Source: Proteromonas lacertae (Eukaryota). Taken from it: a stretch of 61,851 nt of DNA. Below the pieces are notes generated by a model. The model did no database searches and was not told the origin of the DNA. It saw nothing but the letters and a program-made list of their open reading frames with translations. The stretch covers positions 1 through 61,851 of the forward strand of contig NGBS01000038.1 in assembly GCA_002245135.1 (NCBI GenBank), given 5' to 3'. Positions 1 through 61,851 of the stretch are shown piece after piece; position 1 is the first letter of the stretch; every line of letters starts with the position of its first letter. A program made the position numbers and the translations under genes.

Positions 1-471
1 CCTATCTTAAGGGATAGAGGAATCGTCTATGACAATTACAAGGACACTGGCAAGTTGAACTTATTGAAATGTGAAGAGAACAAGAATGGTAAGCTTTATA
101 CAATCACTCAGTTCGTCGGGATTAAGCCAAAGATGTATGCTTACGAGAAGAGTGAAGCTTCTTCCGTCTACGTGGAATGTGATAGCCGTGCAAAGGGACT
201 CAATAAAGCCTTAAGAGAACAGAAGAACTTTGACGTCTACTTCAAGACTCTCTTCAACATGCTACCCATGGAGGATATGAATTGTAAGACCAGGAACTTC
301 CGTGTCCTCGATCAGCACATCTACACCGTAGAGACCACCAAGAGAGTCTTCACTCCCTTTGATGATAAGAGGTACTTTATCGATCACATTAGAACATTGC
401 CTTATGGGCACTACTCAATACTACCGAAGGATCAAGAGGATGATGATAATGATTTCAATGAGTTGTGGTGA
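1..471 (+). CDS. Protein-primed family B DNA polymerase (pPolB), C-terminal part
   Basis: Frame is open from base 1 (PILRDRGIVYDNYKDTGKLNLLKCE...). Motifs FVGIKPKMYAY, RAKGLNK and KRVFTPFDDKRYFIDHIRTLPYGHY are typical of the Maverick/adintovirus pPolB C-terminus. Confidence 0.88.
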   Translation, partial: PILRDRGIVYDNYKDTGKLNLLKCEENKNGKLYTITQFVGIKPKMYAYEKSEASSVYVECDSRAKGLNKALREQKNFDVYFKTLFNMLPMEDMNCKTRNFRVLDQHIYTVETTKRVFTPFDDKRYFIDHIRTLPYGHYSILPKDQEDDDNDFNELW

Positions 472-623
472 GATCAGTAACACGCATAAGCTCATAGCTT
501 TTAATATTAACGTGTGTTTAGGGTACTTGTAAAGTCACCGGAGTAAGAATCATCGGAGATAGCTAGTTGGTCTTTTCCTTGTCATTCAAAGAGCTACTTA
601 CAATCACCCGCAATTACTTATCA

Positions 624-1025
624 ATGGAAGCCATCGGTAACAACTTACTCCAGACCATAGATTGCCCAAGTGATAACAACTACCCGAAGTTACCATCAGA
701 GAATGAAAGGCTAGTGTTAGAGATGTGGATGAACAGGGCCGAGCAGATCTATCATTCCCTGGTCAGTGGAGAAGCACGTATACTCTACGATGAAGCAATC
801 TCTCGTTATTGTAAAGACGAGATCATCAGTAGTAGCTTCGGAAAGGCTTACAACCTCTTGGACACTTGCGAGAAGATTAACATGGAGAGTTGTCTTGGAC
901 AAGATGCAACGATAAGAGACTTAAGGCATCGACTCAATGACCTGGAGTTGGAGTATGCAATGGATCGATTACAGATAGATGAAGAAGTTGATCTCAAGTG
1001 TCACGAGGTACTCATCTTACCATAA
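624..1025 (+). CDS. Hypothetical protein of the element
   Basis: Intronless ORF in the GC-richer block; first ATG at 624 (the track start 567 is TTG); no recognisable motif. Confidence 0.55.
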   Translation: MEAIGNNLLQTIDCPSDNNYPKLPSENERLVLEMWMNRAEQIYHSLVSGEARILYDEAISRYCKDEIISSSFGKAYNLLDTCEKINMESCLGQDATIRDLRHRLNDLELEYAMDRLQIDEEVDLKCHEVLILP

Positions 1026-1172
1026 CAAGAACTTCCTTGGAGTTGCCATTGTATCGGTAACTAGCTTATAAACATAACCCAGGTACTTTACTTACTTATC
1101 GATGTAGTCTTTGGTGAGGTGCTTAGCAATCATTTATTTTATTCCTTGGAGATAACATTATAAGCAAAGACG

Positions 1173-1580
1173 ATGAAGACGACTTATATCCTTGGAAGGG
1201 AAGTCACTCAAGATGATGGTCAGAAGATCCTTTATATTGATGCAAGGTTCCCATCGATCAAGGACCTTAGAAGGAATAGCAACTACTATGACGTGAGTCG
1301 TCAATACGATCATCCCGAGGATGAATCCACCGACGATGATAGCTCCAGTGAAGATGACCGATCGATCGACTTAGGAAGTGAAGACACTGACAATGAGCAA
1401 GAGAACGAAGTGTACCTTGTAGGCAATTCAATTAAGAGAAAAGCATCTCTAGGAAGCTACTTGAAGGATAAGAGACGTAGACTTAACAAGAGCAAGGAGT
1501 CTTCCTCTGACGATTCCTCCTCCTTCTCTGAGGAGGATGAGGAATCACCGGAGGAAGACTTTACCGAGGACAATGCTTAA
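1173..1580 (+). CDS. Hypothetical acidic/basic low-complexity protein of the element
   Basis: 135-aa ORF with D/E/S tracts and an NLS-like KRK...KRRR. The frame continues PTPPKKPK after the TAA. Confidence 0.6.
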   Translation: MKTTYILGREVTQDDGQKILYIDARFPSIKDLRRNSNYYDVSRQYDHPEDESTDDDSSSEDDRSIDLGSEDTDNEQENEVYLVGNSIKRKASLGSYLKDKRRRLNKSKESSSDDSSSFSEEDEESPEEDFTEDNA

Positions 1581-1665
1581 CCAACACCCCCAAAGAAGCC
1601 AAAGTAAATGATCTTAAGATAATCAACCTCCGACATTCATTCTCTAGTCTTTGTGAGGGGGGTAG

Positions 1666-1832
1666 TAGAAAACATAGCTTCATCATCCCGAGATAACCAT
1701 CACTTCTAGATAGCTTCCAGGAGTACCCGTAGGAGATCGTCTCACAGATAGGTATAGAAAATAGCTTCCAAGAATCCCCGTAGGGAAGTAGACTCCGTAG
1801 GCAATAGACCCCGTTAGGAGGAATCCCGTAGG
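1666..1832 (+). repeat. Subterminal iterated motifs (CCGTAGG x4 plus CCGTTAGG; ATAGCTTC x3)
   Basis: CCGTAGG near 1727, 1778, 1795 and 1826 and CCGTTAGG near 1811; ATAGCTTC near 1674, 1709 and 1761. Confidence 0.8.
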
Positions 1833-1841
1833 AACCTTACG

Positions 1842-2044
1842 TAAATGGGACCCTGGGACATTGTCACAGAGTTCTAACGAGTGTTCTAGGAGTCCGTCCC
1901 CTTCTAGATTCAGAGTTGACCTTTACGGGAGCTTCATCGATTGCATCGATGAAGATCCCGTAAAAGTCAACTCTGAATCTAGAAAGGGACGGACCCCTAG
2001 AAAACTCGTTAGGACTCTGTGACAATGTCCCAGGGTCCCATTTA
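1842..2044. repeat. 203-nt imperfect palindrome (100-bp stem, 3-nt loop)
   Basis: 1842-1941 is the reverse complement of 1945-2044 with 6 mismatches (1873, 1883, 1891, 1901, 1921, 1931) and no indels; loop TGC. Confidence 0.97.
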
Positions 2045-2055
2045 TATACTATATA

Positions 2056-3654
2056 GAAATTGATGTGTAAATGATATATTGTGGTGAATATAAGTGTATA
2101 ATACTGAAGTATGGTGTTAATTTTATTTATATGGACAAAATAGATGAGGAAAGAGACAGATTTCAAATCCTTTTCAGAGTGGAACAACCTGATGGTGTTA
2201 TAAAGATGTAGAAAATAGTATAAATTTAAAAATGATGTGATTGAGCATAATTGTGATGATTTGTATAAATTGTGAATTTGTGTAAGATAAAATGAGTTTA
2301 AAGAAATAAAGATGTGATATTTGATTAATTTGAATGTTATTATTCCGATTATTTATATGATGATGTAAGATAAGTGAATATAGAAAAAGTGATTAACAAT
2401 AGTCTTGATTTGAAAGTTTCAAATATCTTAATATCTAAGAAGATGTAGTAGATTATTTGAGGATGATATTATCTCTAGATTTGTATATATTGAAAAACAA
2501 AAGTTATTATTTGATGAATTATTATTGTGATATTTTTATGTGAAATAGAAGTGTGATAATTTTGTATTTAAATGAAATACTCAATTGAAAGATTAATAGA
2601 AATGGTTATTGTTAATATTATAATATGATTTTATGTTTTATGATGATGGTTAAAAAGGAGGAGAAAGAAGAATAGAATGAAAGAAGTAGTTGATATAAAT
2701 AATCCTTACAGAATTGCCATTGAAATTAGTTTGAATAATATTTAATATAAGTTATGTAAGTGATTAATATATATATGGAAATTTGATTATGATTGGAATA
2801 TTTTATATTTATAATAGAGAATGATGAGAGAAAAGTTTTATATTTTATTTTATATAATTAATATTTTATGTGTGTTGTATATTTGTATAGAAACAATTAA
2901 TCTTTCATTATTCTTCTATTACAACATTTTTACATCTTACACACAAGAAAACAATACTAACAAATATACAATGAAGGTTTAATAGAGTTTTATTTAATTA
3001 ATTGTTTAAAATGTAAATATATATATATTCTAACTATTTTTTCTTTCTCCTCCTTTTTAACCATCATCATAAAACATAAAATCATATTATAATATTAACA
3101 ATAACCATTTCTATTAATCTTTCAATTGAGTATTTCATTTAAATACAAAATTATCACACTTCTATTTCACATAAAAATATCACAATAATAATTCATCAAA
3201 TAATAACTTTTGTTTTTCAATATATACAAATCTAGAGATAATATCATCCTCAAATAATCTACTACATCTTCTTAGATATTAAGATATTTGAAACTTTCAA
3301 ATCAAGACTATTGTTAATCACTTTTTCTATATTCACTTATCTTACATCATCATATAAATAATCGGAATAATAACATTCAAATTAATCAAATATCACATCT
3401 TTATTTCTTTAAACTCATTTTATCTTACACAAATTCACAATTTATACAAATCATCACAATTATGCTCAATCACATCATTTTTAAATTTATACTATTTTCT
3501 ACATCTTTATAACACCATCAGGTTGTTCCACTCTGAAAAGGATTTGAAATCTGTCTCTTTCCTCATCTATTTTGTCCATATAAATAAAATTAACACCATA
3601 CTTCAGTATTATACACTTATATTCACCACAATATATCATTTACACATCAATTTC
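2056..3654. repeat. Long inverted duplication: arms 2056-2669 and 3041-3654 (614 bp), 371-bp spacer
   Basis: GAAATTGATGTGTAAATG...GGAGGAGAAAGAA is reverse-complemented at 3041-3654. No differences seen by eye. AT-rich and non-coding. Confidence 0.95.
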
Positions 3655-3872
3655 ACAAAAATACTTTTATATTTATAAATATTTAGCCGTTTCTTTCATC
3701 ATTTTTCATTTTTTCTCTTTAAATCATCATTAAGCATAGATAATAATATAATAACATGAATTGATATATAGTATATTTTCTTTTAATATAACATTATTAG
3801 AATGACATTAATTGTTTATAAGAAAATATAAAAGAGAGAGTGATATATAAGAAAAAGATTGAAATAATAATC

Positions 3873-3990
3873 AGAATCGTTCATATCTACAATAAAGCAC
3901 CGCATCCCATCAGAACTGCGAAGTTAAGATTGTACGAGCTATGATAGTAGTACAGTGGGGGACTCTGTGCGAAGTCATAGTAACGATTCT
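3873..3990 (+). rRNA. 5S rRNA (divergent, single copy)
   Basis: Closing stem AGAATCGTT/AACGATTCT, CATA after stem I, conserved AAAGCACC-CATCCCATCAGAACT-CGAAGTTAAG and TAGTA...TGGGGGAC...GAAGTC. Length about 118 nt, T-run directly downstream, TATATAA about 25 nt upstream. Confidence 0.92.
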
Positions 3991-3994
3991 TTTT
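3990..3994 (+). terminator. RNA Pol III oligo-T terminator of the 5S gene
   Basis: TTTTT immediately after the 5S 3' stem, followed by further T-runs. Confidence 0.75.
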
Positions 3995-4400
3995 ATTCTT
4001 TTCGCTTTTTTCTTTTTTCTTTCTTTTTATTATGATGTAGAACAGGTATAGAAACAATAAAATAACACTAATAAATAGAATCAAACTCAATCGAAAATTA
4101 AATTGCATAGATACATTTAAAGAAGGTTAATATCAATTAACATTTTTGAACAAGTAACTCGTCTAAATCCAATAAATCCCATTATTACTACATTACGCAG
4201 GCTATTTGATATTAGATTCTTAATGAAGAATTGCTTATTAGTATTGTATTTAAATAGAGAAAATAGATATGAAGAAGAGAATAATGACGATATAAAAGAA
4301 TATTATTCTAAGTTTTATAGTTTGAGATAGTATATTTGGTATAAAAATATTCTAATAACAAAACGAGTTAATAATAATAATAATAAAAATTCAATAGAAT

Positions 4401-7400
4401 CTAGAATAGAGATCCTATTGTTGTTGAAGCTACTGTTGATAATAGAATCATTGATGGTTCTTGAATTATTATATCAATTATCATCGAAATTGTTGAACTC
4501 AATATCCACTCTCTTGATTGATCACCACTGAATTTTACTCCATATAATAAATTAATATAAACCATTATTAGAATATATAAAAACACAAATGAATTTGCTA
4601 GAATAATTAATCCAGCTCTTATTCTTCTTTGCCTTTTCCAGTGTAAATATTCAATCTTTCTTTTATAATATACTTTTGCCACTCTTTGTTTCAATATACA
4701 CTTTATCTTATCAACGGATTCTTTTGATATTGAATCATCTTTGTATTTCTTTGTTAATTCTTCAAATTCTAAATCAACTTCGATAACATTAAAATCCATG
4801 AATGAAAATCTAACTAAACAAACTAATTTCAAAAGCAACAATACTAAACTAATAACAAAATATATCATCCATAATGGACAATATTCTTTGAATTTATCTA
4901 CTAATAATGATTGACAACCTATATGGTTATCACCTAAAGCCATTATCTTTGGAGCTGTACAATCTGTTGTATTATAATCATCGATTCCTTTATAACCACA
5001 ACATTCTAAACTACTTTCTATATATTCATTTAAATCTTTCATTACTCCTCCATTATAACAACTCTTCCAGATTGAATAAACTGTTGCAGAATCATTCATA
5101 TAAAGAATATATAAGACTAATAAAGCAACAAAGAATAACAATATTATTATATTCACTATTATCAGAATGAATAAGAATTTTCGTTTTCTTTCATTTGTTA
5201 TTATTATACTTGAGATTGTTTCAGCTATGAATATCACATATATACAGAATAAAGCGATTATTATATATCCAGGTGGTAAAATTATTATAAATGATATGAA
5301 GAAACATCCACTTATTCCATCAAATATTAAATCTAATAATGCTGAATATAATCGACTTCTTCTCTTTTTTATTGTTTTCATTGATCTTTTCAATTTATTA
5401 AAAATTACTTTCAATGAAGAAACTGCTTTTCTTGCTGATTTTTTTGAACTATAACCATTCGCATATTTATATACATATGGAATTAATAAAGAAGCAGGTA
5501 ACATAGACAAACATGAGATTATTGAAGTCATTGCTAATTGAGAAATATTTTCGGCATCATTTCCAAAGAATAATGCACTCACTGCTGTTGATGTTAATAC
5601 TTGAGCTGTTAAACATAAAATTCTTTGACTTCGATTTATCACTATCAGATTTTCAGTTGGACCTAGTTGGGGAGATAACCAACTATGTTCTTCAATTAAT
5701 ACATAACAATATTTCTCTAATAATGATTTATGTTTCTTCTCTATTGTTATAATATCTGTTTCTTTTTCATCTAATCTTCCTGTCTTTCGATAATAATTAC
5801 TTTTTAAATCTTCTAATTCAGTTATTTCATTATAATCTTTGTATTTTGTATAAATCCAAGCAATTAAACATATCAGTACTACACTTCCCAAGATTATTGG
5901 AACTATCATATTATCTTTATTATAATTTACTAATAGTTTCGAATCCATGACTGGATTTACAAAATTCAATTTGGGAAATATTGATGATTTTCGAGTTGAG
6001 AAATCACTTAGATGAATTGAAGCACATAATACATATTTATTTCCTCTTTCGTCATCAATTATTCCCATCACTATTAATCCTTTTGAATTCAATTCACCAT
6101 CTACATAATAACGACATTCTACATGTTTCAAATCAGTATTATCATTCAATCTTTGAATGAAATATATTGGATTTTCGATACTTCTTTCTATCTCCACTTC
6201 TCCATCTTTATTCATTACTGTGATCGATGTGACGCCAGCTGTTCTATTATTTATAGATAAATCATCTTCATTTGGATTATCTAACCAATCAATTATTGAT
6301 ATTTCATTTGCTTCTTCTCCATTTCCTAATATATAATTTGGTAGTTTTATATTTTCTTCCATTTCATCAAAATCGATTGTTCCATCATATTTGATTGATT
6401 TTAAATTGAAAGAATTTGTTTTTACTTTTAATGGAAATATTGTTTTATCTTGATTCAAATGAATTTTACTTATATCATTTAATAATTCGGGTAATTCTTT
6501 TCCAATCATTGATGATGATGATGATGTTGTTGTTGATTGAAGATTTCTATAAGTTTCTTCTTTTCGATCTTTCCATTCATCTTTCAATAATAATGAAGAT
6601 GCTTTTATATAATTTGTTAAAGATTCATAAGATATATCTGATGAATAATTCTCTTTCAATGAATTGATTGTAGATTTGATTATTGAAATTGTTGCTGATT
6701 TATTCTCGATTGAAAATTGATCTGGTGGATTTATCACTGATAATAATATTGATGATTGTTGATCAATTGCATCATATGTCAATACATTCTTATTTGATGA
6801 TTCGATTAGATTTATCAATAAGATCTTATTCAGATTTAATCGAATTTCATATTCTTTATCACTATATTCACATTTTTCACCAGCATAACCTTCAAAACAT
6901 TTACATTTACTATGACAATTTGGTTCATATTCTTTACATTCTTCTCGACTTAAAATACAGTCTCCTTGATTACTACATTTGACTCCAACTATTGTTCTAT
7001 TTCTTGATAAATATTCTCCAGGACATAGTTTTCTTACTGATTCACAGATTATATAACATTCTTTTATATCTACACTTTCACCAATACATCCTAATCCATT
7101 TCCAGATGGTTTGGGATTTGTACAATTTCGACTTCTTTTTGAAATTCCATATTTTCTTCTTCCATCATATATTTCACATGATGAACTACAATTACTCCAA
7201 TCACTCCATTTACTCCAACCACCATCAACATCTTCACATTCAACTCCATCTTCACCAAAACAAGTTTCATATTCCATTTCCATATTACATTCTCTTCCTC
7301 CATTTTCTGGTTTGGGATTATTACATTCTCGCCATTTCGCTTTTAAACCTAATCCACATTGATGATCACATTCTCCATAACTATAGCTCAAACTCAAGCC

Positions 7401-10400
7401 ACCATCAATCGCTATTCGATTCTCACATAACTCACCAAAGAATCCTTCCAAACATTGACAATGACCATTTAAACATTCTGCACCATTTTCACATTCAATA
7501 TTTGAACATTCTTTCTCTTTCATTTGAGAAGATATTCCTTCAATGATTGAATATAAATAATCGTAATATTTCTCATTTCTCAATTCTTCTGTTATATTGT
7601 TCAATTCATCAGTTATATTTGCTAAATCATCTACTTGTAATGGAGGTGAATATATTTGTAATTCTTCACCATTCTTATCTAATGTTGTATTGGCTGTTTT
7701 TACATATTTATCTTTAACAAATACAATTGGAGTGAGAGTATAATTATATTGTTTAGATCCTAATGGTAGTGGTCCAAAATAGTAATTAGCTAATCCAAAC
7801 ACAGCTTGTAAATAATATGTTGAATTATCCACAATTATACCAAACCTATAAGTAAATGTTTCTGCTCTTTTCCATCCTATGGTTGATATTAATATATTTT
7901 CACCTAATTCATATTCAGTTGATGATGAATATAAATAACCATATAATGGACCTTCATTAATGGTAAATTGGTATGTTGATTCCACTGTAACATCATTACT
8001 ACTAGTAGCTATTAATTTGATAATATGAGTAATTTTTCTATATAATCCTTCACTGTTAACTAATATTTTACTATCATTTGTTCTACCTATAAATGGATTG
8101 ATTCTTTCATCATTTGAATATATCCACTGGTATTTCATATTATTATCATTAATTGAAGTTATACTAATTAATTTAAACATATCATCTGGATTGTACATTG
8201 TAGAATTTGTTTTGGGATTTTCAATTGACAGATAAAATGGTAATTCTATAACCTCTCTAATATAAGTGTTTGATAAATGAAGTGTAGCGCCATCTGAAAC
8301 ATTTACTTGTAACAGGTATTCTCCAATATCTAATTTGTCTGCTGGTATTTCAATTTTTGGACTAGTTACATCTGATATTAAATATCCACAATAATCATAC
8401 TTATTAAAAACACATCTCCATTTGAATTGATATTGTTGTACTGTATTTATATCAGATAAATCAATCGATATTCCTTCCGTTTTGTTTTGCCTTAAATAAT
8501 CATAGTAACCATCTGCTACCTGAGATTGAGATAGTTGAATTAATATTCAGATTTATAACTATATTCCACACCATTAATAGTAGAACTTAATGTGAGATTG
8601 TATTTACCACTTTCAATTGAGTTTTTATCAAAGAGTAATCTTGTTTCATCTACTGTTTTATATTTAGATATATCAACTTCATCACCATTTTCGTTTTTCA
8701 TTGACCAATTGTAGTTTATTTCTGGCTTGTCTATTGCTTTGTTACATTGATACAATGACACTCTTCCTCGAATATAAACACTTTGATCTGTATATATCAT
8801 TTGATTCTTGTCTCCTTCAATATTTACATTCATAGTAAAATCATAACCAACAGTAAAAGTGTCATCAATCATAAACGGATTAAAAGGATCTAATACATTT
8901 TCAATTTCTACTGTAATTGTATATTTTGATCCACTTTCTAATGAATTCTTTGGTATTACAATTATTGGATCGTTAAGTAATTTAACAATATCATTCAATG
9001 TTGCATTTGGAGATCTCCATTTATAAGTCAATGGTCTGCTTGATGTTATACTTCTACCTCCATCAATAATAAAATCTTTACATGGAGAAATTGATGATGG
9101 TATTACTATTTCAGGTGATAGTTCGGTGCTATCTGATAACGTAATATATACATCTCCTTCGCATCCATACATGTGATCCTTACTACTCTTCAGCACATTT
9201 GGAATAAAATTTAAATAATTTTCTGGATATAGTGTAATTGGATTTCTTAGTTTCTTTGTTATGATGTTTGGTGTATATAAATAGCACATTGACAACGGAC
9301 CAAATGTATTATCACTGAATATTTCATTACATTTTCTTCCATTTATATCAATTCCATCTTTTATATCTACATTAAATTCTATTACTACAGTATTCTCATC
9401 AAGAAACCAACCATAATTTGCTGCTGGTGGATCTGTTCTTGGTGAGATATCTAATGTTTGATTACATGAAATATCACTATCTAAATCTGGGAATATATAA
9501 CCTTCTTTAACTGTTACTTTGGGTGAATATGATAATTCTTCAGTTGTTGAATTATAATAAACATATAATGTTCTATCATCAATCCATTTGTATATCAATA
9601 TATCAATTACTGTTGATGAATCAAAAGAAATTAAATCAGTTTCATTCATTACAAATGATTTATTAACTTCAATGCCTTTCATATAACATTTTTTGTCAAA
9701 TTCTAATATTAATATATAATCTGAATCACTAATTCTGCATGAAAGTACTATTGGAGCAGCAATACCATTAAATATCGTTGAAATTGGAATTGGGTCAACC
9801 TTTATTTCACGGTAGTACTTATCTTCACTTTTCACTTCAAATGATAATTCAGATGTTATATTTCTATCAGTATCTTTTGGAGAAATTGTAAAAAAATTAT
9901 AACCCAATATTTCAATATGAGAAGGTGTAATAGTATAGTATTCTTCGTCATATATTGGAAAGACTACTACTGGATTTAATATTTCTGAATATTCATCATA
10001 AGAATAACTATTTAAATATAGAGTAAGAATAACTGGTTCATAATTAGTATTAATAAACTCAATTGTATCTGCTTCAGGGTATATATTGTATGTTATAACT
10101 GGGCATTTTAAATCAATTGAACCAGTAAAATCACTTCCTTTTTCGTAGAATATCTTGTTATAAAAGAAAGGTAAATCATTATTCGCGATAAATGAAACAT
10201 CAATCCTCTTATAATTTCTATTACCTAATGATGGATCTGATGGATCTGGCGGAGTGCAGTATGAATCTAATATAGGAATATTATTATCGCCATCACTGAT
10301 AATGGAAGAATCTGATGCTGTCATAAAACTATCAGTTACAGTTTTTCTACCTGTAAAAGAGTATATTTCTTTTACTGTAATGTTTACATCTTCTAATATT

Positions 10401-11430
10401 CTATTGTTTATGTTTATTTCATTCACTATATCTATGTAACTATTATCAACTGTTAAATCACCATTACATATGTAACTAAGTAACCCAAATTTACTATTAG
10501 GATTGAAGATATCATTCAAATAAAGTCTAATTGTATTAGTATCAACGTCTAATTTACCTTTTTCTTTACCAACTAATCCACCAAAATTGTTTATTTCTTC
10601 TAAGTGAACATCAACTACACAATCACCAAAAGTACTAATACTATTGTCTGCATTACCAACTAACATGCCAATATTATCTTCAGTACTAATTGATACTATG
10701 TTTATTTCTGTTTTTACTATTAAGAATAAAGAGTATATTTGAATATTTGCCAATGTTGATCCAAATAACAAACCAATTGAAGCTTTTTTACTATTTTTTA
10801 TAGTAATTGCATTTCCTTTAAAAGTCAACTCTTTATTATATAATGAACCAATTGAATTAGTTGACTGATAAATATAACCACATAATAATCCAAAACTGGT
10901 TATTTCTTTGTTATTCACTTCTATTTCATCAAATTCCATTTCTATATTACTTAGCGTAGTATCTTTCATTTCATTACATAATATACCACTTTTTTCATTA
11001 GATGTATCAATCATTAGCTTTCCAACAATTATAATTTCAACGTCATTAATCAAACAACCTTTCATAGATTTTATAATTCCATCTCCATTAATTGGCACAG
11101 TTGCATTAATTACAAATGTAATATAACCTATTGTCTTTCCCTCCAATGAACTAAATAGATTGATTGAATTAATTTCATCTGATATTATTGTTATTTTTGT
11201 TCCTGCATTTCCATACATTCCAGTACCATGAAAATAACTAGAAAAATCTTGAGAGTGAAGAGTATAATCTCGAACTAATTGAACACTACTTCCTGAAGTA
11301 GCTAATAAATTAGCAAATACTTCATTATCATCACACAAGCAGATATTTGAACATATTATTAAGTAAAAGATCAAACCTATTAGTATTAATATAATAATTC
11401 TATAATTATACAACTACCTATCTTTCTCAT
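4401..11430 (-). CDS. Giant polycystin-1 (PKD1)-like membrane protein: signal peptide, GLUG-like repeats, REJ, EGF, 2x TSP1, GAIN/GPS, TM region with tetraspanin insert
   Basis: ATG 11430 plus a 41-nt intron (11377-11417) gives signal peptide MRKIGLIFYLIICSNICLC. ORFs 8540-11413 and 4401-8198 join through one missing A near 8546 (frame open 8199-8545). Motifs: IDGGRS..LTYKW (REJ), CENGAECLNGHCQCLEGFFGELC (EGF), WSKWSDWSNCSSSC (TSP1), CASIHLSDFS (GPS), HSWLS..RSQRILC and YGVKF..WILSS..D..QEP (PKD1 TM). Confidence 0.85.
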
Positions 11431-11936
11431 CTTATTTGAAAGTAACAACTTGCAAAGCCTTAAGCCTATTGACATAAATACAGTGGATGAAGATTGTATG
11501 ACAGGAAGAAATGTTTGAAGCCATGTTGATGTAAAAACCTCAACCTTAAGCATAATAAATGCTAAAGTCCTAAAAATAATGTGCATAATATTTTCTAGGA
11601 TAGAGAAATATCTTGCTTTAATCTAGTCAAATAAAAATGTTAAAATGATATACTTCTGTTTTCCACACATATATATTTTCCTTTACTTCATCCTTGAATA
11701 AAATGGTCTGGAGCAGAGTTAAGAAATAATAGATTCCAGATTCAAGACCAATAACTGTTCTCTGAGGTAAATTAATGTGTTCTAACATTTTCCTTTTATA
11801 TAAATCTCAAATCAAAAAAATCTTCGAAGTGGAGTTTGAGAAATGAACAATAATTCAATAACGAAATTCAACGTCAATGACATGTAAATGACAGAAATGT
11901 ATTTTTTGAAATGAATTATGAGATGTTAATTACTTG

Positions 11937-13046
11937 ATGTTATTATTTTTACTTTCTATATTATCCTGGCTAGTATTTACCATTGTTGGAGTGATATACC
12001 TCGATGTTTTGAAGATAGTTTATGTAGAAGAAAAAGAGCAAGGAAAAAGTGAAACATGTAGTAACAGTAGTAGATATAAAATAAGAATGAATCCTCAGTA
12101 TTACAACCTCAGAACTGATGTTGATACAAAGAAAACAGCTGTTGTAGGTCTTTTAGCAATTTATAATACTTCAGTTGTTGAACCATTTTTTTATTCGTTA
12201 AGAAAAACCGGATACAAAGATGAAATAATCTGTTTCACTTTAGATAAGAATATAATGACATACTATAGGTTATTTCAAAAGTATGATGTAACTTATGTTT
12301 TATTTAAAAACAAATATCCATACTACATATCTAATAACAAAAACTATCCAATATCAAGCCAATTGTCAAGAAATATATCAAAAATTCCATTTGATAAGTA
12401 TTATTATGCTAATCTTCGTTTTTTTATGATATATAATTGGCTGTTAGTATATCATTCCATTTTTTCATACATTCTAACCAGTGATATAAGAGATACACTT
12501 TTTCAAAGAAATCCATTTGAATGGAACTACAACAGAGGAATATACTTGTCACATGAAACTCAACATTGCAGATATTCTGAATCTAAAGAATGCTGTAGAT
12601 GTAATTATGATTGGTTATATAATTTAAATCCACCTGAATATATACTAAATAATACATTTATAAACGCAGGTCAAATATTTGGCTCAAGTATAGAAATCAG
12701 AGATTTTCTGAAAGGTTTTACAGAAATAATGTATGAAATTCATTTAAAGAATAAAATAAGGAATGACACATGTGATCAAGGAATACTGAACTATTATGTT
12801 TACAATACAAGCGAATTTGATTATCCAGTGTATTTGTTTGAAGCAGAACATGGATTTGCTAGATCGATAGGTCTAGATTTGATTAGTAATAAATATGGTT
12901 TTGAACTGAATGATAATTTAACAATCGTAAATGAAGATGGAACAGTTCCAGTTATGGTTCATCAGTATGATATTGGATTAAAGTATGGGTCGGTTGTTAG
13001 AAGGATCAAGTTTAGACATTATTATGAGTATTATGTAGATATTTAG
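11937..13046 (+). CDS. Putative type II membrane glycosyltransferase (GT-A-like)
   Basis: N-terminal TM helix, RFF..Y, SDIRDTLFQRNPF (DxxD), INAGQIFGS, DQGILNY, HQYD; intronless. Confidence 0.7.
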   Translation: MLLFLLSILSWLVFTIVGVIYLDVLKIVYVEEKEQGKSETCSNSSRYKIRMNPQYYNLRTDVDTKKTAVVGLLAIYNTSVVEPFFYSLRKTGYKDEIICFTLDKNIMTYYRLFQKYDVTYVLFKNKYPYYISNNKNYPISSQLSRNISKIPFDKYYYANLRFFMIYNWLLVYHSIFSYILTSDIRDTLFQRNPFEWNYNRGIYLSHETQHCRYSESKECCRCNYDWLYNLNPPEYILNNTFINAGQIFGSSIEIRDFLKGFTEIMYEIHLKNKIRNDTCDQGILNYYVYNTSEFDYPVYLFEAEHGFARSIGLDLISNKYGFELNDNLTIVNEDGTVPVMVHQYDIGLKYGSVVRRIKFRHYYEYYVDI

Positions 13047-13129
13047 TTAAATATTAATGTATTGAGTTTGTTTTGTTTTTTTGTTTTGATGGATGCTATT
13101 TTTATCACTAAAACAAAATAAATTGAAAT

Positions 13130-13621
13130 TTATTTTTCGTGAGTTGCTGATAATATTTCTAAAGAACAATCATATCCAACTGATACATACGGATATAGAG
13201 GAGAAGGTATATCCCTATATAATAAAACAGGATATGAATAATTATGACTAATCCAAAACTCTCTTCTATTCATATCTACTATCATTTCATAAATTGAACC
13301 ATCTCCATGATTAAAATCTGGACAATTAACAAGAGCACCAAAATGAATAAAAGATCTATCCATTTGACAATGAGTTGCAAATGCCAAATAATCTTGAAAT
13401 AGTGTAAATGTATGCCCTTTAATAACATCAATTGCGTTTCCTTTATAGAATCTATACTTTATATGATAAATTCCATTTTCACATGTTATGTTTAAACCAT
13501 TAAATTTATCAGTCTTTCTTTTCATTTTTATTGTCTTTCTATCACTTGAAATATTACCAGTGTATTACATTTTAGTAAATCTCAAGTTGTTAAACATTTC
13601 TCTTTGAATTTGTTGATTCAT
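13130..13621 (-). pseudogene. SPRY/B30.2-like family member with in-frame stop
   Basis: DGSIYEMIVDMNRREFWI..PSPLYPYV. The frame extends upstream to ATG 13621 across a TAA at 13565-13567. Paralogous to 17410-18037. Confidence 0.55.
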
Positions 13622-14073
13622 TGTTATTAGAAGGCAAATAGCATTTCATCATTTTTGTGTAAATAAACACTTTACATAAACCAATAAACTATTTCTGTTG
13701 TATTTACATAGAGAATTATACAATTTTATGTAATGCACTTTATATAATAACATTAAATATTACTATTTCCACACAAGGACTTATATTCTCTTTATTACCT
13801 TAATATTTACAATAAATAATACTATAACGATTCTATCACCATCTAACTTACAATAATACTTTTGATATTAGTTTATACTGTTATTTTTTGATATTATCAG
13901 TATCACAATTCATTACTCCTCATTTCTGTACTTCATTGTATATTTTGTAACATATTAATCACAATTCCCCTTTTATAAACATCAAAAAATAACTACATAA
14001 GCATAAAAAAGAAAAAAATAATCTTTGATCGAAAAAATCCCCAAAAATCTGTTGTATTTTTGTTTATTACGAA

Positions 14074-17047
14074 ATGGAGTCTAGATTTGATCTAATATGT
14101 ATAATGTGATAAATTTATTTTTGTAGTTTCTAAATTTCAACTAAAATTGGATGATACAAAACAAGAACAGTTATATCCCTTCTTTGTTATAGAATTACCT
14201 GATGATGAAGTGAAGAGATCAAAGTTATCTCCACATTTTAGGCAAGATACTTCTACGTACAGTTGGGAAGATATAATCAAATACAAATACTACTCAAAGA
14301 ATCTCGCTAGATTAACTTTAGAATATCTAGTAATACAGGTGTGGTCGAATAAGAGTAATACAATAAGTGGTGCAAAGTTCTTGGGTGAGATAGAGTTAGA
14401 TATGCATAATCTATTTGTTGGTCCTCAACTTCACGAATGCACTCTTCTTCATGGTTCATTCAATGGAACATTATGTTACAATGTAGGTTCAATCCAATAT
14501 GCTTCAGTAGAAATCGAAGTAACTTCAATATCATTATCTGAAATCGATATAATCGATCGAAAAATCTATTTGACTTATCATTTATCTTCAGGAGAAAAGA
14601 AACAGAAATATCAAACATTAGAATACAGTAATAATAAAGCTGGTAAAAGTTGGTCATTTGAAAGTAAAAGTAATAGTACAATAGTAGATAATTTGAGTTA
14701 TTTTGATTTATGTGATAATGAAGGTGGTTTAATTGTAAGTTTAAGAGCGTCTAATAAATTCTTATCCTCGAGTAAACTAGGTGAATGTATTGTTCCATTA
14801 AAAGATTTATGGTTAAAGAATAACATAACAATTGATATTCTATTAAACACTCATGATCATAAAATCTACACTTTATCAATGACGTTATCAATCCATAATC
14901 CTCCAAAATATATTCAATCGAATACTGGTAAACACATTAGTAGAATAAATGAACATATGTTTAATGATTTACATATAATGGAAGGTGCTCATAAACTACA
15001 AAATAATACTGAATATATAAAATGTTTAGATTGTAAATGTGAACCTAGTGATATAAAGAAAACCATAACATTTTCTCCATTGAGATTTAATTTGAAAAGT
15101 ATATATATATATATATATTTACTTAAATAGTTTCAAATATAAGTTGTACAACTCGAAGTGCAGTTGATTCTCTGTTTCTTGAATTTCGAACAAATCTTCA
15201 ACCACCAATTTCAACAAACTTTATACCATGTTATAAATCCACAGGAACGAAGTTCTATTGGTCTGATTTATCCTTACCTCCAATCCAAACAAGTCGACCA
15301 TATTTATTAAGTCGACGATATTTAATAATCAAATGTATGGATAAAGTGAATGATATATTTTATGGTGAAAGTTATATCTCATTACACAACCTATTTACAG
15401 GTCCACCAAGTTATAGAATGGAAATGAATAATGGAACAAATGTTTTAATATCATTTGATGTTGAATGTGATTCTACAAGAGATATTAACTTGACTTTTAG
15501 TAATTTACATTTACAGAATTTCCCATTCAAAACAGCTAGTTATGTAACGTATATATTTTTTTAAATAATTTTGTTATTCTTCTTCTTTATTTAATAGAAT
15601 TGAAACAAATAAAGATGATCAAAAAGTGGAAAGCGATACTTGTACATATGGAGCTGATGGTCAACCCAATTATGATAATATTGATCCAATTATAATGAAA
15701 TACAGTACATCTCAACATAACCAACATGAATTAACACTAAATTTCAATATAAAAGATATTCATGGAAAATTATTAGCACATGTTAATTGTCCATTTTTGA
15801 ATTTAATTCCGTTTAAATTACACAACAGTTATACATTATATCTCAATAATGATATATCCAGTGATCATTCTCAAAAGGATAATGAAATGACGTTAATATT
15901 AGATTTAGATACTTGTTCTAATATTGATTCAATTGGTTTGTATGGTGAATATTTGCAATTAACATCTGGTATATATAAAATGGATAATTTGTTTTTACCA
16001 CCTGGATATAAACAATTAAAAGGTTTTTCTGATTTAACTCAATGTTGTACATGGAAAGCTCATTATGATCCAAAGTTATTAAAGAGAAGTATGTCTCAAA
16101 AGTCAGTTCAATTATCATTATATTCATTATTACCATCCTTAAAGAGTGAAGGTGATGTATTAGTTGTTGAAAGTAATATTGAATTACCAGATATGATTCA
16201 TTTATGTATTACAGTTGATACAATAGAAATAAAGAGGTGTGATGAAGAAAATACAAAGTTAAGAGAAATAGCTTATGATTTGTTAAGAGTTAAATTATTG
16301 GATAATAACAATTATAACACTTTAGAAATTGAATCTCCAACTATTAAGATAGTAATAAAGAATAAATTTGCGAGTGAATATGTGAAACAAATTGAACATT
16401 TGATTGAACAACATAATGGAATAAGTGAATTTTTACCTTTTAATGTTAGTGATGTTGTATATATATATATATTAATATGTTAATGTATGATATTTGAATA
16501 GAATATTGATTTAGATGTAGCTGTACCAACCATAAATCGTGGTCATAGATCAATTGATATAAACAGTATTAAGAATGGCGAATATAAATACAAATATCCC
16601 ATATTCACAGTATATATATCTTTAATATTATAATATTAATAGAAAACTCAATTAAATATCCAAGATTTACCTCCCAATTTTGAATATACTTCGCTTATTA
16701 AACCAATTCCAATTTCTATTCCTCCAGCACCAAAAATGACTGCTCCAGATCCAAATGATGAAAGTTATATAAACAGTAGTAACAATAATAACAACAATGA
16801 TAATAGTAACGATGTTTATAGTAATGTTTATTTACAGTGTAGTTGTTCAAAATTTACAGCAATTAAATGTGTTGTTTGTGGACAATATCCTGAGAATTTT
16901 ACTAGATGGGAAATAGTTCCAGCTGAATGTGAAAAGTGTGGAAATACAGCAATGGTTGCAAGAATAAAAGGAACTTCAATCAGTCAAAATTGCTCAAAAT
17001 GCAATAGTGTTTGTAAGATTAATGATAATAAAAGCATTGTATATATA

Positions 17048-17090
<43 letters not shown>

Positions 17091-17292
17091 GTGTTGTTTA
17101 AAATGTGTTTGTTCAAAGTTTTTCCAGTTAAATTGTAAGTGTGGTAAATTCAGTAGTGATAATAAATGTTTATATAAGATCAAATGTCCAAATTGTGAAA
17201 AGAAACAGTTGGTGAGTGTGAATGGTAAGAAATGTAGTAAATGCAAAAGTTTATTACCCAATTTTAAACCCTTAATTTGTGATACTAAATAA
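14074..17292 (+). CDS. Multi-C2-domain protein with Cys-rich C-terminus (multi-exon)
   Basis: C2-like motifs LVIQVWSNKS..KFLGEIELDM, KLGECIVPL and FYGESYISLHNLFTGP; many CxxC pairs at the end; exons linked by short GT-AG introns; stop TAA at 17290-17292. Confidence 0.7.
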
Positions 17293-17409
17293 ATACTTTA
17301 TATATTTTTATAATTGTATGTTTTAAAGTGAGTAAGAAAAAATCCACAAATCAAATCAAAAGCTGGATATTTCTATGTAAAAACATAAATTTTACATACA
17401 TATACAAAT

Positions 17410-18037
17410 ATGAGTTAATTAGATAATCAAGAGAATAAAATGAGAGAGCTAGAAGAGAAAATTTTACAATTGCAACAATCAAATGAAGATAAAGACAAAG
17501 CAACAAAAGAATTAAGAAAAATGTTAGCTTTAACAGATAGTAAGATAGAAATGGATTCTGTTAGATTTACAAATGGCAGCAGAGTTGTAAGAGAAGAATG
17601 CTTTTAAGACTTGAAAATGGAGAAAGGCATACATTATATCAAATATAAACTTATATTAATTAGTAGGAAAAAAGCACTCTTGCAGAGATATTCTCATATC
17701 CTTCTCAATAACATTAGGAATTTGTAAAAATAAAATAGATACTTACTATTCCTGTTGTTGTTATAATGAAGAATATGAAGAACGAAAAGATATTACAAAT
17801 ATATTTTCTATGTATTACATAGGAACAGTTGTTAATTCAAATCTAAATTTCATTAATCATGAAGATGGTTCAATTTATGAAGTGATTGTTGATATGAATA
17901 AAAGAGAATTTTGGATTAAAGATGAGGATTCATCTCCAGTTTTACTTATTAAAAATTTGCCTTCTCCATTATATCCATTTGCAAAAGCACGATATGATGC
18001 TTTATTGGAATTGTTATCTGTTATTCATGAAGATTAA
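17410..18037 (+). pseudogene. Coiled-coil + SPRY-like pseudogene
   Basis: C-terminus HEDGSIYEVIVDMNKREFWI..PSPLYPF matches 13130-13525. The upstream part has two in-frame TAA and a frameshift. Confidence 0.65.
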
Positions 18038-18155
18038 ATATCTAAACATCTATATATGCTTTTTAATATTGCTTAAAGAATTATATTTAACACTAAATTA
18101 ATCATAAAAAATAACCAATCAAAAATCATAATATATCAACACGAATTACTATTAA

Positions 18156-20542
18156 TTAAAGATTTTGATTTTGAAACTCATTTATTGTTCCTTGTACTGT
18201 ATGACATAAATTAGATTCTACATTTCTTAACAATCTTTCATTCTTTTGTTTCATCGCTAGATTTTCAGCTGTTAAATCTCTTAACTTGTTTTCTGATTCA
18301 GTCAATTTCTTCTGTAAATCAGCAATTGCCATAGCATGATCATGATTCAACTATAATAATATAATTTGTAAGATAGTCTTACTTGATCCATTATTTTGTT
18401 ATAATGACTTGTTGTGCTTAATTTATTCTCATCTAACTCCTTCTTCAAGTTAAATATCTCTGTCTGTTGATCAGTTACTTGTTTTTGTAAGGAATTATTT
18501 AGTAATTTGAGTTTTTCTTCACTTTGTCTTGCTGTATTATAAAGTATATTATTTTCGTCACATTTTGATTTTAATGTTAATAATTGAACTTGTAATTCAT
18601 TTATTGTTTTGGATAATAGTGTTTTATCATTCGTAAGGGCTGCTAATTGTTCCTAAACAGAATATATATACTAAAATATCAATATACTTTTAATATTTCA
18701 ACTTGCTCATTGGCTCTTTTCAAATTGTTTGTATTATCTTCGTTCTCATATAATTGATCAGTTATATTTTTATTTTCTCTTTTCAATTTCTCTATTTGAT
18801 CCAATAATCTTTCTTCTTTCTCATTGGATGATTGTTTATAACTATTAAAGTCATTTAATAGATTCATATATTCATTTCTATGTTCATTAATTATTTTATG
18901 ATATTTCTATATATCATTATTGTTATTACATTATATATATACTTCTCTTTTCTTTTCTAATTCTTTCATTAAATGACCATCTTTATCATAATTATCTTCA
19001 GTCTATAATAAAATATATAAATAAATAAGACACAATATTTTATATACTAATTTATTATTTTGTTGTTTTAATGCTTTATTCTGCTCTTCATATTGAGATA
19101 TTTCATACTTTAAACTTTCAATTTCCATTTCATCTTTATCAATAATTCCTTGCATTGTTTCTTGATTTGCTAATGAATTTACATAATTCGTTTTATATTG
19201 GTGTAATTCTTGATATAAATTTTCTGCATTTCTATTGGTTAAACTTTGTAACGACAATATTTTTTCTTCATATTCTTTATTTTGTTCTTGTAATTGATTG
19301 ATTTTTGATGTTAATAATTGTATTCTAATAAAATATAAAAATAATGACATAAAAAAATACAAACTATTTTTATCTGTTGTATTAACTTCATATGTGTAAT
19401 TATTAGTCTCATTTTGCATCCTTAATTCGTTTATAATTCTATTTTGTTCAGATATTTCTAGTTTATATTGTTGTATTTGTTTCTGCAATTCGTTATTGTG
19501 TAATTGATATTCGTTTTTTTCTCTAATTCTACACAAAATATCATTTTTAGCAACTTCTAAATCACTTTCTATCTTCTTTATTGCATTATCATCATTTGAA
19601 TCAATTATCTTGAATGGAATCGTCTGCTTCAATTGATTATCTTTTAAATATTTTCCTATTTCTGCAATATTTTTATCTGATATTATATTATTATTCAATA
19701 AACTAAATAAAATAGTAACAAAACAAAAAATACAATTCAGTAATGACTTTATTTGATTGTAATAATGAAATAATTGAATTTAAAGAAGCAGAACCTATTG
19801 AATTATCAGATAAATCAACACTATAGATAGATCTATTATAAGATAAAGCATCACATATCTTAACAGTATGATTATTATCTAAAGCATTTCTTTTCAGTGA
19901 TAATGTTAGCAGTGAAGAATTGATTCTTATAAAATGACATAAACTATCTAAAGCTTCTTCATACATTGATAAATAATCATTATTAAGACATAAACTATAA
20001 ATATTTATATTTTTTATATTTTTATACTGTTGTAAAGTAGAAGATATTTCTAATTCTCTAAAGAGTAAATCCCATCCAGTTTTTGATAAAGTACATCTTA
20101 TTAACTTTAGTGTTGATATTGCTAATGATATTACTATAATATATGTATAAATACTATGTTCTCTCATCCCTTGTGTCATTATATTCACTATTCTGTCAGG
20201 TATTGTGTAATCCTTAATTATTAATGTAGAATTACATGAATCCAATGTGTTTCTAAGTGAATCTTCGGATAAATTTCCACCTTGATATGATGTTGTTCTA
20301 TAATATTGTTAGTTACTGTAAATATACATAATTGGTTCACTTATTGTATTAATATCTACAAAATCGTTCATTGTATTTACTATTATCTAAATGATATTTT
20401 TATACTATCATAATCCTTGTTTAAGCCATAATTTGAATTGACTGTATCTAGTGGGTTAAAATCAAATGGATATCTTTCTAAATAAATAAATAATAACAAA
20501 GATACCTTGGTAATATGTTTCATAAGGGTTATAAACAGACAT
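18156..20542 (-). CDS. RNI-type leucine-rich repeat + coiled-coil protein (multi-exon)
   Basis: LLTLSLKRNAL..ICDALSYNRSIYSVDLSDNSIG..LLQSNKVITEL repeats followed by long heptad-rich exons; ATG 20542 with short introns. Confidence 0.75.
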
Positions 20543-20644
20543 TAGTTTTTAAATTTTCAAATAATGAAACGCATAGTTTTTGAACATGTGTTAATTAACA
20601 AAATTTTCATACACCATACAATCTTCTTTTATTGTGTTCTCAAT

Positions 20645-23600
20645 ATGCTTTATTGTTTTGAAGTAGAGGGGATGATGTGGTATTGACAAAATCAATATAT
20701 TTTATCTAGCATGGGTTCTTGTGGTAAAACAGTCCAGAATATTGTCATGACAATGAATGATTGCTTACTTGCAGCTGTAGACTTTCCCACAAAAATGCTT
20801 TACACTGTATTTGATGTATCAATTCCACACGAAAACATAATATTAGCAATTGAAAGTGTTGGCTTTTCAGGCAAGTTTGTATCAGAATACGAATTTGATC
20901 AATATCTATTTGTATCAATAGTATCAAAAACACCGTATATATTATATATATCTATATTTCATGTAGAGATTGTGATAATGCTGAAGTAGAAAAGTTCTTG
21001 GCAGAGAATCCATATATTGAATCTGCTCATATATTAGACTTTCAACAGCTTATATTAGTGATTGGTACTTCATCTGTAATAGAGTTAACTCCATTGTTAC
21101 TTTCAAAAGGAATAACAATTCAACCATATGAAGTAGAAAACTTGAATAAACCTTCATCGTCGTCATCATCTTCTTCTTCTTCTTCTTCTATTGAATCAAA
21201 TGGAAATAAAAAAGAATCAGAGGAAACAAACATCAAATCGATCCAAATAGAAGTAGAAAAAGATAGAGAAAAAGAAAAAGATGAAGAAAATGTAATAAAA
21301 GTTGCAGATTATTTCATCTCTGGTATGACATGTGGAAGTTGTGTTCATACTTTAGAAACATATTTAAAAACCTTAAAAGGTGTATTAAATGTAAGTGTTT
21401 CACTACCAATGCAATCAGGTCAAATTACATTCAATTCAGGATTAATCAACACTAAAGAAATATTAGAAAACATTCAAATCATTGGATATGATGGTAAGCT
21501 ATTAGATTTACACAATCAAAATGAAGTAAAAAATGAAAATGAGAATATTAATGAGTTTAAATGTAAAATAACCAATACAACATCAACTTTGAACTTTGAA
21601 ACTATTAAACAAAGGTTTTCAAAGACAGATGGAATAATCAGTTTGGATATTAATCCAGAAACAAGTGAATGTAAAATCAAATATTATAGTAATTTTATAA
21701 AAATACGAAATATAATAAAAGAAATCGATCAAATGGGAGTGAAAGTATTGACATTTTCTAAATCCCAATTTAACAATGTTGGATCAGATTTAAGAATGAA
21801 AGAAATAGAATCATGGAAAAGGTTATTTATCGTTAGTTTGATATTTGGCTTGCCACTTTTAATATTACATGTAATCACGATGTTATCTACCTCATTTCAT
21901 CATCAATTGAATCATATCATATTTTTAAATATTACTTGGAATGGTTTTTTAGGTTTTATATTAGCAACACCAATGCAGTTTTATGTTGGAAAGAAATTTT
22001 ATATTTCTGCTTTTAAAGGAATGAAACACTGTAATTTGGGTATGGATTTTCTTGTAAGTGCTGGTACTTCATTTGCTTATTTCTATTCACTGATATTAAT
22101 TATCTATTATTCAATATCTAAAACTAAGCCAGTGGAATATTACTACTTTGAAACTTCATCAACATTGTTTATGTTCATTATTTTTGGTAAATATTTAGAA
22201 TCAAGATCCAAAGCTAAAACATCCAATGCAATTGTTGAATTATTAGCGTTACAACCTCAAGAAGCAAGATTATTAGAAAATGATACAGAAACTATGATTT
22301 CTATTGATTTTATACAAACTGGTGATATTGTAAAGATTGTTCCAGGTGAAAAAATACCAATTGATGGAATAATAGAGACAGGATTGACTAGCATTGATGA
22401 ATCAATGTTGACTGGAGAATCTGTACCAGTGACTAAACAAGTTGGTTCAACAGTATATGCTGGAACTGTTAATATTGATGGTTCAATAACTGTGAGAGTA
22501 AATACAAACTCTTCATCTACTTTATTATCACAAATTACCAAGTTTGTTGAAAATGCTCAAATGAGTAAAGCACCAATTCAAAACTATGCTGATAAATTAG
22601 CATCTATTTTTGGACCAATTGTATTTGGTATTGCTATTTTTACATTCTTAATATGGTATATATTAATCATCACTAATGTTATACCTGAAAATTGGTATTC
22701 AGATGTTGGCAAATATACATTTCCATTATTATTTGCCATTAGTGTAATTGTTATTGCTTGTCCTTGTGCTTTAGGATTAGCAACTCCAACAGCTGTTATG
22801 GTTGGAACTGGTGTTGGTGCAAAATTAGGAATATTATTGAAGGGTGGAGAATCGTTAGAAGCAATTAATACAGTCAATACAGTAGCATTTGATAAGACAG
22901 GTACAATTACAGAAGGAGAGTTTACTGTTATTGATACAGTATTAGTAAAGAAGGTTTACAGTTTAGAGGAATTTTATTTTTATTTAGGAAGTGCTGAGAA
23001 TGGAAGCGAACATCCAATAGCCAAAGGTGTTTTAAAACATGTGAAAGAAAATAATATAAAAGTAAAAGAACCGATGAATTTCTCCAATTATCCAGGAAAA
23101 GGAATAGAATGTGAAATAAACCAACAAGTTGTTTGTGTTGGAACAGAAGAGTGGATGAAAGAAAATAATATTTCTATTCCAATAGAAATATTACAAACTG
23201 TCAAAACATATCAACATGAAGGTAAAACAATATTATATTGTTCATTAAATACTGAATTATTTGGAGTAGTTTCATTATTGGATAGAGTAAAAGTAGATGC
23301 AATTGAAACTATCAAAAATTTGAAATCTTTAGGTTATGATGTTTATTTAATCAGTGGAGATAATCAAGCAACTACTGACAATATTGGTAGAACCTGTGGA
23401 ATAACAAACTGTATTGCAGGTGTAAAACCAGAAGATAAATCCTCTGTAATAAAACAACTTCAAGAAAAAGATAATAAAAAAGTTGCTTTTATTGGTGATG
23501 GAATTAATGATTCACCAGCTATGGTTCAAGCAGATGTTGGTATAGCGATGGGTAGTGGTACACAAATAGCCATAGAAGCTGCTGATATTATACTAATGAA

Positions 23601-23865
23601 AAATCGACTATGGGATGTGATAGTATCGCTTCATTTAAGTAAAACTGTGTTTAGAAGGATTAAATGGAATTTTGGATGGGCCATGGGTTATAATTGTTTG
23701 GCTTTACCTATTGCTGCTGGTATATTGTTCCCTTTAACTCATGTTGGATTACCTCCTGAATTAGCTGGTTTGTGTATGGCTTTATCCTCTGTATCTGTTG
23801 TTACATCTTCATTGTTGTTGACAAGATATAAAGCTCCTTTTATTGATTCTGCACAACCAATTTAA
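20645..23865 (+). CDS. ATP7: Copper-transporting P1B-type ATPase (ATP7/CCC2 family)
   Basis: HMA motifs GMMCMGSC (split by intron 20680-20709) and GMTCGSC, then TGES, CPC, DKTGT, SEHP, GDGIND, YN and MALSS. Confidence 0.96.
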
Positions 23866-24014
23866 TTATTAAATTGTATTATTATCATTATTATTTTCTC
23901 TTTTGTTTATATATAATCCCAATACAAAATATAATTAATATTCAACAAAAATAAATGATAAACTATTTATAATTAGGATTTTACGAAAATGTAAGTAAAA
24001 AAGATAATATTAAA

Positions 24015-24527
24015 TTAAAAGAACGAGGGTTCTCTAGTTATATTTCTAGTGATATCTCCATTTTGAGATATATATCTGCGCATCTCTTCATTTTCTTGCT
24101 GTAATCTGTTTAACAATAGAATAAAATGAGTATATACTGTTTCAGTTGATCCGCTCCATTCACTATAGTACTCTTTAACACGTTACATTCCAGTTCTTTG
24201 GATTTTAGAGCATTTTGGATCTTTGTTCCTTCCACTTTCATCTGTTGATTCTCTTTTTCAAGATTTTTGGTTTTATCATAGTAAAATTTACACAATGTCT
24301 TCAATTGTTTTATCTGCTCCAGAAGAACAGATTCGTCGGCCTTCTTAGAGATTCTAAATAAGTTTATAAGAATTAAAATACTTCAGTCGTTTTACAGATT
24401 TGAGAGGGTCGTATAGTGGGCTTTGTCTTGGACTATCCATCCAATCTAAAAGGGCAAATAGTACAATAGTAATACTCAATTCATCTAGACCCCGTTTAAT
24501 AGGGTATGATACACTGGGAGAGTTCAT
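24015..24527 (-). CDS. Small hypothetical coiled-coil protein (multi-exon)
   Basis: ATG 24527; exons joined by short GT-AG introns, including ORF 24110-24304; stop near 24015. Confidence 0.5.
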
Positions 24528-24746
24528 AAGGTTTGTAAATGATAGATTAATTTGAGATTAAAGTTCAAAAAAGTCATATGACAGTTTTAATCAAAATAGA
24601 ATTGAATATTTGTTTATTTCTCTTTACATCGGAATTTTAAATGTTTGTGTTTCATATATTCCTTCTACACCCACAGATATATAACAAGTTATATATTTAA
24701 AAAAGATACATCAATTACTACAAGAATATAATTAACTAATCACCTC

Positions 24747-25569
24747 TTATTTTACGTAAGATCTTATAATAGTTGAAGTATGACCTTTCTTCATCGGCGT
24801 TGGACTATTAAATAAATAAAATATAGTGTAAATACCGTCTTGTTCTACTTGTCCACGCTTGCACAGTGTCTATATAATATTTATCACTAATATAAATATA
24901 CCTGTTGTGTGAAAAGCTTTTTTATCCTTCTATAACATTAGATATAAAAATATACTTTAATTGAGGTATGTTTAGGTTGAGGTGTATTGGATCTTCTATT
25001 TTTAACATTCATAAAAAGTAAATATACAATTTCATAGCAGTACCTGTTGTGTGTAATGTTGAAGTCAAAGCATCTGGTCTTATTGTCTGATCATCTAATC
25101 TAGGAGGTAAACTAATACGACGACCTTCTTCTATACACATAACAATAATAACAATATAATAAATACGTAATGCATTCTTAGCAATTGGATATTCTTTCAC
25201 TGGTATTACATCTCTCATCGTTCTAGCAGAGTTAGTAGGTAAAGTAGCATGTTGAACTGGAGATTTATAATTAAAGAACTTCTATAAATATTATATATTT
25301 CAATAAATACTGGTGGAGGTGGATGAACTTGTCTGTTATTGCCATTATTGTTATTTCCATTTTTAGTTGATACTGGTGTGGCTTTATACATAACTACAGG
25401 CTGTCGTTGTTGTTGTTCCTGTAACATATTATTATCATTTCCTTTGGGTGTAGTTAATGGTGAAGGAGATGGATCATATGCACTAATTAATTCTTTTCTT
25501 ACAGAATGCTTGATAAATAATGGAGGTGGAGTTTTCTTCTATTATAAAATAATAATAATAATAATAATA

Positions 25570-25603
<34 letters not shown>

Positions 25604-26309
25604 GTGGTGCTGAAGATGGTCTAATAGGTGGTGAAGGTGTAGAATTATTACTATTATTTGTAGATTGAGGAGTAGTGGAAGATGGTCTTGTAATAAATCT
25701 ATAATTATTAGTGATTATTGTTGTATTATTATTGTTTAAATTATTATTATTATTATTACTAGAGGTGGTAGCAGTATTGTTATAGCTACAACTATAAGCT
25801 GATGATGATGGTCTAGATGCTAGATTTCTTATAGTGTTGGAAGAATTGTTTGATGATGAAGATGGAGATTTTGATGTTGTTGAATTGCTATTGTTATTAT
25901 TATAAGATGATGAAGATGATGAATTTCCATAATATAAATTAGAATACTTACTTGATGAAGTAGTAGAATATTTCATCTCATTATTTGTATTAGATATATT
26001 ACTGGCTGTAGAATCTGATATAAAAACATTCTTTGTTCTAGCTGCAAGTTTTGATGTTGGTGATGATAATGGTGATTTTGTATCTTCATATATACTGCTA
26101 CTAGTGTTACTGCTGTTATTACTGTGAGTATTGATTGGAGTCATAGCTATCTTAGACATTGATGAAGTTGATGAGGTTTTTCGTAGTGTTGGTTCATTTT
26201 TACTTTCATTGGTAGATGAAGAAGTTGAGATAGTCGGATTTTGCTTGGGCTTGGGTTTTGGTTCAGAAATTGGACTAACATATCTAAATTAATATAATAA
26301 TAACAATCA

Positions 26310-26345
<36 letters not shown>

Positions 26346-27243
26346 TTGGTCTTTAATATTAGATTTTAATGGCTCTTCTAATTTCTTATTATGTAAGTTT
26401 CTTCGATAAACTGAAATTAATGTCAAATCTTCTGAAACTGATATATAGGAGGGTGTTGCTGGTCGTATTAATGGTCCAAACCATTGTATTCGTCTGTTAC
26501 TATTATCACTACCACCATCACCATAATCATCTTCCTGGTATTTACTATATTTATTGTATTTCAATAATGTCATATTTGGCATGATTTGACGAGCTTTTAT
26601 GATGTTGTTATAGGTGTTTAGCAATAACTGTTCATCATCACCGTAATTACACCTAGTCTTTGGAAATGTAGCTCTTAATGCATCCACACGCTATAACATA
26701 ATAATAATAAATAATTTATTTTTATACATCTTCAAAGCTTTCTAATTGTCGTATATAAAACTGACAAGGTCTTATTTCTGGTTTTAATATTTGAAGAAAC
26801 TGAAGTGATTGTGATGATTGCCAACCGTATTTACACATTAAATATATTGTTGTACAGATAACTGCACGATTAACACCATCAATGCTGTGGATCTAATTGA
26901 CAATTAGAAAATAATTGATATACAAGGCAACATTGATTAGAACAAAGTGCTTTTTCTACATGTAAATAAATCTTTTTTGCCTTTCAGATAATAATATAAA
27001 GCAGTATACAATTGCATCTTTATTATCAAATAATTCACTACTTGATCTATTCCAATGTAGTGTTAAATATCTAATAATATATGCTTAAATAATATACCTT
27101 ATTCCTGTCCTCTCAAACCTATTGGACACTTCATTTCCTGCACAATTAATAACATAAGTTATTTTATTGGATGAAAGGAAATCCATATCTTGAGAAAAAT
27201 CAGAATCACTTATAAATAACCCATCTTTTATTTTTGTTGTCAT
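24747..27243 (-). CDS. Dual-specificity phosphatase-like protein (catalytic Cys replaced by Ser) with long low-complexity tail
   Basis: MTTKIKDGLFISD..FLSSNKITYVINCAG, P-loop IHSIDGVNRA, IYLMCKYGW..SLQFL..KPEIRP..QL; followed by S/N/T/P-rich exons. Confidence 0.8.
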
Positions 27244-27307
27244 GATTTTCTCAAAAAAGAAAAAACTGATGGACCAAGCTTAAGTTTGATTCAAGGAATT
27301 TAAAAAG

Positions 27308-27879
27308 ATGAGTTTTCAACATGAAGATGATGACAATTATGATGAAGATTTTGTAGACACATTTAATGAAGCAAAAGAGAGCAAATCATTACATAATGAT
27401 AATGACTCAATAAATCAATTTAAGAAACCACCAATAGAAAAACATAATGTTCCAGATGATTTTAAACTGCTTGTTATGAACTTAATATTAGCAAACATGT
27501 CAAAATCTCTTGTAGAAGCAACAGAATTACAGAAAATAAGACAAAAGAGAAGAGAAGAGCAAGTCTATCAGTTAAGAAAAATGTAATTATTATAATTTTT
27601 TATATTAATTTAGAGCGTCAAACATATATTCAGAAGAATTCGATAAAATATTGAGAGAGTTAAGTGTATAAACTGCTCCTTATCATTATTTAATTTCTAT
27701 AGAATCCAGTAGAGATAGATCCAAATGATCCACTGAGAGGAGAGATTCAGATGATGGCTTAAAAAAGAAATGTGTCAGAATCTATTCTCTCAGAAAGATT
27801 TGCTAGAAGATAGTGTGATAAAAAAAGTATAAAACATAGAAGATATTATTCTTAGGTTTTAAATGACACAATTCTGTAG
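27308..27879 (+). CDS. Hypothetical protein (multi-exon)
   Basis: 92-aa first exon followed by short exons with canonical mini-introns; 3' end approximate. Confidence 0.5.
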
Positions 27880-28081
27880 ATCTTAGTAAAGTAGAATTAA
27901 TTTAAAAATATCATTTCTCTCTTTTATAATATTATTTTTTGAAATGGAAAATGCATTGTTTAAAATATTAGGTGGAAATGGATATGTTCGTTTCTAGTAT
28001 ACAAATAATACAAGTGTCATAGAAAACTTGGCTTGACTTTATTTTAATTAAGATTTTTTCTGTCTTTGTATATACTGTAAA

Positions 28082-29987
28082 ATGGATGTATAACTGATAT
28101 TGTTTTACATAATTAGAAATCTACTAATGAGGATGAAGAGAATAACATTATAAACACGAATGTATTTTTTCTATGTACTATTCATAGTCTGACAATGCTC
28201 AACCAGTTAATACACCACAAAGAAGAAGAATGGCACCATCTGTAGACCTGTCATGTATGAATTTATTTTCATTCTCTAGTTATGTCTCCTATCATGTCGC
28301 CACCACCTGGAATGATTTTAGATGAGGATGAGATTTGTACACCCAATGGTATTAGTAGAGCTGAATCAGGTTCTGATTTTGACAGTATATAAATAAGCTT
28401 ATTTATACTATAGGTTTAAATGGCTTTACTCTTCCTCCTTCTCAAGCATTTGTCGCTTTCACTCCACACCGTCTTAACTTCAATTCACCTTCACTTAGTG
28501 TAGATACAGATTTAACTCAAAATCCTCCTCCACCACCTACAGTTATAAGTCCATACAAATTAAGATCATCCAGATTAGCAAGATGTACTACCTTTTCCCC
28601 AACATTAAAAGATCATACAATGCAAATAAATAACACTGTTTTTTCACAAAAACCAAGAGCAATGACTAGTTTAGAATCAGATATAATTATTCCAGATTGG
28701 GGAGATGATGCCTATAACATTGATACTGAAGATTCCGAATCTTCATCTCCTTCTCCCAATAGATACAATAGAAAAGAAGCAAAATCAGCAATGGAACATA
28801 CTTCAACGCCTCAACTATATAGAAGTCACACTACAATAGATGGAGTGAATGATCCACTCACAGCTACTAAAAGAAGTGAAAAAAATAAGAATAGTACTGA
28901 TAGTAACAATAGTAGCAGTAGCAGTACTGATAAAAGCAGAAGAAGAAGAAGAATGCCGCCTTTTTCACCTGAGAGAGCTGGACCACCAGCACAACGTGAA
29001 AAATTAATATCTCAATCTGCTGGTGATAGTAGTTTTGCTGAATATGCAGTTACACATAAAAATAGAGGATGTGACAGACCCAAATCAACAGGATGTGGTG
29101 GAATGGTTTTTAATGGTTTTTCTAATTTCAGTAATCTCGAAAATTTCTTCCCAATGAGTGAAATTCCCTATGATTTAATGAGATTAAAAAATTTTGTGTT
29201 GCATTGTCCATTTGATAATGAAAGAGATCCAAGATGGTTTAGGTGTATGATTAGAAGGAGGAAAGATCCAAAAACTGTATATGAATGTGGATTTTTTAGA
29301 GATGAAGATCCATCTCAATTTTTAGTAATTAGTTATGCTAGAAGAAAGAGGTTTATCTCTACTACTAAGTATATAATTTCACTATTAGAATCTGATTTAT
29401 TCGATAAAATTAAAGGTGAAGGCTATTTAGGTAAATTACAATGTAATTTCAAAAAGACAATTTTTATGCTATTTTCTGACTATTTAGATGATGAACCAGA
29501 CAGTTATATTAATTATGGTATTATAATGAAAACTCCCAACAACAAGAATCCTGCATATAATTATCAAGTATGCATTCCCTCATTGTTGCGTAATGGAGAA
29601 CCTTCTTATATATGGAGATCCATAAAAAATGAAAAAGACCCATTATATCAAGCATTTGTTGAGATTCAAGAAAAAGGAGCTCAAAATGCATTATATGAAG
29701 ATAAAATTAAATGTTTTTCACTTCCAACAAGGATTATTGGTAGAACTGTACAATATCATATGACTACTGTCAATTCTATTAAAAATTGTTCATTAATCAA
29801 AGCTTCACCTGAATCATTACCACTGAAAATGGATTTGTTTAAAAGCTCGTCTAAGCTTGTTAATAATCTTGATGATTTAGACACTTGCTTTAGATTTTCA
29901 AAAACTAGTGATTGTTTATATACACTAGATTTTCGTTATCCTTTTTCATTATTCCAAGCATTTGCAGTTGCTTTATCAAGATTTTAA
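28082..29987 (+). CDS. Tubby-like protein
   Basis: Tub domain motifs RCMIRR, ARRKR..TKYIIS, YLGKLQCNF, SIKN and LDFRYPFSLFQAFAVALSRF; disordered multi-exon N-terminus. Confidence 0.88.
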
Positions 29988-30138
29988 TAACTGTACAATG
30001 TATATATAAAAAATATAATTGAATCATTTGTGAAATTTAGTTTAAATATTGATTAATGTTTTTCTTTGGTTATATTTTTATGTGTTATTTGGGTTTTACT
30101 AACATAAAATAAAATAATTAATCATAAACAACATAGAA

Positions 30139-31072
30139 TTATCTTAAATTTAAAGCTAATACTTCACCACTAATAAAACCTAACACTGAGCCAAGTAAAA
30201 TATGAAATAAATTCAAACTCTGTTTATTTTTATTGCTTTTATTACGATTATCATTCTCATTTTCATTATCACTTTCATCATCATCTATTATTCCATCATT
30301 TTGTAGTAATGTTAGTTTATTATTAATTCTCCTTATTTCTTTAGCCATTAATTTATTTGTATGTAAAATTAATTGATTCTCTGAAGCTAATTTTAAAGTT
30401 CTATTTAACAGCATATCATATGACTTTCTAAATTTCATTATTTCTTCATTTATATTTCTCTATAACAGTTATATAAGTTATATAGATATACACAATCAAA
30501 AAAAGTACATTCTTCATCATCATCATCATCTTTTATATCTATATTGTCTATATAAAATGGCAGAGTATTTGAATAAATTTCATTATTTTCACTCAATGCA
30601 TCCCACTATATATAAATGAATAAAAACAATATACAAGCAAAAATAATTCATCTTCATTATTATCTTTTGGAAGTTCATTTTTATATTCATTTGGTATTAA
30701 TATAGATAATATTTTCAGTTGACTCAATAGAGGAAAGTATTCTGCTGTATATAACAAATTATCAGGATCATTAATTATTACTGCAAATGATAATATAATT
30801 GATAATCATACTCTCTATTTGCATAGATTCATGTGATTTAATTATATTGATACATGGTACAACACAAAACTCATTAATATTTGATTCTTTTGCTTGATAG
30901 ATAATCTACACAAATATTATATTGCTGTTATACTTCATTATCAGTAATATTTTCGATAGATATCTTTACTGGCTCTTTTTCGTATACTATTACTGTATTA
31001 ACTTCATTTATCAATACATAATATTTTAAATGGCCTTGGTGCTTTAATTTCTATTATGTCGTCTTCATCCAT
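30139..31072 (-). CDS. Hypothetical protein with coiled coil and C-terminal TM anchor (multi-exon)
   Basis: ATG 31072 (MDEDDIIEIKAPRPFK); the last exon ends in hydrophobic LFHILLGSVLGFISGEVLAL. Confidence 0.55.
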
Positions 31073-31202
31073 TATGTATCGATAGAATAAAATGCTAAAA
31101 CTTTATGACGATTAAAATAGATTCGTTTCAGTATTTCAATTGTTCTTATTTGTTAATAACTCTATCCTAAACACATTTTTAAAAATAAGACCGTCAGAAA
31201 TA

Positions 31203-32124
31203 ATGAACAAGGACTTATCAACTATCTTATGGAGAAAAGAACAGATTAAAATAACTGAGGATGTATTGCTGACTATTCATTTTTCTTAGTTTTCGAGTAA
31301 TGATGACTCTTTTTGTAGCACAAATTCTGCAGCAGACTCTGTTGGAGAAAATCCTGAAGATAGCAAACACATTTTCACAGAAGAGTATTTTGTGTTTATT
31401 ATATTTTAGTGGGTTTAATTTAAATATAATAAAAACAGTAGTAAATTTAGATATACCAAAAAACTCCACAGTTGAGGAAATGAGATTGTTACTACTAAAG
31501 AAGATAGAAAGTGAGAATTTAGACTACCCAGGAGATCCTGAAAAGTATAAATACCATTATATTTACTCATTTTATAGTTACGAAATAAGAGCAGCAGAAG
31601 AATCTGGAAAATTAGATACAGACTTCCCTCGTTTAAACCGTAGCAGTATAGCAACATCATTTGGATGTGATTATTTCCAAATTAGAAGTCTAATAACCAA
31701 TAAACCATACGCATATGTCTATATGAACATCAAAACACCAAATAAGACAATTAATCAATGTAGTATTGGTATTAATACATCATCCACAGATACGACAACA
31801 ACAACAACTACTACTACTACTACTACAAATACTACTGCTACAACAACAACAACAACAACAACAACAACAGCTGTTCCACTAGCAAGAGCAATACCTATCA
31901 CTAATATAAATGTCAATACAAATTCAACTTCAACTACAAATCAGAATATCAATTTACCTCCATTACATTTCTCGTCTATAACTGATAGTAGCAGTAATAT
32001 TAATAATAATGAAACGATCGTTAGTCCACTTTGTTTTATGTCCATAGTTTCACCAACATCAACAACAAATCTTAATAAACAACAACAATCATCATCAACT
32101 TTATCATTATCAGGAAGATCAACC

Positions 32125-32160
<36 letters not shown>

Positions 32161-33317
32161 GTTAATAATGGATGGATCCCTGAATCAGATGTAGTTAAAT
32201 GCATGTATTCAAACTGTGAAAATGATTTCAAATCAGGAAGTACAATATTCTCATCCAAAAAGAAGAAATATAGATGTATTAAATGTGGATTTATATTTTG
32301 TTATAAACATGTTATGCCTTTGAAAGATAATAATAATAATAATAATAATATGAAACTATCACCTTCTTCACTAATATCCAATCCAACACAAACAATTGCA
32401 TCAACATTAACTTCAAGTCCAAAGTATCAATGTTGTAGTTGTATTAATAAAGAATTCAATTTGAATAACAATTTTTCTCCTTTAGATAGTAGTGTATATT
32501 TATATTTTTATATATTTATTTATATATATAGTCTCCGACAACATTTCCTGCACTATTATATATAAATTCTCCACCATTACATTTGAAGTTATCAAGTGAT
32601 GAAAATGGAAAGAATGCAATAATTGAAGCAATAGAAAAGAATGATTATCAACAGTTAGAAAATGGTTATTATTTAATTGGTATAAATTTCAAATCTGTAA
32701 AAGATGAAGACTTTTATGATATTATAACCGAATTAAAAGATAATAAAAAATATCCGTTATCTCTTCATTTTTCACCTACTCTTGATACTGATTTACCTGA
32801 TGTTCGAACTCCTTCAAACTCATTTTCAAGATCTTCACCACGTTCACCTCCTACTCCATTATATATACAAACCAGTGTATCAAGTAAACCACTGTTATCT
32901 TCTCAAACAGTACCAAGTGATCAACTTGTATTTCCTGACCAAAAGAATGATAATAGAACGTTATTAAAACCATCACATTCTGAGAATTATATAATTAATA
33001 GAAGAAATAACAATACAACATCACCACCTTCTATTATATTATCACGTATATATATATATATTAATATATAAATAGCAACAACACCAAAAAACAAGTTAGT
33101 TTGGACTCCTGATTCATTCACAGATCGATGTATGTTTGAAGGATGTGATGTAAAATTCGGTTATATTAGAAGAAAGCATCACTGTAGAAACTGTGGTAAG
33201 ATTTATTGTAATAGTCATTCAGCTATTAAGTTGATATTACCTGGTTATGCTCAACCTCAAAGAGTTTGTACCAAATGTTATGGAATGATTTCTACAGCAA
33301 CAGTTCCTATCATATAA
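31203..33317 (+). CDS. Sin1 CRIM-like domain + two FYVE-type zinc fingers
   Basis: YEIRAAEESGKLDTDFPRLNR..SFG resembles the Sin1 CRIM signature. Degenerate FYVE WIPES..C..KKKYRCIKCGFIFCYKH and canonical FYVE WTPD..RRKHHCRNCGKIYCNSHS..RVCTKC. Confidence 0.8.
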
Positions 33318-33525
33318 ATATTATAGATATATACATATTTTAGAACAATAAGAGTGTAAGAATGTTTTATTAGTTTTGTTATTATTTCTCATTAAAATTA
33401 TTTTGTTATTTGATTATTGTTGATTTTGTTTATAAATGAAAAAATAAAATAAATAATTATTCATTTTCAAATATTTTAATAAAAAAAAACATAATTATAT
33501 AAATATATATAACAATATTCCATAT

Positions 33526-34998
33526 TTAAACTAACCCTTGTGATACTAAACCAGCAGGACCTCTGCTAGCCTCACTACCAATCTCCTGAGTATCTAAATC
33601 ATCAGTTGGCACACCATATTCATGCAATTTTTCTGTATAAGTTCTAACAATATCATTATGTGACTTAATCACTCTTATAACTGCATATTGTAGATCTTGG
33701 ATAATACTATCTCTTGAATATAATACTTCATCTAATTGTGTTGTTAATGCGTTGATTACTGCTGGATCTAAGTTAGCAGCTGCTAATGTATCTCTAAATT
33801 GAACTTCCTTTACATCATAATCATGTTGTAATTTTTCGATTCTTTTTTCTAACACCAAATTCTTTAAATCTGTCTTTCTTTCTACTGCTGCGACAGTATT
33901 TTCAAATCTATCATATAATTCATCTTTTTCTTTCTCTGTTTCATTATATAACTCAATTAGCTCGGCTTGAGCTTTTTCTAATGCAATTAAACGTTCTTCT
34001 GTTGCTTTTAACCTAGCCGTTACATTATGTAAAACTAATTTATCACCATTATAATTCTTTAAAGCTGCTTGTAGTTGTGTTACTTCTTTTAATGTTAATT
34101 TTAATGGTCCTGATAGTCTCTTATTCTCTTGAGCTATCTCATACATTAATTTTTGATTTGCTTCAGCCTTAGCTTCCAACTGTACGATAGCATCTTTCAA
34201 TGAGTTGATTAGATTTAAATTATCTTTGGTTATATCATTATAATAAGCTTTAATTTGATTAAATGCTTTTTCATGATTTTTCATAAGTTGATTAATATGT
34301 AAATTTTTTCGTTCTTCTATTTCATGAATCTCTACTTTTCTCTTCAATTCTAATTCATTACGAAGTGCTTCTAATTTATCAGAATACATTTTTTGCAACC
34401 CATTCAATGTATCGAAAAATTGGTCGTTTAATTTGGTTATATTCTTTAAATTATTTTCTTTTAAGTCTTTTACTTCTTGTTCATTTTGACATTGTCTTTC
34501 TATTAATTCTAATTTCAATCCAGCTTTCTGTCTTCTTAAATTATCTAATCTTTGTAAATGAGCTTCGTTCTCTTCATCTACATTGGTTGTTTTCTCTTTT
34601 ACTACTGTATTTTCATTATGTGTGTTTTCAAATTCCAAATGTTTCACCTTCTGTAAATAAACTCTGATTTCTACTTTGTGATTTCTTTCGCTTTCTTCCA
34701 TATCTCTGTCTAATTGTAAAGATTCCATTTTCAAATTGTTTAATTCTTCAGTTGTTATATTATAAAAGTTCTTTATAGTATCCTGTTAAAATGAAATAAA
34801 TTATAAAAATACTCTTTCAAGTTGTACATAATTTCTATCCTGTTGTGCTTTTAATAATTTCTGCTCTGAATCCTTGATAATAGCTTCTAATTCTTCTGAA
34901 GTCTTACTTTGAAATTTCTCATCAATTGGTGGAGGCTATAGAATTAAAATGAATCAATCTTATACTTCTTCCTTCTTTGGCTTCTTCTTTTTTGGCAT
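33526..34998 (-). CDS. GAS8: Dynein regulatory complex subunit 4 (GAS8/trypanin)
   Basis: MPKKKK start; RNYVQLERDTI, HKVEIRVYLQKVKHL, EIHEIEERKNLHINQLMKNHEKAF..IKAYYNDIT..NL.LI.SLK. Confidence 0.95.
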
Positions 34999-35144
34999 TT
35001 AAAAAATCAAAAACGTCTTTTGATTCGGATAATGGTTTTCTGAAACACAGTTCGAAGATCAAACATTTTGATGTAAAGTTAGTAAAAAACTTGATAATCA
35101 AACCGACATTGAATAACTATACGAATTAGCATTTTGGAATAACA

Positions 35145-35707
35145 ATGGTATATATATAGCTTATAGATTATTTATAAATTATATAAATTCATTATATTTA
35201 TCTGTATAGGCATTCGTACCAGATAAGGAATTTCAACACATTCTTCGTGTACTTAATACCAACATTGATGGTAAGAGAAAAATTATGTATGCCCTTACAT
35301 CCATCAGAGGTATTGGACGTAGATTTGCTGCAGCTGTCTGCAAAAAGGCTGATGTTGATGCTACAAGAAGGTATTTAAATATTAAAATAATAATAATATG
35401 AAATAGAGCTGGTGATTTAAGCAATGATGAAATTGAAAAATTAGTAGATGTAATTAGCAAGCCTTTAGACTACAAGATCCCACAATGGTTCCTCAACAGA
35501 CAAAAGGATCATACCACTGGTGTTTATACTCAATTATCTTCTAACCAATTATCTAACTCTCTTCGTGAAGATATTGAAAGATTAAAGAAGATTAGAGCCC
35601 ACAGAGGTTTAAGACATCATTGGGGTATTCGTGTTCGTGGTCAACACACTAAATCTAATGGTAGAAGAGGTAAGACTATGGGTGTATCAAAGAAGAAGGG
35701 AGGATAA
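35145..35707 (+). CDS. RPS18: 40S ribosomal protein S18 (uS13)
   Basis: Not in the ORF track. ATG, intron 35148-35209, [39 protein letters not shown], intron 35371-35406, ..[42 protein letters not shown]. Confidence 0.97.
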
Positions 35708-35839
35708 GACTTTAATTAATACTAAAAGTGAATTGTTATTCCAATATATATTTTGGCATATTTAGAGGGATTTTATGAATAAATAAATAAATCGTATATT
35801 TGTACAAACAATAAAAAAAAGCATAAGAAAATTGAATAA

Positions 35840-37169
35840 TTAAGAAATTAGCAAAGAAGTGTTTAGAAAATCTTCAACTAATGGATTATAACCTGTTATA
35901 GTCTTTGACAAAGTTAATGGTGCATAATTACACATAAAATCTGCTGTTTTCGTTACTTGACAATCTTTCTTTGTTATACTCTCGTAAGCTAATTTTAACA
36001 AAGAGAAATCAGTAGGAAAGAATATTTCTAGCAAATCAGGTGGTAATAAGTAAGATCCATAATCTTTATCATCTTTTGTTACAATTGGAGCATTAATTGC
36101 AGCTAATGAGTTATCCCAGGAAGGATCAGTGGTTATATTTGGATATGGTAGAGAGTCATAATCTATATAAATATATATATAATAACGATGTACTAGTAAA
36201 AATAACTGAATGATTTGGTATATTGTCATTGATATATTTAATCATTTCAATTGCACCAGTTGGTAGAAATATAGCATCATTATATTCATTAATTCTGATA
36301 TTTCTAAACCTTCTCAATGACTTCTCAAACATATTTGCTATTCTTTTAGACATTGTCAATTTTGGTTGTTCTATTATTCTATTATTATAATACTCCAATG
36401 TTTGTTCAACTATTTTTGATGTTATTTTACTATTGATTTCTACCATTTCATTATTACTTTTTTGTTGAATAAATACTTCTTCCCACTCCTTTGTATTTTC
36501 ATTGTATTTCACTTTGTCATGTGGTAATACATCTAATACTTCTATTCCCATCACTATTGTATTCTTTGACTTGATTTCTTCAGGTATTTTCCAATCCATT
36601 ATACTTTTAGGTATTAATGTTACATTTTTGTGAAAGGGAGTAATAATTTGCTTTTGTCTGTCTAAAAATGATTTATTTGGATTTGCTATATAATAGTGAG
36701 TGTTTTGGTATAATTCTGTGTGATTTTCTTGTAAATAATCCAATATCACTTTTGCATTAGTTCCATTTCTTCCATTAATTTCTATTAATTTTAACTCTTT
36801 CTGTTCTTCAGGATTATATTTTGTTAATATATAATTCAAAATTGCTGACGAGTAGTGTGGACTAAATAGATCGACTGGTCTTAACCATTCTTCTGGACAT
36901 GACTACATTATAATTATTTAATATAAATATATACCTCATATAACTTCTTTAGTTGAAATTGATATTCTGGATAGCCTAACAGAGAAACAAAATCAAGCAA
37001 AGGCATATTCGGAATTTCTAAGCTTAATTTTGTATGATTATTCTTGTGATTGAAGTAATTAGAAAGAAATTCTTTCACACTACACTGTTTACTTACTATA
37101 AAATATTTAAATAATAAAATTACATTGTGAAAACTGTCTGAATGGTATCCTACATAGAGATTGAAGCAT
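35840..37169 (-). CDS. NDUFAF7/MidA-family SAM-dependent methyltransferase
   Basis: WLRPVDLFSPHYSSAILNYI, IEINGRNGTNA..ILDYL, EVLDVLPHD, IFLPTGA, DYDSLP, IFFPTDF, NPLVEDF.NT; N-terminus looks like an organellar presequence. Confidence 0.78.
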
Positions 37170-37225
37170 TTTTTGTCTCAAACTAGTTTGAATTTGTGTT
37201 TTTATTTTTTCGATTTATCTTCTTT

Positions 37226-38237
37226 ATGAATATTGGAAACGTAGTATCATTGTCACTACCAAAGAAAGGGTATAAATGTTGTTGTTTATTGGTAATAGGT
37301 TTCTCGGTATTGAAGGAATTGAGAATTACTATGATGTGACATTTTCAGTAAATAAGACAACAATAAAAGCAGTAAGATTCTTACTAGAATTCAATTCACA
37401 ATATTTTAAAGATTTGTTTAGTAGTCTACCACATTTTCGATCACCCTTAACTCCAATCGAAATAGAAGATAGTACACCTGAAGCATTTCAGTCAATTATA
37501 TTATATTTATCCTACGGAGAAGTATATATCAAAATTAATTATTTTTACATATATAGGTTCAATTACGCAATTCATCCATTTTAGACATATTATTATGTAC
37601 AGAGAAATATAATTTATCCGAATTTCAAGACCAATGCATAAGTTATATTTCAAGAAACTGTGATTTTGATATATGGTTTAAATATTGGAAACTTACTCTT
37701 AAATACAACAATTCAAATATTCTATTTCATATAGGAATAATTATAGATACTTGGGCAAGTAATAATATATCAAAGATATTTGCAGATGGTAAAATATCTA
37801 CATTAGAAGTAATTCACATTCAAAGAGTACTCTTAACTGAAAATATAAAGATTTCAAGTGAAAATAAATTATTAGAGTATTTAATACAATGGGCATGTTT
37901 TCAAATTAAAATATATAATGAGAGTATAGATAATGTGAAAGATTTATTTTTGTCTTTTATTAATCATATACAGTGGAGTAATATTACTCAGATTAATTTA
38001 AAGAATATTCAATTTTCAGAGAATCTACTTAACCCACAAGATTTAGTGAATTTTAAAGATAATCATTTAAATAGTTTTGTTCGTCATAATAGGAGGTATG
38101 ATATTGAAAGTTTAGTAAATAATCAGTTTGAAGAAATACAAATATCAAATAAAAGACCAAGAGATGATGATAATTTTATATATGAAGATTCCGATGAGGA
38201 ATATTGTTATATGATAAAAAAGCAGAAGATAATGTAA
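37226..38237 (+). CDS. BTB/POZ (+BACK-like) domain protein
   Basis: DVTFSV..IKAVRFLL..SQYFKDLF..IEIEDSTPEAFQSIILYLSYG; later SENKLLEYLIQW. Confidence 0.82.
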
Positions 38238-38347
38238 TAAATGTGTAATTTAATAGTTTATTATTTGTTTTATGAGGTTGTATTTGATATAAAAATACAA
38301 TACACTAGAGAGTGTATTACAGTGTATTCAAAATCTAAAACAGCAAA

Positions 38348-40549
38348 ATGAATATCTCAAGTCCTATGAATTTCAGTACATCAACCCCTAGGCATAACAA
38401 TACATCTACACCAACTGATAGTCCCTTTGTTTTTAGCTCAAAGAAAACTATAATCACAACTCCTTCATCTCCGAAGGTTGATAAGGAACAAGCCAAACAG
38501 CAATATGAGAAAATTATATTAGGTTGTAAAACCACATTTTTCAAACATAAAAAGCTGGATCCAAGAAAGTCACTCTTTCTACTAGAGAAGGAGAAGAGAT
38601 CACAGTTTTATCTAGACTTAGTATGTTTATACATATTTATTTATATTATAAATATACTCTATAGGTATGGTATTTGATTTTTCTAATTGTACTATTCATA
38701 TTTATTGCTGAATTACCTGTGCACCAACTTAATGAACAGAATTTAATGAGTTATGACACATTTGTTCAACAAAATATACAAGATCTGATACATGAAAAGT
38801 TTTTCAATGAAATTACCTTAAAATTCGAATATGACAAATGGATAAATACTTCACTATATGCAGGTGTATTTGACTGGGATTATACAAACATAAAATTTAT
38901 TGGTCCAATTAGATTTCGACAAATGCGATCGAAAGAAATAGATTGTGAAAAAAATACAATATCCAAAGATACTATGTGTTTAGCTCATATATCTGGTGAA
39001 GATGATCAAGATAAAGAACCATTTGGAAAAGGAAATAAATACAAATGGTACAATGACAATAACAAATTATATTCAACAATTTATGCATCTTCCAATCGTT
39101 TTTCTTTAATTCAATACTTAGGCAGAGGCGGTTACAGAATTGATGTACCAACAGATGATCCAGAAAAGGGAGAAAAAATGTTTACTGAAATAATTGACGA
39201 ATTTTTTACAGATCGAACAGCAATAATGGAAGTGTCTTTTTTACAATATTCTCCATCATCTCAACTATGGACTAACACAAGGCTGTTATTAGAAATATCC
39301 AATACATATAATTATCAATCATCATATAAGATAAGAACAGGTAAATTCATGTTGATGAGAAGTTTTGGAGATTTATTTACTCAATATATTGAAATTCCAC
39401 TGTTAATTATATTGTTGATTTGTTTGATAGTGAGAGAAGTATATAATAGTTATTATTTTATATTTTATTATTATTATTATTGTTATAGTCAAGAGAATTG
39501 ATTTCTAGTCCATTAGATTATTTCAAATCAGCTTGGAATTGGCTTGAAGTTACTCAAATCTTATTGATATTTACATTATTGATATTTTGGTCATTGTATA
39601 TTTATATATTTATATTTAAAAATAGATATGTAAGTCAATGTCACAAATTAGTTAAATCAATTAATGAAGATATCACTCAATTCCATCAAACTGATGATTT
39701 AATTTACTATTGGACAACTTTATACAATATTGCGTCATTCAGTGCATTGTTTTCTCCTATTAAAGTGTTTAAATATTTACGTCTTAGCTCAAGATTGAAT
39801 TTAATTTGGCATGCGATTAGTCTAGCTGCTGTTGATTTGGTTGCTTTTATTGTTATTTTTATGATTATTTTCTTTGGATTTATGTTCACAGGCAATATAG
39901 CATTTGGACCTAAATCTAAGAATTTTCAATCAATGTATAAATATTATATTATATTATAATTTCAATAGATTTACTTCATTTTTAGCTTGTTTCAATATGA
40001 TGATGGGTGATAGTGATCGTTTAGAATTAGTCAAAGCAAATCCAATGTTGGGAACAGTTTTTTATTTTATTTATTTATTATTTGTGTCTATTATATTAGT
40101 GAATGTGTTTATTGCTATTTTGAACGAATTCTTTACTGAGTCACAAGTATATTTTATTATATATATTTAATAGGAGGAAAATGAAAGAAGACAAAAATTA
40201 AGAAAGAAATTATTACATAATAACAATGGTAATGGAAATGGAAATGATGAAAATGGAAACAACGGAAACAACAAAAAAGAAAATAATAAAAATGAAGAAA
40301 AAGAAGATGAAAATAAAAACACTGAAGAAGAACTATCATTTATGGTAGAGTATGATGTGTTTGAAAGATTAAGTGAATATATAAACGGTTTTTGTGTGAT
40401 TGTTACACCACCATTAGATACATTAAGAGGCAAAGCAACTATTGCATTGAAAGACAGTAATATAGTGGAAATAGTGGATGAAAAATGGTTGAAAGCAGAG
40501 AGAAAGAGATTACATCGAATATATAAGAAATATGTTTATTTCTATATGT

Positions 40550-40588
<39 letters not shown>

Positions 40589-42170
40589 TTTATTATAATT
40601 AGTGCAATTCATTTGTCAAAAGCTTTAGCTTCTCAAATTACAATCGAATATGCAAATGCACAAGCTAAGAATAGAAAAGATATTAAATTCAACAAGAAAA
40701 AGTTGGGAATTCCAAAGAAACTAGTCACAGTTCAAAGTACATCATATAATGCATGTCAATTATTATCATATGTAAAAGATGGTTCTCAAGTGTATAATAT
40801 ATATATATATATTTATTATTATTTATAAATATATATATATATAGTCGAATTGATGATAATTCATTATCAAAGAAGCCAGTAGAATTATCATGTATAGGTA
40901 AATTTGATTTTCATGGTTATAATGAAGGTATTGGAAGTGGTGATCATGTCAAACAGTATTTAGTTACTCAAGGAAGTGTGTTAGTAGGTGGTGAAAAATT
41001 AGTATTTAAATGGAGTGTAATATGGAGATATTTCTGGTGGGATTTCTATCATTCTCTTTGGGGAATAGTCAAAGCGATTTGTAAGTGGAGGCCATTTCAA
41101 CATAAAGGAGGGATTCTGAATGATTATGAAATACAAAAAATATTTGAAGGAGTGATGAAGAATAGATCGAATAATGAAGAAGATGATGAATTGAATAATT
41201 TGAAGAATAAAGATAGTAATAATGGTAATGGTGAAAAAGATAAAAAAGAAGAAAATAAGATGATTGTTTTAAGATATGATGAATTGTTGAAAATTGTAAG
41301 GTATTTACTACTTAAGAAAATTGGTGTAAAGAATAAAAAAGGAGAAAAAATTGATGATTTAGCACATCAAGAGACAATCTCATTATTATCACGTTTTCAA
41401 GAAGCTTTAACTGAAGGTTCCAACTATTGGTATGATGAAGAAAATCTTCCAAGTCCAGTTGATACTAGTAAAGTAAGATTGCCATTGACTTTAAATAAAT
41501 TAATTGATTTCTTGGCTGAAAATAATCATATGGCTTGGGCTCGATCGAAGATTGATGATGGATGGAGATATGGACCTACGAAAGATACAAAGAGGAAAAG
41601 ACATCCTGATTTAGTACCATATGAACAATTAACTGATGCAGGAAGGAAATTCAATAAGTATATATATATATTGCTATTTTTTTTCACCTTTTATTTTTTC
41701 ATATATTTTTCTTTATTTTATAATGTTTTAGAGATGCTGTTATTGATACATTAAAAGTAATTCTAGCTCTCGGTTGGAGAATGGATAATGTTTATTTACT
41801 ATCAGAAGGTATTCCATGGAAGTTCTTTAACCCACCTAAGACTGTAGGAGGTACATTTGAACCAAAACCCTTCAATAGTAGTCGATCTATTTTGTCACCA
41901 ACTTTAAATGAATTAGTTGAAATGTTAGCTGAAAATACACATGAAATGTGGGCTAAAACAAGAATGGAGGAAGGATATAAATATGGTAGAAAAGATGATG
42001 AGAATAAGAAAGTTTTGACTTCGTTAGTTCCTTATTTCTTCTTATTGGATGATGATAAAGAGAAGAATCGTGTATCTGCTAGGGAACTTGTTAAAGTTAT
42101 TACTTCTATGGGTATAGTTTTCATAGAACCGAAAATCAAATTGTTTGGTAAAATAAATATTTTTATATAG
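38348..42170 (+). CDS. Polycystin-2 cation channel fused to RyR repeat domains (PKDRR-like)
   Basis: GPIRFRQMR, GGY, DRT..YSP, YFKSAWNWLE, IKVFKYL, FG..F, NP.LG, ILVNVFIAILNE (PKD2), then two RyR repeats LAENNHMAWA..GWRYG..HPDLVPYEQL and LAENTHEMWA..GYKYG..LVPY. 3' end approximate. Confidence 0.92.
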
Positions 42171-42291
42171 ATCATTATAACATATAATATATAATCTTAT
42201 TATTATAATCTTCTTGTTTTGTGTTGTTTTTTATATTGACAGTAATTTTTGGTAATTTTGACACATTAATATTTTTTTGATTTGTAGGTGA

Positions 42292-43819
42292 ATGAGTGAA
42301 GATAAAAACATTATTGTAAAACATGTTCCAGAGACATTGAAGGATGAAGCTGTTCAGGAGTTCTTTATTCATTATGGAGCAATTGATGTGAAAAGGATGA
42401 ATAACATTGGCAAATTGGTATAATTTTAATCATAACTAATGTAATACAGAAAGGAATTGTATTTTTGGAATTTTCTAGCAAAGAAGAAGCAGAAAAGGCC
42501 ATTCAACAACTGAATGGTTTAAAATTAGTAGAAAAGCAATTAGTAGCCGAATTTGTGAAAAAGAAAGAAGAAAAGAAGAAAGATCAAAATGATAATAAGA
42601 AAGAAAATGAAGAGTATAATTTCATAATTTTATCATTATAGTCAAAAAGAACCATCAGAATCAATAGAAGTACAAGAAATATCACATAAAATACAACAAA
42701 AAATACAGCCATCTCCAATATCACCAAAATTAGGAATTAACTACCCTTTCCCTCCTCATTTAAGTTATAGATATCCAGCAATAGATCAAAATATAGTTTC
42801 TAATATAACCAATAGTATGTAACATTATATTTATAATATAATTTGAATAGCAATGATAGCTATTCCACAGTTTTATATTCAAGTTTTACATTTAATGAAT
42901 AAAATGAATTTACCACCTCCATTTGGTGTACTACGAACTAATTTACCTTATCCTGAGTGTAATATTATATACAGAAAAGCACCTAAAAGATTACATGACG
43001 AGTTATTAGCATCAGATGAATCAGAATTAGAATCAGAAGATGAAGGAAATGAGAATGTTTATAAAAGATATAAGACACATTCAAATAATGAAAATATTAC
43101 TTCACCACTAGTACAGCAACAACCAAAACAACAACAATCAATACCAACTACTGTTATTCCAACTACTACTGTAGTATATTTATATATATATATTTTAAAA
43201 ATTATTAATATTTTTAAAATAGGAAATACCTCAACCTTCTCCAATAAAGCAAACTAATTCATTGTTTTCCTTACCAAATACTTCACTAATTCAACCGACA
43301 AATAATTCGATGTTTTTAGTTGATGATAAAGATAGAAATATGTTAATGGAAAGCGATATATTAAATAATAGAATGAGTGAAGAAGAAATATTAAAAGATA
43401 AGAGATTTGAGAAATATAAAGCTGGAGATCCTTCTAATACAATATATATAAAGAATTTAGTCCCAAATAAAGTAACAGAAGAGAATTTGGAATATATTTA
43501 TGGTTTTGTATTTGACTCAGATGAAGAGACTAAACAACAAATTCAAATCAAATTAATGAAAAAGGGAAAGATGAGAGGTCAAGCTTTTATTACTTTTCCA
43601 AGTGTTAGACAAGCATCTCAAGCTATGTCAGTTACACACGGATATATGTTATTTGGACAACCAATGATTGTTTCGTTTGGAAAGATGAAAAATAAGGAAG
43701 TTAATGAAAATTCTGTTGATACTACAAATATAAATGTTGAAAAAACTGAAGAAGCGGAAGAAAACAAAGGAATTGGTAATATTAACAATATTGAGGAAGA
43801 AGAAGATGATGATGAGTAA
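42292..43819 (+). CDS. RNPC3: U11/U12 snRNP 65K protein (RNPC3/RBM40)
   Basis: Two RRMs flanking YPFPPHLSYRYP..PQFYIQVLHLMNKMNLPPPF..SDESELES; second RRM GDPSNTIYIKNL..LMKKGKMRGQAFITFPS..HGY..PMIVSFGK. Confidence 0.93.
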
Positions 43820-44039
43820 ATTTGTTATATAAATTATTTATTTTGTTGTTTTTATTATTGGTATTATTTGTTGTTAAGCATAAAATGAGAAAATTCAAAT
43901 TCAAGTAAATATATATTCGTTAAAAATAACTAAACATATCAATATCTTTTGTATATTATATATTCTTTTCATAACTATACTCTTCTTCCATTTATTAATT
44001 AATAAAACTACTAATTAAGTATTAAAATATGTATATATA

Positions 44040-44341
44040 CAACAAAATATTGGAAAGAATTGATTAATGGTTAACCAAATTAAAATCGTATGAAGATTTA
44101 AAGAAATAGATAAATGCAAAAGATCAGAAGCTGTGGAAAGATCCAGAAAGTCGTGGATATATATTGGAAGTAGATATTGAACCACCAGATAGTACCAATG
44201 ATATTCGGTGGATTGAAAGCGAAGATGTATGCTTATGAGAAACAAAGCGTGGATGGATTTACACACTTAAAAGTATTTAATAGTAGGGCAATAGGTGTTA
44301 CTAAAGGTTTTAGAATAAACATTGTGATTATCCTCAGATAA
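44040..44341 (+). pseudogene. Decayed pPolB fragment (internally deleted)
   Basis: RGYILEVDIEP (44152-44184) is followed, in another frame, by IFGGLKAKMYAYE..FNSRAIGVTK, homologous to FVGIKPKMYAYE..CDSRAKGLNK in ORF 1-471. Confidence 0.75.
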
Positions 44342-44680
44342 ATAAAAGTAATAAAATTTATTATTTTGATACAAACTACTACAACAATTCAATTATAAAA
44401 ATTCAAAAGCAGCCATATACCAGCAGTAATTATACAATACTAATTAACATCAATAAGCGGAATAAAGTTCAGTTTAATAACCATACATTATTGAGTTTAA
44501 TAGGCAAGAAAGTGATGGCGTGGTTAATTAACAACAGAGGAAGAATATTTAAATATATATTATGTTCATCAATAATGTTTAGTTTACATACATTCAACAA
44601 AAATTATAACGTTTAAGACAACACCTGAGATTATTACGTCACAAGAACCTGGTACAATAGGCTTAAAGCTAAATAACGCA

Positions 44681-45208
44681 ATGGTGCGTGATTTAGGATC
44701 TATATTTAATACAGAAAGATCCGAATTAAAGTTTAGGTATATAAAAAAGATAGAAATGATTATCATGAAAAGTTCGATATCTGCTGGATCCTCAACAGAA
44801 GATGATAATAATATAAAGTTACCAGCAAGCCTTAAAAACCGGAAATGTATTATTAATCTAGTGAGATATAAAGAAGAGTGCAAAAACATGCGTTTCCTAT
44901 TTAGTTTTGCAGCTGGACTACATCATATGAAATCCAAAGATCATCGTAATAGAGCCATGAAATATAAACAATATCTTCACCAAATGGATGTAAGTTGCTT
45001 AAAGTTTCCAGTAGATCCTATCAATGATTGTGATAAAATAGATGAATTTGAACCATCAATATATTTACAATATATCAGAATGAGCCAATACCTCTATATG
45101 TTAAGCATAGATAAAAGAAAACACTGGCCTCATGTGAATCTATTGATCTATAAAGAACATTACAAGGTGATAAAAAAGTTAGAAGCCTTCTTATCACCTT
45201 CTGGTTAA
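44681..45208 (+). pseudogene. Maverick pPolB N-terminal region fragment
   Basis: AGSS..IKLPASLKNRKCIINL..RFLFSFAAGLH..R..Y..LKFPV..HVNLLIYKEHYKVIKKL matches the conserved pre-exonuclease region of Maverick/adintovirus pPolB; truncated. Confidence 0.78.
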
Positions 45209-45855
45209 AAAATGCCATTATTACTACACTAGATGTCAAAATTATTTCAGTAATTCACGATAGAGAAGCAGAAGTTATTTCAGTAATTAGCAAACAATAA
45301 TGCAAAATAAGATTGTGTTTTTAGAAAGCGTTGTAATTAAACAAAAGGAAACTACAAAGAATCATGTAAAATTATTATAATATCCGACTATTACAATAAG
45401 TATTGCAAACTTAATAAATTCACTCCTTCACATCATAATCACTTAGAGTTTATTCATCAGTCTACTTCTTCGATGTTAATATAAGAATTAAGTGGAAATA
45501 GTGGAGTATTAGAGGGGAAAAATGAAAAAGAGAAATAAGTGAAATAAATTATTCTTCTTCATTAATATATAAAAATACAATTATAAATATAGTCTTATTA
45601 ATACTTTCAATATCAATAACAATAATCATGGTGGTTATTATAGTTTATTTGATAATAATTAATAATCACCCATCCAATAATAGAATATTCTTTCCTTCAT
45701 CAAATAATATAGCATTCACCCTTTTATTTTATTTGTGGGTGTTATTCCTTTTTTATCCATCATCTGTTTGTTTGAAAATAAAAAAATAACGAATTTCAAA
45801 CTTTAGTAAAAATATATCCGTTTCAGGTGGTTTTCAGTTTTTTGAAATTAAAAAA

Positions 45856-48050
45856 ATGAGTGATGATGATTTCGTATATTTATAAGTTATTACATTTCAC
45901 AGGGTGATTTTGATGACGACTTCGATGATTTTGATGATGATGAAGCCAAAGAAATAGAAAAGAAGATCAAAAGTCCTCCCAAGCCTCCTGTTCAACCCAA
46001 AGACTCTCAGATTGCATTTATGAAAAGAAACAATGTTCATAGTATTTTTAATTACTCTTATAAAATAGATACTTTGGATCAATACTCAAGTAAAACATCT
46101 GGACCACTTATTAAACCAAAAATATTATATACACCCAAGACAGATCCTAGAGCTGAAAGAGTTAACGTATATTAACACAATCTTATAATATCTATAGGAT
46201 TTAAAGAAATTAGTAAAATTTGAAGAAGTATCTTATGACATATTCACATTGATGCATTCTGAGAAGTTAGATACAGTAACAAGTAAAATTCGAGGTGGAT
46301 TCTTTACAAACAGTCAAAGTCAAACAAATGAGAATATAAGCAATGCAGATTGTAATACAGACAAAATATCAACAGAAGCTAAAGGAATTCAAGTTCCAAA
46401 TGATTTATGTGAAACTAAAATCATCAGTAAAGAAGATTTTAGCAAATATGATGATAATCAAAATCAAAAACTTGTAAAATCACTGGAAGTATTTATTTAT
46501 TTTATAATATATTATAATTTTGAATAGAGTTTATATGGTATTGTTAAGAGCCAGACTTTATTAAACAAGAAAAGTGGAACAACCTTTTTTGTTGATTCAT
46601 TTTTACAGATGTGGATAAGTCAACTAAGTACTAGACAATTAATAGATATAAAAAGCTCAATTTATAATCCATCAGTATTCTGTAGTTTACACTCCAAAAG
46701 TAAAACAAATAAAAGTAGTTCAAGTAAAGGTGAAAGTAAATCAAATGAAAGTAAAAGTGTCGATGTAAATTGTGCATTTCCTGAATATTCAGTTGCTTGT
46801 ATATGGAAATTTCTAGATTCTAAAACTCCAGTAACGTATATATATATATATTATAATAATTCATTTTATTAATTTTTTAATAGTTTATGTCGTTGTCCAA
46901 ATGATGCAAGTTGTTTATATTTCGAGAATCGAATAATCATAATTGGGACAAAAGAAGGAACTTTAGAACTATTTGATCTCCATGAAGAAGATGGATTACA
47001 TTCAAGTAATGATTTTGAGTATAAATATGATAACAATAAAAGTGGAACTCATAAAGTTTACAAGCGAAATACCAATTACAATATTTTATCATTATATGCT
47101 CGAGATCCTTCTTTCACAAGTGATAATATGCAACAGAATTTAGAAGAAATCGTAAGTATTTGTCATATTCCTGTTGATAAAAGTAATGTAGGAAGTGATG
47201 AGATAGGAAGTAGCGAAGATAATTTATTATTTAAATTAGCAATACTTGATATTAGTGGTAATATAGGAATATTTAAAGCAATTAAAACACCAGTTGATAT
47301 GTATAATATAATAATAATATATTAAAATAGACGAAGTTCAACTGGTTTAAGATATGGTTCAACAATTCGATTAAGTGCTTTAAATATAATAATGAATAAC
47401 AGTAATGTAGGAATATCAAAATATATGTGTACAAATGAAGAATTTGATAATCGATTATACTGCTGTATGGGAGAATTAGGTTCAATAATAAAGAAGAATC
47501 TAAACTTATTAAGTGATAGTGGGAAAAGTTGTGTATTTAATCCACCTTATGATAGTCTAAGTGAAGGTGAATATATTTCATTTAATCCAAATAATAAACA
47601 TTTAGTATTAGTTGGATGGAGTTGTGGATGGGTTTGTTTATATAATATACACGATAATAATCCACTTAATACTTGGGATATTTGCTCATTTAATAATGGT
47701 AAAACGATGAAGAAGAGTAAAAATATTTCAATAAAGAAAATTTGTTGGTGTCATAGTAATGAAAATGTGTTTTTTGTATTAGATAATGTTGGTAAAATTT
47801 TAATATTTGATTTGAGTTATTCTCAATTAGTATGATATATATAAATATATATATAAATGAATAGAAACCAAAATATATTCATGAAGAGAATAGTAATCAT
47901 ATATGTGCCATGGATGTAAGTCGATTTGTATCTTCAAGTTACAGTGCTATGTTATTTACTGGATTTGATAATGGTGAAATTACTGTTTATGTTTTAAAGT
48001 ATGATTTATAGATGTATTTATTATTATTGTATAGTAAAGAATTATGTTAA
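45856..48050 (+). CDS. WDR60: Dynein-2 intermediate chain WDR60-like WD40 protein
   Basis: Acidic N-terminus (DDDFDDFDDDE), QTNENISNADCNTDKISTEAKGIQVP, IIGTKEGTLELFDLHE, RDPSFTSD and WD40 repeats; many mini-introns. Confidence 0.72.
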
Positions 48051-48488
48051 TTAAAAGTAATTAATATTTCTTTCTCATTCTTATTGTGTTTTTCATTAAT
48101 CCAAAACCTAATTTATAGAAAGGAAATTACACTAGCCTTTTTCAGCATAACTGTTTTTTTTCTTTATTTATGAATTAAACACCTTGTACAGCATTTATAA
48201 CTAACCTAATTAACATATTAAAGCAGATGGTTATAGAAAATGATTTCGCCAGGAACGATTTTGTCTCATAAAATTTGATTAACGAAAACTAATCGAATAT
48301 AATTATTCTTCTAATATATGTATTACTTTTAAATGCTTACATAAAACATAAATTAAAATAATAACTAAACAACTAAAAATACTTTTGAATATTATAATTC
48401 ATCTTATCAACTATACGCTTTTCTTCGGTTTTCTTCTATTTTCTTCTATCATTAAATATTCTATTTGGTTTTTTATAATTATAGGTAA

Positions 48489-51400
48489 ATGGATGATCAA
48501 ATTTTAATTGAAATAATAAACTGTGAATCTGCTATTAAAACTGATAACACAGGAATAAAATATGTAGAAGAGCCTTTTTTTATTCAAAGACAGAGTTATT
48601 TAAATATTTACAACGAAATGATGAAATATATAGCAATAGAAAATGGAATCCAAAAGAATTTTGTTGTATATGGAAACTATGGTATAGGTAAAACGAACTT
48701 TTGTGCATTTTTATGCAAACAATTTAAATCTTCCAAATTCCAAGTTATATTTATACCCTCTTCAGGTTTATATCTTTGTAAAGGAGTAGAAGAAAACAAA
48801 TATAATCGTATTTCATACTTACCTCCACGAGATGTTAAAAATCCTTCTGAAAAATCTATAATCATCTGCAATAATATGCCAATTTCAGAAGATGAATACA
48901 GTGAGGATGATGTGGTTATATTAGTGAGTGATATAAACTTGAAAAAATATAAAGTAATGCGCAGCAAGAGAGCTCCAATTCAGTTCTGTTTATTGCCTTT
49001 TAATAAGAATGAAATTGATTTTTATAAGAAAGTAAGAAGAAGAGAAATTGAAAAATATGGAGGAATTCCTGGATTAGTTGTTGTGAATGTCGAGAAAAAA
49101 TTAATGAGTATAAAAAGATAGATATTTATAGTGGTATTCCTGCTGAATATAATGAATATGTATATATTTATGATGTTAAAAATGAGTATGAAATTCCTCA
49201 GAATTTGAAATTTATTTCAAAGTATATTGAAGATTTGGCATTAAAGAAAGTTATTATAGATGATAATAATTTCAATATATATTATTTTTTATTAACAAAG
49301 AAAATCGAAGGAGATAATGACAGAATAGGAGGAGAAGGAGGTTATTATTATGAACATTTGGTATTGTATTATAAAGGATCTAAATATAAAGAAAACACTA
49401 TTAATAACAAATTAGAATTAGACAAATTAAATGAAAAAGCTTTACCATTGTTGATTGATTGTTCATTTCAATCTAATTTTGAAAGTGTTGATGCAATAGA
49501 GATTAATGAAAAGTGTATAAATGGAATACAAGTAACAGTGTCTGACCATCATCCTATTAAAGAATCTATAGCTATTTTATTCAATGTGATCTTTCAAGAA
49601 ACATATGAAAAAAGAAGAGAAATCGTATTAGGAATGTTTGAGGAGAAAAGAGTAGATGAACTTGCTGAAACTCTTTATTATTTAGGAGTATATTAATTAT
49701 CTATAATATTTATATATATATATATATAGTATACACCATCTTCAATGATAGATAAAGCATTAAATGACAATAAGGATAAAGTAAATGAATATCAACAAAC
49801 CGAGTTGGAATTAAGATTTGGGTTAAAATCAACTACAATAATTCCTGATAAAGATATTAATAATTATGTGAAAAGTATTATTAAAACAGTAACAATAGAA
49901 AATATGAAGAAAATCTTTGATGAAGATGAATTAAAGAAAGATATTGGATTGGTAAATGATGAGTTAAAATTTATCTATCATAATTATAGTAAAGAAGAAT
50001 TAGAAGAATTAGAGAAGAATAATACAAAAAAGCAACAGCATAAAGCTAAAAAGAATGTAATATTATCCAAAGTATGTAAGAGTAATAAAGTTAAAGATAT
50101 AATTGAAAAGAAAGTAAATAAATTAGTTTATGATTCAAAGGATTATGTTTATGACTATTCTATAGAGAAAGAAATAAAGGGAAAAATAGAAAACGAAAGA
50201 CAACAAGGAAAAAAGATAACAATAGAAGATATGTGTAAAAAAAGAGTAGAAATAATGAAAGAAAATAAGGATGAGATTGTGAAGAAAATATATGATGAAA
50301 TTAATAGTATCGTAGAAAAGGTGAATTTCATTAAAACTTACCTTGATAGAGATTATAATCCCAGATTTGTAATTACAATGATAAATCATAGAGAAGATGT
50401 GAGAATGGATATAGAAGAAAGTTTTGACTTCAGTAAATATACTGACATATTAGGACCAAAAATGATGAAGTATATAAAACATATTTATCCATCATATGAT
50501 ACATTTGACAATGATAAAAAAGAGAGAATAATGAAAAACAAATTCGATAGAGTAGAAAAAACAAATGAAATTATATCATATATTGAATTAGATAGAAAAA
50601 GAGTAAATGATCCAGAGATTAATGTTGATTTGTTATATTATAAAGATGACAAAAAGAAAAAAATTGAATTTAATAAACAAGAGTCAGATATTATGAATAC
50701 TTTGATAAACGCATTAAGAAGTAATATTATAATGAAAAGGTTTTTAGATTCAAATTTTATATATTTAGATGAATCAAATATGTCATGTAGCTCATATAAA
50801 GAAGGATTGGATAAGTTAGATATGATTTTAAGTAATTATATATCTCCAACATCATTTGATACTGCAGATGGACAAAGAAGAAACTATTATGATTGTGAGG
50901 TAAATAATACAAAACCAATTCTAAATCCATTGCTATTAATTGAATTAATAAAAGAAGGAGGAGAAGAAAAAGTAAAGTTTACCAATAGAGATAAATTAGA
51001 TGCTATTAATTTTACATATGATCACTTTTATTCCTTATTATTAGAAGCAAAAGGTAAAGGTAATGAAAATGAAGTTTATATTATAGCAGAAATTTTAACT
51101 TGTCCATATTGTAATGAAATAACATCAATTCTAAGAGAATGTGAATATGTAAATGATTTTAACAACAAGAAAACATTCTATTGTGGTAAATGTAAAATGA
51201 ATGTATCATGTCAACCAAAATTAGATGCAGAAGGATATAACACACAATTGAAAATAAAGAAATGTGGTATAGATATATATTACAATAATGAGCTGAAAAA
51301 TAGATATGAATTTGGAGATCTTGATCCTTCTGCTATGGAAATTGAAACTAAAGAAGATAATTATCCTCCTCCTCCTCCTTCTTCTACTGATCCTGGATTG

Positions 51401-53161
51401 GGAGTTGATGAAAATTCAGGGGGGGGGAAATAAGAGTGAAATGAATTATTCAGAACATAAATCTAAGAGTGTTAAAATATCAGAAAGTGTTTCTCCTCTT
51501 CAGTTAATATCACCACCCTCTAGAAACAGTATATATATATATATATATATAATGAAATAGGTTTTGATTATGTGAAACGTATATTTGATATAGGTAAAAA
51601 ATCTCCCAGTTTTATATATAATGAAAGATTGATAGAAATTGATGAAAGTATAAAATTATTTCAATATCCAAGCCATAAAATATTGGTGAGAGATTATTAT
51701 CCACAATTTTGGAAAAGAATAGAATATAATATAATTTATAATTGTTTTTATCGGTATAGAAAAAATGAATTTGTTTTAAAGAAGTTATTTAAATATATAA
51801 ATGTAAATGTTGATCCTTCAATTAATGAAGATGATTTACATAAAATCGTTGAAAGAGAGAAAGAAAGATTAAAAAAACTAATCAAATGTAAACCTACTAA
51901 AAATGAAATTAATAGTTACTATTTACTGAGAGGTGAACCAGGATGTGGAAAATCCACATTTTTAGTTTATTTTATCTTAAAAGTTATTCAGTTGAAAGAA
52001 AAATTAGGTATTAATTTAGGTTTAACATATTACAAAAGTTCAAAGAAAGAAGATGGAAGTCCAGATTATCCTGTTATCTATAATTTGATTGGAAAATATT
52101 TAGAAGAAAATATAATGGATGAAGATATAATTATATGTGATTCATATGATATTCCTGAAAATATATTCAGATTAAAAGGTATAGTTGTAAATGTCAGTTC
52201 TCCAGATAATAAAAACTATAAAAATATAAAAGATTTTAAGGGTGGTAATAAAGTATATTTCTATTTGGATATTTGTAATGAAAAAGAGATAAAAATAAGG
52301 AAAGAAAATTGTTTACCTGAAGATTTAGGAAATGCAATTGATGATAATCTTATTTCTTTATACAATCGAGTACCAAGACATTTATATTTTGCAGCTATAT
52401 ATAAAGCATATTATAAAGATAGAAATTATTGGGATGAAATTTATACAAACTGTATTAAAACAACTGTGAATACTCTTGGTTATTTTAATTTTATAAAGAA
52501 ATATCTCTTTCCATGTGAAAGAGGTAAAGAATCAAATTTGGAAAATGATATTGAATTAAATGTTGATCGATTAGATTCACATTTATCACATTATATTGTA
52601 AAATACAAAATATTAGATTATGAATCAATTGATAAAGTTCAATTAGAATTTATCTCTAAAGAAGTATTTAAGTATGTTTATTTCTGTACAAGTCACAGAT
52701 GTAGTAAAAGAGAATTTGAAATTATGAAGGATTTTTTCAAGAATAAAATACAATCAGATAAAAATCATCCTCTATATAAACTATTATTCAATGAATTAGT
52801 GTGGTATTCAATTATGTATAATGCAAAATGGAAAAATAATGTGATTAAGTTTAATAATATTCAGATGAATATATTTAATAAATATTTTCAAAATACTACA
52901 ACATCAATAGGATGTGGAGAAGGTAATTATTATATTGGTCAATTTGATATTGATATAGATTATGATATATGTTATGTTATTAATAATGTTATTGTATTTC
53001 CATTTTATTATGATGTAGATAAAATAATGAAAAATGAAAAATTTAAACAATATTTAGAAGATTATTCAAAAGATATTCAATGTAGTTTATATCCTAAAAT
53101 ATTTACAATTGAAGATTTACATAAACTTGATAAGAATGTAGTTAATGATTTGCATAAATAA
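48489..53161 (+). CDS. Crinkler/RHS-type protein with tandem P-loop NTPase(+REase) units
   Basis: Walker A GNYGIGKT..YGGIPG, REase-like SNFESVDAI..GIQVTVSDHHPIK, Zn-ribbon CPYC..CGKC, second Walker A GEPGCGKST..VSSP..NRVPR. The ORFs join through two introns (about 49689-49729 and 51529-51560) and two homopolymer frameshifts (about 49115 and G9 at 51419-51427). Confidence 0.72.
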
Positions 53162-53331
53162 TGTTAAGATATATTAACCTATGATATGATAATTACTTAT
53201 ACAATTTAGTAATTAACCTTGATATGCACAAGGCTCAGTATAGGATCAACTTCGATAAGCAACTCTTTGTAGACTAGATGATTAACCCCATCAACAACAA
53301 TGAACTTAAGATTATAATACTTAGTAGAATG

Positions 53332-53919
53332 TTAGTAAGCTAGAGATCGAAGAACTACTTTATAAAGAGACTGTAACTCCTTCGACACGTAGAACTTCCT
53401 TACCTTGATTATCTTAATTAAACATTGTATGTTCCTTAGGTGGCGTTGCTTTAGCTTATTCATCTTGAAGATGCCTGAGGAGTTAGATCCACCACACAAG
53501 ACAAGGAGCCTTATCAGTTGATTCCGGAGCAAGTAGGTTAAGTCATCATCATAGGATCGTTTCATCAGTTCATCATACTCTGGGATGTCGATTGCACGTA
53601 CTGACGGTGGATTCTCTTGGAGCAGTTCCTTGATCTCATTAACTAGGTTATTCATGGAATCGTAGACATCTCCTTGATCAGCACTGTTGTAGTTCGTGAT
53701 GGAGTGTCGGAGATATCTTCTCTTCTTAAAGTCTCGGAGGTAGTGATTATCAATGACATGCTGATTGCCAGGACTTCTCTTGAAGTGATCACGGATCGCT
53801 GATAAGGCTTCAAAGAGTTCTTGTTGATGGAGGTGCTGTTGCTTAAAAGTCCCAAACATACTAGGAGAGATAGATAGACCGAAGAAGTTAAGGATTACAA
53901 CTGTAAGCACTTGTACCAC
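53332..53919 (-). CDS. Hypothetical protein (frame continues past TAA to the junction at 53219)
   Basis: 195-aa ORF; after TAA the frame reads HSTKYYNLKFIVVDGVNHLVYKELLIEVDPILSLVHIK. Confidence 0.5.
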   Translation of the reverse strand: MVQVLTVVILNFFGLSISPSMFGTFKQQHLHQQELFEALSAIRDHFKRSPGNQHVIDNHYLRDFKKRRYLRHSITNYNSADQGDVYDSMNNLVNEIKELLQENPPSVRAIDIPEYDELMKRSYDDDLTYLLRNQLIRLLVLCGGSNSSGIFKMNKLKQRHLRNIQCLIKIIKVRKFYVSKELQSLYKVVLRSLAY

Positions 53920-54641
53920 TCAGAAGGAGAAGGCTTTACCATCTTGATCTTACCGTGAGAATGATTAAAGGGGAACTCATCATCAGCTTCAACATCGTCA
54001 GCATCTTCCTCCGACACATAGTCTGGATCAACCTCAAGGATTGGAATCTCATCATCATCATCGGAGGAGGAGGACTCGTGTTCACGGCTCTTGGAAGTCA
54101 CCTTACGGTATTGATTATATAGTCTAGCATAGTAACCAACATCATCCTCTTCCTCCTCTTTGGAATCACCTTTACCTCGTCCAAGATAGTTAACTACTGC
54201 GGCCCATACTTGTGGACTCCTCATTATATCCTTGACATTCTCTCCAACTGGAAGCTTTCCCTTTATATAATCCACTGCCTGATGAAGATTTGATGGAGCT
54301 GACTTACCATCAGATTCGGAACTCCTTTTGAAGTCAGGAATCTCAACACCGGCTTTATCAGCATGCTCTCGTATCAATTGAAAGGATGGGTTGTCCTTCT
54401 CAGCGATGTTAGCAACATCCCATGATAGTTGACGTAGAATACTTCTGGTCTCCTCGGAAGCTTCCTTTGTTAAGCTCATCACCTCCTTATACTTATTAGC
54501 CAGATCGATGATTGTTTTGTCTAAACGAGAAGATGTTGACCTGGGAGTCTTAGTTGATCTCCTTGCTAGTTCAGCATTTCGGAGAAGTACTTTTATAAAT
54601 ACACCATCTATTATCAAATCAAAGAAATTATTCTCATCCAA
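53895..54641 (-). CDS. Hypothetical protein with acidic C-terminus
   Basis: 248-codon intronless ORF (TTG start in the track), overlapping the next ORF by 25 nt. Confidence 0.55.
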   Translation of the reverse strand: MDENNFFDLIIDGVFIKVLLRNAELARRSTKTPRSTSSRLDKTIIDLANKYKEVMSLTKEASEETRSILRQLSWDVANIAEKDNPSFQLIREHADKAGVEIPDFKRSSESDGKSAPSNLHQAVDYIKGKLPVGENVKDIMRSPQVWAAVVNYLGRGKGDSKEEEEDDVGYYARLYNQYRKVTSKSREHESSSSDDDDEIPILEVDPDYVSEEDADDVEADDEFPFNHSHGKIKMVKPSPSEWYKCLQL

Positions 54642-55591
54642 AATATAACAGACAAAATTTTTTGACTTTTGGAGGATGTTAAACTGGAATATATAACTCA
54701 GAATTCATTTCGAAATTAGAATCTTTATTATAAACTATTAATATGTTTTCTAAATAGTTCTTCTAATTTATAATAAACTTCTAAATAACTATTATTATTT
54801 TTATTTTCACTATTTTCACTTTTCTTTATTAAACCATTCAATCCAATATCTGGAATTAATACATATTCATCTACTTTAACATATTTTAATAATACTTCAT
54901 ATACATAACTTTTATTAGATATATATAACATTATTTCTTTCTTTTTATTAGATGAAGAAACAGTGTTAGATATATTGAATGGAGATTTTGATTTAGGAAG
55001 TGGAAATACAATGGAATTCCATTTTATACAAGTCAATAAAGGCAAATACTAAATCGAATATTTCTGTTATATTTTCCTTCAAAGATTGAGTTCCATGTAT
55101 AACAGTAAAACTGATATTACTGTGAAATAAAATTATCAGCTTAACAAATACAAAAACAACATTAAGTTAAGGTTTGAATCAGAAAGTGATAAAAACTTTA
55201 GATGGCACAGTTTGTGAGGGTTTTGAAAATGAAGTTAAATTGTGAGTTAAATATGAAAAAGTAGTAATACAGATAGGTAAAACAGTACAGTATTACAGCA
55301 GCAGATATAAGAAACAGTTCCAGGTGTTATTAAATTGGACAAAACAGGATATTACTTTGCCCTAACTGTAAAAAGTGGAACTAAAATTCCAACTATCCAA
55401 CTAATTAAAGAGAAAGGTATAAAAGTATTTATTGCTATAAATGAGAAATCAGCTATATTTATATTAAATTTAGAAACAATGCATGGTGATGGTAAGTTGT
55501 ATTGCTTATAATAATATTTATTATACAGTTTACTGGTTAATTACTAAATTGTATAAGTAATTATCATATCATAGGTTAATATATCTTAACA

Positions 55592-56578
55592 TTATTTATG
55601 CAAATCATTAACTACATTCTTATCAAGTTTATGTAAATCTTCAATTGTAAATATTTTAGGATATAAACTACATTGAATATCTTTTGAATAATCTTCTAAA
55701 TATTGTTTAAATTTTTCATTTTTCATTATTTTATCTACATCATAATAAAATGGAAATACAATAACATTATTAATAACATAACATATATCATAATCTATAT
55801 CAATATCAAATTGACCAATATAATAATTACCTTCTCCACATCCTATTGATGTTGTAGTATTTTGAAAATATTTATTAAATATATTCATCTGAATATTATT
55901 AAACTTAATCACATTATTTTTCCATTTTGCATTATACATAATTGAATACCACACTAATTCATTGAATAATAGTTTATATAGAGGATGATTTTTATCTGAT
56001 TGTATTTTATTCTTGAAAAAATCCTTCATAATTTCAAATTCTCTTTTACTACATCTGTGACTTGTACAGAAATAAACATACTTAAATACTTCTTTAGAGA
56101 TAAATTCTAATTGAACTTTATCAATTGATTCATAATCTAATATTTTGTATTTTACAATATAATGTGATAAATGTGAATCTAATCGATCAACATTTAATTC
56201 AATATCATTTTCCAAATTTGATTCTTTACCTCTTTCACATGGAAAGAGATATTTCTTTATAAAATTAAAATAACCAAGAGTATTCACAGTTGTTTTAATA
56301 CAGTTTGTATAAATTTCATCCCAATAATTTCTATCTTTATAATATGCTTTATATATAGCTGCAAAATATAAATGTCTTGGTACTCGATTGTATAAAGAAA
56401 TAAGATTATCATCAATTGCATTTCCTAAATCTTCAGGTAAACAATTTTCTTTCCTTATTTTTATCTCTTTTTCATTACAAATATATAATAATAGTAAATA
56501 AAGGTTCTGGCACACCGAGCCGTATGACTCGGGCTCCTGGCACACCAAACCAAATTTTTTAAAATATTCTAATATCAT
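55592..56578 (-). pseudogene. Chimeric partial copy of the CR/RHS gene
   Basis: An unrelated N-terminus of about 32 aa is fused in frame to the duplicated C-terminal part; Walker A is missing. Confidence 0.7.
56493..56551 (+). other. Putative element terminus: AGTAAATAAAGG followed by CTGGCACACC direct repeats around a small hairpin
   Basis: CTGGCACACC at 56507-56516 and 56537-56546 flanks GAGCC-N10-GGCTC. The start resembles the reverse complement of the 2050 end (AGTATATAAATGG). Confidence 0.55.
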
Positions 56579-56580
56579 AT

Positions 56581-56888
56581 ATGGATAATCTAATTAAAGA
56601 AGAAGCAGAAAATGGTTTTGATTCTTTATATGAAATGTGTAATGTATATCTCAATAAGAAAGATGATGGGAGCAATGACTATCAAACATCAATTGAAATA
56701 GCATGTGAGATTATATTAAAATTAAAATAATTAAATGAAGAATATCATCTAGGATTAGATGATATGGTATTACATCAAATAGGAAGATTAGAAGGGAAAA
56801 AATAGCAAGTCAATATTTACAAAAAGAATTAGAAAAACAATTAAATGAAATAATACCAAGTTTAAACAATATGTTAAAAATCAAATAA
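56581..56888 (+). pseudogene. Decayed intronless ORF following the putative terminus
   Basis: MDNLIKEEAENGFDSLYEMCNVYL.. with one in-frame TAA and an A-run frameshift near 56800. Confidence 0.35.
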
Positions 56889-57429
56889 AAATTTATTAGT
56901 CTTCATATCTTCTTCATTTCTCAATTCATTCAAGAATAAATCACATAACTTTACATTATTATCACTTTCATATATTACATTACTACTCTTCATATTCTCA
57001 ACTACTATACCATTTTCATATAATATCATCAAAATATTACATAATCCACATAATAAACTCAAAATACCATCATTTGATATTCTCTCACTCTTAATAATCT
57101 CTTCTAAATCTCTCATATAGTACATTCTTTCTATTATCATCATATTACACCCGAAAACATGTATACGAAATGTAAATACAAAACAGAAACAATCACCTAA
57201 TAAACAGTTATTATCTAAGAATCTGAATATATTCTTCTCCTTCACTCCACTAATATCTATTAATTTGCTCCTTTTCATATCAATTTGATGATATGTGACA
57301 AAAACTATCTCAGAATTACTCTTTTCAACCCTATCTTTTATCTATAAAATAATATTTATAATATACTTTTATATCAGAAGGTAATAATGAGGATAACACA
57401 TCATCTTCCGAAGAATTTCTCAAAAACAT
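56874..57429 (-). pseudogene. Truncated pseudokinase
   Basis: MIIE..DLEEII..LCNILMILYENGIVVENMKSSNVIY..NVKLCDL resembles kinase subdomains V-VII but lacks HRD/DFG; the ORF stops shortly after. Confidence 0.65.
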
Positions 57430-57807
57430 TTTCAAACTTAAGTTTGATGTTTCTAAATCTTATCCGTTTCAAATAATTAAATGAATTATTTTTCTTCAAT
57501 AAAAACTGTATTATTAATCTTCTATTGTTTAGATTAGGAGAGATATATGTATAACCGTAAGAATATCACTGTAGGTGGGTAAACCGTACCAGACTATTCT
57601 TAGGTGCCTTCTACAGGTAAGAATAAGCGATTTGAGTGTAAATTAGTTTTTGGTACGGGTTATACTGGAGTAAGCGGTGAATTTAAAATTCTTTATATAT
57701 TTTTGTGTATGAGTTATTTTATGGGTTAAAATTTTTTCTTTTGTTTTTTGTATATAATTTCATTTAACTTTTTCTTTATGTTATTTATCAATCATAATTT
57801 CAAAAAA

Positions 57808-58145
57808 ATGTCAAGAATTTGGATCGAGAATGTTAATATAGAAGATAGAAATAAGTGTGAAGAATCTATGCAATCATTGAAAGTGAAGTAGCTAGAATAG
57901 TAGCTCAACCACCATCACCATCACCTCCAGTATTAATGTGGTATACATCTGATACAGCTGATGAGGATGACAGAAAGTATGAAGAATGGCGTGCAATTCA
58001 TAAACCAACTAGAGTAGCACAAGCAACCATACGTCCTAGAAAATGGGTTGATCCTGAAGAAGAGCGCAGAAAAACAAAGATGTTAAAGCGTTATGGTATT
58101 GATGAAAAGAACATCATTGAAGAAAGACTAAGATTTCATAACTAA
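57808..58145 (+). CDS. Hypothetical protein (one frameshift)
   Basis: MSRIWIENVNIEDRNKCEESMQ joins IIESEVARIVAQPPSPSPPVLMWYTSD.. if one A is restored near 57873. Confidence 0.5.
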
Positions 58146-58272
58146 TTCTTAAATCATTGGTTTTAATTGAATTTTATTTTTTGATTGGTTGAATAGAAAT
58201 AAACATAATATTACTTAATTCTTTTCATTCGTAAATTTCTTGCGATTTTTGAAATAATCTACATAAATTAAA

Positions 58273-58857
58273 ATGAGTGATATACAAAACGATTTGGATG
58301 CTAATATTGAAAAACACTTACAAGAAGGTGAAATGTATGAGAATGATATGTCTGAAGTAAAATCATTAATTATTAAAGTATTTAAGGATATGTTGGATGG
58401 TATGTATTCTGTGATTGAAGAGTATGAAGATGATCCAGAATGGAGTGAACAACCAGGTGATGATATTGATATAACAATGGAAGAAGAAGAAGTGAAGGAA
58501 GAAAAACAAAGTGAATCTAAATCTAAAAAAAGAAAGGATATAACAAAGTTAGATTTAGATTCACAGATATGTAGTACTTGTGGTAAGAAGAAAGCTAATG
58601 ATGAATTTGGTTATAAGAGTGAAGGTGTATTCTATAAATCTTGTACAGAGTGTAGAAATAAAAAGAAGAGAAGATATGAAGAAGTAAAGAAAGGAAGTGA
58701 TAATAGTGGAGAAGATAAGAATCGTAAAGTAGAGAATATTTCCACTGCCGAGGGTCGACCAAAGGTAGAGGTTACTACAGTAGATCGTTCTACAAGTCCT
58801 ATCCCGGGGGTAGCTACAGTAGATCTAACTACATCACCTACCTGTATAATTAATTAA
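58273..58857 (+). CDS. Hypothetical protein with CxxC..CxxC zinc finger
   Basis: ICSTCGKKKANDEF..YKSCTECRNKKKR; acidic N-terminus; short internal repeat VxTVDxxTSP x2. Confidence 0.65.
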   Translation: MSDIQNDLDANIEKHLQEGEMYENDMSEVKSLIIKVFKDMLDGMYSVIEEYEDDPEWSEQPGDDIDITMEEEEVKEEKQSESKSKKRKDITKLDLDSQICSTCGKKKANDEFGYKSEGVFYKSCTECRNKKKRRYEEVKKGSDNSGEDKNRKVENISTAEGRPKVEVTTVDRSTSPIPGVATVDLTTSPTCIIN

Positions 58858-58920
58858 CTTTGGTTTAAAATTCATTTTTATATTTCTATGCGTTTTTATA
58901 TATAAATAATATCACATAAT

Positions 58921-59304
58921 ATGCCATATAATTCATCATTAGTTATGCTAGGTGATATGAAAGATACTTTAAATGGTTTGAAACAAGAACTGTATATTTT
59001 ATTAGGTTGTGTAGTTCTATGGGTTCTTTATAAATGCAAGAGAATATGTGCATGGTGTTATCATAAAACCTGTCCTCCAGAATTAAGTGAAATATTAGCT
59101 GAGCCAGAACCTGCTGTTCAATTAGCATTACGATAATCTACTATTGTTTCTGCTATTCCATTTACTTTAACACCTGAAAATAGTAGAATAAATTCTAGAA
59201 ATGTTAGTGATAATGAAGATGAAGAACCATTAGAAACAGAAATAGAAATTATTCCTATTAATAAACCTGAGATTGAAATTCAAAAACCATTCATAAATAT
59301 TTAA
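58921..59304 (+). CDS. Small single-TM protein (in-frame TAA at 59134-59136)
   Basis: LYILLGCVVLWVLY TM plus Cys cluster; 55 more open codons follow the TAA. Confidence 0.5.
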
Positions 59305-59482
59305 TTTTATATAGTCTTTTATCTTATTTGATTTTTGAAAGTTATTTTTTGTACCCCCTTAAAAAATTACATAAAGAAAAACCGTTTTTTTTCATTCAGA
59401 CTTTTCTTACTCATTTTCAGTATTTTATTTTTTTCATTTTTTACTTTAATAGAAAATTAATTATTCAATCATTCAATCAAAA

Positions 59483-60629
59483 ATGCCAGCAGACAGAGTC
59501 AAACAACCAACCAATTCAGAATTATGCTCCCAGCTCCCATTAAAGGGACAGGCTTATGAGTTCTATCAGAAAGTGAGTCGTAACATCCAGCATTTAAAGA
59601 CATTTTGCGACGAAATGTATATTCAAAGTTTGGCTTATGATGACAGCAAAAAATCAAAGAAGAAGCAAAGTCCACCACAATTCAACTATATCGAATTAGA
59701 GAAGTCAGCTACAGCAGTTTATTATTGCTTTTCATGTAAGTTTGATAATCAGAAGTTAATTCCCATTAAACATCTAGAAACATTAGATCAAAATGAGTAT
59801 ATGAATTTATACTTTAGTGACGATGAGATGAAGAGTATAGTAAAACCAAATGTAAAACCGATTAAACCTTTTATTCAACCTCAGTTAAAACAACAACAAC
59901 AACCACAACAAGAACCACCACCACCAACTGTACCTCAAAAACCTAAAAGAGTTTATAAAAGAAGAACTGATACTGTAAAGAAACCTAAAACAAAAGCAGT
60001 TATTGATAGTGATGATGAATTAATTCATTTAAAGAAAAGAAAGATTGTTAAGGATTCTGATTTTGTTGACGAACCAGTGGGTATAATTGTGAAAGATACT
60101 GAATCAAGAACATCTGCTGATGATTTATTAAGTAGTCAAAGTCCTACCTTTACACCTCCAATGTCACCAAGGTCTGATACTACACTTCTTGATGTTACTG
60201 ATATTGATATTCTGGATGCTGAATTAAAATATTTTAATGCTGAATTAACTAAAAAAGATGAAGAAAAACAAAAAGAGATAGAAGAGAAAATTAAACATCA
60301 AGATGCTGAGAGAAAGAAACAAGAAGATGAAGAAAAAAAGAAAAAACAACAAGAAGAAGAAAGAGTTAGAAAAGTACAAGAAGAAGCAGAAAAGAAAAGA
60401 AAAGAAGAATTAGTTGTTATTAGAATGCCTTCAAGAAGAAGAGAATATGAGACAACAAGAAGAGTTAAGAAAGAAATGGGTATTAGAACAAAAGAGACAA
60501 ATGGAAGAAAAGATGAAAAAAGAAAACGATGAATTAGAAAAGAAGATGGAAGAAGAGTTTAAGAAAAGAATTGAAGAAGAGAAAAGAAAGAAAGCTGAAG
60601 AGTTTGAGAAGATGATGAAGAACTTATAA
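59483..60629 (+). CDS. Hypothetical protein with long E/K coiled-coil tail (one frameshift)
   Basis: ORFs 59483-60532 and 60414-60629 join through a +1 shift near 60413 and keep the E/K pattern. Confidence 0.6.
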
Positions 60630-60766
60630 GTATTAATATATACTTTAAATTTGTCTGGTTTATGCTTTAATCCATATACTTGAAAAGCACTTTGAATTCA
60701 TTACTTTTGATGAAAATTGGTGTTTGTTTTTTATGTAAAAATAACATAAATAAAAAACATAAAAAG

Positions 60767-61851
60767 TTATACGAAATCATTAAATAGTGAATTTTTCTTA
60801 TATACTCTACCATATCTACTTTTTCTACCTTCTGGTACTGGTTGAATATCTGGTTCTATAGGTTGTGCTTTATTGTTTATACTATGAATTTGTCTTAATC
60901 TAAACTTGCCATTTGTTGTAATACTATTAACTGGTACTCTTTTTATTTCATGTGATTTGAATCTATATGAACCTATATCTCTAGGATTGAATTCTTTAGG
61001 TATTGTTCCATCCAAGTTCTTAACAGAATATGAAAACGGTCCAACTTTGTGTATTTGGTATACTTTATCAGTATAATAAGTAGTTTTTTGAAGTTTGTTA
61101 TCTCTACGTTCTTTTATTCTGACAAAATCATCAGCTTTAAAATGAGTATCACTTTTACGCTTCTTTAAGTTTCTAGCATGGGATTCTTTATACAATCTAT
61201 CTTGAACTTCAAAATCATTGAATACTTCATTTGGAGTTAGATTATTGAGTGCAGAATGTGGCTTTGCATTGTAATCATCTACAACAGTATATACTATATT
61301 ACACAATGATTCAATATTGTTAATTTTATCAAAATTCTTCATCAGAAAATGTATTAATTTTTCTATAAAACATATCTTTAATAGTTCTCACACATCGATC
61401 CAATATTTTCATTATATTATGTTCATTACGTTCTTTAAGTATAAATCGTATATGATTTTTATTAAACAAATCTAAAAATTTCTTACCATAGATAATACCA
61501 GACTCTTCATCTGACAAATATACTTCCTACAAAACGAGCGTTTTCATCCTTAGGTTGCATACCCTGATAAAACCATTTTTCAAACACTGGATACACATCA
61601 TTTTCTGATTTAGATTTAACATAATATATCCAACACTTACGACTAACAACTTCTATAATTAACAAAAATGGAACTTTTGTATTGTTGAAAAACACCAAAT
61701 CTATTTGATATGACCCAAGGTAACTTTTCAATTTCATATTTAATTCTATTCCTTTTAGTTGCAGTGATTTGATAATCTGTTTAGACTCTACAAGTTCACT
61801 ACTAGCTTTTTTAATATCAGATTTTTTAAAGTTATTCTCAAGTTCATTTAC
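60767..61851 (-). CDS. Maverick/Polinton-type retroviral-like (rve) integrase, 5' truncated, two frameshifts
   Basis: YQIDLVF..LLIIEVVSRKCW..KSK, SDEES, ILDRCVRTIK, YNAKPHSAL..TP, FKADDFVRI and C-terminal RKSRYGRVYKK. Extra T in T-runs near 61516 and 61332; frame open to the window end. Confidence 0.88.

Follow-up and report, generated by a model that had tools for sequence, protein, structure and literature searches.

What kind of DNA end, if any, was marked by a long imperfect hairpin near the start of this protist contig, and were the mismatches in its stem placed there by selection? The hairpin stood at the boundary between GC-rich and AT-rich DNA in the window, i.e., the whole stretch of 61,851 nucleotides that was analysed. 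The replication and protection of linear ends in Polintons, virophages and their relatives are still largely models on paper. The first report of palindromes at the ends of such elements is a 2026 preprint, in which most of the elements concerned lacked a protein-primed polymerase (bioRxiv 10.64898/2026.07.28.741278). The most fitting reading of the present hairpin is that it forms the palindromic end of a Polinton-like element with a polymerase gene, which would make it a variant of this recently described kind. If this is true, the occurrence of a polymerase and a long imperfect terminal hairpin in one element would suggest that both end-replication strategies can coexist, and such an element would be a concrete substrate for testing these strategies. 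The claim of phased mismatches matters only if the pattern recurs in other copies; in one copy it is a curiosity.

Composition and gene content of the GC-rich block

Positions 1-2044 had 42-47% GC, and nearly all of the remaining window had 21-30%. Namely, the GC fraction was 0.425 at 1-1841, 0.473 in the hairpin and 0.212 at 2045-3776. The drop was located at 2044/2045, which was the outer edge of the palindrome (0.45 at 1950-2049 and 0.24 at 2050-2149). Moreover, the three ORFs of this foreign block had GC3 values of 0.49-0.55, compared with 0.14-0.17 in four host genes. The features of the block, the hairpin and the adjoining flank are listed in Table 1.

Table 1. Positions of the features in and next to the foreign block (numbering of the window; mismatches are given as pairs of stem positions)
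Feature	Position	Strand	Details
Putative C-terminal end of a protein-primed DNA polymerase gene	1..471	+	Frame open at window start; 156 codons; GC3 0.55
Orphan ORF, 152 aa	567..1025	+	GC3 0.51
Acidic, serine-rich ORF, 135 aa	1173..1580	+	GC3 0.49
Subterminal short direct repeats	1710..1832	+	Just inside the palindrome
Left (inner) palindrome arm	1842..1941		With the six mismatch positions
Centre/loop	1942..1944		TGC
Right (outer) palindrome arm	1945..2044		Ends at 2044, the outermost base of the foreign block
Mismatch 1	1873.2013		T.G
Mismatch 2	1883.2003		G.A
Mismatch 3	1891.1995		A.C
Mismatch 4	1901.1985		C.A
Mismatch 5	1921.1965		C.A
Mismatch 6	1931.1955		G.A
Flank outside the putative element	2045..3654		21% GC; with a perfect inverted repeat

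The ORF that was open at the window start had five matches in the protein database at E<=0.01. The best three of them were 43-45% identical to it, and three of the five carried PF03175, including two of the proteins matched at 43-45% identity. It aligned to residues 1528-1667 of the 1673-residue protein P0002 (the last ~140) and to residues 513-614 of the 614-residue protein P0005 (the last ~100). The PF03175 domain of P0002 was confirmed, and the window fragment alone had no Pfam match. Judging from these alignments, we identified the ORF as the probable C-terminus of a PF03175-bearing protein-primed polymerase, the gene for which lay 1.4 kb inward of the palindrome. Additionally, a distant relative of this polymerase, P0004 (35% identity to the window fragment), had an Endonuclease VII domain (PF02945) in its N-terminal part.

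Among 590 pattern matches for the polymerase C-terminus in metagenome contigs, two loci were confirmed (L001 4768-5145 and L002 583-960). Their polymerase C-termini were 30% identical to that of the window, the contigs had 14-27% GC, and no long near-perfect hairpin was found in the parts of the two contigs that were analysed. At this identity they were considered too distant and were set aside. The viral contigs were searched both with the single polymerase protein and with an alignment, and no polymerase relative was found in them.

The 152-aa ORF had no Pfam or PHROG family and no match in 1.84 billion representative proteins. Its Atlas scores were at most 0.85, none of them usable, and its AlphaFold2 single-sequence model was equally unusable (pLDDT 39.6). 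The acidic, serine-rich ORF likewise belonged to no Pfam or PHROG family. Between this last ORF and the palindrome there was a non-coding stretch of 260 nt with direct repeats. It included a pair of 24-nt direct repeats (1710-1733 and 1761-1784, 88% identity) and a tandem repeat of period 17 (1776-1814). Motifs of the CCCGTAGG type were located at 1726, 1777, 1794 and 1825, so that four of the six window matches (<=1 mismatch) fell inside 107 nt. The rve integrase domain was absent from the 33 window ORFs scanned against Pfam, and the ORFs past 2044 were host genes. No gene for an HUH nicking protein (Rep/NS1) was seen in positions 1-2044, and the remainder of the element was outside the window, upstream of position 1.

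Structure of the hairpin

A repeat search and a base-by-base comparison gave a palindrome of 203 bases, with two arms of 100 nt each that were 94% complementary and an asymmetric 3-nt loop. The stem contained no indels. Its basal 31 bp were perfect, successive mismatches were separated by 10, 8, 10, 20 and 10 nt, and the last of them was 11 nt from the loop. The initial annotation had given the hairpin coordinates, the six mismatch positions, their gaps, the lack of indels and the perfect base, and all of these were correct. From base to loop, the perfect paired runs measured 31, 9, 7, 9, 19, 9 and 10 bp. Complementarity of the arms ended abruptly at 1841/2045, and both tips of the palindrome were TA (TAAAT...ATTTA). 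When folded as single-stranded DNA, the palindrome formed one long stem of -107.9 kcal/mol, compared with -23.1 +/- 3.6 kcal/mol for shuffled sequences (z = -23.3).

All six mismatches had G or C in one arm and A or T in the other, and they represented four transitions and two G/T transversions. Therefore, they were of the kind expected from ordinary mutation. The set of true mismatches depended on the strand. On the plus strand there were five of them and one T.G wobble (1873.2013), which was kept paired in folding, and on the minus strand there were three true mismatches and three G.T wobbles.

We found no further copy of the hairpin. Within the 61.8-kb window the two matches to a hairpin arm were the two arms themselves, and the hairpin DNA pattern had 0 matches in viral contigs and 0 in prokaryote genome contigs. 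A search of the protein database with the hairpin read as a 73-aa stop-free frame gave no candidate, and no second copy was seen in the metagenome collection.

Spacing of the mismatches

The initial annotation had considered the near-10-nt regularity too strong for random decay and had suggested a permutation test. We placed six mismatches randomly in the 100 stem positions 200,000 times. At a period of 10.0 the Rayleigh concentration was R=0.83 (p=0.007), the best period in the range 9.5-11.5 was 9.7 (p=0.005), and for the best of any period from 3 to 30 the p-value was 0.044. Thus, the spacing was significant at period 10 and with any period allowed, with p about 0.005-0.04 depending on the freedom given to the period. 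However, it was not significant at 10.5 bp, the repeat of B-DNA (p=0.26), or at 11 bp, the repeat of A-form RNA (p=0.94), and the claim of non-randomness rested on six points in one copy with a period chosen post hoc. At the nucleosomal period of 10.17 the values were R=0.73 and p=0.029. The statistic used earlier, at least four of the five gaps being a multiple of 10, had p=1.4e-4 and was picked after seeing the data; with any modulus from 5 to 15 allowed it had p=0.0075. Under random placement, a mismatch-free stem base of 31 bp or more had p=0.10 and a smallest gap of at least 8 had p=0.07. With only the three true mismatches of the minus strand, p was 0.13.

The mismatches had also been proposed to lie on one face of the helix. 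This was true only at exactly 10.0 bp/turn, where all six fell within 72 degrees. The range widened to 172 degrees (343 to 171) at 10.5 bp/turn and to 262 degrees at 11 bp/turn. The one-face reading was therefore geometrically unsupported, since the periodicity failed at the real helical repeats of 10.5 and 11 bp. Two functional suggestions made together with it were likewise unsupported. For the destabilisation of a cruciform, mismatches would be expected close to the centre, whereas the 10 bp beside the loop were perfect. As to dsRNA sensing or processing, no Rfam family was found on the hairpin at E<=1; the sole match in 1500-2300 was a 19.9-bit chance match at 1500-1572.

A 10-nt repeat within the arm was ruled out as the source of the spacing. 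The sequence of the arm was not itself periodic at 10 nt (autocorrelation at lag 10, z=0.19), and the spacing was thus not inherited from a repeat. Taken together, the mismatches were spaced with a genuine regularity that reached nominal significance, but we could not demonstrate that it exceeds chance; the ten-base interval is a single-copy statistical oddity that does not fit helical geometry. In a literature search on hairpin mismatches, helical periodicity and terminal palindromes, nothing relevant was found.

The flank and the inverted duplications

The host DNA past 2044 encoded ordinary eukaryotic proteins (TSP1/tetraspanin, heavy-metal P-type ATPase, Tub, GAS/DRC4, polycystin, RyR and RRM). 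Twelve nucleotides past the hairpin there began a perfect 617-nt inverted repeat (2056-2672 / 3038-3654) with 365 nt between its arms. Its left arm was nearly free of C on the plus strand (A244 T232 G118 C23), and the GC skew reached +1.0. No ORF was found in the repeat, and it did not resemble the foreign blocks even with C collapsed to T. The possibility that it was a C-to-T hypermutated part of the element was rejected, with reduced-alphabet alignment scores within the shuffled range.

A second foreign-looking block was located at 53219-54640. It had 41% GC and GC3 values of 0.38-0.47, and it was without a terminal hairpin. Its two minus-strand ORFs (53332-53919 and 53895-54641) had no family in Pfam or PHROGs, no homologue and no usable Atlas match. 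Another perfect inverted repeat, of 950 nt, was found at 52269-53218 / 55535-56484, and its left arm ended exactly where the second block started (53219). This repeat spanned the 3' part of the plus-strand ORF 51572-53161 and most of the minus-strand ORF 55592-56578. The two ORFs looked like convergent paralogues with identical 3' parts, and the repeat looked like the product of a recent inverted duplication, gene conversion or an assembly artefact. Both GC-rich blocks (1-2044 and 53219-54640) thus adjoined perfect inverted duplications, and the junction between the hairpin and the host DNA may be an assembly join.

Origin of the palindrome

We propose, with a probability of about 0.55, that an element of the Polinton-like (or linear-plasmid-like) type ended in this hairpin as a snap-back palindrome and that the mismatches in it were probably neutral GC-to-AT changes rather than selected helical marks. 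The 203 bp of the palindrome likely formed the tip of a foreign element that bears the polymerase gene, at its contact with AT-rich protist DNA. We infer that position 2044 was the true end of the molecule. Evidence for the terminal position came from both sides of the hairpin, with the polymerase end, two orphan ORFs and the subterminal repeats inside and the break in composition outside; the window covered one end and one copy of the element.

According to this proposal, either excision or strand displacement during replication by the element's own polymerase would expose the end as a single strand. Its terminal 203 nt could then fold into the 100-bp hairpin, the perfect 31-bp base of which would set the 3' end on a fully paired template. 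In this form the hairpin might serve to protect the terminus, to restore a double-stranded origin, or to prime or mend the synthesis of the terminal bases. One GC-to-AT change per site in a once-perfect palindrome would account for all six mismatches, and the ~10-nt spacing would be chance or a weak by-product of constraint. The differences between the arms would persist because hairpin copying does not homogenise the arms. Since the adjoining 617-nt repeat was 100% identical, the 6% divergence of the arms had probably not built up in place over the same time, and it was more likely that this divergence arrived together with the element.

Several observations stood against the terminal snap-back reading. 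Terminal palindromes went preferentially with elements that lack a protein-primed polymerase (bioRxiv 10.64898/2026.07.28.741278), and bidnaviruses, which combine parvovirus genes with a Polinton-derived polymerase, had terminal repeats that did not form hairpins (PMC4061559). A protein-primed element has no obvious need of a hairpin primer. The 617-nt repeat was perfect, whereas the hairpin arms differed by 6%, and the host junction may have been joined during assembly, with both GC-rich blocks touching perfect inverted duplications. Additionally, the spacing was nominally significant and spoke against chance, which was an uncomfortable account of it given p=0.007 at period 10 and p=0.044 with any period.

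Two other explanations dealt with the spacing directly. The mismatches might have been selected about one helical turn apart so as to mark a side of the stem for an end-binding protein, such as the terminal protein/polymerase, an integrase or a structure-specific nuclease, or to tune cruciform or dsRNA behaviour. This appeared unlikely. The low p-values at period 10 (0.007) and in the range 9.5-11.5 (0.005), four of five gaps that were exact multiples of 10, the absence of any pair closer than 8 nt (p=0.07) and an arm without periodicity of its own all agreed with selection. However, the best period of 9.7-10.0 corresponded to no physical helical repeat, the p-value rose to 0.044 when any period was allowed and to 0.26 and 0.94 at 10.5 and 11 bp, and the pattern consisted of six points noticed post hoc in a single copy. 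Moreover, the true mismatches changed with the strand (five on plus and three on minus, p=0.13 for the three), their substitution types were those of ordinary mutation, and the perfect 10 bp beside the loop offered no hindrance to cruciform extrusion. Members of the Endonuclease VII family cut cruciforms and mismatches, and the PF02945 domain of P0004 was in favour of selection in this respect, but as a lead only, since the N-terminus of the window polymerase was outside the window. The boldest form of the idea was that a Polinton-like protist virus ends in a 203-nt hairpin with mismatches deliberately phased by one turn, as a hybrid protein-primed/hairpin-primed end in which these mismatches would be a recognition track for the virus's own end-binding protein or structure-specific nuclease; this we considered very doubtful. 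It was similarly improbable that a nucleosome centred on the palindrome had imposed a substitution rate with a period of ~10.2 bp and had left neutral changes at regular rotational positions. Measured from the centre of the palindrome, the mismatches were at 12, 22, 42, 52, 60 and 70 bp, all inside a 147-bp footprint, with the perfect stem base outside it, and at 10.17 bp/turn all six were within 0.18 turn of whole turns (R=0.73, p=0.029). Nevertheless, the fit was poorer than at period 9.7-10, and reported effects of nucleosomal periodicity are small compared with a six-for-six pattern. The changes would also have had to occur while the element was packed in host chromatin, and the perfect 617-nt repeat suggested recent events. 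A precedent in favour of the nucleosome was the periodic divergence across nucleosomal DNA reported in Drosophila (PMC4081404).

The remaining explanations concerned the palindrome itself. As a self-contained 203-bp unit consisting almost wholly of two inverted arms, it could be a separate non-autonomous transposon of the fold-back or MITE type that happened to lie beside the polymerase block rather than the element's own end. A TA target duplication could be concealed in the terminal TA of both arms, although this TA was indistinguishable from the palindrome itself. However, the hairpin GC of 0.47 fitted the foreign block and not the host, the palindrome was exactly at the break in composition, and no other copy was present in 61.8 kb. 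A free-standing fold-back transposon was quite unlikely because of this element-like composition, the boundary position and the lack of another copy in the window. We assigned an equally low chance to the possibility that fold-back synthesis from a broken end of DNA produced the palindrome or the host junction, whether during capture in the cell, library preparation or assembly. Chimeras of amplification or long-read sequencing are typically inverted, and the 617-nt and 950-nt duplications, both 100% identical, adjoined the two GC-rich blocks, one beginning 12 nt past the hairpin and the other ending where the second block started (53219). On the other hand, a fresh fold-back would be a perfect palindrome, and here 6 of 100 positions differed beside repeats of 100% identity. 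The palindrome was also bounded and internal, 1.8 kb from the window start. If the junction alone were artefactual, position 2044 would still most simply be the true end of the molecule, and the palindrome would stay terminal. The mismatches had already been put forward in the initial annotation as an argument against a simple fold-back artefact; we agree, and the sharp bounds of the palindrome and its element-like composition also speak against one. A hairpin telomere or concatemer junction was excluded, with inverted symmetry that stopped at 1841/2045 and flanks of 42% and 21% GC.

Comparison with known terminal structures

In classical Polintons the ends consist of simple TIRs with no self-complementary tip, and the present end differed from them in having one. 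Polintons are on record in amoebozoan genomes (PMC3671162), and no paper that deals with both dictyostelids and Polintons was found. The protein-primed family-B polymerase gene near the element end, the small unknown ORFs between this gene and the end, and the residence in protist nuclear DNA were all shared with Polinton/Maverick elements and Polinton-like viruses. In the window this likeness consisted of the polymerase C-terminus; an integrase, genes for a double jelly-roll capsid, penton, packaging ATPase and protease, and a TIR pair with a target duplication of 5-6 bp were not seen in it.

The imperfect terminal palindromes of parvoviruses are bounded and 100-250 nt long, and their paired 3' end primes synthesis. 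Terminal mismatches in these viruses are inherited unrepaired, and hairpin copying does not homogenise the arms. The present end resembled such rolling-hairpin ends in being a bounded, imperfect terminal palindrome with a 3' end that was base-paired in the predicted fold (31-bp base). Parvoviruses, however, have small ssDNA genomes, encode the nicking protein Rep/NS1 and lack their own polymerase, whereas the foreign block carried a putative polymerase gene. The closed telomeres of the poxvirus or protelomerase type are imperfect hairpins of ~100 nt, and the duplex copy of such a hairpin is an imperfect palindrome. The imperfectly paired ~100-nt hairpin of the window was similar in this respect. 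Unlike the copy of a telomere junction, which is flanked on both sides by inverted genome copies, it had unrelated flanks. It also differed from these telomeres in its asymmetric 3-nt TGC centre and in irregularities that were mismatches and not extrahelical bases.

The closest parallel came from Halocafeteria. In the preprint (bioRxiv 10.64898/2026.07.28.741278), palindromes were described at the TIR extremities, beside target-site duplications, of endogenous virophages and of one subtype of Polinton-like virus in Halocafeteria. A hairpin-priming model was proposed there. The element in the window shared with the virophages and the Polinton-like virus of Halocafeteria seosinensis the position of the palindrome at the extremity beside host DNA (here 2044/2045), the character of a GC-deviant, virus-like insertion in a protist genome, and a snap-back hairpin that was proposed to prime replication. 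It differed in the length of the palindrome (203 nt here and 52 nt in the example from that species) and, unlike most of the palindrome-bearing elements there, it had a protein-primed polymerase. The association of palindromes mainly with elements that lack this polymerase was presented as a tendency and not as a rule. The accessible part of the report contained nothing on mismatch spacing.

Other features of the window

A lone 5S rRNA gene was found at 3873-3991 on the plus strand (92.7 bits), followed by a T-run, and no tRNA gene was found in the 61.8-kb window. The minus-strand gene at 33526-34734 encoded a ciliary protein of the GAS/DRC4 type (PF13851, E=6e-56), and the host could therefore probably build flagella or cilia, which spoke against a dictyostelid as the host. 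Finally, a polycystin domain and a polycystin channel domain were encoded on the plus strand by overlapping ORFs in different frames (38674-39501 and 39498-39959); the two belong to a single gene, interrupted either by a frameshift, by a short intron or by an error in sequencing.

Follow-up and report, generated by a model that had tools for sequence, protein, structure and literature searches.

Two long inverted duplications of host DNA were found in the window, the whole 61,851-nt stretch of Proteromonas lacertae DNA analysed here, and what the two sites really have in common is foreign DNA that abuts an arm boundary. Our best explanation, which we would put at an even chance, is that the inverted host copies are repair scars at chromosome breaks that were joined to one GC-rich, polymerase-encoding element, unless the assembly is in error. 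What the assembled contig shows directly is the foreign DNA, both pairs of arms with their exact boundaries, and the original arm at the second site.

The contig begins within the polymerase gene of the element and finishes within a decayed integrase. Bases 1–2044 have a GC content of 43%, compared to 26% for the host DNA, and the GC3 of host genes is 0.11–0.20 among the ORFs in the window. Intron-bearing genes of the nuclear type include GAS8/DRC4 (E = 5.9e-56), Tub and Cu-ATPase. Since intron-bearing genes for flagellar proteins occur here together with a 5S rRNA gene, the DNA is nuclear and not mitochondrial. There are only two GC-rich islands of more than 1 kb in the 61.9 kb, and likewise only two long perfect inverted repeats. 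No direct repeats were found in the window at the flanks of the arms or of the element.

The first island, at the start of the contig, contains the following features:

1–471, plus strand: C-terminus of a protein-primed DNA polymerase, 156 codons visible, GC3 0.55
624–1025 and 1173–1580, plus strand: two small orphan ORFs in the foreign DNA, GC3 0.49–0.51
1842–2044: imperfect terminal palindrome of 203 nt, with 100-nt arms and a 3-nt loop, 94% complementary

The polymerase ORF has relatives at 43–46% identity (E = 8.5e-25 to 6.3e-19), two of which carry PF03175 by hmmscan (C-terminal matches at E = 6e-20 and 6.3e-19). An Endonuclease VII-like domain (PF02945) is present in the polymerase relatives L001 (E = 2.3e-8) and P0004 (E = 2.2e-5), and the closest relatives are located on contigs of 5–8 kb. 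No credible Pfam match was found for the two small ORFs, and the 2 kb of the element that is visible has no integrase or capsid genes; its ORFs are open and show no AT adaptation. The palindrome has a predicted DNA fold of −109.7 kcal/mol (z = −25.6), equalled by none of 200 shuffles. The GC change point falls at 2039 and the palindrome stops at 2044, so that the first of the two element termini proposed in the earlier note is indeed a true composition boundary of foreign DNA.

Next to this boundary lies the first inverted duplication:

2045–2055: A/T-rich 11 nt between palindrome and arm, made up of the outer 6 nt of the motif described below and ATATA
2056–2669: element-proximal arm, the presumed new inverted copy, complementary to 3041–3654
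2670–3040: host-like spacer, GC 17.8%, length 365–371 nt
3041–3654: distal arm, which runs on into host DNA
3873–3991: 5S rRNA gene, in host DNA continuous with the distal arm

The repeat extends over 617 nt (2056–2672 and 3038–3654) with a single mismatch at 2670; its perfect part is 614 nt long (2056–2669 and 3041–3654), and 2 matching nt lie beyond the mismatch. Neither arm has a coding frame, and the proximal arm is presumed to be the new copy by analogy with site 2. The 3-mer composition of the spacer correlates with the host (r = 0.96) and not with the element (r = 0.23), and no second copy of it was found in the window. The 11 nt at 2045–2055 have no match to the sequence beyond the source arm; they could be a linker, the tip of the element or leftover host flank.

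The second site is more complex, and includes the second island:

51524–53161, plus strand: last exon of an intact host gene, a 545-codon open frame unbroken across 52269, GC3 0.11
52269–53218, plus strand: original arm, comprising 893 nt from the 3' end of the gene and 57 nt downstream
53219–54590, minus strand: captured foreign DNA, 1372 nt, 42% GC, change points at 53216 and 54590
53332–53859 and 53895–54479, minus strand: two orphan ORFs in the foreign fragment, GC3 0.40–0.49
54591–55534: host-like section of the spacer, 944 nt, GC 0.238, r = 0.97 to host, GC3 0.09–0.16
55535–56484, minus strand: inverted copy of 52269–53218, a truncated gene copy
56485–56504, plus strand: 'end 2', an 8-nt A/T stretch and AGTAAATAAAGG
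60767–61851: decayed rve integrase of host-like composition at the contig end, 4.3 kb from 'end 2'

The two arms (52269–53218 and 55535–56484) are identical over 950 nt and are separated by a spacer of 2316 nt. Thus, both duplications described in the earlier note are present, and each is perfect over the 614 or 950 nt claimed. Its assignment of the distal arm at site 2 as the original also holds: because this arm sits in the intact 545-codon frame, which continues across 52269, the proximal arm is the copy. The gene itself appears to encode a P-loop protein of the Crinkler/RHS-like type, as judged by language-model features only (0.97), and had no sequence homologues among 5952 candidates. 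The host-like section of the spacer includes coding-looking frames and an intron-like GTAAGT...CAG that finishes 6 nt ahead of the arm.

The foreign DNA at site 2 begins at 53219, directly at the inner end (53218) of the original arm. Its 3-mer composition correlates with that of bases 1–2040 at r = 0.919, compared to a maximum of 0.50 over 191 host chunks, and on this composition alone it is the same kind of foreign DNA as element 1. No nucleotide or translated similarity to bases 1–2060 was found, and its ORFs had no homologues among 102 candidates or among 1.84 billion representatives. The fragment contains neither a recognizable terminus nor a palindrome; this, and the fact that it does not resemble element 1 over that element's last 2 kb, indicate that it is an internal piece. 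An internal piece inside the spacer points to DNA capture at a break rather than to a terminus-specific reaction. Furthermore, no hidden longer palindrome was found in the spacer, and the edge of the copy coincides with the start of the fragment, which argues that copying and capture happened in a single event at the same DNA end. The two sites do not simply share the same geometry, as the earlier note claimed: foreign DNA lies at an arm boundary in both, but the note had overlooked the 1372 nt of foreign DNA within the site-2 spacer.

The motif, AGTAWATAAA(N)GG, has just two matches in the window, at 2038–2050 (minus strand) and 56493–56504 (plus strand), which are 5 and 8 nt away from the outer ends of the arms, as previously noted. 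By chance, 0.12 matches would be expected, and two or more were obtained in 1 of 100 shuffles. However, the second occurrence was not confirmed as an element terminus. The DNA to the right of 56493 is host-like (3-mer r = 0.99 to host; ORF GC3 0.19–0.20) and carries a kinase-like remnant; at the protein level it showed no resemblance to the foreign DNA. No significant fold was detected at 'end 2', nor any Rfam match within 56400–57800. 'End 2' includes an AATAAA, which would be ≈70 nt from the stop of the gene if the 3266-nt insert were taken out; AATAAA has a density of 2.4 per kb per strand in the window. The likeness of the two flanks is modest in sequence alignments: under strict scoring it was reached by 472 of 17,660 windows (2.7%), and under lenient scorings by 0.04–0.7% of random windows. 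With 'end 2' in host-like DNA and the flanks only modestly alike, the proposal that the two are termini of related elements is not supported.

The association of inverted rather than direct host duplications with foreign junctions was borne out, and is far beyond chance: the island edges are 12 nt and 1 nt away from an arm boundary, for which the probability of at least two of three is ≈3.9e-5. On the break-repair explanation, the element would be a linear molecule, now or formerly, whose ends or fragments the cell handled as broken DNA and connected to host breaks by end joining. In the same event, the 614 or 950 nt beside the break would have been copied or re-ligated in inverted orientation, leaving behind short A/T linkers (5–11 nt and 8 nt) and, at the return junction, filler DNA, consisting of 371 host-like nt at site 1, and of 1372 nt of element and 944 host-like nt at site 2. 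The break at site 2 was likely located between 53218 and 56485, within the gene's 3' untranslated region, and the likeness of the 'termini' would be partly chance within A/T-rich signal sequence. The product would be a one-off scar rather than a programmed integration. The source-side junctions have no microhomology and the outer junctions carry short A/T stretches that may be linkers, as in end joining. The 100% identity of the arms, together with the open, non-AT-adapted ORFs of the element, is consistent with one recent event at each site. Against such scars, the two sites lie within 54 kb and their new copies both face away from the intervening segment, a more regular arrangement than would be predicted for independent accidents. 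In addition, a likeness of the flanks above that of 99.3–99.96% of random windows (lenient scoring) must then be either a coincidence or a shared A/T-rich signal.

A less likely but serious rival is that the arms and foreign joins are artefacts of assembly or amplification, i.e., chimeric molecules or reads that were built into the contig. Possible sources include inverted, local chimeras from strand-displacement amplification, fold-back long reads and ligation chimeras with an abundant episome; in phi29-type amplification, inverted chimeras between nearby sequences are generally the commonest product. The exact identity of the arms would fit, as would the ends of the contig in a polymerase gene and a decayed integrase, since contigs break at repeats, and the packing of five or six odd junctions into two small regions. 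However, each structure would require two to four successive chimeric junctions to beat the true path inside a 62-kb contig, and since the unique spacers connect to both arms, a de Bruijn or overlap graph could traverse them only as a true inverted repeat. Nor would random chimeras be expected to bring the same foreign DNA into both structures, with similar outer flanks.

We find it very doubtful that the sites were made by the element, with termini of related elements at which insertion or replication itself yields inverted target duplications, either through fold-back or U-turn synthesis by a strand-displacing polymerase or through protein-mediated end capture, as has been proposed. Precedent might be sought in fungal pPolB inserts with inverted host repeats, which the section of PMC1864894 cited here ties tentatively to racquet or panhandle replication intermediates. 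The restriction of the motif to the two outer arm ends and the high rank of the flank similarity in lenient alignment would agree with such a process, element 1 terminates in a palindrome capable of snapping back, and the Endonuclease VII-like domain of the polymerase relatives could act on branched DNA. However, that rank becomes ordinary in strict scoring, the motif contains TATAAA/AATAAA, common here, and the DNA beyond 56493 resembles the host in composition and codon use and carries the kinase-like remnant. The foreign fragment at site 2 is internal and at the inner rather than the outer boundary, and a single end of a single element is visible in the window. Protein-primed synthesis starts at the terminus and proceeds inward, which by itself would leave the flanking host DNA uncopied.

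Least probable is that the repeats predate the foreign DNA. Long perfect inverted repeats are fragile, as a hairpin or cruciform can be cut at its stem base and stem-loop junction, and later breaks would have taken in foreign DNA at these structural transitions: every foreign junction does lie at an arm boundary (outer at site 1, inner at site 2) and the Endonuclease VII-like domain in the relatives' polymerases fits junction cutting, but spacers of 371 and at least 944 nt strongly disfavour extrusion, nothing accounts for how two perfect repeats arose, including one that copies a gene 3' end, and two independent rare events per site are needed instead of one complex event.

Among known systems, Polinton/Maverick elements have a retrovirus-like integrase, capsid genes, terminal inverted repeats, 6-bp target duplications and 5'-AG termini. 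The protein-primed polymerase, the AG at the start of the motif and the decayed rve integrase at 60767–61851 are reminiscent of them. However, there is no sign of a short direct target duplication and the visible 2 kb of the element has no integrase or capsid genes and no terminal inverted repeats, the 5–8 kb contigs of the polymerase relatives are too small for a Polinton, and the host-like integrase remnant stands well away from 'end 2'.

In human fold-back inverted duplications, according to the part of PMC3907307 cited here, the copies are split by a single-copy spacer of 766–70,466 bp, with 2–8 bp of inverted microhomology at 13 of 21 junctions and insertions at some. Similar duplications after double-strand breaks are reported in yeast (PMC7467729 and PMC11724301). 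The present sites likewise have a spacer between the copies (371 and 2316 nt), and their inverted copy meets a different partner at its far end. Unlike those described, whose loop is native sequence, they have no clear microhomology, though any primer homology would be absorbed into the arms, and the arms are <1 kb rather than kilobases to megabases. Fold-back with a native loop was rejected for site 2, where the spacer begins with foreign 42% GC DNA at 53219.

The pPolB linear plasmids pKALILO, pMARANHAR and pAL2-1, which encode a protein-primed family B polymerase, integrate into fungal mitochondria flanked by long inverted host repeats, and the cited section of PMC1864894 reads this as plasmid ends mistaken for breaks. 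As far as that description goes, their inverted duplications arise de novo, with short linkers and truncated copies, and require no dedicated integrase; they resemble site 2 in that the two ends of the insert both meet one host coordinate, in opposite orientations. Here, however, the target is nuclear rather than mitochondrial, the arms are short (614 and 950 nt) with the chromosome extending past them, element 1 lies outside both site-1 arms with its far flank beyond the window, and the comparison covers 2 kb of element, whose visible end is a 203-nt palindrome and which is too short a piece to show terminal inverted repeats, a 5' terminal protein or an RNA polymerase. We consider it doubtful that a nuclear, linear, protein-primed element integrates in a kalilo-like manner, its ends, marked by the snap-back palindrome and the motif AGTAWATAAA..GG..CTGG.ACA, being joined to broken chromosomes while U-turn synthesis regularly builds inverted copies of the flanks. 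Such synthesis could be carried out by the strand-displacing polymerase of the element, or be aided by the Endonuclease VII-like domain; in a bolder variant, element 1, which runs off the contig, would cap a healed chromosome end. If so, each insertion would leave an inverted instead of a direct target duplication, seeding rearrangements, and truncated inverted gene copies could yield hairpin RNA.

The earlier note regarded the signature as unusual, but the fungal plasmids are one precedent and T-DNA junctions in Arabidopsis are another. There, in the examples cited from PMC8348815, a foreign end adjoins an inverted duplicate of the flank, and the return junction holds unrelated DNA that was captured; the examples are of 160 bp, of 20 kb (this one with a plastid fragment of 652 bp) and of 800 kb. 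In those examples, linear foreign DNA meets a break, the original copy is kept, and the return junction lacks T-DNA and has filler, with short filler or microhomology at the junctions. Correspondingly, at both of our sites an inverted host copy adjoins foreign DNA and the original is retained, and the spacers (2670–3040 and 53219–55534) place filler or captured DNA at the return junction. At site 2, unlike in T-DNA, the element DNA is itself the filler, and the outer end has host-like DNA as its partner. The geometry of such break repair would thus be already known; here, in an AT-rich eukaryote and from one assembly, it appears to involve a natural element that encodes a protein-primed polymerase.

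An inverted-repeat search of the window turned up two long inverted repeats that are perfect, and nothing else of similar quality. Direct comparison reproduced the arms of 614 and 950 nt that had been reported from reading the sequence:

2056-2672 and 3038-3654, inverted: arms of site 1, 614 nt perfect, one mismatch at 2670, 365-371 nt between them
52269-53218 and 55535-56484, inverted: arms of site 2, 950 nt identical, 2316 nt between them

Neither the arms nor the spacers had further copies elsewhere in the window. At site 2, the left arm falls within an open reading frame of 545 codons (51524-53161), which continues without a break through 52269 and uses codons as host genes do. As had been claimed, the left arm is therefore the original and the right arm a truncated inverted copy; this was judged by frame continuity, as aligning the gene to the P-loop gene upstream of it gave too weak a result. 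Both arms of site 1 are noncoding, so that the sequence favours neither as the original. A 190-nt inverted repeat with 75% complementarity and a 4.5-kb spacer (13125-13314 and 17853-18042) could stem from an old inverted duplication or from a pair of diverged paralogous exons.

The window comes from the nucleus of a flagellum-bearing eukaryote whose DNA is AT-rich (26% GC). Host Pfam matches include a copper P-type ATPase (E = 1.4e-51), GAS8/DRC4 (E = 5.9e-56), Tub, RyR and polycystin domains and TSP1, and the introns are short, starting GTATATAT. A ciliate code was dropped because the standard code already yields host ORFs of 846-1265 codons. Two host features lie close to the duplications:

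3873-3991, plus strand: 5S rRNA gene (92.7 bits), 219 nt past the distal arm of site 1
48489-53161, plus strand: neighbouring P-loop genes, including the gene duplicated at site 2

The duplicated gene resembles Crinkler/RHS-type genes, with a very high score, by language-model features only; no sequence homologues were found in the protein collections searched. In Podospora mitochondria, plasmid integration is described as biased toward rDNA regions (PMC1864894), and the position of the 5S rRNA gene near site 1 is perhaps a coincidence.

Positions 1-2044, here called element 1, have a GC content of 42-43%, compared to 26% in the host DNA, with a change point at 2039. The following features were identified in this region:

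1-471: ORF, C-terminus of a protein-primed family B polymerase; relatives 43-46% identical, E = 8.5e-25 to 6.3e-19
1498-1560: imperfect palindrome within ORF 1173-1580, 63 nt, 82.5%
1776-1814: subterminal tandem repeat, 2.4 copies of the 17-nt unit CCCCGTAGGCAAGTAGA
1842-2044: terminal imperfect palindrome, 203 nt, 100-nt arms 94% complementary

The change point, the terminal palindrome and the polymerase ORF bear out the proposal that an element, here a foreign one, terminates beside site 1 (end 1). The palindrome folds with -109.7 kcal/mol (z = -25.6) and is separated from the arm by eleven A/T-rich bases. PF03175 is present in two relatives of the polymerase ORF, which is followed by two small ORFs and then the tandem repeat; Pfam searches of the small element ORFs up to E = 1 gave nothing credible. 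The contigs of the closest polymerase relatives are 1.4-7.6 kb long. In two more distant relatives, a PF02945 Endonuclease VII-like domain precedes the polymerase (L001, 1417-5187 on a 5.2-kb contig, E = 2.3e-8; P0004, E = 2.2e-5); among the matches listed in a literature search, no paper joined “endonuclease VII” with Polinton or protein-primed terms. No polymerase relatives were found in viral contigs, by single sequence or by alignment, and an exact scan of these contigs with a 25-mer of the element end gave 0 matches. A metagenome polymerase scan gave only two distant loci, 30% identical, AT-rich and without terminal inverted repeats. From the 2 kb of sequence visible, element 1 resembles a linear plasmid more than it does a Polinton.

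The spacer of site 2 also contains foreign DNA. Positions 53219-54590, bounded by change points 53216 and 54590, have a GC content of 42% and a trinucleotide profile that correlates with that of element 1 at r = 0.919, whereas none of 191 host chunks exceeds 0.50. Two ORFs were found in this fragment, with a GC3 of 0.40-0.49 compared to 0.11-0.20 in host genes:

53332-53859, minus strand: ORF, no homologues among 1.84 billion protein representatives
53895-54479, minus strand: ORF, no homologues among 102 candidates

The fragment has no sequence in common with the 2 kb of element 1 that can be seen and, judged by composition, is an internal piece of element 1 or of a compositionally identical element. 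Its first base, 53219, directly follows the end of the original arm at 53218. The geometry claimed to be the same at both sites thus holds for the succession of arm, spacer and inverted arm, but not for the spacers, since that of site 2 is not plain host DNA; its remainder (54591-55534) and the site 1 spacer are host-like. The host-like half of the site 2 spacer may be a gene fragment severed at the junction. An intron-like GTAAGT...CAG (55512-55534) follows a coding-looking frame (55311-55511) and ends 6 nt ahead of the inverted arm.

The window has no GC-rich foreign islands other than these two, whose edges come within 12 and 1 nt of arm boundaries, a closeness expected from random placement with a probability of ≈3.9e-5. 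The robust association is consequently that of foreign DNA with arm boundaries, and this part of the earlier interpretation stands, whereas its pairing of two related termini found no support. The motif AGTAWATAAA(N)GG does occur exactly twice in the window, at 2038-2050 (minus), straddling the palindrome end, and at 56493-56504 (plus), which is, as described, 5 and 8 nt beyond the outer ends of the arms. By chance, 0.12 occurrences would be expected, and at least two were seen in 1 of 100 shuffles. The outer flanks, read toward the arm, are also alike (TGTsCCAG...TTTATwTACTAT), a likeness matched by 2.7% of random windows under strict scoring (472/17660) and by 0.04-0.7% under lenient scorings. 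The DNA to the right of 56493, however, is host-like (r = 0.99 to host, GC3 0.19-0.20) and contains several small ORFs and two remnants:

56874-57341, minus strand: protein-kinase-like fragment, ≈380 nt right of the proposed second terminus; PF00069, E = 3.9e-5, below the curated cut-off; degenerate catalytic-loop residues
60767-61851, minus strand: decayed rve-type integrase, frameshifted over three frames, 4.3 kb off; weak PF00665/PF13683, host-like composition; the contig ends inside it

The integrase remnant probably stems from an old transposon that has no relation to the GC-rich element, and Pfam searches of the right-hand region up to E = 1 gave only these weak kinase and rve matches. 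There was no translated similarity between this region and the foreign DNA, no notable fold at the proposed terminus, no Rfam match in 56400-57800 and no exact match in viral contigs to a 27-mer of the terminus. A related element terminus at 56493 is therefore unlikely. If the 3266-nt insert is taken out, an AATAAA falls ≈70 nt past the gene stop, akin to other genes here; it is compatible with a 3'-end signal, yet the hexamer is too common to be evidence.

The order common to both sites would be an outer partner, which is the end of the element at site 1 and the DNA from 56485 onward at site 2, followed by a short linker of A/T, the inverted flank copy, filler and the original flank. Source-side microhomology was absent from the junctions. 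Since the site 2 copy stops exactly where the foreign DNA starts, and no longer palindrome was found concealed within the spacer, copying and capture were most likely one event. A single event at a DNA end at 53218 could have led to both, the copy being made either by synthesis (fold-back, run-off and switch) or by ligation of a sister fragment. The favoured reading, to which we give an even chance, is that the structures are a scar of repair by the host in which a linear foreign element took part. At both sites, the presumed new copy lies on the side away from the intervening 54.4-kb segment (2056-56484), which looks folded back at both its ends.

An assembly or amplification artefact is somewhat unlikely: it would need many consecutive junctions, the spacers are unique, and foreign DNA is common to both structures. 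A nuclear kalilo-like integration signature is distinctly unlikely. The reaction driven by the element itself, proposed in the earlier note, is improbable; the motif speaks for it, as do the snap-back palindrome and the relatives' Endonuclease VII-like domain. Fragile inverted repeats that pre-existed and captured DNA later are very improbable.

If real, the structures would document, at sequence resolution and in nuclear DNA, a poorly known pPolB element, to which small ORFs without relatives in 1.84 billion protein representatives would belong, and which would leave duplicated-inversion scars in a protist-grade or early-branching eukaryote. The event would also have placed, 2.3 kb from a Crinkler/RHS-like gene, a truncated copy of that gene in inverted orientation, an arrangement that could give double-stranded RNA. 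An artefact would still be a useful warning about this assembly, with two cases on one contig.

Such a scar would add a new case, with a poorly known element, to an established class, and would tie natural foreign DNA to what has been described for T-DNA and for plasmids of fungal mitochondria. For classical fold-back inversions, single-copy spacers of 0.8-70 kb are described (PMC3907307); these spacers are native, which site 2 contradicts. In the account of pAL2-1, a polymerase-bearing linear plasmid of Podospora, inverted duplications form de novo, there are linkers as well as truncated copies, and integration is best viewed as plasmid ends being mistaken for breaks (PMC1864894). A report on T-DNA junctions describes “duplicated inversion”, including one return junction that had captured a 652-bp plastid fragment (PMC8348815), and the order of parts at both sites here is that of such an inversion.
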